Notes: generated by a model from the letters alone, not told the origin. DNA of 64,000 nucleotides from an uncultured delta proteobacterium (GCA_963753975.1 CAVWEH010000002.1:128001-192000), one strand, 5' to 3'. Positions 1 to 64,000 are shown, counted from the stretch's first letter. Translations and numbers: made by a program.

Positions 1-1
1 T

Positions 2-355
2 ATTACCATAGCTGCCGTATTTTCTTCTTCCATGATACCAGTGGCATGGAGAACGGCAAGTGGCTCGGATTATTTGGGCAGGGCTACCGGGCTTCTGCAA
101 AATGAACTGGAAAATCGTCAGTATCAAACGATGAGCGGAGTTGATCCCACTACCCTTGAATATCCTGCAGATGGTAAAGCTATTTTAGTGGGTGATACCA
201 CTTTCACCGTTAAAACGGTTACCAGTAAAGATAACGTTCATCCCAATACATGGGTAGTAAATGTAAATGTCGCCTGGCCCGGAAATGATAATGGTGTAAC
301 CAGCAGTATGCTTGTAACCCGGCAATTGGGTTTTAACAATCAAGACAATAAATAG
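2..355 (+). CDS. Type IV pilus minor pilin (PilV-like), 5' end outside window
   Basis: Frame is open from position 2 with a hydrophobic stretch; C-terminal 'VVNVNVAWP' is typical of PilV-type pilins; lies directly upstream of pilW/pilX/pilY1-like genes. Confidence 0.65.
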   Translation: MTIAAVFSSSMIPVAWRTASGSDYLGRATGLLQNELENRQYQTMSGVDPTTLEYPADGKAILVGDTTFTVKTVTSKDNVHPNTWVVNVNVAWPGNDNGVTSSMLVTRQLGFNNQDNK

Positions 356-374
356 TTGCTCGGGGTAGGGCGCA

Positions 375-1172
375 ATGAATACAATGAATAAAAACGGTTT
401 TACATTAGTGGAATTAATTGTCGCCGTGGGGGTTGGCTTAGTAATAATGTTTGCCATATATTCTGTCAGTGATATGGCGCAGCGTTCCTCCGTATCTATA
501 TCGCAGAAAGTTGTAACCCAGCAGGATGCAAGAGCCGTTTTGGACTTAATGGCGATGGAAATTCGTATGGCATCGTACAATCCGACTGTGGCCAATATCT
601 GGAACACAATTCCCACGAGTACCTGCGCCTCTATAGCACCATATAACGTGGCACCCAATTCAATCTATAAGGGTATTCAAGTAGCCAAAGCCAATACAAT
701 TCTTATAGCAATGGATATAGGCGGTCCATTAGTCTCAGCCGGCCCACCACCTGTCTATACCTATGGAACAATTGGCGATTTTCCAAATGAATATATACTG
801 TATTCTTATAATGGAGTGGATACTATTACGCGGAATGTCAGTTGTGGCGGCAATCAGGCCATTCTGGGCGGCGCGGGATCATCTACAACGGTCGTTAATA
901 ATGCTACTAACCCGGTTGTCAACCTTTTTACGTATTGGGGGCCTGATATAGATAATCCACCAGATGCGAATCATAATCTTGCCGATATAGATATTACGCA
1001 AAAAGTAATTGCCGATCCCGTAAAATGGATACCGCAAATCAGGCGGATCATAATTACCATTGTTGCCGATACCGAGCTAGCGGATGCGACAACGAAAAAG
1101 AAAAGAAGAATGACTTATTCTACAGGTGTTCTGGTGAGGAACCATGTACTTAGTCCGCCAATTCCGTATTAA
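375..1172 (+). CDS. Prepilin-type N-terminal cleavage/methylation protein (PilW-like minor pilin)
   Basis: Class III signal 'NKNG|FTLVELIVAV' with Glu+5; 'MEIRMASY' helix as in PilW. Confidence 0.85.
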   Translation: MNTMNKNGFTLVELIVAVGVGLVIMFAIYSVSDMAQRSSVSISQKVVTQQDARAVLDLMAMEIRMASYNPTVANIWNTIPTSTCASIAPYNVAPNSIYKGIQVAKANTILIAMDIGGPLVSAGPPPVYTYGTIGDFPNEYILYSYNGVDTITRNVSCGGNQAILGGAGSSTTVVNNATNPVVNLFTYWGPDIDNPPDANHNLADIDITQKVIADPVKWIPQIRRIIITIVADTELADATTKKKRRMTYSTGVLVRNHVLSPPIPY

Positions 1173-1629
1173 TAAAAGAAAGTCTGAACGGGGCTTCATA
1201 TTGCTGGCAGCGCTTTTTGCCATGTTGATTCTGATTGCCGTCGGTTTTCTTGCTTTGACCATGACAACACAAGACATCAGAACCAGCGGGCAATATCTTT
1301 GCGAGAGGCGATCTTTTTCCGCAGCGGATGCCGGCCTTACTGCATTGTGCTTAGGCTTTGATCCTAATATTTTAGTCCCGTCAGGCAATATTCAAGTTGA
1401 TCCCGCGAACGACGCTTCATCTACCTATAGCTATACAAAACCAACGCGAGATAGTGGCACGTCTTCCATTCCGGCGACAGGATCCAATATAGTAGAAGGC
1501 AGCGGTGAAAACTGGATTTACGAATTATATAATGGATCAGTTACCGGGACGGGATGTTCTGGTTCGGGAATGAATTTTGATGTGACTCTTAGATATGGGC
1601 CTGTTAGTAATGATACGGGTTACCGGTAA
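1144..1629 (+). CDS. PilX-like minor pilin
   Basis: 'SERG|FILLAALFAMLIL' prepilin motif lacking Glu+5, plus 'SFSAADAGL', both PilX hallmarks. Confidence 0.8.
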   Translation: MYLVRQFRINKRKSERGFILLAALFAMLILIAVGFLALTMTTQDIRTSGQYLCERRSFSAADAGLTALCLGFDPNILVPSGNIQVDPANDASSTYSYTKPTRDSGTSSIPATGSNIVEGSGENWIYELYNGSVTGTGCSGSGMNFDVTLRYGPVSNDTGYR

Positions 1630-1708
1630 CCGGCTATTTTTTTAGAGGATTAAAAAAGAATAATTAGTCCCTGTTAATTATTTGTTTATTATTGAGGAGG
1701 ATAGCGCA

Positions 1709-4700
1709 ATGAAAAAAAAATATTTGGTTGTTTTAATAATTATCCTCAACCTGATAATTATATCGCCGGCTTTTGCCGATGAAACGGATACCTTTTCTTC
1801 ACAAAAACCGGATGTTTTGATTATTATCGACGGTTCCGGCAGTATGGTGTATGAGCCTAGCGGGGCTGATTGTCAAAACACTTCCAATACCAGCTATAGT
1901 TGCGGAAATAAAGTTTACGGAGATGCTAACTGCGATAATGCTACCTTTAACACTTATAAATCGTCAGATTCGACCCGTAATACCGACTGTCGAAAAATAT
2001 CAATTGCCCAAAGAGCCATGAGCAAAATCCTGGACAATCAGAAAGCCAAACAGATAATGAGGATGGGTTTCATGGGTTTTACTAATTGTCAAAATAATAC
2101 TGTTGATGAAGGACAGGGAAGCGCAATTGGTCCCAGGACAAACCCACCATCATCGTCAAACGGGACATATGATCCGATCTCCGGTCATACGCACTCCGGT
2201 TGCAACTATGTGCGCAATGATATTTCGGACTATTATAATAGCTCCACGGACAATATCTTCGAGGCTATCCGGACGAATATCAATAATTATGCGGTTACAG
2301 GCGGCACAGTGCTTGTTGCTTCGCTTGCGGAAGCTAAATTATATTTTACGAATTATACGGACGCCGCCAAAGACTGCCGGACTAAATTTGTAATTGTTAT
2401 TACTGATGGCGATGATACTTTTGCTTGCCCCAGTGCTACGGGAAACGAATTGCAAAAAGACCAATACAAAAGACGCCGCGAATCGGTAGCGGCAGTAAAA
2501 GCCCTTTATGATACTTTTTCCAGCAGTACGGATGCAAAACTTGCAGACGAAAAAATAAAAACGTTTGTTATCGGCTTTGGCGCCGCCATGCCTGATTGGT
2601 CGGAAAACACATTAAACTGGATGGCCTACTATGGACAAACCAGTTTCAGTTCGACGGCCACCGTACCGACAACTCTTTATTATCTCGATACCACAAAACC
2701 GGCTTACCTTTATCCCGTGGATCCGGCTACTAATGTTCAAATTACCGCTTGTCAGGATCAAGCAGCATATTTAGAGACGACTTCCAGTTACTATAGTGAT
2801 CATGTTAATCACTGTGACGGCAGCCATACAGGTTGCGTACTTCAACCTAATTATACCCACGGAGGACATACCTATAACGAGCAACTGACTGATCCCGGCA
2901 CTGTTCCGCTTACCGGTTATGCTGCTGTGGCTGCTAATGTAACAGATCTGGATGCGGCGCTGGCATCGGCCTTTAAAGTTATTGAAGCGACTTATTCGTT
3001 TGCCACTTCTTCCGTTCAATCGGTGCGGACAAAAGATGAAAATTATATTTATGAAGCATCATTTTCGGTAAGAACCAGTGACCCTTTTTACCTGGGGCAC
3101 TTAAAACAATATACAATTAATACGGATGGAACTATTCCCACCAACTTTAACTGGGATGCGGGCGCCCTGCTGCAAACCGCCTCGGCAAGTAGTCGGAATA
3201 TTTGGACTTACAAAAGTACCGGTCCGATTGCATTTACCGGTGATGGAAGTATGTCCGGTAATATAAATTATACGGATCTGGGTATCAATACCGGCGTTCC
3301 CGCCAACGATGCTGTTTCTGCCGGCAACATTATTACGTTCATTCGGGGCGGCGATATTACCGGTACTACTGATGCTAATAATGCCTGGAAACTGGGGGAT
3401 ACTTTCCATAGCTTCCCGGTGACAGTGGGAACGCCGGCAACATATTATTGTGATAATGTAGATCCCACAGGTTTGTGCTGCAATAGCCTCACTTGCCAGG
3501 ATCCCTTCACTTGCGATCCACCATATTCCTGCTGCACTTGTGAAAAAGCTTTTGATATATTTCGTGGATATCATCAAAGGTCAACGGTCAAGTACAAACA
3601 GAATGATTGTAACCGGCGCCAATGACGGACAATTGCACATGTTCAGCACCTATAATGGGGCGGAACGATGGAGCTTTATTCCCCCCAATCTCCTTTCTCA
3701 GCTGCAGTATGTTTCCCATCAGACTCATCCGGATACTTCTCAATCTCATACTTATTTTGTTGATGGTCCAATTTCCATTAGCGATATTTGGTTGCCTGCC
3801 GGCGACGCTACTATAGGGGTTGCGAAAACATATTCTGATTGGCATACGTGGCTGGTATTCAGCGAAGGTCGGGGCGCGAAAAATACTTTGTGGAGCAAAT
3901 TTCCTTCGTGTGACAGTAATCTGAGTAAATACTATTCCACGACTTACCAATATTATTGCGGCTATTATGCTTTTGACCTGACTAATATCACCAATACCAG
4001 TCCGACACCTGATGGCCCGAAATGGCTTTTGGGCGTTTCCGAGTGCCGACGCGACTTATTTAGGCGAGCCCTGGAGTAAAATGATTATGGGCCGCGTTCG
4101 AATAGATGGCGATGAAGATTGGGTTGGCTTCATCGGCGGCGGCTATTCCGATTGTTTGAGTACGGATGATTCCAGTTGCACCACTCGCGGTAACGGATTT
4201 TTTGTTGTTAATTTAAAAACAGGAAGCGTGCTGAAGCGGTTTTCTAATGCCACGAATCTGACTATGACCTATCAACTCCCCGCTCCCCCATCTCCAGTTG
4301 ATACTGATAATGACGGCTTTGTGGACATTGTTTATTAGGGCGATTTAGGTAACGACGTCTGGCGGTTCAAAATGTGTTTGGCAGCCGATGATACGGGTAG
4401 CCCAAAATGCGGTATGGGCACGACGGGCAGATGGATTTCAACGGCGCTCTTATCTTCTTCCTCACATTATCGAAAAATATTTACGCAGGCGGCTGTTGCC
4501 AGAGATAATCTCGGTAATATGTGGGTGTATGTCGGCACCGGTGATAAGATGCACCCCGTTGCTGTTCTTAAGGATAGTTCCAATAATACCGTAAACGATA
4601 GGTTATATGCGATTATGGATAATGATCTATCCACCACACATACCTTGAACAATCTGCAGAGATATAACATCAGGGCAGTACTTATAATCCTACTTCTCCC

Positions 4701-5117
4701 ACCTGTAATACTACTCCTTGCAGCGGTTGGTATATTAATCTACAGATAGGTGCTGGAGAAAAAATACTTGCTGACCCGGTAGTCTTTCAAGGGGTAGTTT
4801 ATTTTACGACTTATGTCCCGCCTGCGGGTACGAATGTCTGTGACGTATCCGGTACTGCTTATTTGTACGCTCTTAATTATGTCACCGGTGCTGGAGAATT
4901 TACTGGCGCTACCCCACGATCCGAATTTATCGGTTATGGAATACCATCGTCACCAATTGTTTCTTTAAATCCCTATGGAGGCACCGATATTTATGTTTCC
5001 ACAAGTCAAAAAAATACTCAAACGGCTGATACTTTTGTCAAGAAACAAACTACGCCGACAATAACTAATTACAATAAAACGAACTTGATGATGTGGCGTG
5101 ACAAGCGCGTGCAGTAA
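1709..5117 (+). pseudogene. pilY1: PilY1/PilC type IV pilus tip adhesin (vWA + beta-propeller), interrupted by indels and one in-frame stop in this assembly
   Basis: SD GAGGAGG, signal peptide, vWA MIDAS 'DGSGS' and 'VITDG'; propeller motifs 'KLGDTFHS', 'GANDGQLHMF', 'YFVDG', Ca-loop 'DTDNDGFVD', 'GWYINL', C-terminal 'MWR' are spread over ORFs 1682-3625, 3540-4079, 4012-4338, 4372-4749 and 4863-5117. Confidence 0.85.
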
Positions 5118-5146
5118 GTTATTATGGATATGAAAAATAAAATTTA

Positions 5147-5175
5147 TTGACAGGGAATTGATATATCTATAGCGT
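5147..5175 (+). promoter_or_regulatory. Putative sigma70 promoter
   Basis: TTGACA-N17-TAGCGT upstream of the small ORF and argS. Confidence 0.45.
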
Positions 5176-5205
5176 AACACGTGAGTTCCAAAGGGTTTGA
5201 TTTAT

Positions 5206-5379
5206 ATGGGCACGGAAAAGAAATATTGTGCGATTTGCGCCTGGCGCGGCAGTTGCCAGAAAAAATTCAGTGTTTCTACGGATGCCTCCGGATATGTTCA
5301 TTGTCCGGATTACTCCCGCGACCTCGCCATTAAAGATCAGGATATTGACGCGGCGGTTAAAAAAGACCAGCAGGCCTGA
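5206..5379 (+). CDS. Small Cys-containing hypothetical protein (57 aa)
   Basis: CAIC-AWRGS-C...HCPDY, four Cys; between the promoter and argS. Confidence 0.65.
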   Translation: MGTEKKYCAICAWRGSCQKKFSVSTDASGYVHCPDYSRDLAIKDQDIDAAVKKDQQA

Positions 5380-5407
5380 CAAAAAAGAATAATAGTTCAA
5401 CTTGCAG

Positions 5408-5450
5408 TGGCAAGCGGCAAATGATATTTATAGCTGCTTGCCATTTTTTT
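5408..5450 (+). terminator. Intrinsic terminator-like hairpin upstream of argS
   Basis: TGGCAAGCGGC...GCTGCTTGCCA followed by a T-run. Confidence 0.55.
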
Positions 5451-5473
5451 ATGGAAAAGGTTGAAACTTGTTA

Positions 5474-7141
5474 ATGAAGAATAAAATTACCGCACTTATC
5501 GAAAAAGCGATAAATTCATGCGTAAAGAAGAAATTACTTGGCGCAGTTGATTTGCCCTATATTGAAGTGGAAGTACCGGCGAATCATGATCACGGAGATT
5601 ATGCTTCTAATGCGGCAATGGTTTTAGCGTCTTCCGTCAAACAAAATCCGCGGAAAATAGCCGAAATTATCCAGGCGAATTTAATTGACGCCGAAAAAAT
5701 TATCGAGAAAACTCAAATAGCCGGCCCCGGTTTCCTTAATTTTTTTATCAAAGACGATGTTTGGCAAAAATCTCTCCGGGATATCGAAAAGCAAAAAGAA
5801 AAATATGGTTCAATAAATAGCGGCGACGGCAAGAAAGTTCAGGTGGAATTTGTCAGCGCTAATCCGACGGGTCCCTTGCATATCGGTCACGCTCGCGGCG
5901 CGGTTGTGGGCGACGTAATTGCCAATTTACTGATGGTGGCCGGCTATAAAGTATCGAAAGAATACTATATCAACGATGCCGGGAACCAGATGAATAATCT
6001 GGGCAAATCAGTATTACTGCGATACCGTGAATTATTAGGTAAAAAAATTGAATTTCCCGAAACCTGTTACCGGGGAGATTACATTAAAGAGATTGCCGGC
6101 GACATCATTAAAAGGGAAGGGAATAAATACCTGACGGCGATAAACGAGGAAGAAACGATCCGAAAATTTACCGCTATTGCCGGACAAATTATCATGGAGG
6201 AGATAAAAAAGGATTTATTTGACTTCGGCGTTACTTTTAATGAATATTTCAGCGAAAAAGAATTATATAAAAATAACGGAGTGACTAAACTTTTAGATAA
6301 ATTGCAAAAACAGGGGTTTGTTTACATCGACGAGGAAGCCAAATGGGCCGGGACATCTGGTTACGGTGACGAAAAAGACCGGGTTGTGGTTCGTAAAAAC
6401 GGTGAGCCTACTTATTTTGCCGCCGATATTGCGTATCATCAAAATAAATTTTCCCGCGGCTTTGAGACAATTATCGATATCTGGGGCGCCGACCATCACG
6501 GTTATATGCCGCGCTTGTTTGCCGGTATTCAGGCTCTGGGGCATGATAAAAACAGCTTAAAAATCATTTTGGTGCAATTGGTTAATTTACTGCGAGACGG
6601 AACACCGGTCGCTATGTCCACCCGTTCGGGTGAATTTGTGACTTTGCGGGAAGTACTCGATGAAGTGGGTAAAGATGCCGCCCGTTATAATTTCCTAATG
6701 AGGCGTTCCGACAGCCACCTGGATTTTGATCTGGAACTGGCTAAAAGACAAGTGAGCGAAAATCCTGTTTATTATGTGCAATATGCCCATGCCCGGATTT
6801 GTTCGATTTTAAACATGGCGCGGGAACGCGGCATTCCCCTGCCTAACTACGCAGATATCGAAACGGCCTTATTGAATGAGCCCGAGGAAAAAGTTTTGAT
6901 AAAATTAATGGCTCGTTTCCCGGAAATTATTGAAGGTGCCGCAGGCGCCCTGGAGCCGCATCGGGTTACTTTTTATCTAAATGAACTGGCCGGAGTTTTC
7001 CACAGCTACTATAATAAAAATAAGGTAATTTCCGAAAATAATATGTTGACTGCCGCCCGGCTGTTATTAGTAAAAACAATTGGTATTGTTTTGCGCAATG
7101 CGCTAAAAATATTGGGTGTGAGCGCACCGGAAAAAATGTAA
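5474..7141 (+). CDS. argS: Arginine--tRNA ligase
   Basis: '[16 protein letters not shown]' HIGH motif, 'MSTRSG', 'YYVQYAHAR', terminal 'APEKM'. Confidence 0.98.
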
Positions 7142-7224
7142 AAGGAAAGAATTGACTAAAGTTTAAATAATATTTTTTTGTAATTACCATAAAAACAGAA
7201 AAATGGTGTTAGCAGGTAAAAAAA

Positions 7225-7959
7225 ATGACTTCGGGAAATATAAAAAATTTTGAATTGAGATTAAAAAAACTGGGATTAATTATCGTTATTACCGGAATGG
7301 CTGCCCTTATATGTTTTGCTTTTTTATTGGGAGTCACTGTAGGGAAAAATATCGATACTTATCCCGAGCAAATTGCCGCACTGCCCCGGAAGGTATTGGC
7401 ATTTATCTGGCGTCCGGCAGAAATTCAAACTCCTCAAGAAGACTCTAAGGACGGAGAAAATATTGACCTTAACTATTACAATAATTTAACCAGTAAAAAA
7501 GGTACGCCTAAAGAACAAGCCGTGCCGCAGAAAAAAGATAGTACTGAAGTTCTGCCGCAATCGGCTTCCGTGACAAAGGACAATGACGAAAGTTCAAAAT
7601 CAGATGCAAGTATGCAGGCTCAAAAGAAGTCGGTGGCAGTCAAAGAAACAGTTAAAGATGAAAGCAAGTCTAAAACAAAAGAAACTCCGACTCCGGCGTA
7701 TAAACAAAAATTTATAATTCAGGCGGCTTCTTTAAAGGAGAAGGCTAAGGCTTACCAGTTAAATAAGAAAATAGCGGCATTAGGCTTGGAAGGACTGATA
7801 GTTCCGGTAGAAATTAAAGGTAGGGGAATCTGGTATCGCATAATTATTTCCGGATTTGAAAGTAAAACTCAGGCGCAGGCAGCCGCTGCAAAAATCTCTA
7901 AAAAGACAGGAATAAATTGTATCATCAGGAATATTGATGGTAACGTGAAGAAAAAATGA
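7225..7959 (+). CDS. SPOR-domain cell division protein (FtsN/DedD-like)
   Basis: N-terminal TM helix, low-complexity linker, C-terminal SPOR 'FIIQAASL...WYRIIISGF'; argS-SPOR synteny. Confidence 0.85.
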   Translation: MTSGNIKNFELRLKKLGLIIVITGMAALICFAFLLGVTVGKNIDTYPEQIAALPRKVLAFIWRPAEIQTPQEDSKDGENIDLNYYNNLTSKKGTPKEQAVPQKKDSTEVLPQSASVTKDNDESSKSDASMQAQKKSVAVKETVKDESKSKTKETPTPAYKQKFIIQAASLKEKAKAYQLNKKIAALGLEGLIVPVEIKGRGIWYRIIISGFESKTQAQAAAAKISKKTGINCIIRNIDGNVKKK

Positions 7960-7980
7960 GAAGCAGCTAATTATTTGATT

Positions 7981-9315
7981 ATGTTTGAAAATCTATCGGA
8001 AAAATTGGAAAATATTTTCCAAAAATTAAAGGGACGCGGAATTTTAAATGAGGAAGACATAAACACCGCGCTCAAAGAAATACGCATGACTCTTCTGGAA
8101 GCCGATGTAAATTTCAAGGTGGTTAAGGATTTTGTAGAAAATATTCGTGTCCGGGCGATAGGCAAAGAAGTATTGGATAGCATCACTCCCGGCCAGCAGG
8201 TCATGAAAATCGTTTATGATAAGCTCGTTAATTTAATGGGCGAAACCAGCGCCAATATAAAATTCGGTGCCCGTGTTCCGTCAGTCATTATGCTTGTCGG
8301 TTTACAAGGCTGCGGTAAGACAACGACAGCCGTGAAACTGGCGCGTTTATTATCGAATGAGCAAAAAAAAGTTTATCTTGTTTCAGCCGATATTCACCGT
8401 CCGGCGGCTATGGAGCAGCTTAGTGTATTGGGAAGAAAGATAAACGCCGGCGTTTTTGAAGCCGGCAGCATGCTGGAAGAGCCGGCGGAAATTTGTGCTA
8501 AAGCTTTGGAGAAGGCCAGAAAAGAAGGCTATGATGTAGTAATTATAGATACAGCCGGAAGATTGCATATTGACGATTTATTGATGAAAGAACTAAAAAA
8601 TATCAAGGATAAAATCAATCCGGCGGAAATCATTTATGTTGCTGATGCAATGATGGGTCAGGATGCCGTCAATGTCGGCACAAAATTCAATGAATTGATC
8701 GGTATTGACGGCGTTATTATGACCAAAATGGACGGTGACGCACGCGGCGGTGCCGCGCTGTCGCTGAAAGCGGTTATCGGGAAACCCATTAAATTTATCG
8801 GTGTTGGAGAAAAAATCGATGCCCTGGAGGTCTTTCATCCGGAAAGAATGGCTTCGCGCATTCTAGGCGGGGGCGATATCCTGACATTGATGGAAAAAGC
8901 TAAAGCCTCTATCGATGAAAAGAAAGCACGTGAGCTTAATAAGAAAATAAGAAAAAAAGAATTTAGCCTGGAGGATTTCCGTGATCAATTAGAACAAATG
9001 AAAAAGATGGGATCGGTAAAAGATGTTTTAGGTATGGTTCCCGGTTTAGGAAAAGTAAAAGCCCTAAAAGAAATTCAACCGGATGATAAGGAACTTATTA
9101 AAATAACGGCAATTATAGATTCCATGACACCAAAAGAACGCTGCAATTACCAAATTATCGACGGACGAAGGAGAAAAAGGATAGCATTAGGCAGCGGTAC
9201 GACAATTCAGGATGTCAATCGTTTGCTGAAAAATTACGGCGAAATTAAGAAGATGATGTTCAGATTTAATCAAAAAGACTCTGTAAAATCTCTACTGAGG
9301 AATTTCCCCTTTTAA
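7981..9315 (+). CDS. ffh: Signal recognition particle protein
   Basis: 'GLQGCGKTTT', 'DTAGR', 'TKMDGDARGG', Met-rich M domain. Confidence 0.98.
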   Translation: MFENLSEKLENIFQKLKGRGILNEEDINTALKEIRMTLLEADVNFKVVKDFVENIRVRAIGKEVLDSITPGQQVMKIVYDKLVNLMGETSANIKFGARVPSVIMLVGLQGCGKTTTAVKLARLLSNEQKKVYLVSADIHRPAAMEQLSVLGRKINAGVFEAGSMLEEPAEICAKALEKARKEGYDVVIIDTAGRLHIDDLLMKELKNIKDKINPAEIIYVADAMMGQDAVNVGTKFNELIGIDGVIMTKMDGDARGGAALSLKAVIGKPIKFIGVGEKIDALEVFHPERMASRILGGGDILTLMEKAKASIDEKKARELNKKIRKKEFSLEDFRDQLEQMKKMGSVKDVLGMVPGLGKVKALKEIQPDDKELIKITAIIDSMTPKERCNYQIIDGRRRKRIALGSGTTIQDVNRLLKNYGEIKKMMFRFNQKDSVKSLLRNFPF

Positions 9316-9386
9316 AATATAAAAAACTGTGGTAAGTAATTATAACTACATAAAATTATTACTTAAGGAGGTTTTACTTAAAATCA

Positions 9387-9641
9387 ATGGCGGTTAAAAT
9401 TCGATTAACTCGTATGGGTGCAAAAAGCAAACCATTTTATCGTATTGTGGCGGCAGATACTGATTTTCCTAGAGATGGAAGGTTTTTGGAGATTTTAGGC
9501 AATTACGATCCCAAGAAAAATCCGGCAGAAATTACTCTCAAAGAAGGACGCGTTCGTGACTGGTTGGCTAAAGGCGCTAAAGCGACTCCGACGGTTGCGA
9601 GCCTCTTGAAAACAAAGGGAATAGAAGCTCGCGTTAAATAA
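9387..9641 (+). CDS. rpsP: 30S ribosomal protein S16
   Basis: 'MAVKIRLTRMGAKSKPFYRIVAAD'. Confidence 0.98.
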   Translation: MAVKIRLTRMGAKSKPFYRIVAADTDFPRDGRFLEILGNYDPKKNPAEITLKEGRVRDWLAKGAKATPTVASLLKTKGIEARVK

Positions 9642-9781
9642 AAGTGATTTAAAATTTTAATCATTTGTGACTGTGAAATGACGAGGGTCTTTGTATGACA
9701 ACGCATCGCTTGAACAAAAGAATTGTGATTGATAAAATAATTTCGCCAAAGGGTTAATCAAAACAAGTGGAGGTAAGGACG

Positions 9782-10012
9782 ATGAAAGAGTTGATCAAGT
9801 ATATATCTCAGTCGTTGGTAGATGATCCGGAAAAGGTTGAAGTAACTGAAATCGTCGGCGAACAAACATCTGTGATTGAATTACGTGTAGCAAAAGAAGA
9901 TTTAGGTAAAGTCATCGGAAAACAAGGCAGAACAGCCAAAGCTATCCGCACAATTTTAAGCGCGGCCTCTGCCAAGATTCATAAGCGGTCAGTTTTAGAA
10001 ATTATTGAATAA
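9782..10012 (+). CDS. khpA: KH-domain RNA-binding protein
   Basis: '[17 protein letters not shown]'; GGAGGT SD; rpsP-khpA-rimM order. Confidence 0.95.
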
Positions 10013-10018
10013 AGAAAA

Positions 10019-10519
10019 ATGGATCTCTTGGCGATTGGGGAGATCGTGAAAACCAAAGGTCTCCGCGGGTGTCTAAAAATCTTATCATATGCGGCGACGA
10101 AAAAAGTTTTTGCCGGGCTTAAAGATATTTATATAGAAAAGTCGGCGGGGCAAAAAAATCACCATAACATCAGAAAAATTAGTGTCTCCGGCAAGTTTTT
10201 ATTTATTGAACTGGAAGGAATAGACGATGTGGAGTCGGCCGGACGTTTTGTCGGCTCTAAGATTTTTGTGCCGAAAGAATTATTGCCGGACTTGGCGGAG
10301 GATGAATATTACTGGCAGGATATTATCGGGCTTAATGTTTTTAGCGAGGAAAGGGAGCATTTGGGACGGATAGAATCGATTTTCCCCACAGGAAGCAATG
10401 ATGTTTATGTCTGTAAAGGGGGCCCAAGAGAGATACTTCTTCCGGCGATTGCCGATGTTATTCGGCAAATAGATATTCGTCGCGGTATAATGACTGTAAA
10501 AGTGCCAAAAGGGCTATAA
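10019..10519 (+). CDS. rimM: Ribosome maturation factor RimM
   Basis: '[12 protein letters not shown]', 'EYYWQDIIG', 'TGSNDV'. Confidence 0.96.
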
Positions 10520-10523
10520 TAAA

Positions 10524-11261
10524 GTGATTAGGTTTGATGTCCTTTCTATTTTTCCCGAGATGTTGGTTTCCCCCATCAGTTTTAGCCTGCTGAAGAAAGC
10601 CCAGGAAAAAGGCCTTGTGGAGGTTTTCTTGCATGATATACGCGATTGGGCGCAGGATAAGCATAAGATGACCGATGATGCCCCTTACGGCAGCGGTTGC
10701 GGTATGGTGATGAAAGTCGAGCCTGTGGAAAAGGCGCTGGCGGCTGTTAAAAATGCCCGGAAAAAAGCTCTGGTGGTACTGATGACACCGCAGGGCGAAA
10801 TCTTAGATCAGGAAATCGCCAAGGAATTAGCCGAAAAAGAGCAAGTAATCATTATTTGCGGCCGTTATGAAGGAGTGGATGAAAGAATAAGAGAACACTT
10901 AACAGATCGGGAAATATCCATAGGAGATTATATTTTAACCGGGGGTGAGCTTTCCGCTTTAGTTTTAATAGATGTCGTATCCCGTTTTATTCCGGGTGTG
11001 CTGGGAAATTCGGAATCAACACTTAGCGAATCTTTTTCCCATGGTTTTTTGGAGTATCCCCAATATACAAGACCTGCTGGGTATAAAGGCTGGAAGGTGC
11101 CGGAAGTTTTGGTTTCCGGAAACCATGCGCAGATTGAACGATGGCGTAGGTATGAATCGCTCAAGAGGACATATAAGCGCCGGCCGGATTTACTGGAAAA
11201 GATCGAACTTTCAGAGGCAGATAAAAAAAATCTGCAAAAAATCAAGTTGGAAGCTACATAA
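10524..11261 (+). CDS. trmD: tRNA (guanine-N1)-methyltransferase
   Basis: '[10 protein letters not shown]', '[11 protein letters not shown]', 'LEYPQYTRP'. Confidence 0.98.
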
Positions 11262-11308
11262 TATCTTGATTTTGAAAGCCGTTTACGGTAGTTAAACGCA
11301 ACTTTTTC

Positions 11309-11465
11309 AATGACACTCGCTGAAAACGAACAACGCGAAGTTTGAAGCGTTAGTGGAATTGATCCCCAAGGCGAAGCTAAGCGGGATAATGACACTCGCT
11401 GAAAACGAACAACGCGAAGTTCGAAGCGTTAGTGGAATTGATCCCCAAGGCGAAGCTAAGCGGGA
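11309..11465. repeat. Tandem direct repeat, two ~78-bp units with 79-bp period
   Basis: AATGACACTCGCTGAAAACGAACAACGCGAAGTT(T/C)GAAGCGTTAGTGGAATTGATCCCCAAGGCGAAGCTAAGCGGGA at 11309-11386 and 11388-11465, one mismatch. Confidence 0.95.
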
Positions 11466-11524
11466 AGGGAAGGCCTATACGGGAACTATTTCCCATTAAT
11501 TTATATAAAACCAGAAAAGCACGT

Positions 11525-12076
11525 ATGCTTTATATAGCTCTTTTACATTATCCCGTATACGACAAAGATGGGAAAATTGTGACCACGACTATCGCTAATA
11601 TGGATATTCATGATATAGCCAGGTGCGCCAGGACCTATGATGTCAAAAGTTTTTATATAGTAAACCCAATATCCGCCCAACGGGGTTTGGCAAAAGATAT
11701 CATCAGCCACTGGCGGGATGGTTACGGAGCGAATTTCAATCCATCGCGTAAAGAAGCCTTTAAACTGGTTAGACTAAAGGAAAATATCGAAGAAGTTTTG
11801 ATGGAAATTGAAGGGAAAACGGGATCTGTCCCGAAAACGATTGTAACCGGAGCTAACTTGAAAGACGGGCTTTTATCCTTCACAGATCTAAAAAAATTAT
11901 TAAAAAATGAGGAATTGCCTTATCTTCTAATATTTGGTACAGGTTCCGGCATTGCTAAGGAATTGGTGAAAAAAGCGGATTACCGCCTGGAGCCGATAAT
12001 TGGAGCTAAAAAATATAATCATCTTGCCGTTCGTTCGGCGGCGGCTATAATATTGGATAGAATTATGGGTAACTAG
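11525..12076 (+). CDS. SPOUT-class RNA methyltransferase (TrmD-associated family)
   Basis: 'LYIALLHYPV', 'DIHDIAR', 'FGTGSG', 'YNHLAVRSAAAIILDR'; the likely start is ATG 11525 because the longer ORF starts inside the repeat. Confidence 0.9.
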   Translation: MLYIALLHYPVYDKDGKIVTTTIANMDIHDIARCARTYDVKSFYIVNPISAQRGLAKDIISHWRDGYGANFNPSRKEAFKLVRLKENIEEVLMEIEGKTGSVPKTIVTGANLKDGLLSFTDLKKLLKNEELPYLLIFGTGSGIAKELVKKADYRLEPIIGAKKYNHLAVRSAAAIILDRIMGN

Positions 12077-12122
12077 CCTAAATTATTATATATAGGTTGA
12101 GGATTGCAGGAGGGAATGGAAA

Positions 12123-12473
12123 ATGAATATGGTGGAAATGATTGAAAAGGAACACATGAGAGGTGATATTCCCGGTTTCAAAACCGGTGATACGGTGAAA
12201 GTATACGTGCGCATTATTGAAGGTCAAAAACAGAGGATTCAGGCTTTTGAAGGTATAGTCATCCGCAAACGACGGGGCAACAGCCGGGCGAATTTTACGG
12301 TAAGAAAAGTCTCTTACGGTGTTGGCGTGGAAAGGACATTCCCTTTGCATTCGCCGATTATTGACCGGATTGAAGTTGTCAGCAAAGGGCAGGTGCGCCG
12401 TTCCCGTCTTTACTATTTGAGAAACTTAAGAGGCAAAAAGGCGAGGATTAAGGAAGCAACAAGCAGTAATTAA
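12123..12473 (+). CDS. rplS: 50S ribosomal protein L19
   Basis: '[10 protein letters not shown]', 'GVGVERTFP', '[10 protein letters not shown]'. Confidence 0.98.
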
Positions 12474-12549
12474 AAGTGGATTTTTTTATTTACGCTGATA
12501 TGCATTGAGTTTATGGTAAGGAAATATTAATCGTTGGTATCTATTGTCA

Positions 12550-13164
12550 ATGGATACTTTTGAAAAACTTGCCCACCATGAAGGATATAAGCAAATTGCC
12601 GGCATTGATGAAGCGGGCCGCGGACCACTGGCTGGCCCGGTCGTTTCTGCGGCGGTAATTTTTCCTATTGGCTATACGAATTCCGAAATACAAGACTCCA
12701 AGAAGCTTTCCGCGCACAAGAGAGAAGAACTCTATGATATAATTATAAGTGAAGCAATTACCGTCGGCGTGGGAGTCACCGACGCAGAAATAATTGATAG
12801 AGTCAATATTCTGCAAGCAACTTTTTTGGCTATGCGCGAGGCTGTACGGGAGCTTTCCCTACCGCCGGATTTTCTCTTAATAGACGGTCTTCATTGTATC
12901 CCCATAGAAATCCCGCAAAAACCGCTGGTAAAAGGAGACAACCTAAGCATCTCGATCGCCGCGGCATCGATCATTGCCAAAGTATCTCGCGACCGGATTA
13001 TGGAAATCTACCATCGTCAATTTCCCCAGTATAATTTTTTGCGAAATAAGGGTTATGGTACCAAAGAACACTGCAATGCCGTAAAAGAATTCGGCCTGTG
13101 TAAAATTCATCGCAGGTCATTCCATATCAAACATTTAAATCAAACGACCTTGGATTTATTTTAA
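12550..13164 (+). CDS. rnhB: Ribonuclease HII
   Basis: 'GIDEAGRGPLAGPV', 'DSKKL', 'AASIIAKVSRD'. Confidence 0.97.
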   Translation: MDTFEKLAHHEGYKQIAGIDEAGRGPLAGPVVSAAVIFPIGYTNSEIQDSKKLSAHKREELYDIIISEAITVGVGVTDAEIIDRVNILQATFLAMREAVRELSLPPDFLLIDGLHCIPIEIPQKPLVKGDNLSISIAAASIIAKVSRDRIMEIYHRQFPQYNFLRNKGYGTKEHCNAVKEFGLCKIHRRSFHIKHLNQTTLDLF

Positions 13165-13169
13165 GTAAA

Positions 13170-13544
13170 ATGAAAGATAAGACAAAAATTACTACGGGAA
13201 AGGAAGGCGAAAAAATCGCCGCTAATTTTCTGAAGAAAAACGGCTACCGGATTATCGATAAAAATTTCCGTTGCCCTCTGGGTGAAATAGATATAGTGGC
13301 GCGGGAAAAAGGTGCGATTGTATTCGTCGAAGTAAAAACCAGAAAATCAAGCAAATTAGGTTATCCCGAACAAGCTGTCGGAATAAAAAAACAAAAAAAG
13401 ATGTCTCAATTGGCTTTGTGGTTTATGCAAAAGGAAAAATTTATCGATACCAGCGCACGGTTTGACGTGGTGGCCATAACAATGCTTTCTTCCGGAAACG
13501 AAATTAAACTTTTTAAAAACGCTTTTGACTATATTGGTTCTTAG
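13170..13544 (+). CDS. yraN: YraN/UPF0102 family endonuclease-like protein
   Basis: 'GEIDIVA...FVEVKTR', 'RFDVVAI'. Confidence 0.93.
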   Translation: MKDKTKITTGKEGEKIAANFLKKNGYRIIDKNFRCPLGEIDIVAREKGAIVFVEVKTRKSSKLGYPEQAVGIKKQKKMSQLALWFMQKEKFIDTSARFDVVAITMLSSGNEIKLFKNAFDYIGS

Positions 13545-14935
13545 GAATTGTTTTCGGTCTGAAAATGGCTCAAAGCCGGTTTACCGATAGGATAAACATT
13601 AAAGCCCAGGCTAAAACATTTCTTGTGGTCGACGATATTTCGTCCATCGAAAAGGAAGGCCGGTTTAACCATAGACTTGTATATTTTCCGAAAATCCAAT
13701 TTTCGGTATAAATCCCAATCGGTAAGAATGGCTAAGGCATGACAGCCGGCGGCGGCGCGGTAGGGGTCTTCAATGTATTTTACACTCCCTTTGACGCCGG
13801 CAAGGTCGATAGCAGCGTTTTTCAGAGCTTGGGGATCGGAGATAATGACTTCAGCGTGTTCCGCAAGCAGTTGGCGCGTAATATAAATGGCCGGACTTTC
13901 TCTGGTATCGCCGGTATTGGCTTTAAAAGCAAATCCCAGAATGCAAATCTTTTTCTCGGCTAGGGTATTAAACATGCTGCGCAGGATGTTCGCTATAAAG
14001 CGGTCCTGCTGGTACTCATTTATTTTCACAACACTTTCCCAATAATCGGCTACTTCCTGTAGCCCGTAATAACCGCATAGATAGACAAGATTTAAGATGT
14101 CTTTTTTGAAACAGGAACCGCCGAATCCTATCCCTGCTTGGAGAAATTTACTGCCTACTCGGCTGTCCATTCCCACAGCTTTGGCGACTTCCGCAATATC
14201 GGCATCGGTTTTTTCACAAAGAGCGGAAATCGAATTAATGGATGAAACACGCTGAGCTAGAAAAGCGTTGGCTACCAGCTTGGATAACTCAGCGCTCCAG
14301 ATATTGGAGGTGATTATTTTTTCTTTTGGAACCCATCTGGAGTAGATATTTACCAATTCCTGACGAGCTTTTAAGCCGTTTCTTGTTTCATGGGAACCGA
14401 TGAGCACGCGATCGGGATTTTCCAAATCTTCAATGGCTGTGCCTTCGGCCAAAAATTCCGGATTGGATAGAACATCAAATATAATTTTTCCCTTTGTTGA
14501 ATTGAGAATTTTTTCCATGGCCAGGGCGGTTTTCACGGGCAGAGTGCTTTTTTCAATTACAATTTTCGATGATTGGGAATTTTCCCGAATTTGCCGGGCT
14601 GTTTTTTCCCAGTATTGTAAATCTGCGGCCATGCCCGCACCGGTGCCGAATGTTTTCGTCGGAGTATTGACGCTAACAAAAATGATGTTATTTTCTTTGA
14701 TCTGTTTTTCAATATCTTTGACGAAGAATAAGTTTTTACCGCGGGTTTTTTTTATAATTTTGTCCAACCCCGGTTCATAAACGGGAAGTTCATTGGAATT
14801 CCAGGCGTCAATGCGTTCGTGATTAATGTCCACTACGGTTACTTTGCAATCGGGGCATTTATAGGCTATCATGGCCATCGAAGGGCCTCCGACATAACCG
14901 GCCCCGATACAAAGTATCTTCTTTTTGAATTTCAT
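13541..14935 (-). CDS. ugd: UDP-glucose 6-dehydrogenase
   Basis: 'CIGAGYVGGP', 'SNPEFLAEG', catalytic 'GFGGSCFKKD'. Confidence 0.95.
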   Translation of the reverse strand: MKFKKKILCIGAGYVGGPSMAMIAYKCPDCKVTVVDINHERIDAWNSNELPVYEPGLDKIIKKTRGKNLFFVKDIEKQIKENNIIFVSVNTPTKTFGTGAGMAADLQYWEKTARQIRENSQSSKIVIEKSTLPVKTALAMEKILNSTKGKIIFDVLSNPEFLAEGTAIEDLENPDRVLIGSHETRNGLKARQELVNIYSRWVPKEKIITSNIWSAELSKLVANAFLAQRVSSINSISALCEKTDADIAEVAKAVGMDSRVGSKFLQAGIGFGGSCFKKDILNLVYLCGYYGLQEVADYWESVVKINEYQQDRFIANILRSMFNTLAEKKICILGFAFKANTGDTRESPAIYITRQLLAEHAEVIISDPQALKNAAIDLAGVKGSVKYIEDPYRAAAGCHALAILTDWDLYRKLDFRKIYKSMVKPAFLFDGRNIVDHKKCFSLGFNVYPIGKPALSHFQTENNS

Positions 14936-14958
14936 TTCACTAATAAAGCCTCCGCAAG

Positions 14959-15903
14959 TTAAATATGCTTTAGAATATTACGAAAATACTCGATTGTGTT
15001 TTTCAAACCTTTTTCCAAATCCACTTGGGGTTTCCATCCCAGTTTCTTTCCGGCTAGAGCTATATCCGGCTTGCGTTGAATGGGATCATCCATGGTAGGC
15101 AGATGGAAAACAATCTTCGAGCTGCTTTTTGTCAGTCTAATTATTAATCGCGCCAATTCCAGAATGGTAAATTCTACGGTGTTGCCGAGGTTGACCGGGC
15201 CGTAAAAATCATCAGCACAGTTCATCATTCGGATTAATCCTTCCACCATATCCTCCACGTAACAAAAGGATCGGGTATGACTGCCGTCCCCGTAAACGGT
15301 AATATCCGAGCCCTGCAGGGCTTGAATAATGAAATTGCTGACAACGCGGCCGTCATTAATTGCCATGCGCGGCCCGTAAGTGTTAAAAATACGAACTATT
15401 TTTGTGTTGACGCCGTTTTGCCTGCGGTAGTCCATCATCAGGCATTCCGCAGCTCTTTTCCCTTCATCATAACAACTGCGAATCCCGATAGGATTGACGC
15501 GTCCCCAGTATGATTCTCTTTGCGGATGCATTTCGGGATCACCATAAACTTCCGAAGTGGAAGCCTGTAGAATTTTTGCTTTAGCCCGCTTGGCAATACC
15601 CAGGACGTTGATCACTCCGATGACGTTAGCTTTGATTGTTTTAATCGGGTTGAGTTGATAATGTACCGGTGATGCCGGACAAGCCAGGTTATATATCTCA
15701 TCGACTTCCAGATAAACGGGATTGATTATATCATGGCGAATTAGCTCAAAATGCGGATTACTCAAAAAAAAGGCTATATTATCCTTATTACCCGTATAAA
15801 AATTATCCAGACAAACGATGTCGTTATCATCGTTTAGCAGCCTCTCACAAAGATGAGAGCCTAAAAATCCGGCACCGCCGGTAATTAATATACGCTTTAT
15901 CAT
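14959..15903 (-). CDS. UDP-glucuronic acid decarboxylase (UDP-xylose synthase)
   Basis: '[10 protein letters not shown]', '[11 protein letters not shown]', 'ASTSEVYG', 'RSCYDEGKR'. Confidence 0.93.
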
Positions 15904-16003
15904 ATAATTTTATTATTCATTGTGGTAATTATCTTGTGGTTTTGCTATTAAACTTAAACCGGCCTCAGATGTCAACTTAAAAATATATTTTGTGCGGATT
16001 TTT

Positions 16004-16873
16004 ATGGCGGAAAAAACAGGTATAAAAAAAGGGACTCTATATGTTGTTGCCACCCCCATCGGAAATCTCGAAGATATTTCCCTGCGGGCAATCCGCATAC
16101 TGAGAGAGGTCGACCTCGTTGCCGCCGAAGACACTCGCCGTACGAAGAAATTGCTTAATGCTTATAAAATATCAACGCCCCTGATTAGTTTGCATGAGCA
16201 CAATGAGAAGGAAAAAACCGAACTGATCATTTTCAAAATAAATTCCGGAATGAATGTGGCTTATGTGTCCGATGCCGGTACTCCCTGCATTTCTGACCCC
16301 GGTCATTATCTGATAGGTTTCGCGCACGCTGAAAATATCAGAGTCATCCCCGTTCCGGGGCCATCCGCGGTAATTACCGCTCTAAGTGCCTCCGGTTTTT
16401 CCGCGGATAGTTTTTTGTTTTGCGGCTTTTTGCCTGCGCGCGAAAATAAAAGACGAGAATTTATGAAATCTCTGAAAGATGAGGAAAGAACAATTGTTTT
16501 TTATGAATCACCCATGAGGGTTTGCGACTCGCTGAAAACTTTGCAGCAGGTGCTGGGCGACAGGGAAATAGTTCTGGCGCGCGAACTAACCAAAGTATTT
16601 GAAGAAGTTAAAAGAGATAAAATATCGGAGTTTATTATTCGCAAAACAAAATTTAAAGGAGAGATCACAATAATTATCAAGGGCGGACAAAAAAACCCGA
16701 TCGCTTTAACTGATGCAGAAATAATAAACAAGCTAAAGTCATCCTTAAAAAATAAGCACTTATCAATGCGCGATGCAGTGGCCGAAGTTGTAAACCAAAC
16801 AGGTGTGTCCAAAAAAAAGGTTTATGATCTTGCACTCAGGCTTCGTTTGGGAGAAAAGCTACTGAAAGGGTAG
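16004..16873 (+). CDS. rsmI: 16S rRNA (cytidine1402-2'-O)-methyltransferase
   Basis: 'LYVVATPIGNLEDI', 'AEDTR', 'SDAGTPCISDPG', 'RELTK'. Confidence 0.97.
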   Translation: MAEKTGIKKGTLYVVATPIGNLEDISLRAIRILREVDLVAAEDTRRTKKLLNAYKISTPLISLHEHNEKEKTELIIFKINSGMNVAYVSDAGTPCISDPGHYLIGFAHAENIRVIPVPGPSAVITALSASGFSADSFLFCGFLPARENKRREFMKSLKDEERTIVFYESPMRVCDSLKTLQQVLGDREIVLARELTKVFEEVKRDKISEFIIRKTKFKGEITIIIKGGQKNPIALTDAEIINKLKSSLKNKHLSMRDAVAEVVNQTGVSKKKVYDLALRLRLGEKLLKG

Positions 16874-16945
16874 GTAATGTGTTTAAAATAAAAGTGCAGG
16901 AGAGAATACCCGCACTTTCATTTTTTATCGCTTTCTTTTGCGGCG

Positions 16946-17995
16946 TTACACCTTCAAAGTATTTAGTCTAGCCAAGGTGCCTTCCGTCTCACTGATGATA
17001 CGACTTATAAGTTCTTTTGTAGTGGGTATATCCGTGATACCGCCGCAGCACTGGCCGGCAAAAAGAATACCGCCTTCGACATCGCCTTCGTTCAGGGCCT
17101 TCAGATGCTTCATATTTCCTACAGCCTGACGGGCGAGCACCATAAGCGGATGACCATCTTCGTCTCTTAACATTTCGATGCTAACACCCATAAATTTCCA
17201 AAAGGATAGATTCATCAGGCGTTTGACCAGAAGCGCTCCCTTGATCGCTTCGACAAGCGGAAAGCCGCGTTTCATCATTGCTTGGGCTTCCTTTGTTTTC
17301 AGCACACGGCCGTCCATTCCATCGAACACATTGTCGTAGAGCGTGTCCTGCTCCGTCGCCTGGAGGCATAAGCGCTTGAAATTCTCATGAACCATGCTTT
17401 CTTTGACCACCATAAAACGGCTGCCCATGGAAATACCGTCCGCCCCTAAGGCCAATGCCGCCGCCAGTCCCCGGCCGTCGTAAAATCCTCCCGCCGCAAT
17501 TATTGGCACCTTCACCATGCCGGCCACTAGAGGAATCAGAACCATGGAGGTAGCCGCCGCGCCATGCGCCGCTGCTTCATGACCAGTTACGACCAAGGCA
17601 TCACAACCCAACTGCACAGCCTTTGCGGCGTGTTTGGCTATGGCAATCGTTCCTACTACTTTCCCTCCATAGGCATGCACATCGTTGACAAACCAGGGCT
17701 TACCCAGCGAATAATTAATGATGGGCACCTTTTCTTCAATCGCCACGGCAATATTTTCCTTTGCTCCGGGACCGACCAAAATCTGATTTATCCCGAAGGG
17801 TTTATCGGTTAGGTCTCTAATTTTGCGGATATTTTCTTTTGTTTCCTTGGGAGTACATCGCGCTATAGCCAGTATGCCCAGTCCTCCGGCATTGCATACC
17901 GCTGAAACCAGTTTCGGCTCTGTAATCCAATTCATGCCGGCGAGCATAATCGGATGCTCAATTCCAAACATCTTAGTCATTCTTGTTTTGAACAT
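16946..17995 (-). CDS. Nitronate monooxygenase / FabK-like FMN-dependent enoyl-thioester reductase
   Basis: 'GIEHPIMLAGM', 'GHEAAAH', 'PIIAAGGFYDGRG', 'GADGISMGSRF'. Confidence 0.88.
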   Translation of the reverse strand: MFKTRMTKMFGIEHPIMLAGMNWITEPKLVSAVCNAGGLGILAIARCTPKETKENIRKIRDLTDKPFGINQILVGPGAKENIAVAIEEKVPIINYSLGKPWFVNDVHAYGGKVVGTIAIAKHAAKAVQLGCDALVVTGHEAAAHGAAATSMVLIPLVAGMVKVPIIAAGGFYDGRGLAAALALGADGISMGSRFMVVKESMVHENFKRLCLQATEQDTLYDNVFDGMDGRVLKTKEAQAMMKRGFPLVEAIKGALLVKRLMNLSFWKFMGVSIEMLRDEDGHPLMVLARQAVGNMKHLKALNEGDVEGGILFAGQCCGGITDIPTTKELISRIISETEGTLARLNTLKV

Positions 17996-18310
17996 AATCT
18001 TCTCCTTAATATTTCTTGTCGAAACAGCATAGGAGAACAGCATTCACATGTCAAAGTAATTTTAATGAAGCCATAAGTATCTTGATTGAATATCTTATAG
18101 AAATGCCCAAAAATTATGGACAAAACAATAATAAAATAATTTGCGGTACCGGCATTTTAGGGACAAAGCAATTGTCGAGGTCGTCCCCCCATATCAGGTA
18201 TGGGGCAGGCTGCATAGAGATAGAGGCGCGACACCTGCTCGATACAAAGCCACAGAAGCCGTGTTGCCGCTAAAAATGGTCATCATAATTCTGTATGATA
18301 ATTAAAAAGT

Positions 18311-18343
18311 AAAAAGGGGCCAGAAAACTGACCCCTTTTTTTT
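18311..18343 (-). terminator. Intrinsic terminator (possibly bidirectional)
   Basis: A5-GGGGCCAG-AAAA-CTGACCCC-T8 downstream of the membrane protein gene. Confidence 0.75.
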
Positions 18344-18365
18344 AAAATTTGATTCAGTAATTGTG

Positions 18366-18884
18366 CTACTTGGCTTTTGCGGCTCTTTTCATTGCCATCG
18401 CGGTTACGATTTTGTAGATGCCCATTAAGCCGAGAATAGCTAACCCGCCGCCGATGAGCGTAATTGCAATCCATAAATACGGAGCCGTTTTGCTATTCGG
18501 GTTGGGAACGTAGATGGCTATACCGGAGGCGATGTAGAAAAAGAAGGTGTAAATGTTCACTGCCATCGGAATCATTTCACCGAAAGCGACGATGATATAA
18601 ACTACGAGCAGAATAAAGAATATTTTTGCCACGGACATTCCTATGCTGGGTCCAACGTTAAGGACGAAAAACTTAGTTAGAATCAGGCAAATAATTCCGA
18701 CGGAGCCGCCCACCAGGATCGGGAGAGCTGTTTTCTTATCACCATGGGCCATCAGGAAGAAAGCCATGGCCAAGAATGCCGGCCAGAAAACTATATGAAG
18801 TTCCTCCGCTACTACTTCACCTATTGCCACTAGAATAATTAGAAACAATCCGAAAATAAGTCTGTTTTTGTCAAACTTGACCAT
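18366..18884 (-). CDS. Hypothetical polytopic membrane protein
   Basis: About 6 hydrophobic segments; GGAGG SD upstream. Confidence 0.75.
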   Translation of the reverse strand: MVKFDKNRLIFGLFLIILVAIGEVVAEELHIVFWPAFLAMAFFLMAHGDKKTALPILVGGSVGIICLILTKFFVLNVGPSIGMSVAKIFFILLVVYIIVAFGEMIPMAVNIYTFFFYIASGIAIYVPNPNSKTAPYLWIAITLIGGGLAILGLMGIYKIVTAMAMKRAAKAK

Positions 18885-19159
18885 AATCTTGCCCTCCTAG
18901 TTTTTTTAAAATTTCTCAAGGACTATTTCTTGAGTTTTAACGACGGGGGGATAAATATCACGTCTGAAGCAGAGCATCAACCTATTTTAATGTACTCTGT
19001 TTTCTTAATACAGGTAAGTAACTTTGCCTGTGGATAAAATCGATCTAAGGAAAACGTATTTGAATGATTGCGCGAATTGCTCCGGCAGGAAATATTGTTG
19101 CACAGCTTGATGCTTTTTAGTTGCGTTAACATCGAGGTATTGGGTCTCTTTTTCGCAAT

Positions 19160-19203
19160 AAAAGGGCAAGGTTCCCTCGCTGGAAAAAGAGGGAGCCTTG
19201 CCT
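19160..19203 (-). terminator. Intrinsic terminator after acyl-CoA ligase
   Basis: Minus strand GGCAAGGCTCCCTC...GAGGGAACCTTGCC followed by a T-rich tail. Confidence 0.75.
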
Positions 19204-19214
19204 GTTAAGCGGTC

Positions 19215-20720
19215 TTACTTCATTTTCCTCAATTCCTTCTTCAGAATCTTGCCCACCAGCGTTTTGGGGAGGGCAGACATGATAACGATTTCCTTGGGGA
19301 CGAAGAATTTCTTAAGCTTGCCTGCGCAGTACTCTTTGATTTCTTCCGGTGTTGCCGGTTGCCCAGGTTTCAATGTCACACAGGCCTTGATATCTTCGCC
19401 ATAGACCGGGTCCTTGATGCCGATTACAGCTGCCTCAGCTATGCCGGGGTGAGCGTAAAGGACTTCCTCAATTGTCCGTGGGGAAATGTTTTCCCCTCCC
19501 TTGATGATGATGTCTTTTTTGCGATCCGTGATAAAAAAGTAGCCATCCTTATCAATGTGACCTATATCGCCCGTATGGAGCCAGCCGTTCTTAATTACCT
19601 CGGCTGTCGCCTCGGGCAGTTTCCAGTAGCCTTTCATAACCATTGGCCCGCGGAGAACGATTTCACCCTCTTGACCTTGGGGTACCTCCTTGTCATTGTC
19701 ATCAAATATCTTTATCTCCATTCCCTTCATGGGGAGGCCTATGGAGCCGGGCTTTTTCACGGCTACATGGGCTTGACCGGAATTGACGGCCCCGGCTTCG
19801 GTTAAGCCCCAGCCTTCGCCGATTTCGCCCCCGAATTTTTCCTTGAACTGTTTCCATGTATCCACGGACAGCGGCGCCGAGCCGCAAACCCAATTCCAAA
19901 CAGAGCTTACGTCATATTTGGCGGCATCCGGATACATGAGCATATAGATATACATGGTCGGAACAGCCGGGACACTCTGAACTTTATATTTTTGAATGTT
20001 GGAGAAAAGTTGTTCGAGATTGAACTGGCGCATAATGACGACCTTGCCGTGATAACGGAGGAAGGCGCCGTTCATCATGCCGACCCCGAAAGAATGGCAA
20101 AGTGGCAAAACGGCAACGGTAACCAGATCCTGCGGAAGGTTGGTCGTCTCCTGCTGGCATTTGGCAACATAATAAAGACCGTAATGTGTGAGCATGACCC
20201 CCTTCGGGGTACCCGTTGTTCCGGATGTATAGATAAGTGCTGCAACATCAGAATCAGCAGTTTTTACAATATCAAGCTTATCTGAATTTTCTTCAATAAG
20301 CTTATTAAAGGGATGTGTACCTTCATGCTCTTTGTCGGAAACCAGGATGATGTTTTTGACAGAGGTAACTTTGGATTGGGCTATCTTTACTTTGTCGAGA
20401 TGCTCAGGGGAGGTAATGATTGTGTTTGCTCCGCTATCCTTATAAATGTAATTGATTTCTTCCTGACCAACAAGATAGTTGATCGGGACGGCGACGGCGC
20501 CTATTTTCCAGATGGCCTGAAAGGCCTGGAGGACTTCCGGGCAGTTCTGCATCTGCATGATTACACGGTCACTCTTTTTCACCCCCAATTTTTTGAGAGC
20601 ATTGCCCAGTTTCTTAGCGTCACGGTCCATCTCCATGTTCGTTATCTGCTGCCCCTCGAAGATATAACTAACATGTTCTCCTACTTCTTGATTTTTTAAA
20701 GCTAATTCAGCGATGTTCAT
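19215..20720 (-). CDS. Long-chain fatty acid--CoA ligase (AMP-forming)
   Basis: 'YTSGTTGTPKG', 'EGWGLTE', 'WLHTGDIG', 'DRKKDII', 'GKILK'. Confidence 0.93.
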   Translation of the reverse strand: MNIAELALKNQEVGEHVSYIFEGQQITNMEMDRDAKKLGNALKKLGVKKSDRVIMQMQNCPEVLQAFQAIWKIGAVAVPINYLVGQEEINYIYKDSGANTIITSPEHLDKVKIAQSKVTSVKNIILVSDKEHEGTHPFNKLIEENSDKLDIVKTADSDVAALIYTSGTTGTPKGVMLTHYGLYYVAKCQQETTNLPQDLVTVAVLPLCHSFGVGMMNGAFLRYHGKVVIMRQFNLEQLFSNIQKYKVQSVPAVPTMYIYMLMYPDAAKYDVSSVWNWVCGSAPLSVDTWKQFKEKFGGEIGEGWGLTEAGAVNSGQAHVAVKKPGSIGLPMKGMEIKIFDDNDKEVPQGQEGEIVLRGPMVMKGYWKLPEATAEVIKNGWLHTGDIGHIDKDGYFFITDRKKDIIIKGGENISPRTIEEVLYAHPGIAEAAVIGIKDPVYGEDIKACVTLKPGQPATPEEIKEYCAGKLKKFFVPKEIVIMSALPKTLVGKILKKELRKMK

Positions 20721-21296
20721 CTAGGTATTACCTCCTTATAGATTATGGCCATCTCACCCGTTTCAGGGAAGGGATGAGATAAATGCTAAGCTTATGCTAA
20801 ATTGCTTTTCTAGATCGAATTCATTTCAATTTCAGTTTATTGAAGACCTGTTGAGCGACATCAGTACACCGGTTCGATCTATGTCCAGTTGTGACATCTG
20901 ATCAGGGCATTTTACCACCGGAAAGGGCAACATCTTAGGGAGCTTACCGACGATCGCCTCTCAGAAGCATCCCTTGATAACTGCATTCAAAAACTTGAAT
21001 GACCGGTCGGCAGGTGTCACCTTGGGAAATGAGTCTTTTAAATTATGACGATTCAGACGCCCTGCGTATTTTTTATTGCAGAGAAGTACGAATTAATTAA
21101 TTATAATGACTACTTAAAACAAGAGCGAAAGAAAGGCTTTCATTAACTTCACTGCGAATACGTAGTTACCACAAGCAAAGGGCGAAGTCAATTCTAACCG
21201 GAGATTCACTGCAAGATAAATGGCAACATTTTTCGGTTCATTAACCAGCGTTTTTCAATAGTCAAGGGGGAGACTGACTCTCATTGTTTTTTGCAT

Positions 21297-21334
21297 AAAA
21301 ATTATTGACAAATATCTATTGTCTTAATTAGATT
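21297..21334 (+). promoter_or_regulatory. Putative sigma70 promoter, copy 1
   Basis: AAAAATTA-TTGACA-N18-TAGATT; near-identical motif at 23831-23868. Confidence 0.55.
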
Positions 21335-21455
21335 TACGCGTTTTATTAGTTGCAACGCTCCAGTTGGATTTAATTTAAAGATGCCTCACGCTGGCCGCTG
21401 TGAGCGGATTTTTCGCGAACGCAGATAAACTTTCCGGAGATAGTGCTTAATATCG

Positions 21456-23810
21456 ATGAAGAAAAAAAATAAAAGATTACAACTGTGGTTTGTGTGGCCG
21501 GTTAGAATCGTTCTTTCCCTTATCGCTATCGGGATTTTGCTTTCCTCCCTTTACATCAATTCGGAGACGACGCAAAAAAAAATCGGTGCCATAATTGCAC
21601 GAGAGTTGGGTGATGTCGTTAAATTTGAGCGCGTCGGTCTTTCGACCTTTCCCAGTCCCGGTCTTGTTTTTCATCAGGTAAAAATAAATATTCCCGGGGG
21701 AACATCTGTCCGGGTGGAATCAACAAAAATTTACCCTCAAATATTACCGCTGTTAATGGGAAAAGTAAGAATTGCGAAAGTAAAGTTTGACGACCCTGAG
21801 ATTATCGTGGATATTTCGGAAAATTCCCAACAAACAGCGGCAAAAGATACGTATTCTCCTCCGGAGGGAGTTCTGGAAAACGTTACCTCGGTAATTTCAT
21901 CAATACAATCAGTTGAGCCCGGCCTGGTTGCAGTAATAAACGAGGGAAAATTGATTGTGCGGAAAAATAACAACGATGTCAGCGCGGTGCGCAAAATTTA
22001 TGCTCGAATTACTTTTGAGCCGAAGGAAGTGGAAGTTAAGGTGAAGGGCGATGTGGACAAATGGGGGGAATTTTCTGTCCGGGGGAATATGCACGCGGAA
22101 AAAAACGGTATATCGGTCGGCGATGGTCTGTCCACAAATTTGATAATGATAAAAAATATTCAGGCTTCCGCCTTGGATTCTTCGCTTGCTGCTTCTGTTG
22201 TAATCTCCCAAACCACACAAGCTATAAATTATACCGATATAGCTATGAGCGGCAAGATTGGCCCGGAAACGATCCGGTGGGTTTCCCAGGCGTTTAGTTT
22301 ACCGCCTGAGCAAATCTTACATGGTCCTGTATCTGTCGCTAATACCCGTATAGTATGGCAGGCTGGAGCAAAATTAGCTATTACTGCGGAAGCGGCTATT
22401 GAGGATGGCCCAATGATATCTGTAATCCTGAGCAAAAATGCCGCGGATCTAGCAATAAATGAGTTAAAAATTTATGATAAAGAGTCGCGGGCGGATATTG
22501 CATTTCAGTACACAAAGAATTTCATCGATGTTTCGTTTCAAGGAAGTTTGACGGAAAGAACCCTCAACAAAATATTCGAGCAAAATTCATTTCATCGCGG
22601 ATGGATAAAAGGGGACTTCCGTGCTCATGTGCAGTTGGATCAGTATGGGAAATCGACAGTGCAAGGACATCTGGAAGGCACCGATTTTATGATCCCTATG
22701 CCGATGAATGTGCCGTTAAAAGTTCGTCGCGTCAGTCTCAGCGGGAACAATAAGACTCTGAAAGTGGAATCCGCCGCTTTAAATTGGGGAGAAAACAATC
22801 TGGACCTGAAGGGTAGAGTAAACACCACCCAGGATGGATTCCGTCTGGATATGGATCTTTCTGCGGACGCGCTAAAAGTGGAAACCATAAAGAAAAATCT
22901 GGCAGGTCCGGAGAAACCGCAAGAAACGAAGCCCTCACGGAAACGTTCTAAAAAGCCGGCGCTCCGGGGGATTATCCGGCTCAGTGCACCATCAATAACC
23001 TGGGGGCGTTATACAGCAGGTCCTCTTCGTGCCAATATTCTACTGGATAATAAAGGTATCAATGCTGAGATTACAGAAGCCTTTCTCTGTGGGATTTCCA
23101 TTCCGGGGAATCTTGTCTTCGGCGGCAAGAGTGTCCAACTGGATTTTAAACCGGTTGCCGTGGGAAAACAGCTCGAACCTATGCTCGATTGTCTTTTTCA
23201 TGAAGACTCGCGCATCACCGGGATTTTAAATTTGAAAGCCGCGGTCAATTCTCGGGGGAAATCCGATACGCTCGTTTCCTCATTGAGGGGAAGGGTGGAA
23301 TTTTTATCGAAAGATGGAATCATTTACCGCTTTCCACTTCTGGCAAAAATTTTCTCATTCTTGAATGTTACGGAGCTTCTGCGGGGAAAACTTCCCGACT
23401 TCACGACAGAAGGATTTAAATATAATTCCATTATCGTTAAAGGCTATATTCGTAGGGGAATCTTTGTGCTTAAGGAGGCGGTCATTGATGGAACTACTAT
23501 GCAGCTTGCCGGGGAGGGCGAGATCAATTTTACCAACAATAAAATTGACGTCACTATTTTGGTAGCACCTTTCAAAACAGTAGATTTTCTTATTAACAAA
23601 ATCCCTTTGGTGGGATACATTCTTAAAGGGACGCTTATTTCCATACCTTTAAAAGTAACCGGCGATCTCGCGGAGCCCACCATAATAGTTCTTTCCCCTA
23701 CAGCAGTCGGAGAAGGAGTGCTGGGGATGATGAAAAGAACTTTGTCTCTGCCTGTAAAAATAATCGAGCCGGTCATTCCCCGCGCTAAAAAAAAGAGAAA
23801 TAACAGGTAA
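21456..23810 (+). CDS. AsmA-like (repeating beta-groove) envelope protein
   Basis: N-terminal TM anchor, long beta-rich body, C-terminal 'KIPLVGYIL...LKVTGDLAEP' typical of AsmA-like C-termini. Confidence 0.8.
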   Translation: MKKKNKRLQLWFVWPVRIVLSLIAIGILLSSLYINSETTQKKIGAIIARELGDVVKFERVGLSTFPSPGLVFHQVKINIPGGTSVRVESTKIYPQILPLLMGKVRIAKVKFDDPEIIVDISENSQQTAAKDTYSPPEGVLENVTSVISSIQSVEPGLVAVINEGKLIVRKNNNDVSAVRKIYARITFEPKEVEVKVKGDVDKWGEFSVRGNMHAEKNGISVGDGLSTNLIMIKNIQASALDSSLAASVVISQTTQAINYTDIAMSGKIGPETIRWVSQAFSLPPEQILHGPVSVANTRIVWQAGAKLAITAEAAIEDGPMISVILSKNAADLAINELKIYDKESRADIAFQYTKNFIDVSFQGSLTERTLNKIFEQNSFHRGWIKGDFRAHVQLDQYGKSTVQGHLEGTDFMIPMPMNVPLKVRRVSLSGNNKTLKVESAALNWGENNLDLKGRVNTTQDGFRLDMDLSADALKVETIKKNLAGPEKPQETKPSRKRSKKPALRGIIRLSAPSITWGRYTAGPLRANILLDNKGINAEITEAFLCGISIPGNLVFGGKSVQLDFKPVAVGKQLEPMLDCLFHEDSRITGILNLKAAVNSRGKSDTLVSSLRGRVEFLSKDGIIYRFPLLAKIFSFLNVTELLRGKLPDFTTEGFKYNSIIVKGYIRRGIFVLKEAVIDGTTMQLAGEGEINFTNNKIDVTILVAPFKTVDFLINKIPLVGYILKGTLISIPLKVTGDLAEPTIIVLSPTAVGEGVLGMMKRTLSLPVKIIEPVIPRAKKKRNNR

Positions 23811-23830
23811 ATTTCTTACCCCGAACACAG

Positions 23831-23868
23831 AAAAATTATTGACAAATAATGAGCAATTTAATTAGATA
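23831..23868 (+). promoter_or_regulatory. Putative sigma70 promoter, copy 2
   Basis: AAAAATTA-TTGACA-N18-TAGATA. Confidence 0.5.
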
Positions 23869-24068
23869 AAACCATTCCATTCTTTACAATGCTCTAAATA
23901 GCTTTACATAAAGCGTTCTTAAGTTTGTCTTGACCAGATTTACCAGCTTATTTTTATATATTAAGATCTTACAATTGTTTAATTTAAGGTTTTTCTAGGT
24001 GCCTTTATGGTGTAATTTTGCAGTATTTGAGGGTTTTTACAGAGCGATATAAGGATGTGAGGTGTTTT

Positions 24069-24632
24069 ATGGTTCGTCTGTTTTCATCATTCCTGTTTGG
24101 TATTCTATGCGTAATTCTTTGTTTAAATGCGCAAGCCCAGCAAAACGAGCAAGTACTTGCTGTATCCAGCTTCTATAAAACAATATTAAAATTTAAAGAC
24201 GGCGGTGTTCCTACTCGGAGAAACATCGACCGGCTTTCGCCGTTTATATCGGAATATTTTCGAAATAGTTTACTTCACGCTCGTGATGTTGAAGATAAAA
24301 ACATTAAAAGAACTAAAGGTTCTGAGCCGCCATTGGTCGAAGGCAGCTTGTTCTTTTCTCTCTTCGAAGGCGCAGACAAATACACTGCCATTAAAGCTGA
24401 ACCAGACAAAAACCCTGTCGCGTATTTAGTCAACCTGGAATATCGCGATCCTTATCGAAAACATGAGATAGTAAAATGGCAGGATAGAGCAATCTTGATT
24501 AAAGAAAATAATCAGTGGGTTGTGAATGATCTGGAACTGTTGGGTAAATGGCAATTTGGAGCCAAAGGAAAGTTATCGGAGATACTTCGACGAGTTATCA
24601 AAGAAGGAAAAGAGGCAAATACATTGAAATAG
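24069..24632 (+). CDS. Secreted hypothetical protein, YbjP/DUF3828-like
   Basis: Signal peptide ending AQA; 'PPLVEGSLFFSLFEGA' and 'WQDRAILIKENNQWVVND'. Confidence 0.55.
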   Translation: MVRLFSSFLFGILCVILCLNAQAQQNEQVLAVSSFYKTILKFKDGGVPTRRNIDRLSPFISEYFRNSLLHARDVEDKNIKRTKGSEPPLVEGSLFFSLFEGADKYTAIKAEPDKNPVAYLVNLEYRDPYRKHEIVKWQDRAILIKENNQWVVNDLELLGKWQFGAKGKLSEILRRVIKEGKEANTLK

Positions 24633-24659
24633 CAATTTTCGTTAATTAGCGAGGAAAAG

Positions 24660-25028
24660 ATGAAAATTAATAAAATTAACTTTGCCGAAAAACTCGCCAA
24701 ACTGCCGAGGGGAGATTACTCGGTGGGAATCATCGCGAAGATGAACAACTACGAATTCTAGGTGGTTAAATTTAAAGGTGACTTTATCTGGCACAAACAT
24801 GACGACACCGATGAGACTTTTATTGTCCTGGATGGCACACTGCTTATGAACTTCAAGGATCGAACTATAGAAATTAATAAGGGTGAAATGATAGTAATCC
24901 CGAAAGGTGTTGAGCATAAGCCTTCGTCAATTAAAGGGTATAAAGTTTTATTGATTGAACCGGCAGATACCCCCAATACCGGCAATGTGAAAAATGATCT
25001 GACCATAAAGAAAATTGAATGGGTTTGA
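24660..25028 (+). pseudogene. Cupin-domain protein with in-frame TAG at codon 34
   Basis: SD GAGG and ATG 24660: MKINKINFAEKL...MNNYEF*VVKFKGDFIWHKHDDTDETF...IPKGVEHKP; TAG at 24759-24761. Confidence 0.85.
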
Positions 25029-25126
25029 TTGGGGAATAGGGAGAATATGTGATCATTATTTCTCTTTGACATTGAAGAATTATTGCCTTAATATTCCTTC
25101 GCATTAAAAGATAGTTCTCGTCTCAA

Positions 25127-25238
25127 ATTTAACAAATCACGGGTATGAACTTCAAAGCAAGTTGCGGTGTATCATACCCTCCGCGTTGCGGGATGATTCG
25201 ACCTGCAAGCTCCAGCAGTAGTGACCTTTAGGTTATGC
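25127..25238. repeat. Imperfect palindrome resembling an integron attC site
   Basis: Starts ATTTAAC, ends GTTATGC; internal arms TTGCGGTGTATCATACCC / GGGATGATTCGACCTGCAA; CTTTAGGTTATG recurs at 25293-25304. Confidence 0.4.
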
Positions 25239-25355
25239 ACTCTGTTTCTGAAGCTTGGGTCTCATTACAACTTAGCAATTCCGACGTATGAGCTTTAGGT
25301 TATGTGTTTCACTTTTGAATTAGAGTTTCACAAATAATTATCGGGAGGTTTCCAA

Positions 25356-26288
25356 ATGAAAAAGTTTTCGACGAAAACAATTTTTTTGACGATTGCAGCC
25401 GTTGTAATAATTATTGCAGCGGTACTTTATTTTGCTGCCCCGGCATATTTATACAATAAAGCAATTAACGGATTCCGCAAAGACGCCGGGCTAACAATTA
25501 AATCGGTGAACATTCCTGATTTTAAAATTGTTTACGCGGAGGGCGGAACAGGCGACACAATAATTATGCTGCACGGCTTTGGCGGAAGCAAAGACAATTG
25601 GCTGAGGTTCGCTAAATACTTTACGCCCAATTATCGGGTAATAATTCCCGATCTCCCCGGTTTCGGGGAAAGCTCGAAACCGCAGGACGCGAAATATGAC
25701 ATCATGTCTCAGGTGGAAAGATTAAATCTATTTGTAAAAGAACTGAAACTGACAAAATTTAATATAGTCGGAAATTCAATGGGCGGCGAAATCGCCGGCA
25801 ATTATGCCGCGACTTACCCCGAAATGGTTAAAACTCTTGCTTTATTCGATTCTGCCGGTGTACATTCTCCAATAAAAAGCGAATTTGCTTCACTTTTGGG
25901 AAAGGGCGTTAATCCTCTTGTTGTTAAAGATGAAAAAGGCTATGAAGAATTGTTAGAATTCACTTCTGTGAAACCGCTTAAATTGCCTTCCGTAATAAAA
26001 AATTATTTAGCGAAACAGGCAATAAAAGCCGCGCCTCTTAACGAAAAAATATTTAATGAAATTGGGAAAACCGAGCTGCAAGGCAAATTAAATAAAATTA
26101 AAGCTCCCACACTGATCGTATGGGGAGATTCGGACAAGGTTATTAACGTATCCGCTGTTCAGATTTTTAAGAAAAATATAAAAGGTTCTGAATCAGTGAT
26201 AATAAAAGAATGCGGTCATCTTCCCATGCTGGAAAAACCGCAGGAAACGGCTTCGGCGTATAAGGATTTCTTGCAGGGAAAGAACTAG
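25356..26288 (+). CDS. Alpha/beta hydrolase (lipase/esterase) with N-terminal anchor
   Basis: 'LHGFGG', nucleophile 'GNSMGG', 'WGDSD', 'CGHLPMLE'. Confidence 0.92.
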   Translation: MKKFSTKTIFLTIAAVVIIIAAVLYFAAPAYLYNKAINGFRKDAGLTIKSVNIPDFKIVYAEGGTGDTIIMLHGFGGSKDNWLRFAKYFTPNYRVIIPDLPGFGESSKPQDAKYDIMSQVERLNLFVKELKLTKFNIVGNSMGGEIAGNYAATYPEMVKTLALFDSAGVHSPIKSEFASLLGKGVNPLVVKDEKGYEELLEFTSVKPLKLPSVIKNYLAKQAIKAAPLNEKIFNEIGKTELQGKLNKIKAPTLIVWGDSDKVINVSAVQIFKKNIKGSESVIIKECGHLPMLEKPQETASAYKDFLQGKN

Positions 26289-26333
26289 CGCAGTACCCCG
26301 CCCATCGGGTTGAGGTATCGTAGCAGATAAGAG

Positions 26334-26363
26334 AGGGGCGGAGTCTTCATTCCGCCCCTTTTT
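26334..26363 (+). terminator. Intrinsic terminator
   Basis: AGGGGCGGA-loop-TCCGCCCC-TTTTT. Confidence 0.85.
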
Positions 26364-26373
26364 GCATTTTAGC

Positions 26374-26421
26374 GGCAATGTAAAAAGTAATATGACCATA
26401 AAGAAAATTGGATGGGGTTAG
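26374..26421 (+). pseudogene. Degenerate copy of the last 48 bp of the cupin gene
   Basis: 40/48 identity to 24981-25028 (GNVKNDLTIKKIEWV* vs GNVKSNMTIKKIGWG*). Confidence 0.75.
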
Positions 26422-26467
26422 GTAGAAAATAAGGCGATGCGCCTATTTAGCGGAGGTTAATATAGCT

Positions 26468-26956
26468 ATGAAAAAACTTTGTATTAGCTTGGCCATGTTA
26501 ATTTTATTTATAGCGGGTTGCAGTGATAATAACGAAATGAGTCAATATCAAAGACAGATAAAGATTGAAAAGTCTAAAATTGCAGTAGAGGAATATACCG
26601 CGGCTGTGAAACAGGCTGAAAATAATGACCCTGCGGGATTCTTAAAACTTTATAAGATGGCAAAAGATGATGCAACTTACACGGTAGAATACAGCAAAGT
26701 TGCTGAAGATGAGCTGTTTTTATTATTATATTCTAAACCCGAATTATGGATCAAGACTTTTGCTCGAGTAGATTTGAGCGAATTTAAGAGCTTCGTTAAA
26801 GGCATTGAAGTTTCTCGATTTCCGGAAGGTGTTGAATCGAATGAGCAGTTTAGAGAGAAAATTTTTATAAGGCTGGAAAAAATCAAAGGTAACGCAAAAG
26901 AAATAGAATTGATTGACTATATTTTTGGGTTATACAATCAAAAAAGGCAGCAATGA
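26468..26956 (+). CDS. Hypothetical lipoprotein
   Basis: Lipobox 'IAG-C'; GGAGG SD. Confidence 0.75.
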   Translation: MKKLCISLAMLILFIAGCSDNNEMSQYQRQIKIEKSKIAVEEYTAAVKQAENNDPAGFLKLYKMAKDDATYTVEYSKVAEDELFLLLYSKPELWIKTFARVDLSEFKSFVKGIEVSRFPEGVESNEQFREKIFIRLEKIKGNAKEIELIDYIFGLYNQKRQQ

Positions 26957-27279
26957 GGGGACAAATCTTGGAAAATAATTTACACAACTGTTAATGCTCG
27001 CTAATTTGAGAGGCCTCTTGATCTTCCCTGTCAATCCCCAATTTTTCAATCCGTTCGATTTCGTTTAGCTTCATTGTAGAAATTAAGCAGTCCTGATAAT
27101 AAGCGAATAAACGCAAAATCATGATTTTTCGCGGAAGAATAAGAGCATTTACCTACTGAATACCGTTATATCTTCTACCATGTTAATTCCAAGAACATCG
27201 CACTATACTATTTCAAAATAACTTAACTGAAATATCGAAAATGAAGACATAACTTTTTGTGGAATGGAATGACAATGCG

Positions 27280-27975
27280 ATGAAAGACAACATCCATATT
27301 CTTATATTGGAAGATACGGCAAGCGATGCGGCTTTGATGGAAGATGAGCTGCAAAGCGCCGGTCTTAACTTTGCTGCTCAGATAGTTTCCAACAGGGAAG
27401 ATTACTTAATGGCTCTGGATAATTTTTCTCCGGACATTATTCTTTCCGACTATAATCTCCCCCAATATGACGGTGTGACGGCTTTGAACGACGCCAGATT
27501 AAGGCTTCCCGACATTCCCTTTATTCTCGTTACGGGAGCTATTGGAGAGGATCTGGCCATAGATATCTTTATTAACGGCGCGAATGACTATGTAATGAAA
27601 AATCGTCTGCAGCGGCTTGTCCCGGCTGTGCAAAGAGCTCTGGCAGAAGCGGAGGAAATCAATGCGCGAAAAGAGGCAGAGGCAGAACTGCGCAAGGCGC
27701 ATGATGAGCTGGAGATGCAGGTGAAAGAGAGAACCGCCGAATTACAAAGGGAAATTGAAGAGAGGAAAAGGACTGAAGAATCACTGCGTGAAGCAATGAC
27801 CAAAATAAAAACTCTGACCGGCCTTTTGCCGATTTGCGCTGCCTGTAAAAAGATACGCGATGACGACGGCAGCTGGGTGCGTATCGAAGCGTATATAAAA
27901 GATAATTCCTATGCGGATTTTACTCATGGCCTATGTCCTGAATGCTCGATCAAACTGTATCCTAAAAGATCTTAA
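27280..27975 (+). CDS. Response regulator (REC + coiled coil + Cys-rich C-terminal domain)
   Basis: 'ILILED', 'ILSD', 'DYVMK'; C-terminal 'LLPICAACKKIRDD...FTHGLCPEC'. Confidence 0.9.
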   Translation: MKDNIHILILEDTASDAALMEDELQSAGLNFAAQIVSNREDYLMALDNFSPDIILSDYNLPQYDGVTALNDARLRLPDIPFILVTGAIGEDLAIDIFINGANDYVMKNRLQRLVPAVQRALAEAEEINARKEAEAELRKAHDELEMQVKERTAELQREIEERKRTEESLREAMTKIKTLTGLLPICAACKKIRDDDGSWVRIEAYIKDNSYADFTHGLCPECSIKLYPKRS

Positions 27976-28011
27976 TAAACGGTAATAGAGAACAGCAATA
28001 AGGAGGGTTAT

Positions 28012-28746
28012 ATGGAAAAAAGTAAAATTGTTTTTTTAATTGCAGCAAGCGGGTTTTTAGTCGCTGTAATCTCTGTCCTAATTTCGGCTATCGCCGGGCT
28101 GGGCACAAGATTTCAGTGGTTTTACTTCCGAACAGGACTGGAAATAATGGGTATTGCGGTTATTGTCGGGCTCGTGGCGGGAGTAATATCCATCATCGGT
28201 TTAGTTGCCTATTTATTTACTCCGCTAAACAAGGGGATTTATCTATGTATTCTGGGTCTTATTATCTGCATACCTGTAGCGGTAATTCCTTTGTATATGC
28301 GCTATGAGATGAAGGTGCCCCCCATTCATGATATAACAACTGATATTACCAATCCACCGGCTTTTGTTTCCGTATTGCCTCTGAGGAAAGATGCCTATAA
28401 TAAACCGGAATACGGCGGCCCGGATGTAGCCGTGCAGCAGATAAAAGCATATCCGGACATTAAAACGCTGACTTTAAATATGCCTGTCGATAAGGCTTTT
28501 TCCAAAGCGCTGGCTATCGCCAAAACCATGAATTGGGAAATAGTGGCTGCCGAACCCAACGAAGGGCGAATCGAGGCTACGGCAACAACTTTCTGGATGG
28601 GATTTAAAGATGATATTGTTATCCGGATTAAGGCGCATGGTAAAATGAGCAACGTCGATATTCGTTCCGAATCCCGGGTCGGGAAGGGCGATTTCGGCGC
28701 CAATGCCAAAAGGATAATAATATTTTTGGGCGAAATGCAAAAATAG
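28012..28746 (+). CDS. DUF1499-domain membrane protein
   Basis: 3 TM helices, 'PPIHDITTD', 'GFKDDIVIRI', 'RSESRVGKGDFGANAKR'. Confidence 0.88.
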   Translation: MEKSKIVFLIAASGFLVAVISVLISAIAGLGTRFQWFYFRTGLEIMGIAVIVGLVAGVISIIGLVAYLFTPLNKGIYLCILGLIICIPVAVIPLYMRYEMKVPPIHDITTDITNPPAFVSVLPLRKDAYNKPEYGGPDVAVQQIKAYPDIKTLTLNMPVDKAFSKALAIAKTMNWEIVAAEPNEGRIEATATTFWMGFKDDIVIRIKAHGKMSNVDIRSESRVGKGDFGANAKRIIIFLGEMQK

Positions 28747-28958
28747 GCTTTTGAATAATATCTGATTCTCGCGGATTACTTCTTCGCTTTTGAAAACAGT
28801 GTCGTCTGATGCCTAATGCAGGTAGGATAGGTATGATTTACCTATTAGTATACCCTTTAAAAACTATCATTGCCTTTAATCAAATATATCCTTAACTTGT
28901 CATTAAGTAAGGTAAAAGAACCATTATTCTTAAAAACGAATAAATAAAGGAGGAAATT

Positions 28959-29300
28959 ATGATTTATTGGCCTGTCATTCTTTTTGCTATTGCAGCGGTC
29001 GGGGGTTTAACACTTGCCTACAGGAAATTTGTCGGTAAGGAATTGCCGATTTGGCTCGCAGCTTTTCACGGAATTTTTGCGGCAGCGGGTCTTATCATTC
29101 TGGCCGTTAATGTTTACAATGATTCATCCAATACATTAATGAATATCGCACTCGTGATGTTCATTATTTTTGCCTTGGGCGGTTTTGTTTTACTTTCCTA
29201 TCATGTGAGAAAGAAAGCTCATCCCATTGCGCTGATCGGAATACACGGTGCCGGCGCGGTTATTTCCTTTTTAATACTTTTGGCTGCCGTATTTGGCTGA
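28959..29300 (+). CDS. Small 4-TM membrane protein with repeated His-Gly motifs
   Basis: Two similar halves, 'AAFHG' and 'IGIHG'; AGGAGG SD. Confidence 0.8.
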   Translation: MIYWPVILFAIAAVGGLTLAYRKFVGKELPIWLAAFHGIFAAAGLIILAVNVYNDSSNTLMNIALVMFIIFALGGFVLLSYHVRKKAHPIALIGIHGAGAVISFLILLAAVFG

Positions 29301-29427
29301 AAGATGCAGAAAAAAGTACGCTGCCCGTAAATGAGTAGTGATAGGCAAAGTTGTTAGCAAACCAAACATGGCAATAAAACATTTTTTGCCGATGTACTGC
29401 TATAGAAACAATTGAAGGAGACATGAG

Positions 29428-29907
29428 ATGGATAGACGAACTTTTTTAAAAGGGGCCGCACTGAGTTCTGCTTCCATAGGTCTGGCGGGCCTTGTCAGCG
29501 CAGCAGATCTCTATTTTCCCGATAAGGTGGATATGGCCTTATTTGAGGGAATCAACAGAATTAAAGACCCGGCAAAGAAAACTCACCTGGAAAAAACCCA
29601 TGCGCCGTTTATCGTTGCGCCGCGCACGGTCAAAGCCGGTGAAGCATTCGCCGTTGAGGTGAGCGTAGGAGAAAATCTTCATGTTATGATGCCTGCCCAC
29701 TGGATAGAATATATTCAGTTGAGGATCGGCAATGAGCCGGCAGGCCGGATTACTTTCGAACCCCGAGGATATTTGCAGCCAAAGGCAAAATTTAATGTAA
29801 TTTTTACCAAGGACGTAGCGCCGGACGGCAAAGTCACGCTTATAGCCACTCAACATTGTAATCTTCACGGCACGTGGGAATCGACTTTTGATGTTAAGGT
29901 AACGTGA
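29428..29907 (+). CDS. Tat-exported superoxide reductase-like (class II SORL/neelaredoxin-type) protein
   Basis: Twin-arginine 'DRRTFLK'; Fe-site motifs 'EKTH', 'H-x5-H', 'CNLHG'. Confidence 0.85.
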   Translation: MDRRTFLKGAALSSASIGLAGLVSAADLYFPDKVDMALFEGINRIKDPAKKTHLEKTHAPFIVAPRTVKAGEAFAVEVSVGENLHVMMPAHWIEYIQLRIGNEPAGRITFEPRGYLQPKAKFNVIFTKDVAPDGKVTLIATQHCNLHGTWESTFDVKVT

Positions 29908-29951
29908 CCGGAAAAACGCAATAGAAATCTTTATAGAAATACAAATGCAAG

Positions 29952-29991
29952 TTGCGCACAGTGACTTGTTGAACAGTCATTGTGCGCAAAA
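29952..29991. terminator. Hairpin between convergent transcription units
   Basis: TTGCGCACAGTGACT...AGTCATTGTGCGCAA, 15-bp stem. Confidence 0.75.
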
Positions 29992-30010
29992 GGTTTCCTC
30001 GCTATCTCTA

Positions 30011-30265
30011 TCAATTCAGCAGAGGGGCATGTGTATCTTCTTTATCAATCCCCAATTTCTGAATTCTTTCAATTTCATTGAGTTTCATTTTGATAACCAC
30101 AATAAGTCCGATAATGGCGAGCCAGAAAATAGCCAGGCTCGCGTAGACTGTGTAAGCGTCAACCGGTGTAGTAGGAAATACGGGGATTTTATCTTCGGCC
30201 CGGGCCATGAAACTGAAAAAAAAGATAGTGAATGCAGAAAATAATATCTTAATAAAATATTTCAT
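30011..30265 (-). CDS. Small membrane protein (signal peptide + TM helix + charged tail, CcmD-like architecture)
   Basis: MKYFIKILF...ARA|EDK...VYASLAIFWLAIIGLIVVIKMKLNEIERIQKL; starts 8 bp after the cytochrome b stop. Confidence 0.65.
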   Translation of the reverse strand: MKYFIKILFSAFTIFFFSFMARAEDKIPVFPTTPVDAYTVYASLAIFWLAIIGLIVVIKMKLNEIERIQKLGIDKEDTHAPLLN

Positions 30266-30273
30266 AAGCGCAC

Positions 30274-31338
30274 CTAACTTAAAAAGCCGACCAGAGTCAT
30301 AGTTATAAAATAAAGAAGGTAGATCACAGCAATGACTGTGAAGATTGGGCTTTTCTCTCCTCTGTTTGATTTGCGGTCGATAAATGGAATGAGGAAGAAA
30401 AATAATATTCCGACCGAGACGCAGATAATAGCAATGGTCTCGCCATTGAAACCCCAAATGGTGCCGGGAAAGAGTTTGAGTGTTTCCAACATAAAGAGAA
30501 AATACCATTCGGGTTTGATGCCTTCCGGCGGCGCAGCCAGAGGATTTGCTTTCTTACCGATTTCCGGCGGCAGGAGAATTGCCAGCGTTACCACAATGCC
30601 CAGCACCACCAGCCAGATCATCATATCCTTGTAAAAAACATTGGGGAAGAAGGGTTCTCCTTTGTTTTCTTTCTTTTCCAGAGAAACGGGAATGCTCATG
30701 CCGTGATATTGCACAAAAAGCAGATGCAGGCCGATGAGCAACAGTGAAAATACCGGCAGAATGGCCACGTGGAAGGCGTAGAAGCGGGTGAGGGTATCGC
30801 CGGTTACATCTGTGCCTCCCCTTAAGAAAATTTTTATAAAACTCCCGAGGAACGGCAAAGCGCCCGCGCCTCCTGTAGCAACACGCACCGCGGCAAAAGC
30901 CCGTTCATCCCAGAGCATTAGATAGCCGCTGAGGCCAAAGAAAATGGAGATTACCAGCAGAATAAAACCGGTCACCCAGAGAAACTCCCGCGGCTTGCGG
31001 TAAGATTTAACGAGCAGTGTGCCAAAGAGATGAATAAAGACAAAAACAATACAGAGCTGTGCTCCCCAGTGATGAACAGCCCGGAAAAACCAGCCCATAT
31101 TGATTTTCGTGACGATATCGATGATGCTTTCATAAGCGAAGTCGATATGCGGAATATAATAAAAAGCCAAGAGCATTCCCGTTATAAATTGCAGAATAAA
31201 AAGGAAAAGCGTAATGCCTCCGGTATAATACAGGAAGTCATAACGATGTTGAGGGACAAGCTTGCTTTTGGCAAGTTTCTTCAACTCGGCAATATCATAG
31301 CGCTCCTCAATCCAATTTTTAAACTTTGGCCAGATCAA
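30274..31338 (-). CDS. Cytochrome b subunit of a Rieske/cytb (bc-type) complex
   Basis: Heme His pairs in 'RAVHHWGA...FIHL' and 'AFHV...GLHL'; 'TLTRFY'; Qo motif 'KPEWYF'; b and subunit IV regions are fused. Confidence 0.93.
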   Translation of the reverse strand: MIWPKFKNWIEERYDIAELKKLAKSKLVPQHRYDFLYYTGGITLFLFILQFITGMLLAFYYIPHIDFAYESIIDIVTKINMGWFFRAVHHWGAQLCIVFVFIHLFGTLLVKSYRKPREFLWVTGFILLVISIFFGLSGYLMLWDERAFAAVRVATGGAGALPFLGSFIKIFLRGGTDVTGDTLTRFYAFHVAILPVFSLLLIGLHLLFVQYHGMSIPVSLEKKENKGEPFFPNVFYKDMMIWLVVLGIVVTLAILLPPEIGKKANPLAAPPEGIKPEWYFLFMLETLKLFPGTIWGFNGETIAIICVSVGILFFFLIPFIDRKSNRGEKSPIFTVIAVIYLLYFITMTLVGFLS

Positions 31339-31789
31339 CTTTAGCTCCCTTCCTGACTATAATCAGTTTTTCGCCTTTTTCCATTACTTCAAAAACCTGA
31401 AGCGGTTTGGGCGGTGGACCGGCAATGTTTTTGCCTGTGTCGTCAAACCAGCCCTGATGGCAGGCGCAGTAAAACTTCTTTTCCGCCGGCCGATAAGCCA
31501 CGTTGCATTCCATATGCGTGCAGACGCCTTTAAAAGCGGCAGTGCTTCCGTCTTCTCTTTTTAAAAAGATTCCCGGCACTCCACCCCAGGCAAATATTTT
31601 CGCTGAATTTTCGGGAATAGCGTCAAGATCTTTTTTGGCGAGCACTACAAAATCCGGCTCCTTGCCGAGGGTAGGGAAGGCAAATTTAAACAAGGGAAAA
31701 AGCGTAGCGGAAAAAAAAGCCACAAGCGAGCCGCCGAAAAGAGTATTGAGAAATTGTCTGCGTGTAATGAGGGAATATTTCAATTTCAT
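31319..31789 (-). CDS. Rieske [2Fe-2S] subunit
   Basis: Tat anchor 'TRRQFLN'; boxes 'CTHMEC' and 'CACHQG'; 'GPPPKPL'. Confidence 0.93.
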   Translation of the reverse strand: MKLKYSLITRRQFLNTLFGGSLVAFFSATLFPLFKFAFPTLGKEPDFVVLAKKDLDAIPENSAKIFAWGGVPGIFLKREDGSTAAFKGVCTHMECNVAYRPAEKKFYCACHQGWFDDTGKNIAGPPPKPLQVFEVMEKGEKLIIVRKGAKVDLAKV

Positions 31790-32530
31790 TTTTTTGCTTC
31801 CCTCCGTTCTTTTTTGAATTTATTTTTCAACAGTGTCTTGCGCAAGCCCACAATGCCGTCGGTAGGACGCACATCCTTCGGGCAGGCATCAATACAGCGA
31901 AATACAGTATCGCAACCCCAGACGCCTTTTTCATTATTGAAGATCTCCAGCGCCTGGGCCGATCTTTCATCACGGGAATCGGATGAAAAACGCTGTAATT
32001 TGGCCAGAGCTGCCGGACCCGCATATTCTCCGTCTCTATTTAAAACAGGGCAGGCGCCGTAACAGCAGGCGCAAAGGATGCAATTGACAAACTGATCTAT
32101 CTTCTTTCGATCATCCTCACTTTGGTATATTTCCTTATCAGGAGCGGGGCTCTTGCGTATGAGATATGGCTGTATCTTTTCATACATCTGCCAGAAGGGA
32201 GTCATGTCCACGACGAGGTCTTTGATAATTTCGAAATTGGGCAGAGGCTCCAAGATTATCGTATCTGTGTCGAAAATGGCGACCTGCGTCCGGCAGGCCA
32301 GATCAATTTTACCATTGATGACCATCGCGCACGAGCCGCAAATCGCCGAACGGCAGGAAGACCGGAAGGAAAGCGTCCCGTCAATTTCATCACGAATGCG
32401 TAAAAGCATCGCCAGATACGGTCAGGCCGGGGATAACTTTGATCTTGTAGGATACAAAGTGTGGTTCTTTCTCCGGTTCCTTGACGTCATAACGCAGAAT
32501 TTTGAAGGTATAAGTATCGCTCTTAATCAA
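31786..32530 (-). CDS. sdhB: Succinate dehydrogenase/fumarate reductase Fe-S subunit (one frameshift near 32417)
   Basis: 'SCRSAICGSC', 'CILCACCYGAC', 'CDTVFRCIDAC'; the N-terminus 'FKILRYD' lies in another frame from a TTG overlapping the sdhA stop. Confidence 0.88.
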
Positions 32531-34230
32531 TATTTCCTCTCCATGGGTTGATAGTTGGTAATGACAACGTCTTTATAAGAGATGACCGGCTCTCTCTTTT
32601 TGCCCATTTTGACGATGGTGTGCTTGAGCCACTTCTTATCGTTTCTCGTGGTATAGTCGCGCCGGAAATGAGCGCCGCGGCTCTCCTCACGCAGGAGCGC
32701 GCCCAGAACAATGGTATGCGCTACTTCCAGCATATACTCGAACTCCAGCGCATTGTGCAGTTCATAATTCATGTGCTTATCCGCGGAGGAAATGCTGACG
32801 TTTTTGTATCGTTCCTTGATTTTTATGACTTCATCCAGTGCTTGAGCAAGTTCTATTTTAGTACGGAAAATACCTACTTTTTCGCTCATTAACGCGCCCA
32901 AATCCGCCGCCAGCTTGTAGGGCCTTTCCCCGCCCGGTTTCGTAAGACACGCAATCTTTTTTTCCACTTCTTTTTTTAAATTCTGCAGAGGTTTATCTTT
33001 AGGTTTTAAATTAGTTGCTGACAATTCTTCATCAATGGCTCGGGCGGCAAGTTTCCCGAAGACGATGGTATCAAGAAGCGAATTTCCGCCGAGCCGGTTG
33101 GCGCCGTGGACGCTCACGCAGGAGCATTCACCCGCGGCGTAAAATCCTTTTATAGCGGAGGCGCCTTTTTCATTGACATCGATGCCGCCCATCGAATAAT
33201 GCTGAGAAGGCATAATTGGAATCGGCTCTTTGACCGGATCGATACCGATAAAATCGATACAGATACTACGAATACCGGGAAGACACTCCAAAATCTTCTT
33301 TTCCCCCAGATGGCGTAAATCCAGCTGAATATATTTTCCCAGTGGATGATCAAAACCGCGGCCTTCATTAATTTCCGTCTGGATACAACGTGAAACAATA
33401 TCACGCGGCGCAAGTTCCATGGCCGAGGGCGCATAATTTTTCATGAAGCGCTCACCGCGGTTGTTAAAAAGAACACCACCTTCTCCCCGACAACCTTCGG
33501 TCATCAGAATATTCGTGCCGATAAGAGTTGTGGGGTGAAACTGGACAAACTCCATATCTTTCAAGCCCACTCCGGCCTTATAAGCCATGCCGATGCCGCT
33601 GCCGGTATTGATGAGAGCGTTAGTTGAGTTGCGGTAAACTCTTCCGTAGCCGCCGGTCCCGAATATAGTTACTTTGGCGCGCACAGGGATTAGTTCGCCT
33701 GTGTGAATATCGAGAATAACGACGCCGTGGCATTGGCCGTCTTCCACGCATAGGCTCGTAACAAACCATTCGGGATAGATTTTGACTCTTTTATAAACAG
33801 CTCTTTCATAAAGAGTGTTCAAAAGCGAATGGCCGGTGACATCGGCGGAATAGCAGGTGCGCGGGTAGCCTCCTCCGCCGAAAGGGCGCTGCGCGATCGT
33901 TCCGTCGGGAAATCTGCTGAAAGGGCAGCCCCAGTGCTCCATTTCATAGACAATTCCGGGGGCTTCCTTGCACATGATTTCAATCGCATTCTGATCGCCC
34001 AGATAATCACTGCCCTTGACCGTATCGAAGGTATGCTTTTCCCAGGAATCGTCACGGCCGGCGGGATTGTTGGTGAGCGCCGCGTTGATGCCGCCCTGCG
34101 CGGCTATGGAATGTGAACGCACGGGATAGACCTTGGAAATCAATCCCACATCGTATTTATCGCAAAGACCGACGGCCGCCCTGAGTCCGGTCAAGCCGCC
34201 GCCAACTATTAGAATATCGTGAGTAAGCAT
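32527..34230 (-). CDS. sdhA: Succinate dehydrogenase/fumarate reductase flavoprotein
   Basis: FAD-His 'RSHSIAAQGG', 'QFHPT', 'TEGCRGEGG', 'HYSMGG', 'HGANRLGGNSL'; no signal peptide. Confidence 0.95.
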   Translation of the reverse strand: MLTHDILIVGGGLTGLRAAVGLCDKYDVGLISKVYPVRSHSIAAQGGINAALTNNPAGRDDSWEKHTFDTVKGSDYLGDQNAIEIMCKEAPGIVYEMEHWGCPFSRFPDGTIAQRPFGGGGYPRTCYSADVTGHSLLNTLYERAVYKRVKIYPEWFVTSLCVEDGQCHGVVILDIHTGELIPVRAKVTIFGTGGYGRVYRNSTNALINTGSGIGMAYKAGVGLKDMEFVQFHPTTLIGTNILMTEGCRGEGGVLFNNRGERFMKNYAPSAMELAPRDIVSRCIQTEINEGRGFDHPLGKYIQLDLRHLGEKKILECLPGIRSICIDFIGIDPVKEPIPIMPSQHYSMGGIDVNEKGASAIKGFYAAGECSCVSVHGANRLGGNSLLDTIVFGKLAARAIDEELSATNLKPKDKPLQNLKKEVEKKIACLTKPGGERPYKLAADLGALMSEKVGIFRTKIELAQALDEVIKIKERYKNVSISSADKHMNYELHNALEFEYMLEVAHTIVLGALLREESRGAHFRRDYTTRNDKKWLKHTIVKMGKKREPVISYKDVVITNYQPMERKY

Positions 34231-34232
34231 AA

Positions 34233-34538
34233 TTACGAAACCCTGACAAAAAAGTAAATTAAAACGGCCGAAACAGCCGCTGCCGCAATGTTCGATACCC
34301 AGAACAACTGCTTTTCCTTGCGGTAACCAAAATCAATAATGATAGTGCGAATACCGTAGATGCTGTGAAAAGTAAAAAGAATCAGGATAAGAACATCAAT
34401 AACCGGATTCCTGTGCAGACTCAAAGCCCAGTCCGGCCGATTATCTTTGGGCAAAAGAAAGTAGCCGGTCAAGATTTTGATGCCGATCAGAACGATCAGC
34501 GTCGCTCCGCTAATGCGATGAAAAAGCCAAATGAACAT
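34233..34538 (-). CDS. Small 3-TM succinate dehydrogenase anchor (SdhC-like)
   Basis: 'WLFHRISG' and 'FHSIYGIR' motifs; only 101 aa. Confidence 0.82.
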   Translation of the reverse strand: MFIWLFHRISGATLIVLIGIKILTGYFLLPKDNRPDWALSLHRNPVIDVLILILFTFHSIYGIRTIIIDFGYRKEKQLFWVSNIAAAAVSAVLIYFFVRVS

Positions 34539-34569
34539 ATGTTCCCCCTACCTGTTTGTGATTAAACCC

Positions 34570-35352
34570 TCATTTTCCTTTATAGCTCGGTTTTCTTTTT
34601 TCCAAAAAGGCCTTCATGCCTTCCGTTTGATCTTCACTGGCAAAGGCCAGAGAGAAAGACGCTCTTTCAATAATTTTGCCCGTGTAGTTATCAACATCTT
34701 GCGAATTTTGCACCGAATATTTTGCTAAACCAACAGCGACCGGACTGTGCCGGGTGATCATCTTGGCCATGGCAAAAGTTTCTTCCATCAATTTATCATC
34801 AGGAACAACTTTATTTACAAGGTTGATAGACAGAGCCTCTGCGGCCGAAATCATTTTGCCGGTAAGGACAAGCTCTTTGGCTTTACCTAAGCCCACCAGC
34901 TTGGAAAGACGAACCGTTCCGCCAGCACCGGGAATAATACCGATATTAATTTCCGGCTGGCCGAATTGCGCGCTTTCTCCGGCGATGCGAATATCACAGC
35001 CCATGGCTAATTCACAACCGCCGCCCAGGCAGAAACCGGCAATTGCCGCAATAAACGGTTTTCTCGATTCTTCCATTCTCAATGTTAGATCCCAAAGCTC
35101 CGAGTTGGAAAACATCTCCATAGAGGTGTTATTGACCATGGCGGCAATATCCGCTCCCGCAGCAAAAACCTTCTGGCCTCCGGTGAGGATGATGGCGCGC
35201 ACATTCGCATCCGCTTCCATATCGGCGATCGCCCGGGCTAATTCCGTTCGGACGGTTTGATTGATCGCATTGCGCACTTCGGGACGGTTCAGGGTAATGA
35301 TGCCGAGTTTCTCCTCGGCTTTTTTCTCTACAATAATAGCAGTATAACTCAT
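34570..35352 (-). CDS. Enoyl-CoA hydratase (crotonase family)
   Basis: 'FAAGADI', 'GGGCELA', 'QPEINIGIIPGAGG' with both catalytic Glu. Confidence 0.93.
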   Translation of the reverse strand: MSYTAIIVEKKAEEKLGIITLNRPEVRNAINQTVRTELARAIADMEADANVRAIILTGGQKVFAAGADIAAMVNNTSMEMFSNSELWDLTLRMEESRKPFIAAIAGFCLGGGCELAMGCDIRIAGESAQFGQPEINIGIIPGAGGTVRLSKLVGLGKAKELVLTGKMISAAEALSINLVNKVVPDDKLMEETFAMAKMITRHSPVAVGLAKYSVQNSQDVDNYTGKIIERASFSLAFASEDQTEGMKAFLEKRKPSYKGK

Positions 35353-35371
35353 GGATATCCTCCTTCTAGAT

Positions 35372-37207
35372 TTAATTAACCACCAATGATTCTTCCGGGC
35401 AAGCAATCACAATATCTTCTTCACTCTTAATCAGCTCTGTAGTGAGAAATGCTTGGGGAAGTATGTTATTTAAGTAATAGCGGGCGGACGCGATTTTGCC
35501 CTCGTAAAATATTGCCTCGCTTGTTCCTTTTTTCTGTCCGGAGAGCTTTTGCGAGGCAATCAACGCCTGTTCCAGAAGGCATTGACTTACAAAGACCTGT
35601 GAACAGACAAAGAGCGCCCGCATAGCGTTAAGTGGTATCAACTGCCGCTTGGCATCAAAATTACCATACCAGGAATCAAAGGTTCTCTTAACTTCCGTCA
35701 GGGCTTGATAACCTGTGTCCAGATTTTTCATTTCCTTCTCCAAGCCTTTGGCTTTCATGTTGGCATCGATAAATTCCTTGATGGAAGCGAGCCAGTGAGC
35801 AAAAGGTGCCCCTTCCTTCATGCGCATTTTGCGCCCGACCAGGTCGTTGGCGTGAATAAACGATGTGCCTTCCCAAATGGTCAAAATCTTGGAATCACGC
35901 AGATATTGTTCTACCGGATATTCCGTGGAGTAGCCGACGCCTCCTAAAACCTGAATCGCTTCGGCGATAACACCGAGGCTTGCTTCACTGCCATAGCCTT
36001 TAACCAGGGGTGTAAGAATTTCAGCAAACTCACCGTATTTTTTAGCTTTTTCTTTATCAGAAGAGTTACCCTGAATATCCAAATAATAAAACCCCTTGAA
36101 AATCATCGCCCGGATTCCTTCGACCGTGGCTTTCATGTCGAGAAGCATGCGGCGAATATCTTCATGTTTGATAATCGGTACGCGATCGGCGTTTTTGATG
36201 CCGAAAGGACGGCCCTGAATGCGTTCCGTGGCATACTGGGAGGCAAAATAGTAAGCGGCTGCGGCCTGCGTATTAGAATTATGGCCGGTGCCGATTCGCG
36301 ATTCGTTCATCATGTGAAACATCATGGAAAGGCCTTGAGAAAAGCCTCTGGCATCGGGAGCTGGGCCGAGCATAATACCACGGCAGTTATCGTCGTCGCC
36401 GAAATTAAGTAGTGCCGTCGCCTGCGCGTGCAGTCCCATTTTGTGCTCGATGCTGACTGTGACGACGTCATTATGTTTGCCCAGAGAGCCGTCATCATTT
36501 ACCCATATTTTAGGGACAATATAAAGTCCGATACCTGGCGAGCCGGGCGCTCCTTTTTCGGGACGTGCGAGTACGAGATGGATCGTATTTTCACCCGTGC
36601 CCTGGTCTCCGGCAGTGATGAACATTTTGGTTCCTTTGATCTTCCAGATACGGGGATCTTCAGTGGGATAGGCGTGCGTGATGATATCACCGGTATCCGA
36701 ACCGAAGTTCGGTTCGGTCAGGCACATTGTTCCCTGCCAATCGCCGCTGAGCATTTTCGGAATGAACATGTCGTTATCTTTTTGAGCACCGAAACGCAGG
36801 ATAAGATTGGCCGCGCCGCTGGTTAATTTTACGCAGGAGGTAAGGGCGGGGCAGGCGGCGGTATTCATTTCCGCGATAGCCTTGTACAGGATCAGGGGCA
36901 TTCCTGTTTCGATTTTGATACATTCGCTGCTGGAACCCCAGCCATTTTGCTGTAAAAACTGGTAGGCTTCTTTGAAACCGGGAACAGGCGTCACCTTGCC
37001 ACCTTCGAACTTAACGCCAATTTTGTCTCCCGGGGCGTTGATGGGATTGACGATTTCCCGCGCCACCTTATAACCTTCGTTCAGCAGCATTTCCACATCA
37101 TCGAGGCTGAAATTTTCCTTGAATCTGTTGCAGGCAAGCACTTCTTCGGCAGGCAACCATTCCCTAAGAATGAATTTCAAATCTCTCAGGTCGTACTTAA
37201 ATTCCAT
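35372..37207 (-). CDS. Long-form (~600 aa) acyl-CoA dehydrogenase
   Basis: 'GTMCLTEP', 'GTKMFIT', 'MFHMMNESR', 'IWEGT', 'GKIASARYY'. Confidence 0.93.
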   Translation of the reverse strand: MEFKYDLRDLKFILREWLPAEEVLACNRFKENFSLDDVEMLLNEGYKVAREIVNPINAPGDKIGVKFEGGKVTPVPGFKEAYQFLQQNGWGSSSECIKIETGMPLILYKAIAEMNTAACPALTSCVKLTSGAANLILRFGAQKDNDMFIPKMLSGDWQGTMCLTEPNFGSDTGDIITHAYPTEDPRIWKIKGTKMFITAGDQGTGENTIHLVLARPEKGAPGSPGIGLYIVPKIWVNDDGSLGKHNDVVTVSIEHKMGLHAQATALLNFGDDDNCRGIMLGPAPDARGFSQGLSMMFHMMNESRIGTGHNSNTQAAAAYYFASQYATERIQGRPFGIKNADRVPIIKHEDIRRMLLDMKATVEGIRAMIFKGFYYLDIQGNSSDKEKAKKYGEFAEILTPLVKGYGSEASLGVIAEAIQVLGGVGYSTEYPVEQYLRDSKILTIWEGTSFIHANDLVGRKMRMKEGAPFAHWLASIKEFIDANMKAKGLEKEMKNLDTGYQALTEVKRTFDSWYGNFDAKRQLIPLNAMRALFVCSQVFVSQCLLEQALIASQKLSGQKKGTSEAIFYEGKIASARYYLNNILPQAFLTTELIKSEEDIVIACPEESLVVN

Positions 37208-37262
37208 TTTCGCTCTCCTTGTTTTTTAATATTCTATTCACATCTATCTTGCTGTATTCATC

Positions 37263-39023
37263 TTACGGACGGTCCAGACCTTTCACTATTTCGGAGCGAA
37301 TGATACGCGGCAATATCATATGATGTTTAGGACAGATCGCTTGCGGATTCTGGTAAACGCAATTGGTAAAGGCCACGAGATATTTACGGATTTCATGAAA
37401 ACGCACGACTTCATCGACAAAACCTTTCTTGGCGCAAAACAGAGGCCCGGAAGTCTTGTCATAGTGTTCAACCATCTCGTTCATTTTGTCGATAACAGGT
37501 TTTAAAGGTTTCCCGGCATCTTTCTCCTTGACCAGTCTGCGGGCGTAACTTGCGGCGGCCGCTGTTTCGCCGTGCATCACATTGATTTCGGTTGCGGCCG
37601 TGCCCAGCGAGAAAGCATTGTTGTTATTGGCTGTCGGGCCACCTAAAACATAATGCGCGGCGGCGGTTCCTTTGCGCAAAACAACGAGCATCATCGGCAG
37701 ATTTGTATTTTCAATGGAATAAATCAATGATTGACCTAAGCCCAGAAGCTCGGCTTTTTCCGCGATATCTCCCACGTCAATTCCGGTGGTATCTTGAAAC
37801 CAGATCACCGGAACCTTGTCGCGGGAGCAGAGTGTTACGAATTCGCTCATTTTGATTAAGCCTTGACGGTAGAGCTTGCCTCCGACGCCGATATATTCAT
37901 TGGTGTATTCAGGATAATCAGGCAGAATGCCCTGCCGATTGCCGATGGCACCGATGAGATAGCCGTTGATTTTTACCAGGCCTGTGTAAATTTCCGGGCC
38001 GAATCCCGGACGAAATTCGAGATGTTCGGAGTTGTCCACCAGCCGGGCGAGAACCTGTTCGAAATCGTACACCCTTTTTTTATTCATCGGAATTATAGAG
38101 GTAATTTCCATGGGCGAATATCTCGGTTCGGCAGGTTCGCTTACGCGGAAAAATTTGGGGTTGTAAGCCGGCATATCCGCCATATAATCTTTGATCGCAT
38201 CCAGGACTTGCTTCTCTTCGTCGAAAACAGCGCTGAAAAAACCGGTCACATCATAATGGACTTTGACACTTCCCGGAGGAACCGATTGGAAATGTCTCGT
38301 TGCGTTAATAATCTCTTCCGCCCCTTCTTCATCAAAAGAACCTTTCGGGGACATGCCGCTCACGATGCCGCCGCCGCCCACAGCCATGTTAGCTTTTTTG
38401 TGGGCAAGTAAAATAGTCGGGCTGATGGCCTGGTAGCCGCCGCCGGCGGGATTGGTGCCGTAGATACCGGCAATAACGGGTATGCCCATCTGTTCCAGTT
38501 CGGCATGACGGAAAAAGCATGTTCCCTGACCGCGACGATTGGCATAAACCTTTTCCTGCTCGGGTAACTTAACACCGGAGCAATTCACCAGCCAGACCAG
38601 GGGAACATGCAGAATCTTGGCGATGTCCGTCACGCGCAGATTGTTTTCCGCCTGCCCGGCAATCCAGGCGCCAGCCATCCATTTGTTATTAAAGCCGATG
38701 AGAATGCACCATTTGCCGTTGATACGAGCCAGACCGTCAACAACACCGGTACTGCCCGATTCCTCGTTTTCCGGATCGAATATGGTGTGCAGAGGGCAAA
38801 ATGTTCCGGGATCGACTAGATAATCAATACGCTCCCAGACGCTCATTTCGCCGCGTTCATGCATAGCTTCGAGCGGTACGCCGACTTTTTTAATCCTCGC
38901 TGCTTCGGCATCGAGCTGTCTCATTACTTCTTCCGCCTGCTTGATGTTCTCCTTCATACTATCGATTTGTTTCGGCGAAAGCGCCTTTCCCAAAGGATCC
39001 ATTTTCTCAAAATATTGTTTCAT
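37263..39023 (-). CDS. gcdA: Glutaconyl-CoA decarboxylase alpha (carboxyltransferase) subunit
   Basis: N-terminus 'MKQYFEKM', 'NCSGVKL', 'GTNPAGGGY', 'RKGTAAAHYVLGGP', 'HGETAA' resemble GcdA. Confidence 0.85.
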   Translation of the reverse strand: MKQYFEKMDPLGKALSPKQIDSMKENIKQAEEVMRQLDAEAARIKKVGVPLEAMHERGEMSVWERIDYLVDPGTFCPLHTIFDPENEESGSTGVVDGLARINGKWCILIGFNNKWMAGAWIAGQAENNLRVTDIAKILHVPLVWLVNCSGVKLPEQEKVYANRRGQGTCFFRHAELEQMGIPVIAGIYGTNPAGGGYQAISPTILLAHKKANMAVGGGGIVSGMSPKGSFDEEGAEEIINATRHFQSVPPGSVKVHYDVTGFFSAVFDEEKQVLDAIKDYMADMPAYNPKFFRVSEPAEPRYSPMEITSIIPMNKKRVYDFEQVLARLVDNSEHLEFRPGFGPEIYTGLVKINGYLIGAIGNRQGILPDYPEYTNEYIGVGGKLYRQGLIKMSEFVTLCSRDKVPVIWFQDTTGIDVGDIAEKAELLGLGQSLIYSIENTNLPMMLVVLRKGTAAAHYVLGGPTANNNNAFSLGTAATEINVMHGETAAAASYARRLVKEKDAGKPLKPVIDKMNEMVEHYDKTSGPLFCAKKGFVDEVVRFHEIRKYLVAFTNCVYQNPQAICPKHHMILPRIIRSEIVKGLDRP

Positions 39024-39050
39024 TTTTAAAACCCGCAAATTATGATTTGG

Positions 39051-39931
39051 TTAGCCCTGCCTATTTAAAGCCTGTTTCATCGCCTCGGCTATTTTAGTGG
39101 GACTTTTCGCCACGGTAACACCGCATTCGGAAAGTACCCTGATTTTATCCGCTGCCAGGCCTTTGCCACCGGTAATAATTGCGCCGGCGTGCCCCATGCG
39201 TTTGCCCGGAGGTGCCGTAAGTCCGGCAATAAAGGCAGCAACGGGTTTTCTCATATTTTTTTTGATCCATTCGGCCGCCGTTTCTTCGGCATCGCCGCCG
39301 ATTTCGCCGATCATAAAGATACCTTTTGTTTGAGAATCTTCGTTGAATAGTTTCAGTATATCCATGAAACTCATGCCGATTATCGGATCTCCACCAATCC
39401 CCACGCAGGTAGATTGACCCAAACCGGATTCAGTTAGCTGTTTTACCGCCTCATAGGTGAGCGTGCCGCTACGGGAAACAACGCCGATTTCTCCCTTTTT
39501 ATGAATGGCACCGGGCATGATTCCCAGCCTCGCATTCACCCGGCGTAATCACACCGGGACAATTTGGGCCAATGAGTTTCATTGAGCTGTCCCTGAAGAT
39601 ATCTTTTTACCACGACCATATCGCGTATAGGAATGCCTTCGGTAATACAAACGGCCAGTTCAATCCCACCATCTGCCGCTTCCAGAATCGCCTCTGCCGC
39701 CCAGGGGGCGGGAACTAAAATCATCGAAACCGTGGCCCTCGTTGCGCGGACTGCCTCGCGAAGGGTATCGAATACGGGAAATCCCTCGATTGTAGTGCCG
39801 CCTTTTCCTGGAGTGATTCCTCCGACAATATTGCTTCCGTAATCCCGGCACTGCAAAGCGTGAAAAAGGCCGCTTTTACCGGTGATGCCTTGAACAATTA
39901 TTTTAGAAGCACTGTTGATCAAAATGGCCAT
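39051..39931 (-). CDS. sucD: Succinyl-CoA synthetase alpha subunit (two frameshifts near 39590 and 39530)
   Basis: 'VQGITG', 'CITEGIP', intermediate frame 'IGPNCPG', 'SRSGTLTYE', phospho-His 'RMGHAGA'. Confidence 0.9.
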
Positions 39932-39961
39932 TTCTTTATCCGTCGGTTTTAAAATTATTCC

Positions 39962-41146
39962 TTAATTTATGAGGAGGGCTTTGCGTTTTTTATTGACCTT
40001 CTGGACAATTTTAGCTACGCCATCTCTGAGATTATCAACGGTTTCGACGTTCAGCCCTGATTGAGAAAGAAGGCTTTTGCCTTCGGCAAGGCGGCTTCCA
40101 TCCATCCTCACCACGATAGGGAGGCTGCAAACTATATCCGTTGTGGCGTCAATAATACCTTGAGCGATTATGTCACAGCGCATAATGCCGCCGAAAATGT
40201 TAACAAAAATTCCTTTTACCTTTTTATCTTTTAAAATAATCTTAAAAGCCTCGGCCACTTTTTCCCTGTTTGCTCCGCCGCCGACATCAAGGAAGTTAGC
40301 CGGTTCGCCCCCACATTCTTTCAAAGCATCCAGTGTGGCCATGGCCAGACCGGCGCCATTCACCATACAGCCTATGTTTCCGTTTAATTTTATATAAGCG
40401 AGGTCAAATTTTTTAGCCTGAATTTCCAGAATATCCAACTGTGAAAAATCAATCATTTTTTCATAATCAGGGTGACGGAAGAGAGCATTGTCGTCGAAAT
40501 TTATTTTACAGTCCATGGCTATCAATTTACCGGCCTTGCCGACAGCAAGAGGATTAATCTCAACTAATGAGCAATCCTTTTCTAAAACTATTTTATACAA
40601 ATTCTGCACGAGTTTAACGCCATCATCGACAATTTTGCCTTTCAGTCCCAGGGCTAGGGCCATTTCGCGGGCCTGATAGGGCCGTACTCCAAGAAAAGGA
40701 TCAATATAAAGAGTATGAATTTTTTCGGGTGACACGCGCGCCACTTCTTCGATATCCATGCCTCCTTCGGCAGAAGCGATAAGGCAATAGCGGGATGTCT
40801 GTCTATCCAGAGTGATGGAGAGATAAAACTCTTTTTCGATTTCCACGATTTCCTCAATAAGAATATACTTGACGGCCAGCCCCTTACTCCCGGTCTGAAT
40901 AGTCACCAGTTTCTTTTTAAAGAGTTCTTTTGCCGCCTCAACGGCTTGAAGTGGATCCTGCACTTTCATTACCCCTCCGGCTTTTCCGCGGCCACCCGCG
41001 TAGATCTGCGCTTTCAATACGCAGGGCCGACCGAATTCCTCCAGAACCTTCTGTGTTTGGCGGATCGTTTTTACCATTCTTCCGGCCGGCACGGGGATAT
41101 CGTATGATTTCAGAATCTCTTTGGCCTGGTATTCATGAATATTCAT
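39962..41146 (-). CDS. sucC: Succinyl-CoA synthetase beta subunit
   Basis: '[10 protein letters not shown]', 'GGRGKAGG', 'NGAGLAMAT', 'NFLDVGGGA'. Confidence 0.97.
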
Positions 41147-41238
41147 TTCATTTTACCGGTTCCAACACATGTGCATTATTTTTCAACTAGATCAAAGAAA
41201 CGATTTGAGTATCTTGGGTAAATCATTTAAATGATCTC

Positions 41239-42396
41239 TTATACTCTGTTGGGAGCATAACCGAGCGCGGCGTTAGCCACGATCATAGTATGCATATTGG
41301 ATGTTCCTTCCAGCGTTTCGAATTGTTTGGCATCGCGCAGGAATCGGCCGCAGGGATATTCATCGGAATATCCAAACGATCCGAATAACTTCATGCATTC
41401 GTTGGCCGCATGAACGACCTCTTTGGCTCCGTAAAGTTTGGACATCGATGTTTCCATCACGTTGGGAAGTCCTTTATCCTTCAGCCAAGCCGCTTTGTAA
41501 ACAAGATCAGCCATTGCGGCATGTCCCATTTTCATTTCCGCGATCTGTTGCTGAATCAACTGGAATTTGCCGATCTTTTGTCCAAACTGAGATCTTTCGT
41601 TAGCGTATTTGATGGAGGCTTCCAGGATGGCTCCGGAAAGTCCTACTGCACCTGCAGCACATCCGAGCCGTGTGGCATTTAGCTGCGTCATGCACATTTG
41701 AAATCCTTTGTTGACGGTTCCCAGAACGAGTTTTTTCGGCACCTTCACATCTTCAAAAGTAATTTCCGCCGTATCGGAAGCCAAGAGTCCCACTTTTTCA
41801 TGAATCTTTTTACGGGTAATGCCGGGGAGGCTATAATCCATGAGAAAGCAGGTGATCCCATTGGCTCCGGCGTCCTTATTCGTCTTTACATATAATAAGC
41901 CATGATTGGATACTGTTCCGTTCGTAATCCACATCTTATTGCCATTGAGGAGATAATGATTGCCCTTGTCTTCCGCCAAGCATTTCATACCGGCCACATC
42001 GGAGCCGATATCGGTTTCCGTCATGGCGAAGCTGCCGATATATTCACCGCTGACAAATTTAGGAATGTAATGCTGCTTCTGTTCCTCTGTTCCGAATTTT
42101 TGAATGGTCAAAGAAGGTCCCCAACACTGCATGTTAAAGGCCATACGCCAGGATGTATGGACTTTGGCGATTTGTTCGATGACCAGGGCACCTTCCAAAT
42201 AACCCATGCCGTTTCCACCATATTTCTCATCAATGCAGAAACCGAAAAAACCTAATTCAGCCATTTTATCGAATATTTCCTTGCGCCAATGCTGGCTTTT
42301 TTCATCTTCTTCCACATGAGGTTTGATTTCATTTTCGGCAAAATTCCTTGCCATGTCCTGAAGTATTTTTTGTTCTTCGGTTAATCCAAAATCCAT
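41239..42396 (-). CDS. Acyl-CoA dehydrogenase, probably non-decarboxylating glutaryl-CoA dehydrogenase
   Basis: ACAD motifs; 'SWRMAFNM' (R-x3-N) and C-terminal 'NR' resemble the carboxylate-binding residues of the Desulfococcus enzyme; co-operonic with gcdA. Confidence 0.78.
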   Translation of the reverse strand: MDFGLTEEQKILQDMARNFAENEIKPHVEEDEKSQHWRKEIFDKMAELGFFGFCIDEKYGGNGMGYLEGALVIEQIAKVHTSWRMAFNMQCWGPSLTIQKFGTEEQKQHYIPKFVSGEYIGSFAMTETDIGSDVAGMKCLAEDKGNHYLLNGNKMWITNGTVSNHGLLYVKTNKDAGANGITCFLMDYSLPGITRKKIHEKVGLLASDTAEITFEDVKVPKKLVLGTVNKGFQMCMTQLNATRLGCAAGAVGLSGAILEASIKYANERSQFGQKIGKFQLIQQQIAEMKMGHAAMADLVYKAAWLKDKGLPNVMETSMSKLYGAKEVVHAANECMKLFGSFGYSDEYPCGRFLRDAKQFETLEGTSNMHTMIVANAALGYAPNRV

Positions 42397-42426
42397 GTTT
42401 AAAATCCTCCCAATTTTTTCTTTAAA

Positions 42427-43691
42427 CTATTTTCTTTCCACGATCAGGCAGATGCCCTGACCGCCGCCGCCGCATATGGTTTCGAGACCGTAACGGCAAT
42501 CTCTGCGAGTCATTTCGTTAATCAGCGTTGTTAAGCGCATTACACCGGTAGCACCGATAGGATGCCCCAAGGAAATTCCGGAACCGTTAACGTTTACTTT
42601 TTCATCCATTTCTTTGTCTTTGATGCCGGAAAGACGGGCATCAGCCAGCGCCTGAACGGCAAAAGCTTCCTGAACTTCGATGAGACCAATCTGGTCAATG
42701 GTAGTTTTTATTTTTTGCAGCGCTTTTTGAACGGACGCAGGCACGGCGGGGTAGGTCAGTTTTGGATCGGTTGCCGCTACCGCACAAGAACGGAAATAAG
42801 CGAGAGGCTTTATTCCCAGCTCTTTCGCTTTTTTTTCGGAAGCGAGCATTATAACCGCTGCGCCGTCATTTTCAGAAGAAGAGTTTCCGGCTGTACAAAC
42901 ACCACCGGAATAAACAGGCTTTAGCTTGGCTAATTTTTCCAGAGTAGTTTCTCTTCTCGGACCTTCATCTACATTGAAGAAAGTCATCTGTTCGCTCTTA
43001 CCTTTACCGACAGGCACGGGAACGATTTCTTCAGCAAATTTTCCGGCATCCTGCGCCGCAATCGCTCTCTGATGGCTCCGGAGTGCCCACTGATCGGCTT
43101 CTTCCCGCGTTATTTTTTCTTTTTTGGCCGCGGCTTCGGCCCAGGTCATCATGGAACTGAGTTCGCCGTAGCGGGCAATGGGCTGCGACATAACGCGCGC
43201 GCGCTGGATGCGATCATAGAAGGGGATTCCCCACATGGCCAGAGCGCCGTGTCCTCTGGGCATAAAGCCGTATTTTTCATGAGTCTTGCCTCCCAGTCCC
43301 CACTTGATATCACCGGGAATATATAGTTCGGCCTGGCTCATAGAGTCCATACCGCCGGCAATAACAATATCAGCATTTCCCGTTTGTATTTTCATGGCAC
43401 CGAAAAAAATAGCATCCAGACCCGAACAGCAACGCCGGTCAAGAACAACTCCCGGAACGCTGTCCGGCCAGCCGGCTTCCAGAACTGCCATGCGCGCGCC
43501 GTTGGCGCATTCGCCGTTTTGATAAGCCGTTCCCATAATCACATCTTCAATCTGTGCCGGATCTATTTTTGCCCGTTTAACAATTCCTGCAAAACAATAG
43601 CGCCAAGTTTATAAACAGGAATATCTTTTAGAGAACCACCGTAAGCGCCGATAGGAGTGCGCACACAATTTAAAATGACAACGTTTTCCAT
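42427..43691 (-). CDS. Thiolase (acetyl-CoA C-acyltransferase), one frameshift near 43583
   Basis: N-terminus 'VRTPIGAYGG' in a separate frame; 'DRRCCSG', 'EAFA', 'GHPIGATG', 'CGGGGQG'. Confidence 0.9.
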
Positions 43692-43717
43692 GATTTCATC
43701 TCCCCATAATTTTTATT

Positions 43718-44605
43718 TTAAAAATTTAGGTCTTTTCTCGGCTTCTTTTCTCCAGATGTATAATCATACCATCCTTTTCCTGTTTTTTTGCCGAGATCTC
43801 CGCTTAATACCATCTTTTCTAGGAGCAGGGGAGGGCGAAATTTCTTGTCTTTATATCCTTCATAGAGAGTTCTAAAAACGTTAAGACCGATATCTAACCC
43901 TACTGCATCATTTAATTCGAATGGCCCCATGGGATGATTAAGTCCCAACTTGACGGCCTTGTCTATATCTTCGAGGCTGGCTACTCCCTCCAACAAACAA
44001 GTAAAAACCTCCGACCGAAATGCCGCATTAATCCGGTTTACAAGAAAACCGGGCACATCCTTTACGCGTACCGTTTCTTTTTTGAGATTGAACGCTACTT
44101 CTTGCGTTATTTTCACAGTATCGTCAGATGTTTTAAGGCCGGGAATAATCTCCACGAGCCTCATTATTCCTACGGGGCTGAAAAAATGCATGCCGATAAA
44201 TTTTTCCGGCCGCTTCACGGTTGTAGCGAGCGAGGTAATGGGGATAGAAGAAGTGTTGGTGGCTATTATTACATCTTTTTTGCAAAGAGCATCGAGTTTT
44301 TCGAATATGGATTTCTTCACCTCGAAATTTTCAAAAGCGGCTTCAATAATAAAATCGGCCTTTTTTGCCGCTTCCAGATCGGCTGATTTGCTGATTCTGG
44401 ATAAAATAGCATCTTTATCGGCGGGGGTTATTTTTTCCTTCTGTACCTGGCCGTCGAGGATCCTGCCGATGGAATTGAAGCCCTTGTCGATAAACTCCAT
44501 TTTTACATCATTCATGATGACGTTATATCCGGCCTGGGCGGAAACTTGCGCAATGCCCGATCCCATGAGTCCGGAACCAATAACCATAATATTTTTGATA
44601 TCCAT
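43718..44605 (-). CDS. 3-hydroxyacyl-CoA dehydrogenase
   Basis: 'GSGLMGSGIA', 'ATNTSSI', 'GMHFFSP', 'PMGPF'. Confidence 0.95.
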   Translation of the reverse strand: MDIKNIMVIGSGLMGSGIAQVSAQAGYNVIMNDVKMEFIDKGFNSIGRILDGQVQKEKITPADKDAILSRISKSADLEAAKKADFIIEAAFENFEVKKSIFEKLDALCKKDVIIATNTSSIPITSLATTVKRPEKFIGMHFFSPVGIMRLVEIIPGLKTSDDTVKITQEVAFNLKKETVRVKDVPGFLVNRINAAFRSEVFTCLLEGVASLEDIDKAVKLGLNHPMGPFELNDAVGLDIGLNVFRTLYEGYKDKKFRPPLLLEKMVLSGDLGKKTGKGWYDYTSGEKKPRKDLNF

Positions 44606-44653
44606 ATTTCTGCTCCTTGCTTATAGTTTCTAATCCTGTCCTGACAAAAGATC

Positions 44654-44669
44654 AGCAAATATCATACCA
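44654..44669 (-). promoter_or_regulatory. Sigma-54 (-24/-12) promoter of the catabolic operon
   Basis: Minus strand TGGTATG-ATAT-TTGCT, 49 bp upstream of the first ATG. Confidence 0.8.
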
Positions 44670-44904
44670 CTTGTATTGTTGTGCTCTAAAATTGCCCTAT
44701 GGCCGTACAGGGTAGAGAATTTCTTGTCTTATTTATGATTCGTGACGTTCCCCACAGCCTCATTAGGGCTGAAAAATAGCAAATTGGAATTTCGTCATCA
44801 TTTATTCTAAAATACGTTTTTGTTCCCAAGGAAATTGTTTTGTATGTTTTTTATTGATTATTTTGTATTAATTGTATACATAATTATCTTAAGAAAGAAA
44901 AAAT

Positions 44905-46269
44905 ATGGAAAAAATTCCTCAATTCTTAATAAAAACCATACAGGATATCTCTGATGCTGCCGTAATCATTGATGAATATAATTATGTTTATTATGTAAAC
45001 AATAAATTTGAATCTCTCTTCAACTATAAAGGTAGCGGCAGAAGAAAAACAAAATGTGATTTTCTTTCGTCTCTCAACCTAAAAGCGTCAGTCAGAATGA
45101 TTACTTCACCCCAGTCCGTAACAATTCCCGGCAGTCAACGAAAAATCAGCTTATTTGTCTACTTATTAAACAAATCAAAAAACAAAGATCATTTTTATCT
45201 TATAATTGCCCGGGATTCGGAAAAAAAAGATAGTAAATCTTACGGGCTAAAAAAATTTAACCCTTATGAAGATGAGGAAAAATTTAGGACTGAAAAACTT
45301 TCTCCCGAGTTTAGCGAGTTAGTAGGTGAGAATATAGAATTTAAAAAAGCCCTGGTTATTGCTCAGAGAGCCGCAAAATCCAATATCTCTGTGCTGATCA
45401 TTGGAGAAAGCGGTACGGGTAAAGAAATATTGGCGCGCGCGATACATAGTACGAGTAAACGGAGTGGAAGGCCATTGATCGATGTCAATTGTGCTGCTAT
45501 CCCGGATACTTTAATCGAAAGTGAACTATTTGGATATGAAAAAGGGGCGTTTACCGGAGCAAGAACCGACGGAAGCAAGGGATATTTCGATGAAGCTCAT
45601 GAAGGAACTATTCTTCTGGATGAAGTTGGAGACGCGTCGCTTCAGACGCAGTCAAAACTATTAAGAGTTCTGGAATCGGGTACTTTCAAGAGGGTAGGTG
45701 GTACGAAAAATATTAAGGTTGACGTCCGCATAATATCTTCTACGAACAGAGATTTAACCTCTTTGATCGAACAGAAGGCATTTAGGGAAGATCTTTTCTT
45801 TCGCTTAAACGCTTTTACTATATACCTTCCGCCGCTCAGAGAGCGCAGAGAAGATATATCTCTTCTGATCGACTATTTTCTTAAGTCCAATGACGATATT
45901 GAAAAACGAAATTTAAAATTTTCCTCTTCAGCTATGGAAATTCTCAACTCGTATCACTGGCCGGGAAATGTTCGTGAATTGAAAGGCGTGGTGAGCTATG
46001 CTGTCAATATGAGCAGAGATTCAATAGTAACTCCCAGCTCACTTCCGAATTTTCTATTTGCCCAAGACCCGGGACCGAATCCTGTCGGTTTACCAATAAC
46101 TTCTTTGCCGGATGAAACTCACAATCTCATAGAAGCTGTTAAGAGTTTGGAAAGAAAATTAATTAAAGAAACCCTGGTAACATCCGTGAACAGAACCATG
46201 GCCATAAAAAAACTGGGGATCAGCAGACGAACTTTTTACATCAAAATGAAGCAATATGGTTTTGATTGA
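44905..46269 (+). CDS. Sigma-54-dependent transcriptional activator (PAS-like/AAA+/Fis-HTH)
   Basis: 'GESGTGKE', '[15 protein letters not shown]', 'WPGNVREL', C-terminal HTH. Confidence 0.96.
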
Positions 46270-46342
46270 AAAAAGTCGCTCAGATTTATCATTCTTTAAA
46301 AAATTTTATTAAAACACATAATTTTGAGGACATAAATATTTA

Positions 46343-46358
46343 TGGAACGTATTATGCA
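46343..46358 (+). promoter_or_regulatory. Putative sigma-54 promoter of the HMGL-like gene
   Basis: TGGAACG-TATT-ATGCA with correct GG-N10-GC spacing. Confidence 0.6.
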
Positions 46359-46430
46359 TTATATCTTGGCAAGATAAGAATAAAATTTTTCCGGAATTAA
46401 TGACTTTTTCATTTATTTAAGGTAGCTATT

Positions 46431-47396
46431 TTGAAGAAGGAAAATAAAGCAACCATTGTAGAAATATCTCCACGCGACGGTTTACCGGCCGTGTGTAAAA
46501 GCCTTTCGGCGGACAATGAGGTGATGTTTATAAATAAACTATCTCGAGCCGGCTTTAAAAAGATAGAATGCGCATCTTTCTTGCATCCGCGTCTTTTGCC
46601 GAGAAACTATGATGCAGAAAAAATTATTGACGGGATCGAGAAGCAATCGGGAGTAACCTATGTGGGATTGGTGCCTAACGAGATCGGCTGCCGGCGCGCG
46701 TTGATTACTCAAATTGACGAAATTCTTATGCTCGTGGCCGCGAGCGATATCTTCAATAAAATTACGATGGGACGAACACTAAAGGAAACCGTAAACAAAA
46801 CTCTGCCTGCTATTTTCGACGCTACGGGCAAAAGCGGAAAGAGTGTCAGAATCTATATTCTGACCGCTTTTGGTTGTCCCTATACAGGAGTGATTTCATC
46901 CGAAGAAGTATTACAACTTGTATTGAAACTAAGTTATATGGGGGCGACAGAAATTTCTCTTGTCGACTCGACCGGTATGGCCAATCCCAAAAAGGTGAAG
47001 ACCCTTATAAAATCCATTCTTGATTTGAATCTAAATATTAATCTCGCCGTGCATTTCCACAATACCAGAGGTGCGGCTATCGCGAATTGTGTCGCCGCAT
47101 ATGAGGCCGGTATAAGAATTTTCGACACTTCACTGGGCGGCATGAGCGGAACACCTTACGGTTCGATGGAACTTGATCTGGGATACTGGAACGTGCCGAC
47201 GGAAGATCTTGTTTACTTGTTTGAAGAAATGGGGATAAAAACAGGGGTCGATTTCAACCTTCTTCTGGAATGCGTTAAAATTGCGGAAAAATTTACCGGA
47301 GAACCGCTACCCGGGCACCTTCTCCGAGCGAATCCTAATTTCAGCAAATCAAAAGTGTCCGATAATCATAAACCGCCAATGCATTTGGATGTATGA
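46431..47396 (+). CDS. Hydroxymethylglutaryl-CoA lyase family protein (divergent)
   Basis: 'PRDGL', 'AFGCPY', 'DSTGMANP', 'HFHNTRG', 'NVPTEDL'; TTG start. Confidence 0.85.
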   Translation: MKKENKATIVEISPRDGLPAVCKSLSADNEVMFINKLSRAGFKKIECASFLHPRLLPRNYDAEKIIDGIEKQSGVTYVGLVPNEIGCRRALITQIDEILMLVAASDIFNKITMGRTLKETVNKTLPAIFDATGKSGKSVRIYILTAFGCPYTGVISSEEVLQLVLKLSYMGATEISLVDSTGMANPKKVKTLIKSILDLNLNINLAVHFHNTRGAAIANCVAAYEAGIRIFDTSLGGMSGTPYGSMELDLGYWNVPTEDLVYLFEEMGIKTGVDFNLLLECVKIAEKFTGEPLPGHLLRANPNFSKSKVSDNHKPPMHLDV

Positions 47397-47428
47397 TGAC
47401 GTGTAAATGTAGTAAACGATTTATGTGC

Positions 47429-49231
47429 CTAGCGTTGTGATTCATCACCTCTAAGGAAAAAACGTTTCGGATCGAAACAACGCATAAGTTTTAATTCCTC
47501 TGCCGAAGGCAAGGGAAGAATCTGCAGTTTGCTTTTTACTTTCAATTTCCAGCCGCATTGTTCCTGAATACTCCTCACAGATTCCTCTTCCGATGCCGAG
47601 GGAGTTACAGGAAAGTATCCGGTCAATACCAGTTCATTGTTTCCCACTTCCTTTTCCCATATTCCCAACTGAGAAATTACGGTGGTTACTCTAATACCCG
47701 GTGACGTTATATAGGCGACTTTTTCCACAAAGCGGCTATTGTTTTGCTCCAAAGTAACGACCGTTTCATTGGCACTCGATGCCACATCATTGGCTCCTCC
47801 GGACCCGACTAAAAAAGGCCCTGTTGCGGATAGTCTTGTCGTATTTACATTTCCCAACACATCGACTTGACCCGCTCCGATAACTCCAATGCTGGAAGTT
47901 TGGGAACCGCCCATAATAATGCCTAGGGAAGTAAAGATATCCGAAATCATCTTACAGGAAGGAATGTTACGCAGATTGAATACATAAGGATCGGATGGTT
48001 GAGGAGAGTAACCATAGTAACCGATTTCCGCCACCAGCTCCAGAGGGTATTCTTCCCGACGCAATTTATAATAAGCCAACCAGGCGGCAAGATTCGAAAC
48101 ACCGATGCCGCAAAGAGCCAAACAATATTTTTTTGTTTTAACAATTTCCATAATTTTATGGGAAGAGGCGCTAACCAAACGTTCGGCGGGTGTTGATTCT
48201 TGGGGAGAGGGGAGACGACCGGCTGAAACGGAAAGTTCAGATATCCAGGAATCGTTTTGTATTTTTCCTTTTAAATGCCAAATACGCTGTTGCCCGAGAC
48301 GGGAAAGAAAATCTTCATGATTCTTGCAGCCCAGTACCCATTTTTCCACCCAAGCCTGATATTCATCGGAATTTCGGGCAGCTTTTCGTGCTTCTATAAT
48401 CCATTCTTCATCTTCTCCATATCCTTCCAATTCGGAGACACCTAGAGCATGAATGCCCATAGGATGACCGCCCATAGGTACAGGGCAGACCGCTTTGACG
48501 ACATATCCGGGAAGGCGAGTCATATGAGCGTGGCGCCGGATAAAGTCGGCATCGACAATTTTCTCGACAGTGACGATCACACCCTCCTTCGCTGCCAGTG
48601 CTCCAAAGTGATTTCCGGAGTGCGGCGCGGACATAATGGTATTACCGTCTTTATCTGACGCCCATCCGTGAGCTATGGCAATATCCGGATTATAGGCTTT
48701 AACAACACTTGCCGATTCTCCCTCTGTAAAGGGATTGGAAATTTGACAAAAACTGTCTTTATTTTCAACTTCCATGGAACTCCCGCGAATTGATTTAGTA
48801 GGGAAAAATGGTACTCCCAATGCTCCGGCCATAAAGCGAAGCACAATCGTTAATTGCGTCCAATTTTCCAGCGAGACAGCTCCCTCTCTCAGAGCTCGGG
48901 CAAGGATGGGATTGGGGCCAGGGAAGGGATACCCGTCGCCGGCGAAGGCGACAATAATTTTATTACATAACTTTCCATGAACGAAAAGAGCAATATTGTA
49001 AACATTTCCGGAAATTCCAATAATGGTGAATCGGGGATTTTTTCCCCAAAATTGTCTGGCGATTTCAAAAAAAATGGGTGTCGGCGTGGTCATGCCGTTT
49101 CCGAATTGAATGCTCATCTGCGGTCGGACAAACCGGCGTACGGCTTCAGATAGTTCCATAACTTTACCCGTGCCGCAAGAATCCCGGAATGTCAATTTTT
49201 CCTCTAGAAAACTTTTCAGGTGATTATCCAT
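47429..49231 (-). CDS. Family I CoA transferase, fused alpha+beta (glutaconate CoA-transferase-like)
   Basis: Alpha part 'RFMAGALGVPF', 'PDIAIAH', 'VTVEKIV'; beta part 'AEIG', 'GQVDVLGNVNTT', 'GSGGANDVAS'. Confidence 0.87.
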   Translation of the reverse strand: MDNHLKSFLEEKLTFRDSCGTGKVMELSEAVRRFVRPQMSIQFGNGMTTPTPIFFEIARQFWGKNPRFTIIGISGNVYNIALFVHGKLCNKIIVAFAGDGYPFPGPNPILARALREGAVSLENWTQLTIVLRFMAGALGVPFFPTKSIRGSSMEVENKDSFCQISNPFTEGESASVVKAYNPDIAIAHGWASDKDGNTIMSAPHSGNHFGALAAKEGVIVTVEKIVDADFIRRHAHMTRLPGYVVKAVCPVPMGGHPMGIHALGVSELEGYGEDEEWIIEARKAARNSDEYQAWVEKWVLGCKNHEDFLSRLGQQRIWHLKGKIQNDSWISELSVSAGRLPSPQESTPAERLVSASSHKIMEIVKTKKYCLALCGIGVSNLAAWLAYYKLRREEYPLELVAEIGYYGYSPQPSDPYVFNLRNIPSCKMISDIFTSLGIIMGGSQTSSIGVIGAGQVDVLGNVNTTRLSATGPFLVGSGGANDVASSANETVVTLEQNNSRFVEKVAYITSPGIRVTTVISQLGIWEKEVGNNELVLTGYFPVTPSASEEESVRSIQEQCGWKLKVKSKLQILPLPSAEELKLMRCFDPKRFFLRGDESQR

Positions 49232-49585
49232 AATAACTTGCTCCTTGAAATTGATACAGCTTAATTTACCTATATCAATTTAGAGAGCATTATCAAGTTC
49301 TTTCCTATCTTGCATAAAAGACAATCCTTCGAACTAAAGTATTATTTGGCAGCTTTATTTTCTTGACACCTAAACTACATCTTCATATACGTAAAATATT
49401 GGAATATTCGAAATAAAGCCGGCACTGGAAAAAATGAAGATTTACAGGCTAACTAGAGACGATAAGCGAAGCGGTAAAAAATCGAAAAATGTTTAAGGAA
49501 TGGATAATTGATATTATAAGTCAATTCTTTAATAGATATAGATAATATCAAGACATATAAGAAGAAATTAATAAAGGGAAGTTAA

Positions 49586-50164
49586 TTGAAGCAAGTCTTA
49601 GCTTTCAACGGTAGTCCCCGAAAAAAGGGAAACACATCGACAATCATTGCCGCTATTCTGGAAGGCGCCGCGAGCAAGGGCGCTCAAACAATAGAAATAA
49701 GACTACATGATATCTTCCTGAAAGGATGCAAGGGTTGTCTAAGCTGCCGAAAAAACTTCGGCCGCTGCAATCAGCAGGATGATCTCAGCCCATATTTAGA
49801 GGCAATGAAAACCTGCACCGGCATTATCATCGGTTGTCCTATTTACATGTATCGTATTTCCGGTCAAATGAAGCTCTTTGTTGATAGGCTATATTCACTT
49901 TACGCCAATCGTCCCGATGGCGGTTACGATTCCATGGTGCCATCCGGTAAAACATATGCTCTTGTCGTTTCTCAGGGTGCTCCCAATCCGGAACAATATA
50001 AAAGATCGATTCAATACCTTGCCGGTATGACGGGAAGCGGTCTGGGAATGGAAGAAGTAGGCCGAATTATCCATGTAAATAGCGAAGAATGTCCCGCCGC
50101 AGTGAACAGAGGTCTTTTGCAAGAAGCTTTTGAGACCGGCAGAAGATTAATAAAGATTTATTAA
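49586..50164 (+). CDS. Iron-sulfur flavoprotein / flavodoxin-fold NAD(P)H-FMN reductase
   Basis: 'GSPRKKGNT', compact 'CKGCLSC-x6-C', 'PIYM', 'KLFVDR'. Confidence 0.9.
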   Translation: MKQVLAFNGSPRKKGNTSTIIAAILEGAASKGAQTIEIRLHDIFLKGCKGCLSCRKNFGRCNQQDDLSPYLEAMKTCTGIIIGCPIYMYRISGQMKLFVDRLYSLYANRPDGGYDSMVPSGKTYALVVSQGAPNPEQYKRSIQYLAGMTGSGLGMEEVGRIIHVNSEECPAAVNRGLLQEAFETGRRLIKIY

Positions 50165-50278
50165 GCAAAGCATAATCATCTTATATATCTTGAACTGTTT
50201 TATACTCTGTGATAATTAGAAAACGACTGAAAAAAATAGCAGCCGTTTATAAAACAAGGCGTTTTGCCGGGGGGATGT

Positions 50279-50608
50279 ATGGATTCAGATTCTATAGATA
50301 CCAAGAAAATTTTCGACTTGACGGATGTATATGAAGATCGAAACGGCAGAAATAATCAAGAAGTAATTGTGATAGACGGCCGTGGTTATGAGAAAAATGC
50401 TAAAGATAAAAATACGCACAATATTGCGCAGGAGGCTAAAGAACATCAAATAGCAAATAATCTGAATGAAGAAATTATGCAGCGCACAACGGAAATCGCC
50501 GAAAAAATAGCACGCGAAATAATCCCGGAAATTGCCGAAAGAATCGTAAGGGAAGAAATTGAAAAACTGAAGAAGATAAGCAGCAATGATTCAATGACGA
50601 ATGATTAA
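50279..50608 (+). CDS. Hypothetical protein
   Basis: N-terminal 'IFDLTDV' and C-terminal 'IAREIIPEIAERIVREEIEKLK' helix. Confidence 0.7.
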   Translation: MDSDSIDTKKIFDLTDVYEDRNGRNNQEVIVIDGRGYEKNAKDKNTHNIAQEAKEHQIANNLNEEIMQRTTEIAEKIAREIIPEIAERIVREEIEKLKKISSNDSMTND

Positions 50609-50611
50609 CCA

Positions 50612-51298
50612 ATGAGAAAATATCTGCTTTTAGCAATTCTTGTTCTAATTATTTTTATCTCGCTTCCTGTTTATGCTCAAAACGATCAAGGTGTTTTAAG
50701 CCTTTACGTGGAAGGCAGCGCGAAGATAAAACAAAATGATCTAGCCGGAGCTCGCGAAGAAGCCATTCAAAATGCATTAGAAAAAGCAATATTGGAGACC
50801 GTATCTAAACTATTAGCTGTTCCAACTAAAGCCGAGGAGTTTCAGCAGGCAAAAAACATTATTATTAACGAACAGGATAAGTATGTCCAATATTATAAAA
50901 TTGCAGAAGAAAAAAGACAAGCGCAGAATTTTATAGTTAATGTGAATGTTGTGCTGGCTTTATCATCACTAAAGAATGACCTGCATAAGATGGGTTTTCT
51001 TCAGGCAGCGGAATCGGGAAAAAACAATATCAGAGTTTCTTTAAGCGTTATCGGTTTAAAAAAATATTCGGATTACCTGAATTTAAAAGATTTTTTACAA
51101 AATCGCACAAAATTAGTAAAAAATATTTATCCTTGCAGCTTTCAATGGTCTGAAGTTCATTGTGAAATAGAGCTTTCCGGAGATGCGCAATCTTTTGCGG
51201 ATGAATTGGTGAAAAACGTTGCTTGCGTGCCGGATATTAAACAAGCGAATAATAATAAAATAGAGATGATTTGTTTGAAAAAAATGGAGGAAAAGTGA
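50612..51298 (+). CDS. Secreted protein with FlgT N-terminal-like domain
   Basis: Signal peptide; 'EGSA...AREEAIQNALEKAI'. Confidence 0.65.
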   Translation: MRKYLLLAILVLIIFISLPVYAQNDQGVLSLYVEGSAKIKQNDLAGAREEAIQNALEKAILETVSKLLAVPTKAEEFQQAKNIIINEQDKYVQYYKIAEEKRQAQNFIVNVNVVLALSSLKNDLHKMGFLQAAESGKNNIRVSLSVIGLKKYSDYLNLKDFLQNRTKLVKNIYPCSFQWSEVHCEIELSGDAQSFADELVKNVACVPDIKQANNNKIEMICLKKMEEK

Positions 51299-51894
51299 AG
51301 GCTTATAAAAATTGTGTATTTTTATTGTTGATCTTGATCCTTGTTTTTTCCGGATGTTCTTCGAAATCAACAAATGTTTTGAAATCTGAATATGAAAAAA
51401 ATTGGATAAAAGTTATCGCTGTTCTCCCTGTGGAAAATAAAACTAAAGACAATAAAGCTCCCCAGTTATTGAGATCTAAATTGCTTGAGCAACTTTATTT
51501 TAAGGGTTACTCCAAACTTCCACTGGCTACAATTGATCAAAAGCTGGAATCGTTATATAGTAGTGACAAAAAAGGGAACGCAGGCATAATCGCACCGCAA
51601 GTTTTGAAAGATTTGGTTGGTGCTGATGCTGTAATGTATTGTACGTTATTGGAAAGCAGTAGCTCAATGGGGTTTTTTTATGCGCCATTGACAATCTCTC
51701 TTTCCTGTGAATTACGCAGAGCGGAGAGTGGTGAAGTTCTTTGGAAGGACAAATATAAATCAACGGATAGAAATTTCGATTTTACCAGCAAAAATCTGGA
51801 GATGAAATCCTCTGAAAGCTACGAGTCTGTCATTGAGGAAGTAGTCAATAAAATCATAGAAACTCTTCCTGATGGCCCCAACTTGCGTGGCTGA
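51295..51894 (+). CDS. DUF799/GNA1162-like lipoprotein
   Basis: Lipobox 'FSG-C'; 'IAVLPVEN', 'GADAVMY', 'GEVLW', 'LPDGP'. Confidence 0.75.
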   Translation: MKAYKNCVFLLLILILVFSGCSSKSTNVLKSEYEKNWIKVIAVLPVENKTKDNKAPQLLRSKLLEQLYFKGYSKLPLATIDQKLESLYSSDKKGNAGIIAPQVLKDLVGADAVMYCTLLESSSSMGFFYAPLTISLSCELRRAESGEVLWKDKYKSTDRNFDFTSKNLEMKSSESYESVIEEVVNKIIETLPDGPNLRG

Positions 51895-51945
51895 AAAATT
51901 TTGTTAAATTTTAGACAGGAACTAAAAATCAATGGATATGCGCTT

Positions 51946-52104
51946 ATGAAAAAATTTTTAAAATCATTTTGTGTATCCCCGCAAGAAATCATGATAAAAG
52001 TGGACGTCTATGCGGAAAATCCGAAGGAATTTACCGCAGAGGAAGATAGCCATGACTGGGTGGCCTGGAATAAAGCACGAGAAAAAAATATTAAGAATGA
52101 ATAG
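51946..52104 (+). CDS. Small hypothetical protein
   Basis: Fills the gap between co-oriented genes; no recognised motif. Confidence 0.4.
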   Translation: MKKFLKSFCVSPQEIMIKVDVYAENPKEFTAEEDSHDWVAWNKAREKNIKNE

Positions 52105-52119
52105 AGAGTCAGGTTGGTG

Positions 52120-52659
52120 ATGAATATACCAAATTTTTTATCATTATCACGGATTATTCTTGTTCCTGTAATAGTAATATTTTTGATACAAGAGTCATAC
52201 ACTAAAGCTCTGATTACTTTTACAGTCGCAGGCTTAACTGATATTTTTGATGGCACCCTGGCTCGCATCTTAAATCGACAAACCAAACTTGGTTCTTTTT
52301 TAGATCCTATTGCCGACAAAATACTGCTGGCGACAAGCTTTGTCACATTGTCTGTTTTTGGTTTAATTCCCGGTTGGCTTACCGTAATAGTTATCAGCAG
52401 AGACTTTATAATACTACTCGGTATAGTCATCTTGTCAATGATGTCGATAACATATGAAATTAAACCGGCATTTATCAGCAAGGTTACAACTGCCCTGCAA
52501 CTTGCCACTATTTTTTTCGCCCTGCTTTTTAAAGCAGTTATTCATGATATCAGTTTTAATTGGATTATAATTCTTTGCTGGTTAACCGCAATTTGTACTA
52601 TTGCTTCCGGATTGACTTATATAATTCGGGGAATAAAATACATTAACCGTGCCGCTTAA
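52120..52659 (+). CDS. CDP-alcohol phosphatidyltransferase (PgsA-like)
   Basis: 'NIPNFLSLSR', 'DIFDGTLAR-x7-GSFLDPIADK'. Confidence 0.93.
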   Translation: MNIPNFLSLSRIILVPVIVIFLIQESYTKALITFTVAGLTDIFDGTLARILNRQTKLGSFLDPIADKILLATSFVTLSVFGLIPGWLTVIVISRDFIILLGIVILSMMSITYEIKPAFISKVTTALQLATIFFALLFKAVIHDISFNWIIILCWLTAICTIASGLTYIIRGIKYINRAA

Positions 52660-52741
52660 AAGTGCTAATATATAAGATATTTGCTTGACACTATAACTAT
52701 TTACTGCTAGTAGCTCCAAACTCTGGAGTTGGGTTATATAT

Positions 52742-52816
52742 AGGCACGTAGCTCAGGGGGAGAGCGCCATCCTGACGCGGTGGATGTCCAGGGTTCAAAT
52801 CCCTGCGTGCCTACCA
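52742..52816 (+). tRNA. tRNA-Val(GAC)
   Basis: Acceptor AGGCACG/CGTGCCT, anticodon arm CCATC-CTGACGC-GGTGG, T-loop GTTCAAAT, encoded CCA. Confidence 0.96.
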
Positions 52817-52856
52817 TTTTTAAGTTAAAGTAATATGATATGATAAGTGCCAATAC

Positions 52857-52888
52857 AAAGGGCATCAACGAAATGCTGATGCCCTTTT
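52857..52888 (+). terminator. Hairpin between tRNA-Val and thrS
   Basis: AAAGGGCATCA...TGATGCCCTTTT. Confidence 0.65.
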
Positions 52889-52935
52889 AAAATAGTGCTT
52901 AATATTAATAGTGAGTTCATCAGTAATTTAATTTT

Positions 52936-54849
52936 ATGAATATAAAAATTATTTTCCCCGATAAAAAAGAAGCAGCTATTAAGCCGGGCATTACCGCCAT
53001 GGAAACTGTCTCTCAATGGCAAAAAAAAGCTTTGGATTCTGCTGTCGCGATTAAAGTCAACGGAATAGCCGTGGATTTAAGCTATATTTTGAGAGAAGAC
53101 TCAAGAATTTCTTTAATTGATATTTCTTCGCCCGAGGGATTATCTATTTTACGTCACAGTACTGCTCATGTAATGGCTCAGGCTGTTCAAGACATCTTTG
53201 CGGGAGCCAAGGTATCCATCGGTCCTTCTATTGAAGATGGTTTTTATTATGATTTTGAATATAGAGAACCGTTTACTGCAGATGATTTTGCTAAAATTGA
53301 GAAGCGCATGAGGGAAATTATCGCCTCTGATTATCCGTTTATTCGTGAGGAGATTTCCCGTGCCGCCGCCGTAAAATTATTCGCAAAAAAAGGCGAGAAT
53401 TATAAAGTGGAATTAGTTAATGATTTGCCGGCGGATGTAAAAATTGTAAGCGTTTATAATCAAGGTGATTATATTGATTTATGCCGGGGACCGCACATTC
53501 CGTCGACAGGCAAAATTAAGGCTTTCAAACTTTTGAGCGTTGCCGGAGCTTACTGGCGGGGCGATGAAAAAAACAAAATGCTGCAACGCATTTATGGAAC
53601 AGGTTTTGCCGACGAAAGGTCTCTTGATGAATATCTAAAATTACTGGAAGAAGCAAAAAAAAGGGACCATCGCCGCCTAGGCAAGGAACTTGACCTTTTC
53701 CAAATTAATGAAGAAGTCGGTCCCGGATTAATTATTTTTCATCCCAACGGGATGATGTTGCGTTACATTATCGAGGAATGGGAAAGAAAAGAACATCTGA
53801 AACGCGGTTATGAAATGGTCATGGGGCCGCAAATTCTCAAGGTTGAACTTTGGAAGAAATCGGGGCATTTTGATCATTATCGCGACAATATGTACTTTAC
53901 CGAAGTGGATGAGCAGGCTTATGGGATTAAGCCCATGAATTGCCTTGCGCATATGCTGATTTATAAATCTAAAATTCGCAGTTATCGCGATTTGCCCCTG
54001 CGCTATTTCGAGTTAGGTACGGTTCATCGGCACGAGAAGACGGGGGTTTTGCACGGCCTGATGCGGGTGAGACAATTTACCCAGGATGATGCGCATATCC
54101 TTTGCACGCCCGAACAGCTTAATTCCGAAATTCGTGCTATTGCCGATTTTGTCAATTATGCCATGGGCATTTTCGGTTTTGAATATGAAGTCGAATTAAG
54201 CACCAGACCGGAGGATTCTATCGGCTCGGATCGGGATTGGGAACTGGCAACGACAGCGCTGGAAAATGCTCTTCGGGATAATAAAACAAATTATATGGTG
54301 AATGAAGGCGATGGTGCTTTTTATGGACCTAAGATTGATTTTAAATTAAAAGATGCCTTGAAAAGAAAGTGGCAGTGTGCGACAATCCAATGTGATTTCA
54401 CGCTGCCGGAAAGATTCGATTTAAATTATATAGGAGCAGATGGAGAAAGACATCGGCCGGTTATGCTGCACCGGGTTATCCTTGGTGCGGTGGAACGGTT
54501 TATGGGTGTGCTCATCGAACATTATGCCGGAGCATTTCCAGTTTGGTTATCACCGATACAAAGTGTTTTGTTGACCGTTACGGACAGGCATATACCTTAC
54601 GCTGAAAAAGTTTACGGTGAATTAGTCGCGGCTGGTATTCGTTGTGAAAAATCTTTGGAAAATGAAAAATTAGGGTACAAAATTCGTCAGGCGCAAATGC
54701 AAAAAATACCATTTATGTTGGTTATTGGCGATAAAGAGGTAGAAGCAAATACAATTTCTCCACGTGCGCGTGACGGCCAAAATTTAGGATCGCTGTCAGT
54801 AAAAGAATTTATTGCTCTTGTGCAGGAAATGTGTGAAAAGAAAAAATAA
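52936..54849 (+). CDS. thrS: Threonine--tRNA ligase
   Basis: TGS domain, 'RHSTAH', 'DLCRGPH', 'KPMNC', 'GAFYGPKID'. Confidence 0.98.
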
Positions 54850-54889
54850 TACTTATTTTTTAGAGATTATTTGTTGCGGGAGGTGACGT

Positions 54890-55399
54890 ATAGTTAAAGA
54901 TTTACGAATCAACAGGGAAATCAAGTCGGCCACGGTTCGGGTAATAGCTGAAGAGGCTAAGCAGTTGGGAGTAATAACGTTGGAAGAAGCACTAGCCTAT
55001 GCGGAAAAAGCTGGTTTGGATTTAGTGGAAGTATCGCCTACTGCAGAACCGCCGGTGTGCAAGATAATGGATTATGGTAAATATCGTTACAAGCAAAGCA
55101 AGAAATTGCACGATGCCAGAAAAAGTCAGACCGTTATTCATGTTAAAGAGATTAGATTAAGACCAAAAACGGAAGAGCATGATGTGCAGGTTAAAGTTAA
55201 ACATATAAAAAAGTTTCTGGAGAACCACGATAAGGTAAAAATATCGATGATGTTTAGAGGGCGGGAAATCGCTTTCACCGAGATAGGCCGAAAACTTATG
55301 GAAGAAATAAAAAGCCAGTTGGCTGATGACAGCATGATTGACCAGGAGCCGCGGCTGGAAGGACGAAATATGGTAATGATTGTTTCCCCCAAAAAATAA
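54890..55399 (+). CDS. infC: Translation initiation factor IF-3 (non-canonical ATA start)
   Basis: SD GGAGGT, then ATA GTT AAA GAT TTA CGA ATC AAC (x-VKDLRINREI) in frame with 'LDLVEVSP...CKIMDYGK'. Confidence 0.95.
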   Translation: MVKDLRINREIKSATVRVIAEEAKQLGVITLEEALAYAEKAGLDLVEVSPTAEPPVCKIMDYGKYRYKQSKKLHDARKSQTVIHVKEIRLRPKTEEHDVQVKVKHIKKFLENHDKVKISMMFRGREIAFTEIGRKLMEEIKSQLADDSMIDQEPRLEGRNMVMIVSPKK

Positions 55400-55427
55400 T
55401 AAAAAAAGTTGAAATAGAGGAGATTAA

Positions 55428-55625
55428 ATGCCAAAAATAAAAACACACAGAGGAGCCGCCAAACGCTTTTCGTTTACAGCCAAAGGCAAGATTAAACGTA
55501 GTAAGGCCTTTGCCAGCCATATTCTTACGAAAAAGACGACTAAGAGAAAAAGAGGTTTAAGAAGAAGCACTTTAGTTGATTCAGCAAACTTCAAAGAAAT
55601 TAAAAAACTTATTCCTTATTTGTAA
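55428..55625 (+). CDS. rpmI: 50S ribosomal protein L35
   Basis: '[14 protein letters not shown]'. Confidence 0.98.
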
Positions 55626-55671
55626 GCAAAAGGGATTATAATATTCTTTAGTAATCAGGAGAGAAAAGGAA

Positions 55672-56031
55672 ATGTCCAGAGTAAAAAGGGGCATCACCGC
55701 CCGTAAAAAAAGAAGAAAGATTTTAAAGCTGGCCAAAGGTTTTTTTGGCGCACGCAGCCGTCTGATCAGAACAGCCACTGAAGCCGTAAATAAAGCGATG
55801 AAATACGCTTATCGCGATCGCCGCTCAAGAAAAAGGGAATTTCGCCAATTATGGATTGCCCGTATTAATGCCGCGGCCCGTCTCAATAATATATCTTACA
55901 GCCGGTTGGTTGACGGGATGAAGAAATCCGGCATTGAATTGGATCGTAAAATACTGGCGGAACTAGCTGTCAATGATCCGCAGGGTTTCGCCCAAATTGT
56001 TTTAATGGCCAAAGGCGAGCAGGCGGCATGA
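55672..56031 (+). CDS. rplT: 50S ribosomal protein L20
   Basis: 'MSRVKRG', '[12 protein letters not shown]'. Confidence 0.98.
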
Positions 56032-57044
56032 TCGGCAATCTTCGCGAGTTGGAGAATAGCGCTCTTGCCGAATTAGAGGCGGCAACAACGGAAGATGAGA
56101 TTTCAGCTGTTAGAACAAGATACTTGGGCCGTAAAGGACTTTTGACCGGCCTTTTACGTAACATTGCCCAGGTGCCTGATAACGAAAAGCCTTTATTCGG
56201 AAAGCGCTGCAATGAGCTGAAAGATCGGCTCAATACGAAGATTGAAGAAGCACTCCGGAACAAATCCCAGTTGCACAAAGAAAACATTTTATTAAAGGAA
56301 AAAATCGACGTTACGTTGCCGGGAAGGTCTGTTCGTTACGGCAGAATCCACCCTGTAATTCAAATCCGCCGGGAAATTTGTGCCATCTTTACTTCATTTG
56401 GTTTTTCCGTGGTCGAAGGACCGGAAGTTGAGCTGGATTATTATAATTTCGAAGCCCTCAATATTCCTAAAGATCACCCCGCCAGGGACATGCAGGACAC
56501 TTTTTATATCGAAGAAAATATAGTTCTACGCACTCATACATCGCCGGTTCAGGTACGGATAATGGAGACGGTTCAGCCGCCGATCAGGATTTTATCACCA
56601 GGAAGAGTTTACCGGCGCGATTCCGATGTTTCCCACACCCCCATGTTCCATCAAATTGAAGGATTAATGGTGGATAAAGGCATCCGTTTTAGCGATCTGA
56701 AAGGAATCCTGACTGCGTTTCTGCGGAAAATTTTCGGTAAAGATACAATTTTGAGATTCCGACCCAGTTTTTTCCCCTTTACAGAACCGTCGGCCGAAGT
56801 TGATATTTGTTGCGTAATGTGTCAAGGACGCGGCTGTCGTGTTTGCGGACAGAGCGGCTGGCTGGAAATTCTGGGTTCGGGCATGGTTGATCCCGCGGTT
56901 TTCCAGAATGTCGGTTATGACTCCGAAAAATATACGGGCTTTGCTTTCGGGCTTGGTCTGGAACGAATGGCGATGCTGAAGTTCGGCATCTCCGATATTC
57001 GCTTATTTTTTGAAAACGATTTTCGATTCCTTAAACAATTTTAG
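56028..57044 (+). CDS. pheS: Phenylalanine--tRNA ligase alpha subunit
   Basis: '[10 protein letters not shown]', 'FPFTEPSAE', '[10 protein letters not shown]'. Confidence 0.98.
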
Positions 57045-57058
57045 GAGAGATTTGCTTT

Positions 57059-59473
57059 ATGCTGGTCAGCCTCAAATGGCTTAAAGATTACGTTGATATT
57101 GATCTCACGGCTTTGGAACTGGCTGATAAATTGACGATGACCGGGTTGGAAGTGGAGGAGATCAAAACCATTCTTCCGCAATTTAGCGGCGTTGTCGTTT
57201 CCCGGATTTTGTCGGTAAAACCCCATCCGAATGCGGATAAGCTATCCCTTTGTGAAGTGAGTGACGGTAGACATAATTATCCCGTAGTTTGCGGCGCTAA
57301 AAACATAAAGTCCGGCGATATTGTTCCTCTGGCGAAAGTTGGAGCGGTAATTCCCGGTGACTATACAATCAAGTCATCCATTTTACGCGGACAGAAATCA
57401 GAAGGCATGCTTTGTTCGGAGGCCGAACTGGAAATCGGCGACGATGCTTCCGGGATCATGCATTTGCCTCAAGATTTATCGCCTGGTTTGCCTTTAGAGA
57501 GGGCTCTAAGCATAGGTGACACCGTTTTTAATGTAAGTGTGACGCCCAATCGTTCTGATTGCTTAAGCATGATCGGCATGGCGCGAGAAGTGGCCGCCAT
57601 TACCGGTAAAAAAATAAAACTGCCGTTCGTGAAAGTTAAAGAATTCTCCGAAGATATCCGTAAATTAACTTCAGTCAAAATCATTGATGCCGACCTTTGT
57701 CCGCGGTACACGGCCAGGATGCTCAAAAATGTAAAAATCGGTACATCGCCTGTCTGGCTGAAGACCAGGCTCGAGGCGGCAGGATTGCGTGCCATCAATA
57801 ATGTCGTCGATGTCACTAATTTTGTCATGTTGGAGATGGGACAGCCGCTGCATGCTTTTGATTTTCGCTTCCTGGAAAAAGGAAAGATCGTTGTCCGCAA
57901 ATCCAAAGAAAATGAAGAATTTATTTCACTCGATGGAAAAAGCCGGAAACTTTCCGCGGGCACTTTACTGATCTGTGACGGTTTAAAGCCCGTCGCCATC
58001 GGCGGTATTATGGGCGGCCAAAACTCGGAGGTAAAGGAAGATACTCAGACAATCTTGCTGGAAAGTGCCTATTTTAATCCTGTTTCCATCCGCCGATCGT
58101 CGCGCAAACTGTCTATGTCCACCGATGCGTCTTTTCGCTTCGAAAGGGGCATTGATCCGGAGGGAGTGGTGAGAGCACTGAACCGCGCGGCGCAACTCAT
58201 TGCAGATCTTTCCGGCGGAATTATTTGTAAAAATTACATCGATGAATATCCACGAAAAGTTCCTCCTATTAAAAACATTACCTTGCGTATTGACCGAATC
58301 CGGGAGGTAATCGGCATGTCGATCGGATCAAAAGAGGTTGTTCGGATATTACGCAGTATCGGCATGCTTGTAAAACAAGTTGACAAGGGAAAGTATGCTG
58401 TTAAACCTCCGACATTTAGAATCGATATAACCAGAGAAATCGACCTGATCGAAGAAGTCATCAGGCTTCATGGCTATGATAGTGTCCCGGCAACCATGCC
58501 TAATGCCGCGCTTACGGAAACGAACGTTATCCCCCGCTTGGATCTGGAAGAAAGAATCAGAGAATTACTTAACGGCAGCGGGTATTCTGAAATAATCAAT
58601 TACAGTTTCGGCAATCCCACATTTGCCGACCATCTTTTATTATCGGAAAATGATGAAAGGCGCAGTTTGGTGCGGATAAAAAATCCGCTCACGGAAGATC
58701 AATCCGCTATGCGTTCGACGCTGGTTTATGGACTGCTTCAGACGTGGAAAAATAACGCCAATAACGGCTCTGATGATTTAAGGTTATTTGAAATAGGCAG
58801 AATATTTATTCGGCGCAAAACAGGCAAGCTTCCTTATGAAAAAAACATGCTGGCCGGACTTTTGGCGGGCAATATTAGCGATGATTTATGGGGTTCTAAA
58901 GAAAGTGCGGATTTCTTTGACCTGAAAGGCTGTCTCGAAAATATATTTTTCGATTTAAAATTAAAAAATTATCAGTACCGCTCGGCAAATACTGAGCCAT
59001 TCTTGCATCCCGGTAAATCTTGTGCTGTTTATTTAGATGACCTGCCTTTGGGTTATTTAGGCTTTGTGCACCCGAAAATCCTGGAAAAGATGGATATAAA
59101 AAATAATGCCTATATATTTGAAATTAATCTGGATATTTTAGTTAAACGCTGGGGGCAGAGTATCTTATTTAAAGAAATATCGAAATTTCCGGCAGTGACA
59201 CGTGATGTCGCTTTTGTTATTCCCGCGGCATTGGAAGCGGATCAGATGCTGAATATTGTTTGGAATCAATATGAAGATTTGCTTGAAAATGTTGTAATTT
59301 TTGATATATATCAAGGGAAAGAAATACCGGAAGGAAAGAAAAGTATTGGTTTGAGGTTTTCTTATCGTGCAGCTGACCGGACGCTTACTGATACTGAGAT
59401 AAATAGCGTCCACGAAAGGATTATACGGGACATTCTTAAATTAACGAGTGCGAAAATAAGAGGCGAGCAATAA
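57059..59473 (+). CDS. pheT: Phenylalanine--tRNA ligase beta subunit
   Basis: 'HPNADKL', 'TPNRSDCLS', 'RFERGID', 'DLIEEV', FDX-ACB 'RTLTDTE'. Confidence 0.98.
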   Translation: MLVSLKWLKDYVDIDLTALELADKLTMTGLEVEEIKTILPQFSGVVVSRILSVKPHPNADKLSLCEVSDGRHNYPVVCGAKNIKSGDIVPLAKVGAVIPGDYTIKSSILRGQKSEGMLCSEAELEIGDDASGIMHLPQDLSPGLPLERALSIGDTVFNVSVTPNRSDCLSMIGMAREVAAITGKKIKLPFVKVKEFSEDIRKLTSVKIIDADLCPRYTARMLKNVKIGTSPVWLKTRLEAAGLRAINNVVDVTNFVMLEMGQPLHAFDFRFLEKGKIVVRKSKENEEFISLDGKSRKLSAGTLLICDGLKPVAIGGIMGGQNSEVKEDTQTILLESAYFNPVSIRRSSRKLSMSTDASFRFERGIDPEGVVRALNRAAQLIADLSGGIICKNYIDEYPRKVPPIKNITLRIDRIREVIGMSIGSKEVVRILRSIGMLVKQVDKGKYAVKPPTFRIDITREIDLIEEVIRLHGYDSVPATMPNAALTETNVIPRLDLEERIRELLNGSGYSEIINYSFGNPTFADHLLLSENDERRSLVRIKNPLTEDQSAMRSTLVYGLLQTWKNNANNGSDDLRLFEIGRIFIRRKTGKLPYEKNMLAGLLAGNISDDLWGSKESADFFDLKGCLENIFFDLKLKNYQYRSANTEPFLHPGKSCAVYLDDLPLGYLGFVHPKILEKMDIKNNAYIFEINLDILVKRWGQSILFKEISKFPAVTRDVAFVIPAALEADQMLNIVWNQYEDLLENVVIFDIYQGKEIPEGKKSIGLRFSYRAADRTLTDTEINSVHERIIRDILKLTSAKIRGEQ

Positions 59474-59501
59474 GACGAAGTAAAAAAACGGAGGGAGAAA
59501 A

Positions 59502-59774
59502 ATGACGAAAATCGATATCATCCAAAATGTTTACGAAAAGCTGGGTTTTTCCAAGAAAGATTCGGCGGATATTGTTGAATCTGTGTTTGACCTTATTAAA
59601 GATAAACTCGCGCAAGGTGAAAAGGTGAAGATTTCCGGATTTGGTAACTTCGTGGTAAAAGAAAAAAGGTCTCGCCGCGGCCGCAATCCGCAAACTGGTC
59701 AGGAAATTTCGATTACAGCGCGCAGAGTGTTGACCTTTAAATCATCTCAGGTATTGCGCAAAGCTCTAAATTAA
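59502..59774 (+). CDS. ihfA: Integration host factor alpha
   Basis: 'VKISGFGNF', 'GRNPQTG'; follows pheT. Confidence 0.95.
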   Translation: MTKIDIIQNVYEKLGFSKKDSADIVESVFDLIKDKLAQGEKVKISGFGNFVVKEKRSRRGRNPQTGQEISITARRVLTFKSSQVLRKALN

Positions 59775-59921
59775 TAATAAATAGAATTATTCAACTGCAC
59801 CTACATCTTTAAGTACTTTAAATGCCAATTTTTGGTATAATTTAAAGTTAAGGTATTGTATTTTTTTTATTACTTCTCTGATGTGCAGGGAAATTCGTGG
59901 CCGCAAGGATTCAGGAATTGT

Positions 59922-60260
59922 ATGGAGACAATAATTCCCGACAAGGCTTATTTTCGTATTGGTGAAGTAAGTAAAATCCTCCAAGTAGAACCGTACGTTA
60001 TTAGGTATTGGGAAACTGAATTTAGAACAATCAAGCCTGTGCGCACCCGTACTGCACAACGTTTATACAGAAGAAAGGATGTGCAGGAATTATTGACAAT
60101 CAGAAATTTACTCTATTCGCAGCGTTTTACCATTGACGGTGCTAAAAAACAGCTTTTTAAAATACGCGGAAGCTCTGAGCCGGAAAATATCAACTTGGAG
60201 AAAGAAAAGTTAATTCGAATTAAAGAAGAATTAGAGCAAATAAAAAAGATGATTAGCTAA
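59922..60260 (+). CDS. MerR-family regulator
   Basis: 'YFRIGEVS...YVIRYWETEF'; conserved position after ihfA. Confidence 0.93.
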   Translation: METIIPDKAYFRIGEVSKILQVEPYVIRYWETEFRTIKPVRTRTAQRLYRRKDVQELLTIRNLLYSQRFTIDGAKKQLFKIRGSSEPENINLEKEKLIRIKEELEQIKKMIS

Positions 60261-60289
60261 AAAGCCGGCACTAAGAGCCGGCTTTTTAG
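60257..60289. terminator. Bidirectional intrinsic terminator
   Basis: CTAAAAAGCCGGC-N7-GCCGGCTTTTTAG between convergent genes. Confidence 0.88.
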
Positions 60290-60337
60290 TTTCTGAAAAT
60301 ATTGCAAAAATTCAATGTTTAGAACCACAGCAGGATT

Positions 60338-60622
60338 TTATCCCTTTTTACTGGATCTCTTGGAAGCTTTTAGCGGATTGATTTTTTGTGTTGCTTCTTT
60401 TACTTCCGGCTTTATGTGCGTTGCGGTTGGACATTTTCCACTAATCCACTTGCTTGCCGGATCCGGATAAACAACACAGTATTTGCCGGATTCATAATTA
60501 ATTATCTTGCTGCAATCCTCACACTTATCAATTGTTGTATGACAACTGCCGCCAAAGAAACCGCAACCTTTTTTGCTCATGAAAGCGCAGTCGAGTTCCG
60601 CTTTAACAGTTTGACAAAGCAT
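60338..60622 (-). CDS. PxxKW-family cysteine-rich protein
   Basis: Eight Cys, 'PASKW', 'CPTATH', 'INPLKASKR'. Confidence 0.88.
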   Translation of the reverse strand: MLCQTVKAELDCAFMSKKGCGFFGGSCHTTIDKCEDCSKIINYESGKYCVVYPDPASKWISGKCPTATHIKPEVKEATQKINPLKASKRSSKKG

Positions 60623-60822
60623 TTGAACGATCCTCCTATATGATAAATTATCACTTTTTAAAGACGTTGCGGTAAAAATAAACGATAAATAATTTCCACG
60701 AACGCCATTGACCTTAAAATGGAGGAGTCCTTAGCAACAAAAAAAGTACTTGTCAAGATAAAAGAAATACTTAATCAGAAACCAAAATAAGGTGTGATTA
60801 TTATATTTCCAGCGGATATTTG

Positions 60823-61332
60823 TTAACGATGATGATCTATTATATGGTTATTTGTCTTGTCTTGATATTCTATATAGATATCATCTCTTGGCGGATATAT
60901 AATTATTTTATTGTCAGCTTTCATTTTAACAGCAATGCTTCCCGTAAGCATTGAGTACCAAATACCGATTTGCTTGCCTTTATCGTCGAGAATCGCAAAT
61001 CCTACCTGCTTTTCTAGACAGCAAGACAATAATCTCATTTGCATATTTGTTACAAGTTCACTAAATAATTCCGGTGTAATTTCTATTTTTTTCCACAAGT
61101 CTGTATCCAACGTATAGGCCTTATTCAAGCCTAAAATTGATGTCGGGTAAACATCGGAGCCACTGATATAATAGTTTAATTTGGCATTAATTTGAAACTT
61201 TTCAAAAGCGTTAGTCGCATCGGTATCCGGTCTAATGCTGCCCCAGTTTTTGGACATGAAAACGTTGCAGGCGGCAAGTAATAGAACCGCCGCAAATATG
61301 ATGTAAAAAAGAAATGTTTTATTTTTTTTCAT
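60823..61332 (-). CDS. Hypothetical lipoprotein
   Basis: Lipobox 'LAA-C'; 'YYISGS', 'GKQIGIWYS'. Confidence 0.75.
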   Translation of the reverse strand: MKKNKTFLFYIIFAAVLLLAACNVFMSKNWGSIRPDTDATNAFEKFQINAKLNYYISGSDVYPTSILGLNKAYTLDTDLWKKIEITPELFSELVTNMQMRLLSCCLEKQVGFAILDDKGKQIGIWYSMLTGSIAVKMKADNKIIIYPPRDDIYIEYQDKTNNHIIDHHR

Positions 61333-61567
61333 TTTTCTCCCGCTATCGATATTATAATAAATTCACTTTGTTGGATGTCAAGGAACTAACCACAAATATT
61401 TATGGTTTCAGTGATTATCTGTCAGAACTTCCCGATTTTCTTAACTTCCGCTTATATTTCCTTGCGTGACTCATCATCAAATGGCAGAAATGATTCCGAT
61501 CATAGAAATGACTTGAACACAGAACAATTTGTTGCTAACATACACCGAAATTTAAGCGGGATCTTCC

Positions 61568-62017
61568 ATGCGTGCAGTTATTCAGAGAGTCGACCGTGCC
61601 GGTGTTATAATCAACCATGAAGAGTTTTCCTCGATAAAAGCCGGAATCATTATCTTTTTGGGAATAGAAAAGGAGGATACGAAAACCGGCGCTGATTATA
61701 TTCTAGCCAAATCGATCAATTTACGTATCTTCGAAGATGACGAAGGAAAAATGAATCGTTCATTGCTGGATATTGGCGGTGAGATGTTGGTCGTTTCCCA
61801 GTTTACTCTTTTAGGTGATTGTATCAAGGGCAGACGGCCTTCTTTCGTACGGGCTGAAGAACCTCAAAAAGCCAATGAACTTTACGAATATTTTATTGGG
61901 GAAGCCCAAAAGAAGGTAAAATATTTGGCGACTGGAAGATTTCAAGAGATGATGCGGATTGAACTTGTTAATAACGGCCCGGTGACAATTTTACTCGATA
62001 GCAAAAAGACTTTTTGA
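61568..62017 (+). CDS. dtd: D-aminoacyl-tRNA deacylase
   Basis: 'MRAVIQRV', 'SQFTL', 'NNGPVT'. Confidence 0.97.
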   Translation: MRAVIQRVDRAGVIINHEEFSSIKAGIIIFLGIEKEDTKTGADYILAKSINLRIFEDDEGKMNRSLLDIGGEMLVVSQFTLLGDCIKGRRPSFVRAEEPQKANELYEYFIGEAQKKVKYLATGRFQEMMRIELVNNGPVTILLDSKKTF

Positions 62018-62024
62018 AAAAAAC

Positions 62025-62480
62025 ATGGAAGAATGTGAGATTAAAATCGATAAAGAGGGCACGTGGTACTATCGCGGTGCGCATATGTTTCGTAAAGAAA
62101 TATTATGCATCTTTTTTGAAAATATAAAAATTGACGATTGCGGAAAATACTTAATTGAACTGGGTGAAGAACGATGTTATCTTGAGGTGGAAGATACAGT
62201 TTTTGTTGTTTCCGCTGTTTATAAACTCGGGCTATCGAAGGACAATCGCGATAATATTTATGTTCTATTGACCGATGATTCTTTGGAAATATTGGATTTG
62301 AGCTCTTTACAAATAGGCAAAGATAATGTTCTTTACTGCCGGGTGAAGGAAGGAAAGTTTGCCGCCAGATTTTCCCGTAAAAGTTATTACCAGTTGGCAG
62401 AATATATCGAACAATCGGAAAATGAAGAAATGTTTTTCATCAGATTGAACGGTCAAAAATATTATATTAATAAATATTAA
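62025..62480 (+). CDS. DUF1285-like protein
   Basis: 'IDKEGTWYYRG', 'LEVEDT', 'ARFSRKSYYQL'. Confidence 0.8.
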   Translation: MEECEIKIDKEGTWYYRGAHMFRKEILCIFFENIKIDDCGKYLIELGEERCYLEVEDTVFVVSAVYKLGLSKDNRDNIYVLLTDDSLEILDLSSLQIGKDNVLYCRVKEGKFAARFSRKSYYQLAEYIEQSENEEMFFIRLNGQKYYINKY

Positions 62481-63965
<1,485 letters not shown>

Positions 63966-64000
63966 GAACTTATAACTTTTTTTATCAATATATTTATTTC

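What the first reader, a model, noticed from the sequence alone, without database searches (positions are those of the whole stretch)
30011..49231. Sigma-54-controlled dicarboxylic-acid catabolic island linking beta-oxidation, glutaconyl-CoA decarboxylation, substrate-level ATP and a membrane redox module
Seen: 14 consecutive minus-strand genes follow a -24/-12 promoter (44654-44669): hydroxyacyl-CoA dehydrogenase, thiolase, glutaryl-CoA-dehydrogenase-like ACAD, sucC, sucD, gcdA, long ACAD, hydratase, the sdh genes, Rieske, cytb and a small ORF. A divergent GAFTGA activator, an HMGL-like lyase with its own -24/-12 motif and a fused CoA transferase are adjacent. Known: odd-chain dicarboxylates (pimelate, glutarate) pass through glutaryl-, glutaconyl- and crotonyl-CoA; even-chain ones (adipate) yield succinyl-CoA, which SucCD converts to succinate with ATP formation. 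Inference: one regulon handles both odd- and even-chain (perhaps branched) diacids and also disposes of the succinate, a compact candidate pathway for anaerobic or syntrophic adipate/pimelate degradation.
Basis: partly seen in the sequence, partly recalled or inferred. Interest (0 to 1): 0.75.

Follow-up and report, generated by a model that had tools for sequence, protein, structure and literature searches.

The report
Diacid operon with Sdh-Rieske/cytochrome b tail
An uncultured anaerobe of the family Smithellaceae carries a conserved operon that looks built to break dicarboxylic acids down to acetyl-CoA and succinate, and it ends in an unusual succinate dehydrogenase joined to a Rieske/cytochrome b complex, which may be how these bacteria drive the energetically uphill oxidation of succinate.

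Summary
The 14-gene run, the activator and both -24/-12 sites are real, and both sites are conserved in 7 of 7 activator-bearing genomes. The organism belongs to Smithellaceae. Corrections: thiolase, sucD and sdhB are frameshifted here but intact in relatives; there is only one Sdh anchor gene; no Na+-pump subunit gcdB was found; the 'GDH' is a paralogue with changed pocket residues; the HMGL-like protein lacks the catalytic Cys. A diacid substrate is likely, but which one is not shown. The tail, sdhC-sdhA-sdhB-Rieske-cytochrome b-small membrane gene, is a separate module seen in 7 Desulfobacterota families, once closing a methylmalonyl-CoA cluster; SdhB-Rieske fusions occur in other lineages. 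In this family sucC, sdhA and cytochrome b occur together or not at all. Best reading: diacid beta-oxidation yields succinyl-CoA, and the module oxidises the succinate, possibly by a reversed Q-cycle. The main rival is an ordinary serial chain to a cytochrome c encoded elsewhere. The scan noted the module and the glutaryl core before, on other DNA; their junction is what this locus adds.

The parts
44654..44669 (-). sigma-54 -24/-12 promoter of the 14-gene operon
   Evidence: conserved in 7 of 7 activator-bearing genomes
43718..44605 (-). 3-hydroxyacyl-CoA dehydrogenase
   Evidence: Pfam 3HCDH_N/3HCDH
42427..43691 (-). thiolase; one-base frameshift near 43581, intact (421 aa) in G002 and G009
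41239..42396 (-). acyl-CoA dehydrogenase, paralogue of non-decarboxylating glutaryl-CoA dehydrogenase: Arg84, Asn88 and Glu363 kept; Met85 where 3mpi has Val and Leu362 where it has Val
   Evidence: (373.9 bits, cut-off 470)
39962..41146 (-). sucC, succinate-CoA ligase beta subunit; only copy found in the genome
   Evidence: (over cut-off)
39051..39931 (-). sucD; two one-base frameshifts near 39594 and 39527, intact (291-292 aa) in G002, G009 and G012
37263..39023 (-). gcdA, glutaconyl-CoA carboxyltransferase; no gcdB/gcdD behind it or found elsewhere
35372..37207 (-). long (611 aa) acyl-CoA dehydrogenase of the FadE5-like class
34570..35352 (-). enoyl-CoA hydratase
34233..34538 (-). single 3-helix Sdh membrane anchor (SdhC/D fold): His58 invariant, Lys21 and His42 at least 90% conserved
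32527..34230 (-). SdhA flavoprotein with the full dicarboxylate site (H40, H232, T244, E245, R276, H344, R379) and the SQR-type Gln45
   Evidence: Gln/Glu rule from PMC10308238 section 13; roles of the other residues recalled from E. coli SdhA
31786..32530 (-). SdhB iron-sulfur subunit, start overlapping the sdhA stop; one-base frameshift near 32416
31319..31789 (-). Rieske protein with twin-Arg anchor, disulfide cysteines, and Gly113/Phe115 at the positions that raise the potential in bc1 (role recalled)
30274..31338 (-). 7-helix cytochrome b: four invariant haem His, PEWY motif, no haem-ci Cys, no cytochrome c domain
30011..30265 (-). 84-aa protein with two hydrophobic stretches (probable signal peptide plus one membrane helix); last gene of the module
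44905..46269 (+). divergent sigma-54 activator (Walker A, GAFTGA, HTH)
46343..46358 (+). second -24/-12 site, before the HMGL-like gene
   Evidence: 7 of 7 genomes
46431..47396 (+). HMG-CoA-lyase-like protein: R15-D16 and H208-x-H210 kept, catalytic Cys replaced by Thr241 here and in 4 of 4 relatives read
47429..49231 (-). fused GctA-GctB-type (class I) CoA transferase with catalytic Glu402

Best explanation
A sigma-54 activator switches on a catabolic operon for dicarboxylic acids in a syntroph-type Smithellaceae bacterium. Shown: the genes, their order, the conserved promoters, the enzyme families and key residues. Inferred: the CoA transferase activates the diacid; the long ACAD, hydratase, dehydrogenase and thiolase shorten it by beta-oxidation. 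Odd chains end as glutaryl-type CoA, which the GDH-like ACAD and GcdA turn into crotonyl-CoA. Without GcdB the CO2 probably passes through the stand-alone biotin carrier to pyruvate or propionyl-CoA carboxyltransferases encoded elsewhere. Even chains end as succinyl-CoA; SucCD releases succinate, the Sdh module oxidises it to fumarate, and FumAB, MDH, the pyruvate carboxyltransferase and PFOR take it on to acetyl-CoA. The last six genes form one membrane enzyme, SdhAB plus a single haem anchor plus Rieske/cytochrome b. Least certain step (about 0.35): succinate electrons reach the low-potential Rieske centre through the anchor and reduce menaquinone at the PEWY site by a reversed Q-cycle, spending up to 4 charges of proton-motive force per succinate.
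For: Diacid chemistry. Operon conserved: hydratase and long ACAD lie directly before sdhC in 13 of the 18 cytochrome b loci that reach sdhC (23 loci in all). Co-occurrence: of 10 other-genus family genomes (95-100% complete), only G021 has sucC, sdhA and this cytochrome b, and 9 lack all three, including G018 and G023, which keep thiolase-ACAD-gcdA or ACAD-gcdA. Module as a unit: complete in 14 of 18 further long loci of the best-scoring cytochromes b, from six more families. Its neighbours there are succinate genes: a methylmalonyl-CoA cluster with mutase, epimerase, carboxyltransferases and fumarase in G081, fumarase/MDH or sucCD/2-oxoacid oxidoreductase in G141, G171, G309, G072. SdhB is fused to a membrane-anchored Rieske domain in G038, G154, G103 and G065 and in 41 of 120 listed homologues, among them Calderihabitans maritimus and an Acidobacteria MAG. 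SdhA is SQR-type. Succinate to menaquinone is uphill (+30 versus -80 mV, PMC5947623). A coupled forward cycle would cost 46-58 kJ against 21 kJ available, so if the parts are coupled only the reverse direction works (potentials recalled).
Against: No substrate is shown; the GDH paralogue differs from true non-decarboxylating GDH at two pocket positions and falls below the NCBIfam cut-off. The fused SdhB-Rieske forms belong to a different cytochrome b clade than this one, and in G103 the flavoprotein lacks the succinate site, so the fusion is only indirect support. Cytochrome c maturation (ResB) is present in 20 of 22 verified module genomes, and G000 has monohaem and multihaem cytochromes, an MtrB-like porin and cytochrome bd, so an outside acceptor exists. 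G000 has no MqnA/D and no menC/D hit, only MenA-like and MenG genes. I found no formate dehydrogenase (the single molybdopterin-family match lies in a hydrogenase cluster) and no Tat-exported hydrogenase, so the sink for menaquinol is open. Three genes are frameshifted in this assembly.
Confidence: 0.55

Rival explanations
1. Same catabolism, but an ordinary serial chain: a self-contained Sdh (the anchor as a homodimer) reduces menaquinone, and a separate Rieske/cytochrome b complex oxidises the quinol in the forward direction, passing electrons to a soluble cytochrome c encoded elsewhere and on to humic substances, Fe(III), a partner cell or oxygen. The genes are only co-regulated.
For: ResB in 20 of 22 verified module genomes; monohaem and multihaem cytochromes, NrfD-type proteins, an MtrA/B-like pair and cytochrome bd in G000; the nearest cytochrome b relatives sit with multihaem cytochromes c (99/99 clade).
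Against: MtrB-like porin in only 7 of 22 verified module genomes (3 of them weak) and 0 of 6 in family f19; no cytochrome c gene in any split-type module locus read; only one anchor gene in 18 of 18 loci that reach it; overlapping start/stop codons from sdhA to cytochrome b.
Confidence: 0.3
2. The succinate branch runs the other way or serves activation: SucCD spends ATP to make succinyl-CoA as CoA donor for the transferase, and Sdh acts as a fumarate reductase (electron sink) on fumarate made from oxaloacetate after transcarboxylation from glutaconyl-CoA to pyruvate.
For: A class I CoA transferase is adjacent; gcdB was not found in 6 of the 17 gcdA-bearing genomes among the 41 searched; G000 has a pyruvate carboxyltransferase, biotin carrier, MDH, fumarase and mutase; G018 has a pyruvate carboxyltransferase and a malic enzyme-like gene inside the cluster.
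Against: SQR-type Gln in SdhA; activation alone gives no net succinate, yet sucC and sdhA track together; a Q-cycle coupled to fumarate reduction is not affordable.
Confidence: 0.12
3. The true substrate is a branched or hydroxylated diacid or an omega-hydroxy acid rather than adipate/pimelate; the Cys-less lyase, the altered GDH and the aldehyde oxidoreductase-alcohol dehydrogenase fusion of relatives handle the branch or the alcohol end.
For: GDH pocket changes and Cys-to-Thr in the lyase are conserved; an AOR-ADH fusion lies inside the operon in 8 relatives (G002, G003, G007, G008, G009, G011, G012, G013).
Against: GcdA is close to the solved glutaconyl-CoA enzymes; the AOR-ADH gene is missing from this operon and from 7 loci where gcdA directly precedes the long ACAD. 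This reading can hold together with the best one.
Confidence: 0.2
4. In this strain the operon is decaying: thiolase, sucD and sdhB are real pseudogenes.
For: 4 indels in 14.3 kb against 1.2 expected from the genome background (Poisson p about 0.03); they are not clear homopolymer slips.
Against: 20 of 250 orthologues compared with G011 are frameshifted, and so is rpsL (1 of 28 translation genes queried); per gene the excess is not significant (3 of 14, p about 0.10); no substitution stop seen; the gcdB-less layout is shared by 7 other loci.
Confidence: 0.25

Closest known systems
Non-decarboxylating glutaryl-CoA dehydrogenase (PDB 3mpi) with Na+-pumping glutaconyl-CoA decarboxylase GcdABCD (GcdA: PDB 1pix, 3gf3) of strict anaerobes
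   Same: GDH-like ACAD with the carboxylate-binding Arg/Asn two genes from a bona fide GcdA; gcdD/gcdB follow gcdA in several relatives.
   Different: The ACAD is a separate paralogue (two pocket Val replaced by Met and Leu; true GDH seen in G026 and G029); no gcdB found here; sucCD, a full beta-oxidation set and Sdh are in the same operon.
Class 3 dihaem succinate:menaquinone oxidoreductases (M. smegmatis Sdh2, PDB 6LUM; Bacillus; SdhABC of Syntrophobacter fumaroxidans and Pelotomaculum)
   Same: SdhA/SdhB with canonical site and SQR-type Gln; the anchor's best fold match is 6LUM (E 0.026, probability 1.0); same job of uphill succinate oxidation (PMC12663545, PMC5947623, PMC10308238).
   Different: One 3-helix anchor gene instead of SdhC plus SdhD or one 5-helix subunit; Lys in place of the distal His of helix I; Rieske and cytochrome b genes attached.
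Rieske/cytochrome b complexes (bc1, b6f, and Desulfobacterota forms with multihaem cytochrome c)
   Same: Four haem His, PEWY, twin-Arg-anchored disulfide Rieske protein; in one clade with multihaem-linked forms.
   Different: No cytochrome c gene in the operon, no haem-ci Cys; a small membrane protein follows cytochrome b and Sdh genes precede it.
Mycobacterial Sdh1 with a membrane-embedded Rieske cluster (Zhou et al. 2021; title seen only in a reference list)
   Same: A complex II with a Rieske cluster.
   Different: There the cluster lies inside the anchor subunit (recalled); here it is a separate bc-type Rieske protein with its own cytochrome b.
Geobacter metallireducens aromatic-degradation region with sucCD (Gmet_2068-2069)
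   Same: A sucCD copy exists at these locus tags (PMC2700814); that it lies by the benzoate/glutaryl-CoA genes and feeds a CoA transferase is recalled.
   Different: That GDH is the decarboxylating type (recalled); no attached Sdh-Rieske/cytochrome b module is known to me.

Membership tests
sigma-54 regulon | GG-N10-GC promoter plus nearby activator with GAFTGA | tested here: met
Glutaconyl-CoA decarboxylase (Na+-pumping GcdABCD) | GcdA carboxyltransferase | tested here: met
   E=6e-224 over 2-581
Glutaconyl-CoA decarboxylase (Na+-pumping GcdABCD) | membrane beta subunit GcdB | tested here: not met
   0 matches in G000, 95% complete; present behind gcdA in 7 relatives
Glutaconyl-CoA decarboxylase (Na+-pumping GcdABCD) | biotin carrier | tested here: inconclusive
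   a stand-alone 70-aa carrier lies far away at C2:712.5 kb; its partner is unknown
Non-decarboxylating glutaryl-CoA dehydrogenase | Arg and Asn binding the distal carboxylate; catalytic Glu | tested here: met
   R84, N88, E363 align to 3mpi; residue roles recalled
Non-decarboxylating glutaryl-CoA dehydrogenase | Val before the catalytic Glu, and score over the NF045552 cut-off | tested here: not met
   Leu362; 373.9 bits against 470. It is not the Tyr of decarboxylating GDH either (recalled)
HMG-CoA lyase | R-D motif and H-x-H metal ligands | tested here: met
   260.7 bits against cut-off 246
HMG-CoA lyase | catalytic Cys in GGCPY | tested here: not met
   GTPY in the window and 4 of 4 relatives
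Succinate:quinone oxidoreductase (complex II) | FAD-binding His and dicarboxylate-site residues in SdhA; SdhB with three clusters | tested here: met
   SdhB is frameshifted near its start here, intact in G011
Succinate:quinone oxidoreductase (complex II) | complete anchor: two 3-helix subunits or one 5-helix subunit | tested here: not met
   one 3-helix gene in 18 of 18 loci that reach it; no second copy in G000 by tblastn. A homodimer was not tested
Rieske/cytochrome b complex | cytochrome b with four haem His and PEWY; Rieske boxes with disulfide and membrane anchor; Tat system | tested here: met
Rieske/cytochrome b complex | high-potential acceptor (cytochrome c1, f or c) encoded with it | tested here: not met
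   none in the operon or in split-type loci; cytochromes c exist elsewhere in G000
Rieske/cytochrome b complex | Q-cycle turnover and its direction | not testable with these tools
   needs membranes or purified complex
CcmD of cytochrome c maturation System I (for the 84-aa gene) | Ccm system in the genome | tested here: not met
   CcmE over cut-off in 0 of 30 genomes; CcmD_alt only a 0.88 lead

The most novel reading that the evidence does not exclude
The six-gene tail encodes a cytochrome-c-free fusion of complexes II and III in which the Sdh anchor takes the place of cytochrome c as redox partner of the Rieske protein, so the enzyme runs a reversed Q-cycle and uses about four charges of proton-motive force to reduce menaquinone with succinate. 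Recruited behind a diacid beta-oxidation operon, it lets Smithellaceae oxidise even-chain dicarboxylates such as adipate completely to acetate in syntrophy, and it plays the same part in a methylmalonyl-CoA cluster (G081).
Probability: 0.3. Interest if true: 0.85.

Novelty: new variant of a known kind. Interest (0 to 1): 0.58.

Why it matters
How syntrophs pay for succinate oxidation is an old question: about two-thirds of an ATP is thought to be invested (PMC5947623). The known answer is a dihaem Sdh plus a periplasmic redox loop. A complex II joined to a Rieske/cytochrome b unit would be a second solution and a new respiratory architecture. This locus gives the module a concrete substrate context, and a family of genomes with and without it. 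It also supplies candidate genes for anaerobic breakdown of even-chain diacids. The individual catabolic enzymes are known kinds, and the scan has noted the module before.

Tried and rejected
Complex prediction of cytochrome b + Rieske + SdhC + 3 haems, SdhC scored: no answer, score 0.00, controls not folded; it counts neither way. Sequencing runs: no RNA holder listed and all shares were under 0.1; contigs of 4 runs laid on 30000-44700 did not settle the frameshifts. Sigma-70 promoter and terminator scan: at shuffle level (35 vs 31.0; 20 vs 24.2). Fumarate recycling for an alkylsuccinate synthase: the one glycyl-radical enzyme in G000 scored best, below cut-off, to the PFL2/dehydratase subfamily, and no alkyl- or benzylsuccinate synthase model was listed; set aside, not excluded. 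Malic enzyme: not found in G000. 'Small gene is CcmD' rejected. 'Horizontally acquired island' rejected. 'Missing gcdB means decay' rejected. The promoter regex had the wrong spacing and was redone. Literature: searches (module; pathway) listed nothing describing an Sdh-Rieske/cytochrome b unit or this operon; most subscription journals are not in the library, and Dibrova 2013 and Wischgoll 2009 were not held, so absence from print is not established.

Full report
Observation. Fourteen genes run on the minus strand from 44605 to 30011 with gaps of -20 to 92 nt. The -24/-12 site at 44669-44654 is the only strict match in the window. The motif alone means little (20 in the genome, 11.3 in shuffles), but it and the site at 46343 are conserved in 7 of 7 genomes that carry the activator; G021 lacks the operon site, and no activator lies in the stretch fetched from it. 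Thiolase, sucD (twice) and sdhB carry one-base frameshifts and are intact in relatives. The assembly is indel-prone: 20 of 250 orthologues of G011 genes switch frame (300 ORFs queried), as does rpsL. The operon's 4 indels are somewhat above that rate (p about 0.03 per base, 0.10 per gene), so error is likelier than decay but not proven.

Organism and conservation. Close relatives are titled Smithellaceae, Smithella or Syntrophaceae MAGs. The cytochrome b is in 12 of 14 same-genus genomes, gcdA in 11 of 14. Of 23 loci found with the cytochrome b, all have the Rieske, sdhB and small genes; 18 reach sdhC; 13 of those continue into hydratase and long ACAD, and 5 (two titled Syntrophorhabdaceae/Syntrophorhabdus) have unrelated neighbours. 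Between gcdA and the long ACAD, relatives insert gcdD-gcdB, an AOR-ADH fusion, or ACAD-FixCX-EtfAB-carboxyltransferase; 7 other loci have the compact layout seen here.

Catabolic half. GcdA is unambiguous. GcdB was not found in G000, nor in G001, G007, G011, G021 and G025, four of them 97-100% complete, so a pump-less form is stable. G000 encodes a stand-alone biotin carrier, a pyruvate carboxyltransferase and an MmdA-like protein elsewhere, which makes transcarboxylation the likely fate of the CO2 (inference; earlier notes of the scan propose the same for other loci). The short ACAD keeps Arg84, Asn88 and Glu363 of the non-decarboxylating GDH but has Met and Leu where 3mpi and the GDHs of G026 and G029 have Val: a diacid enzyme of uncertain chain length. 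The CoA transferase is a GctAB-type fusion with its Glu. The lyase-like protein keeps its metal site but has Thr for the catalytic Cys here and in 4 of 4 relatives; its reaction is unexplained. Fumarase, MDH, PFOR and methylmalonyl-CoA mutase are in the genome, so succinate can be taken to acetyl-CoA; PFOR and mutase were recognised from ORF sequences and tblastn, not from a profile scan of G000. Among 10 well-assembled genomes of other genera in the family, sucC, sdhA and this cytochrome b are all present in one and all absent in nine, two of which keep gcdA and the ACAD. These genomes are kin, so this is a pattern and not a statistic, but it ties SucCD to Sdh and argues for net succinate flux.

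The tail. sdhC-sdhA-sdhB-Rieske-cytochrome b-small gene is an independent unit. In a sample of 301 phylum genomes, 126 had a cytochrome b match. I read long loci for 18 of the 19 best hits outside this family (G110 not read): 14 carry the whole module, 3 carry multihaem cytochromes instead, and 1 has no Sdh nearby. With this family that makes 7 families. In G081 the module closes a cluster of sucCD, mutase, epimerase, two carboxyltransferases, fumarase and a decarboxylase beta subunit; in four others it sits by fumarase, MDH, sucCD or a 2-oxoacid oxidoreductase. SdhA has the full site and the SQR-type Gln in all 8 split-type sequences checked (rule from PMC10308238, abstract and section 13 read). 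The anchor is one 3-helix protein of SdhC/D fold with invariant His58 and conserved Lys21 and His42. Cytochrome b has four haem His and PEWY, and no cytochrome c domain. The Rieske protein has a twin-Arg anchor, TatC is present, and Gly/Phe at the potential-raising positions point to a low potential (interpretation recalled). SdhB-Rieske fusions exist: G038, G154, G103, G065 and 41 of 120 listed homologues. Their cytochromes b fall outside the clade of this one, which groups with multihaem-linked forms (27 rows, split b6-type rows left out), and G103's flavoprotein lacks the succinate site while those of G038 and G154 keep it. The fusion therefore shows that the linkage is feasible and recurrent, not that it holds here.

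Mechanism. Succinate (+30 mV) to menaquinone (-80 mV) is uphill and is thought to cost about two-thirds of an ATP in syntrophs (PMC5947623, passages). Class 3 dihaem enzymes use the proton potential for it (PMC12663545, passages). If the anchor passes electrons to the Rieske centre, a full Q-cycle moves 4 charges per 2 electrons, worth 46-58 kJ, against 21 kJ for quinol to fumarate (potentials recalled), so a coupled enzyme could only run as proton-motive-force-driven succinate oxidation. Shown: gene linkage, residues, co-occurrence. Inferred: one complex, the electron path, the direction. Against it: ResB in 20 of 22 verified module genomes (the 30 handles also held 2 fused-type, 1 unverified and 5 module-less genomes), cytochromes c, an MtrA/B-like pair and cytochrome bd in G000, although MtrB is in only 7 of the 22. 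G000 shows only the last menaquinone steps, and no MqnA/D was found in 24 of 24 other family genomes, so precursor salvage is assumed. No formate dehydrogenase or exported hydrogenase was seen, which leaves the quinol sink open.

Known and new. The catabolic enzymes are known kinds; the combination, the pump-less GcdA and the attached module are variants. Searches (listings and abstract starts only) showed no description of the module or operon. PMC12727194, PMC5600118, PMC2700814 and PMC13386864 were seen as passages and did not describe it. Two key papers were not held, and no supplements were read. The scan's earlier notes report the module on other DNA, two of them marked as partly fallen on later checks, and the sigma-54 glutaryl core in a Smithella; a word search for their junction returned nothing. 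My reading of the module was written down before I saw those notes.

Verdict. Observation partly confirmed, interpretation partly supported; new variant of a known kind; interest 0.58, carried mostly by the Sdh-Rieske/cytochrome b module and the substrate context this locus gives it.

Noticed in passing
G038, L031:8868-10118 and 7310-8866; G154, L116:8751-11906: SdhB fused through a twin-Arg helix to a Rieske domain, followed by a cytochrome b-cytochrome c fusion and a small anchor, next to sucCD, fumarase or 2-oxoacid oxidoreductase genes; the flavoproteins keep the succinate site.
   Followed up: partly
G103, L117:9722-14703: A fused-type module beside dsrAB-like genes whose flavoprotein lacks the FAD-binding His motif and catalytic Thr, so probably not a succinate enzyme.
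   Followed up: partly
G081, L125:10458-17329 and L099:9-11302: A methylmalonyl-CoA gene cluster in a Syntrophales genome ending in the same module; a candidate propionate oxidiser outside the Smithella route.
   Followed up: partly
G018, L154:202-12485: Long ACAD, methylmalonyl-CoA mutase, pyruvate carboxyltransferase and a malic enzyme-like gene flank thiolase-ACAD-gcdA, with no sucC or sdhA found in the genome; G025 also has mutase and MeaB beside gcdA. Possibly another exit for succinyl-CoA.
   Followed up: partly
G000:C5:653396-664347: Two NrfD/NrfC-type sets with 4-, 7- and 10-haem cytochromes, a decahaem and an MtrB-like porin, flanked by rhodanese-like genes: a possible extracellular electron conduit in a presumed syntroph.
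   Followed up: partly
G000:C1:39295-43726 (L118): An 838-aa glycyl-radical enzyme with activase, below the cut-off of every named family.
   Followed up: partly
L024:19165-19701, L027:13796-14380, L025:278-748: In several relatives extra sequence that may be a small repeat element lies in the 5' part of the small membrane gene and lengthens or shifts its N-terminus, while the C-terminal helix stays conserved.
   Followed up: no
L021:3177-9271 (G011): In place of gcdD/gcdB, an ACAD-FixC-FixX-EtfB-EtfA-carboxyltransferase block sits inside the operon.
   Followed up: partly
window:29428-29907: A desulfoferrodoxin-domain gene with an RR-containing N-terminus converges on the operon end, as in G010, G011 and G013.
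   Followed up: no
G000:C5:133502-135137 (L150): MenA-like prenyltransferase next to MenG, without the upstream menaquinone pathway; MqnA/D not found in 24 of 24 other family genomes searched.
   Followed up: partly
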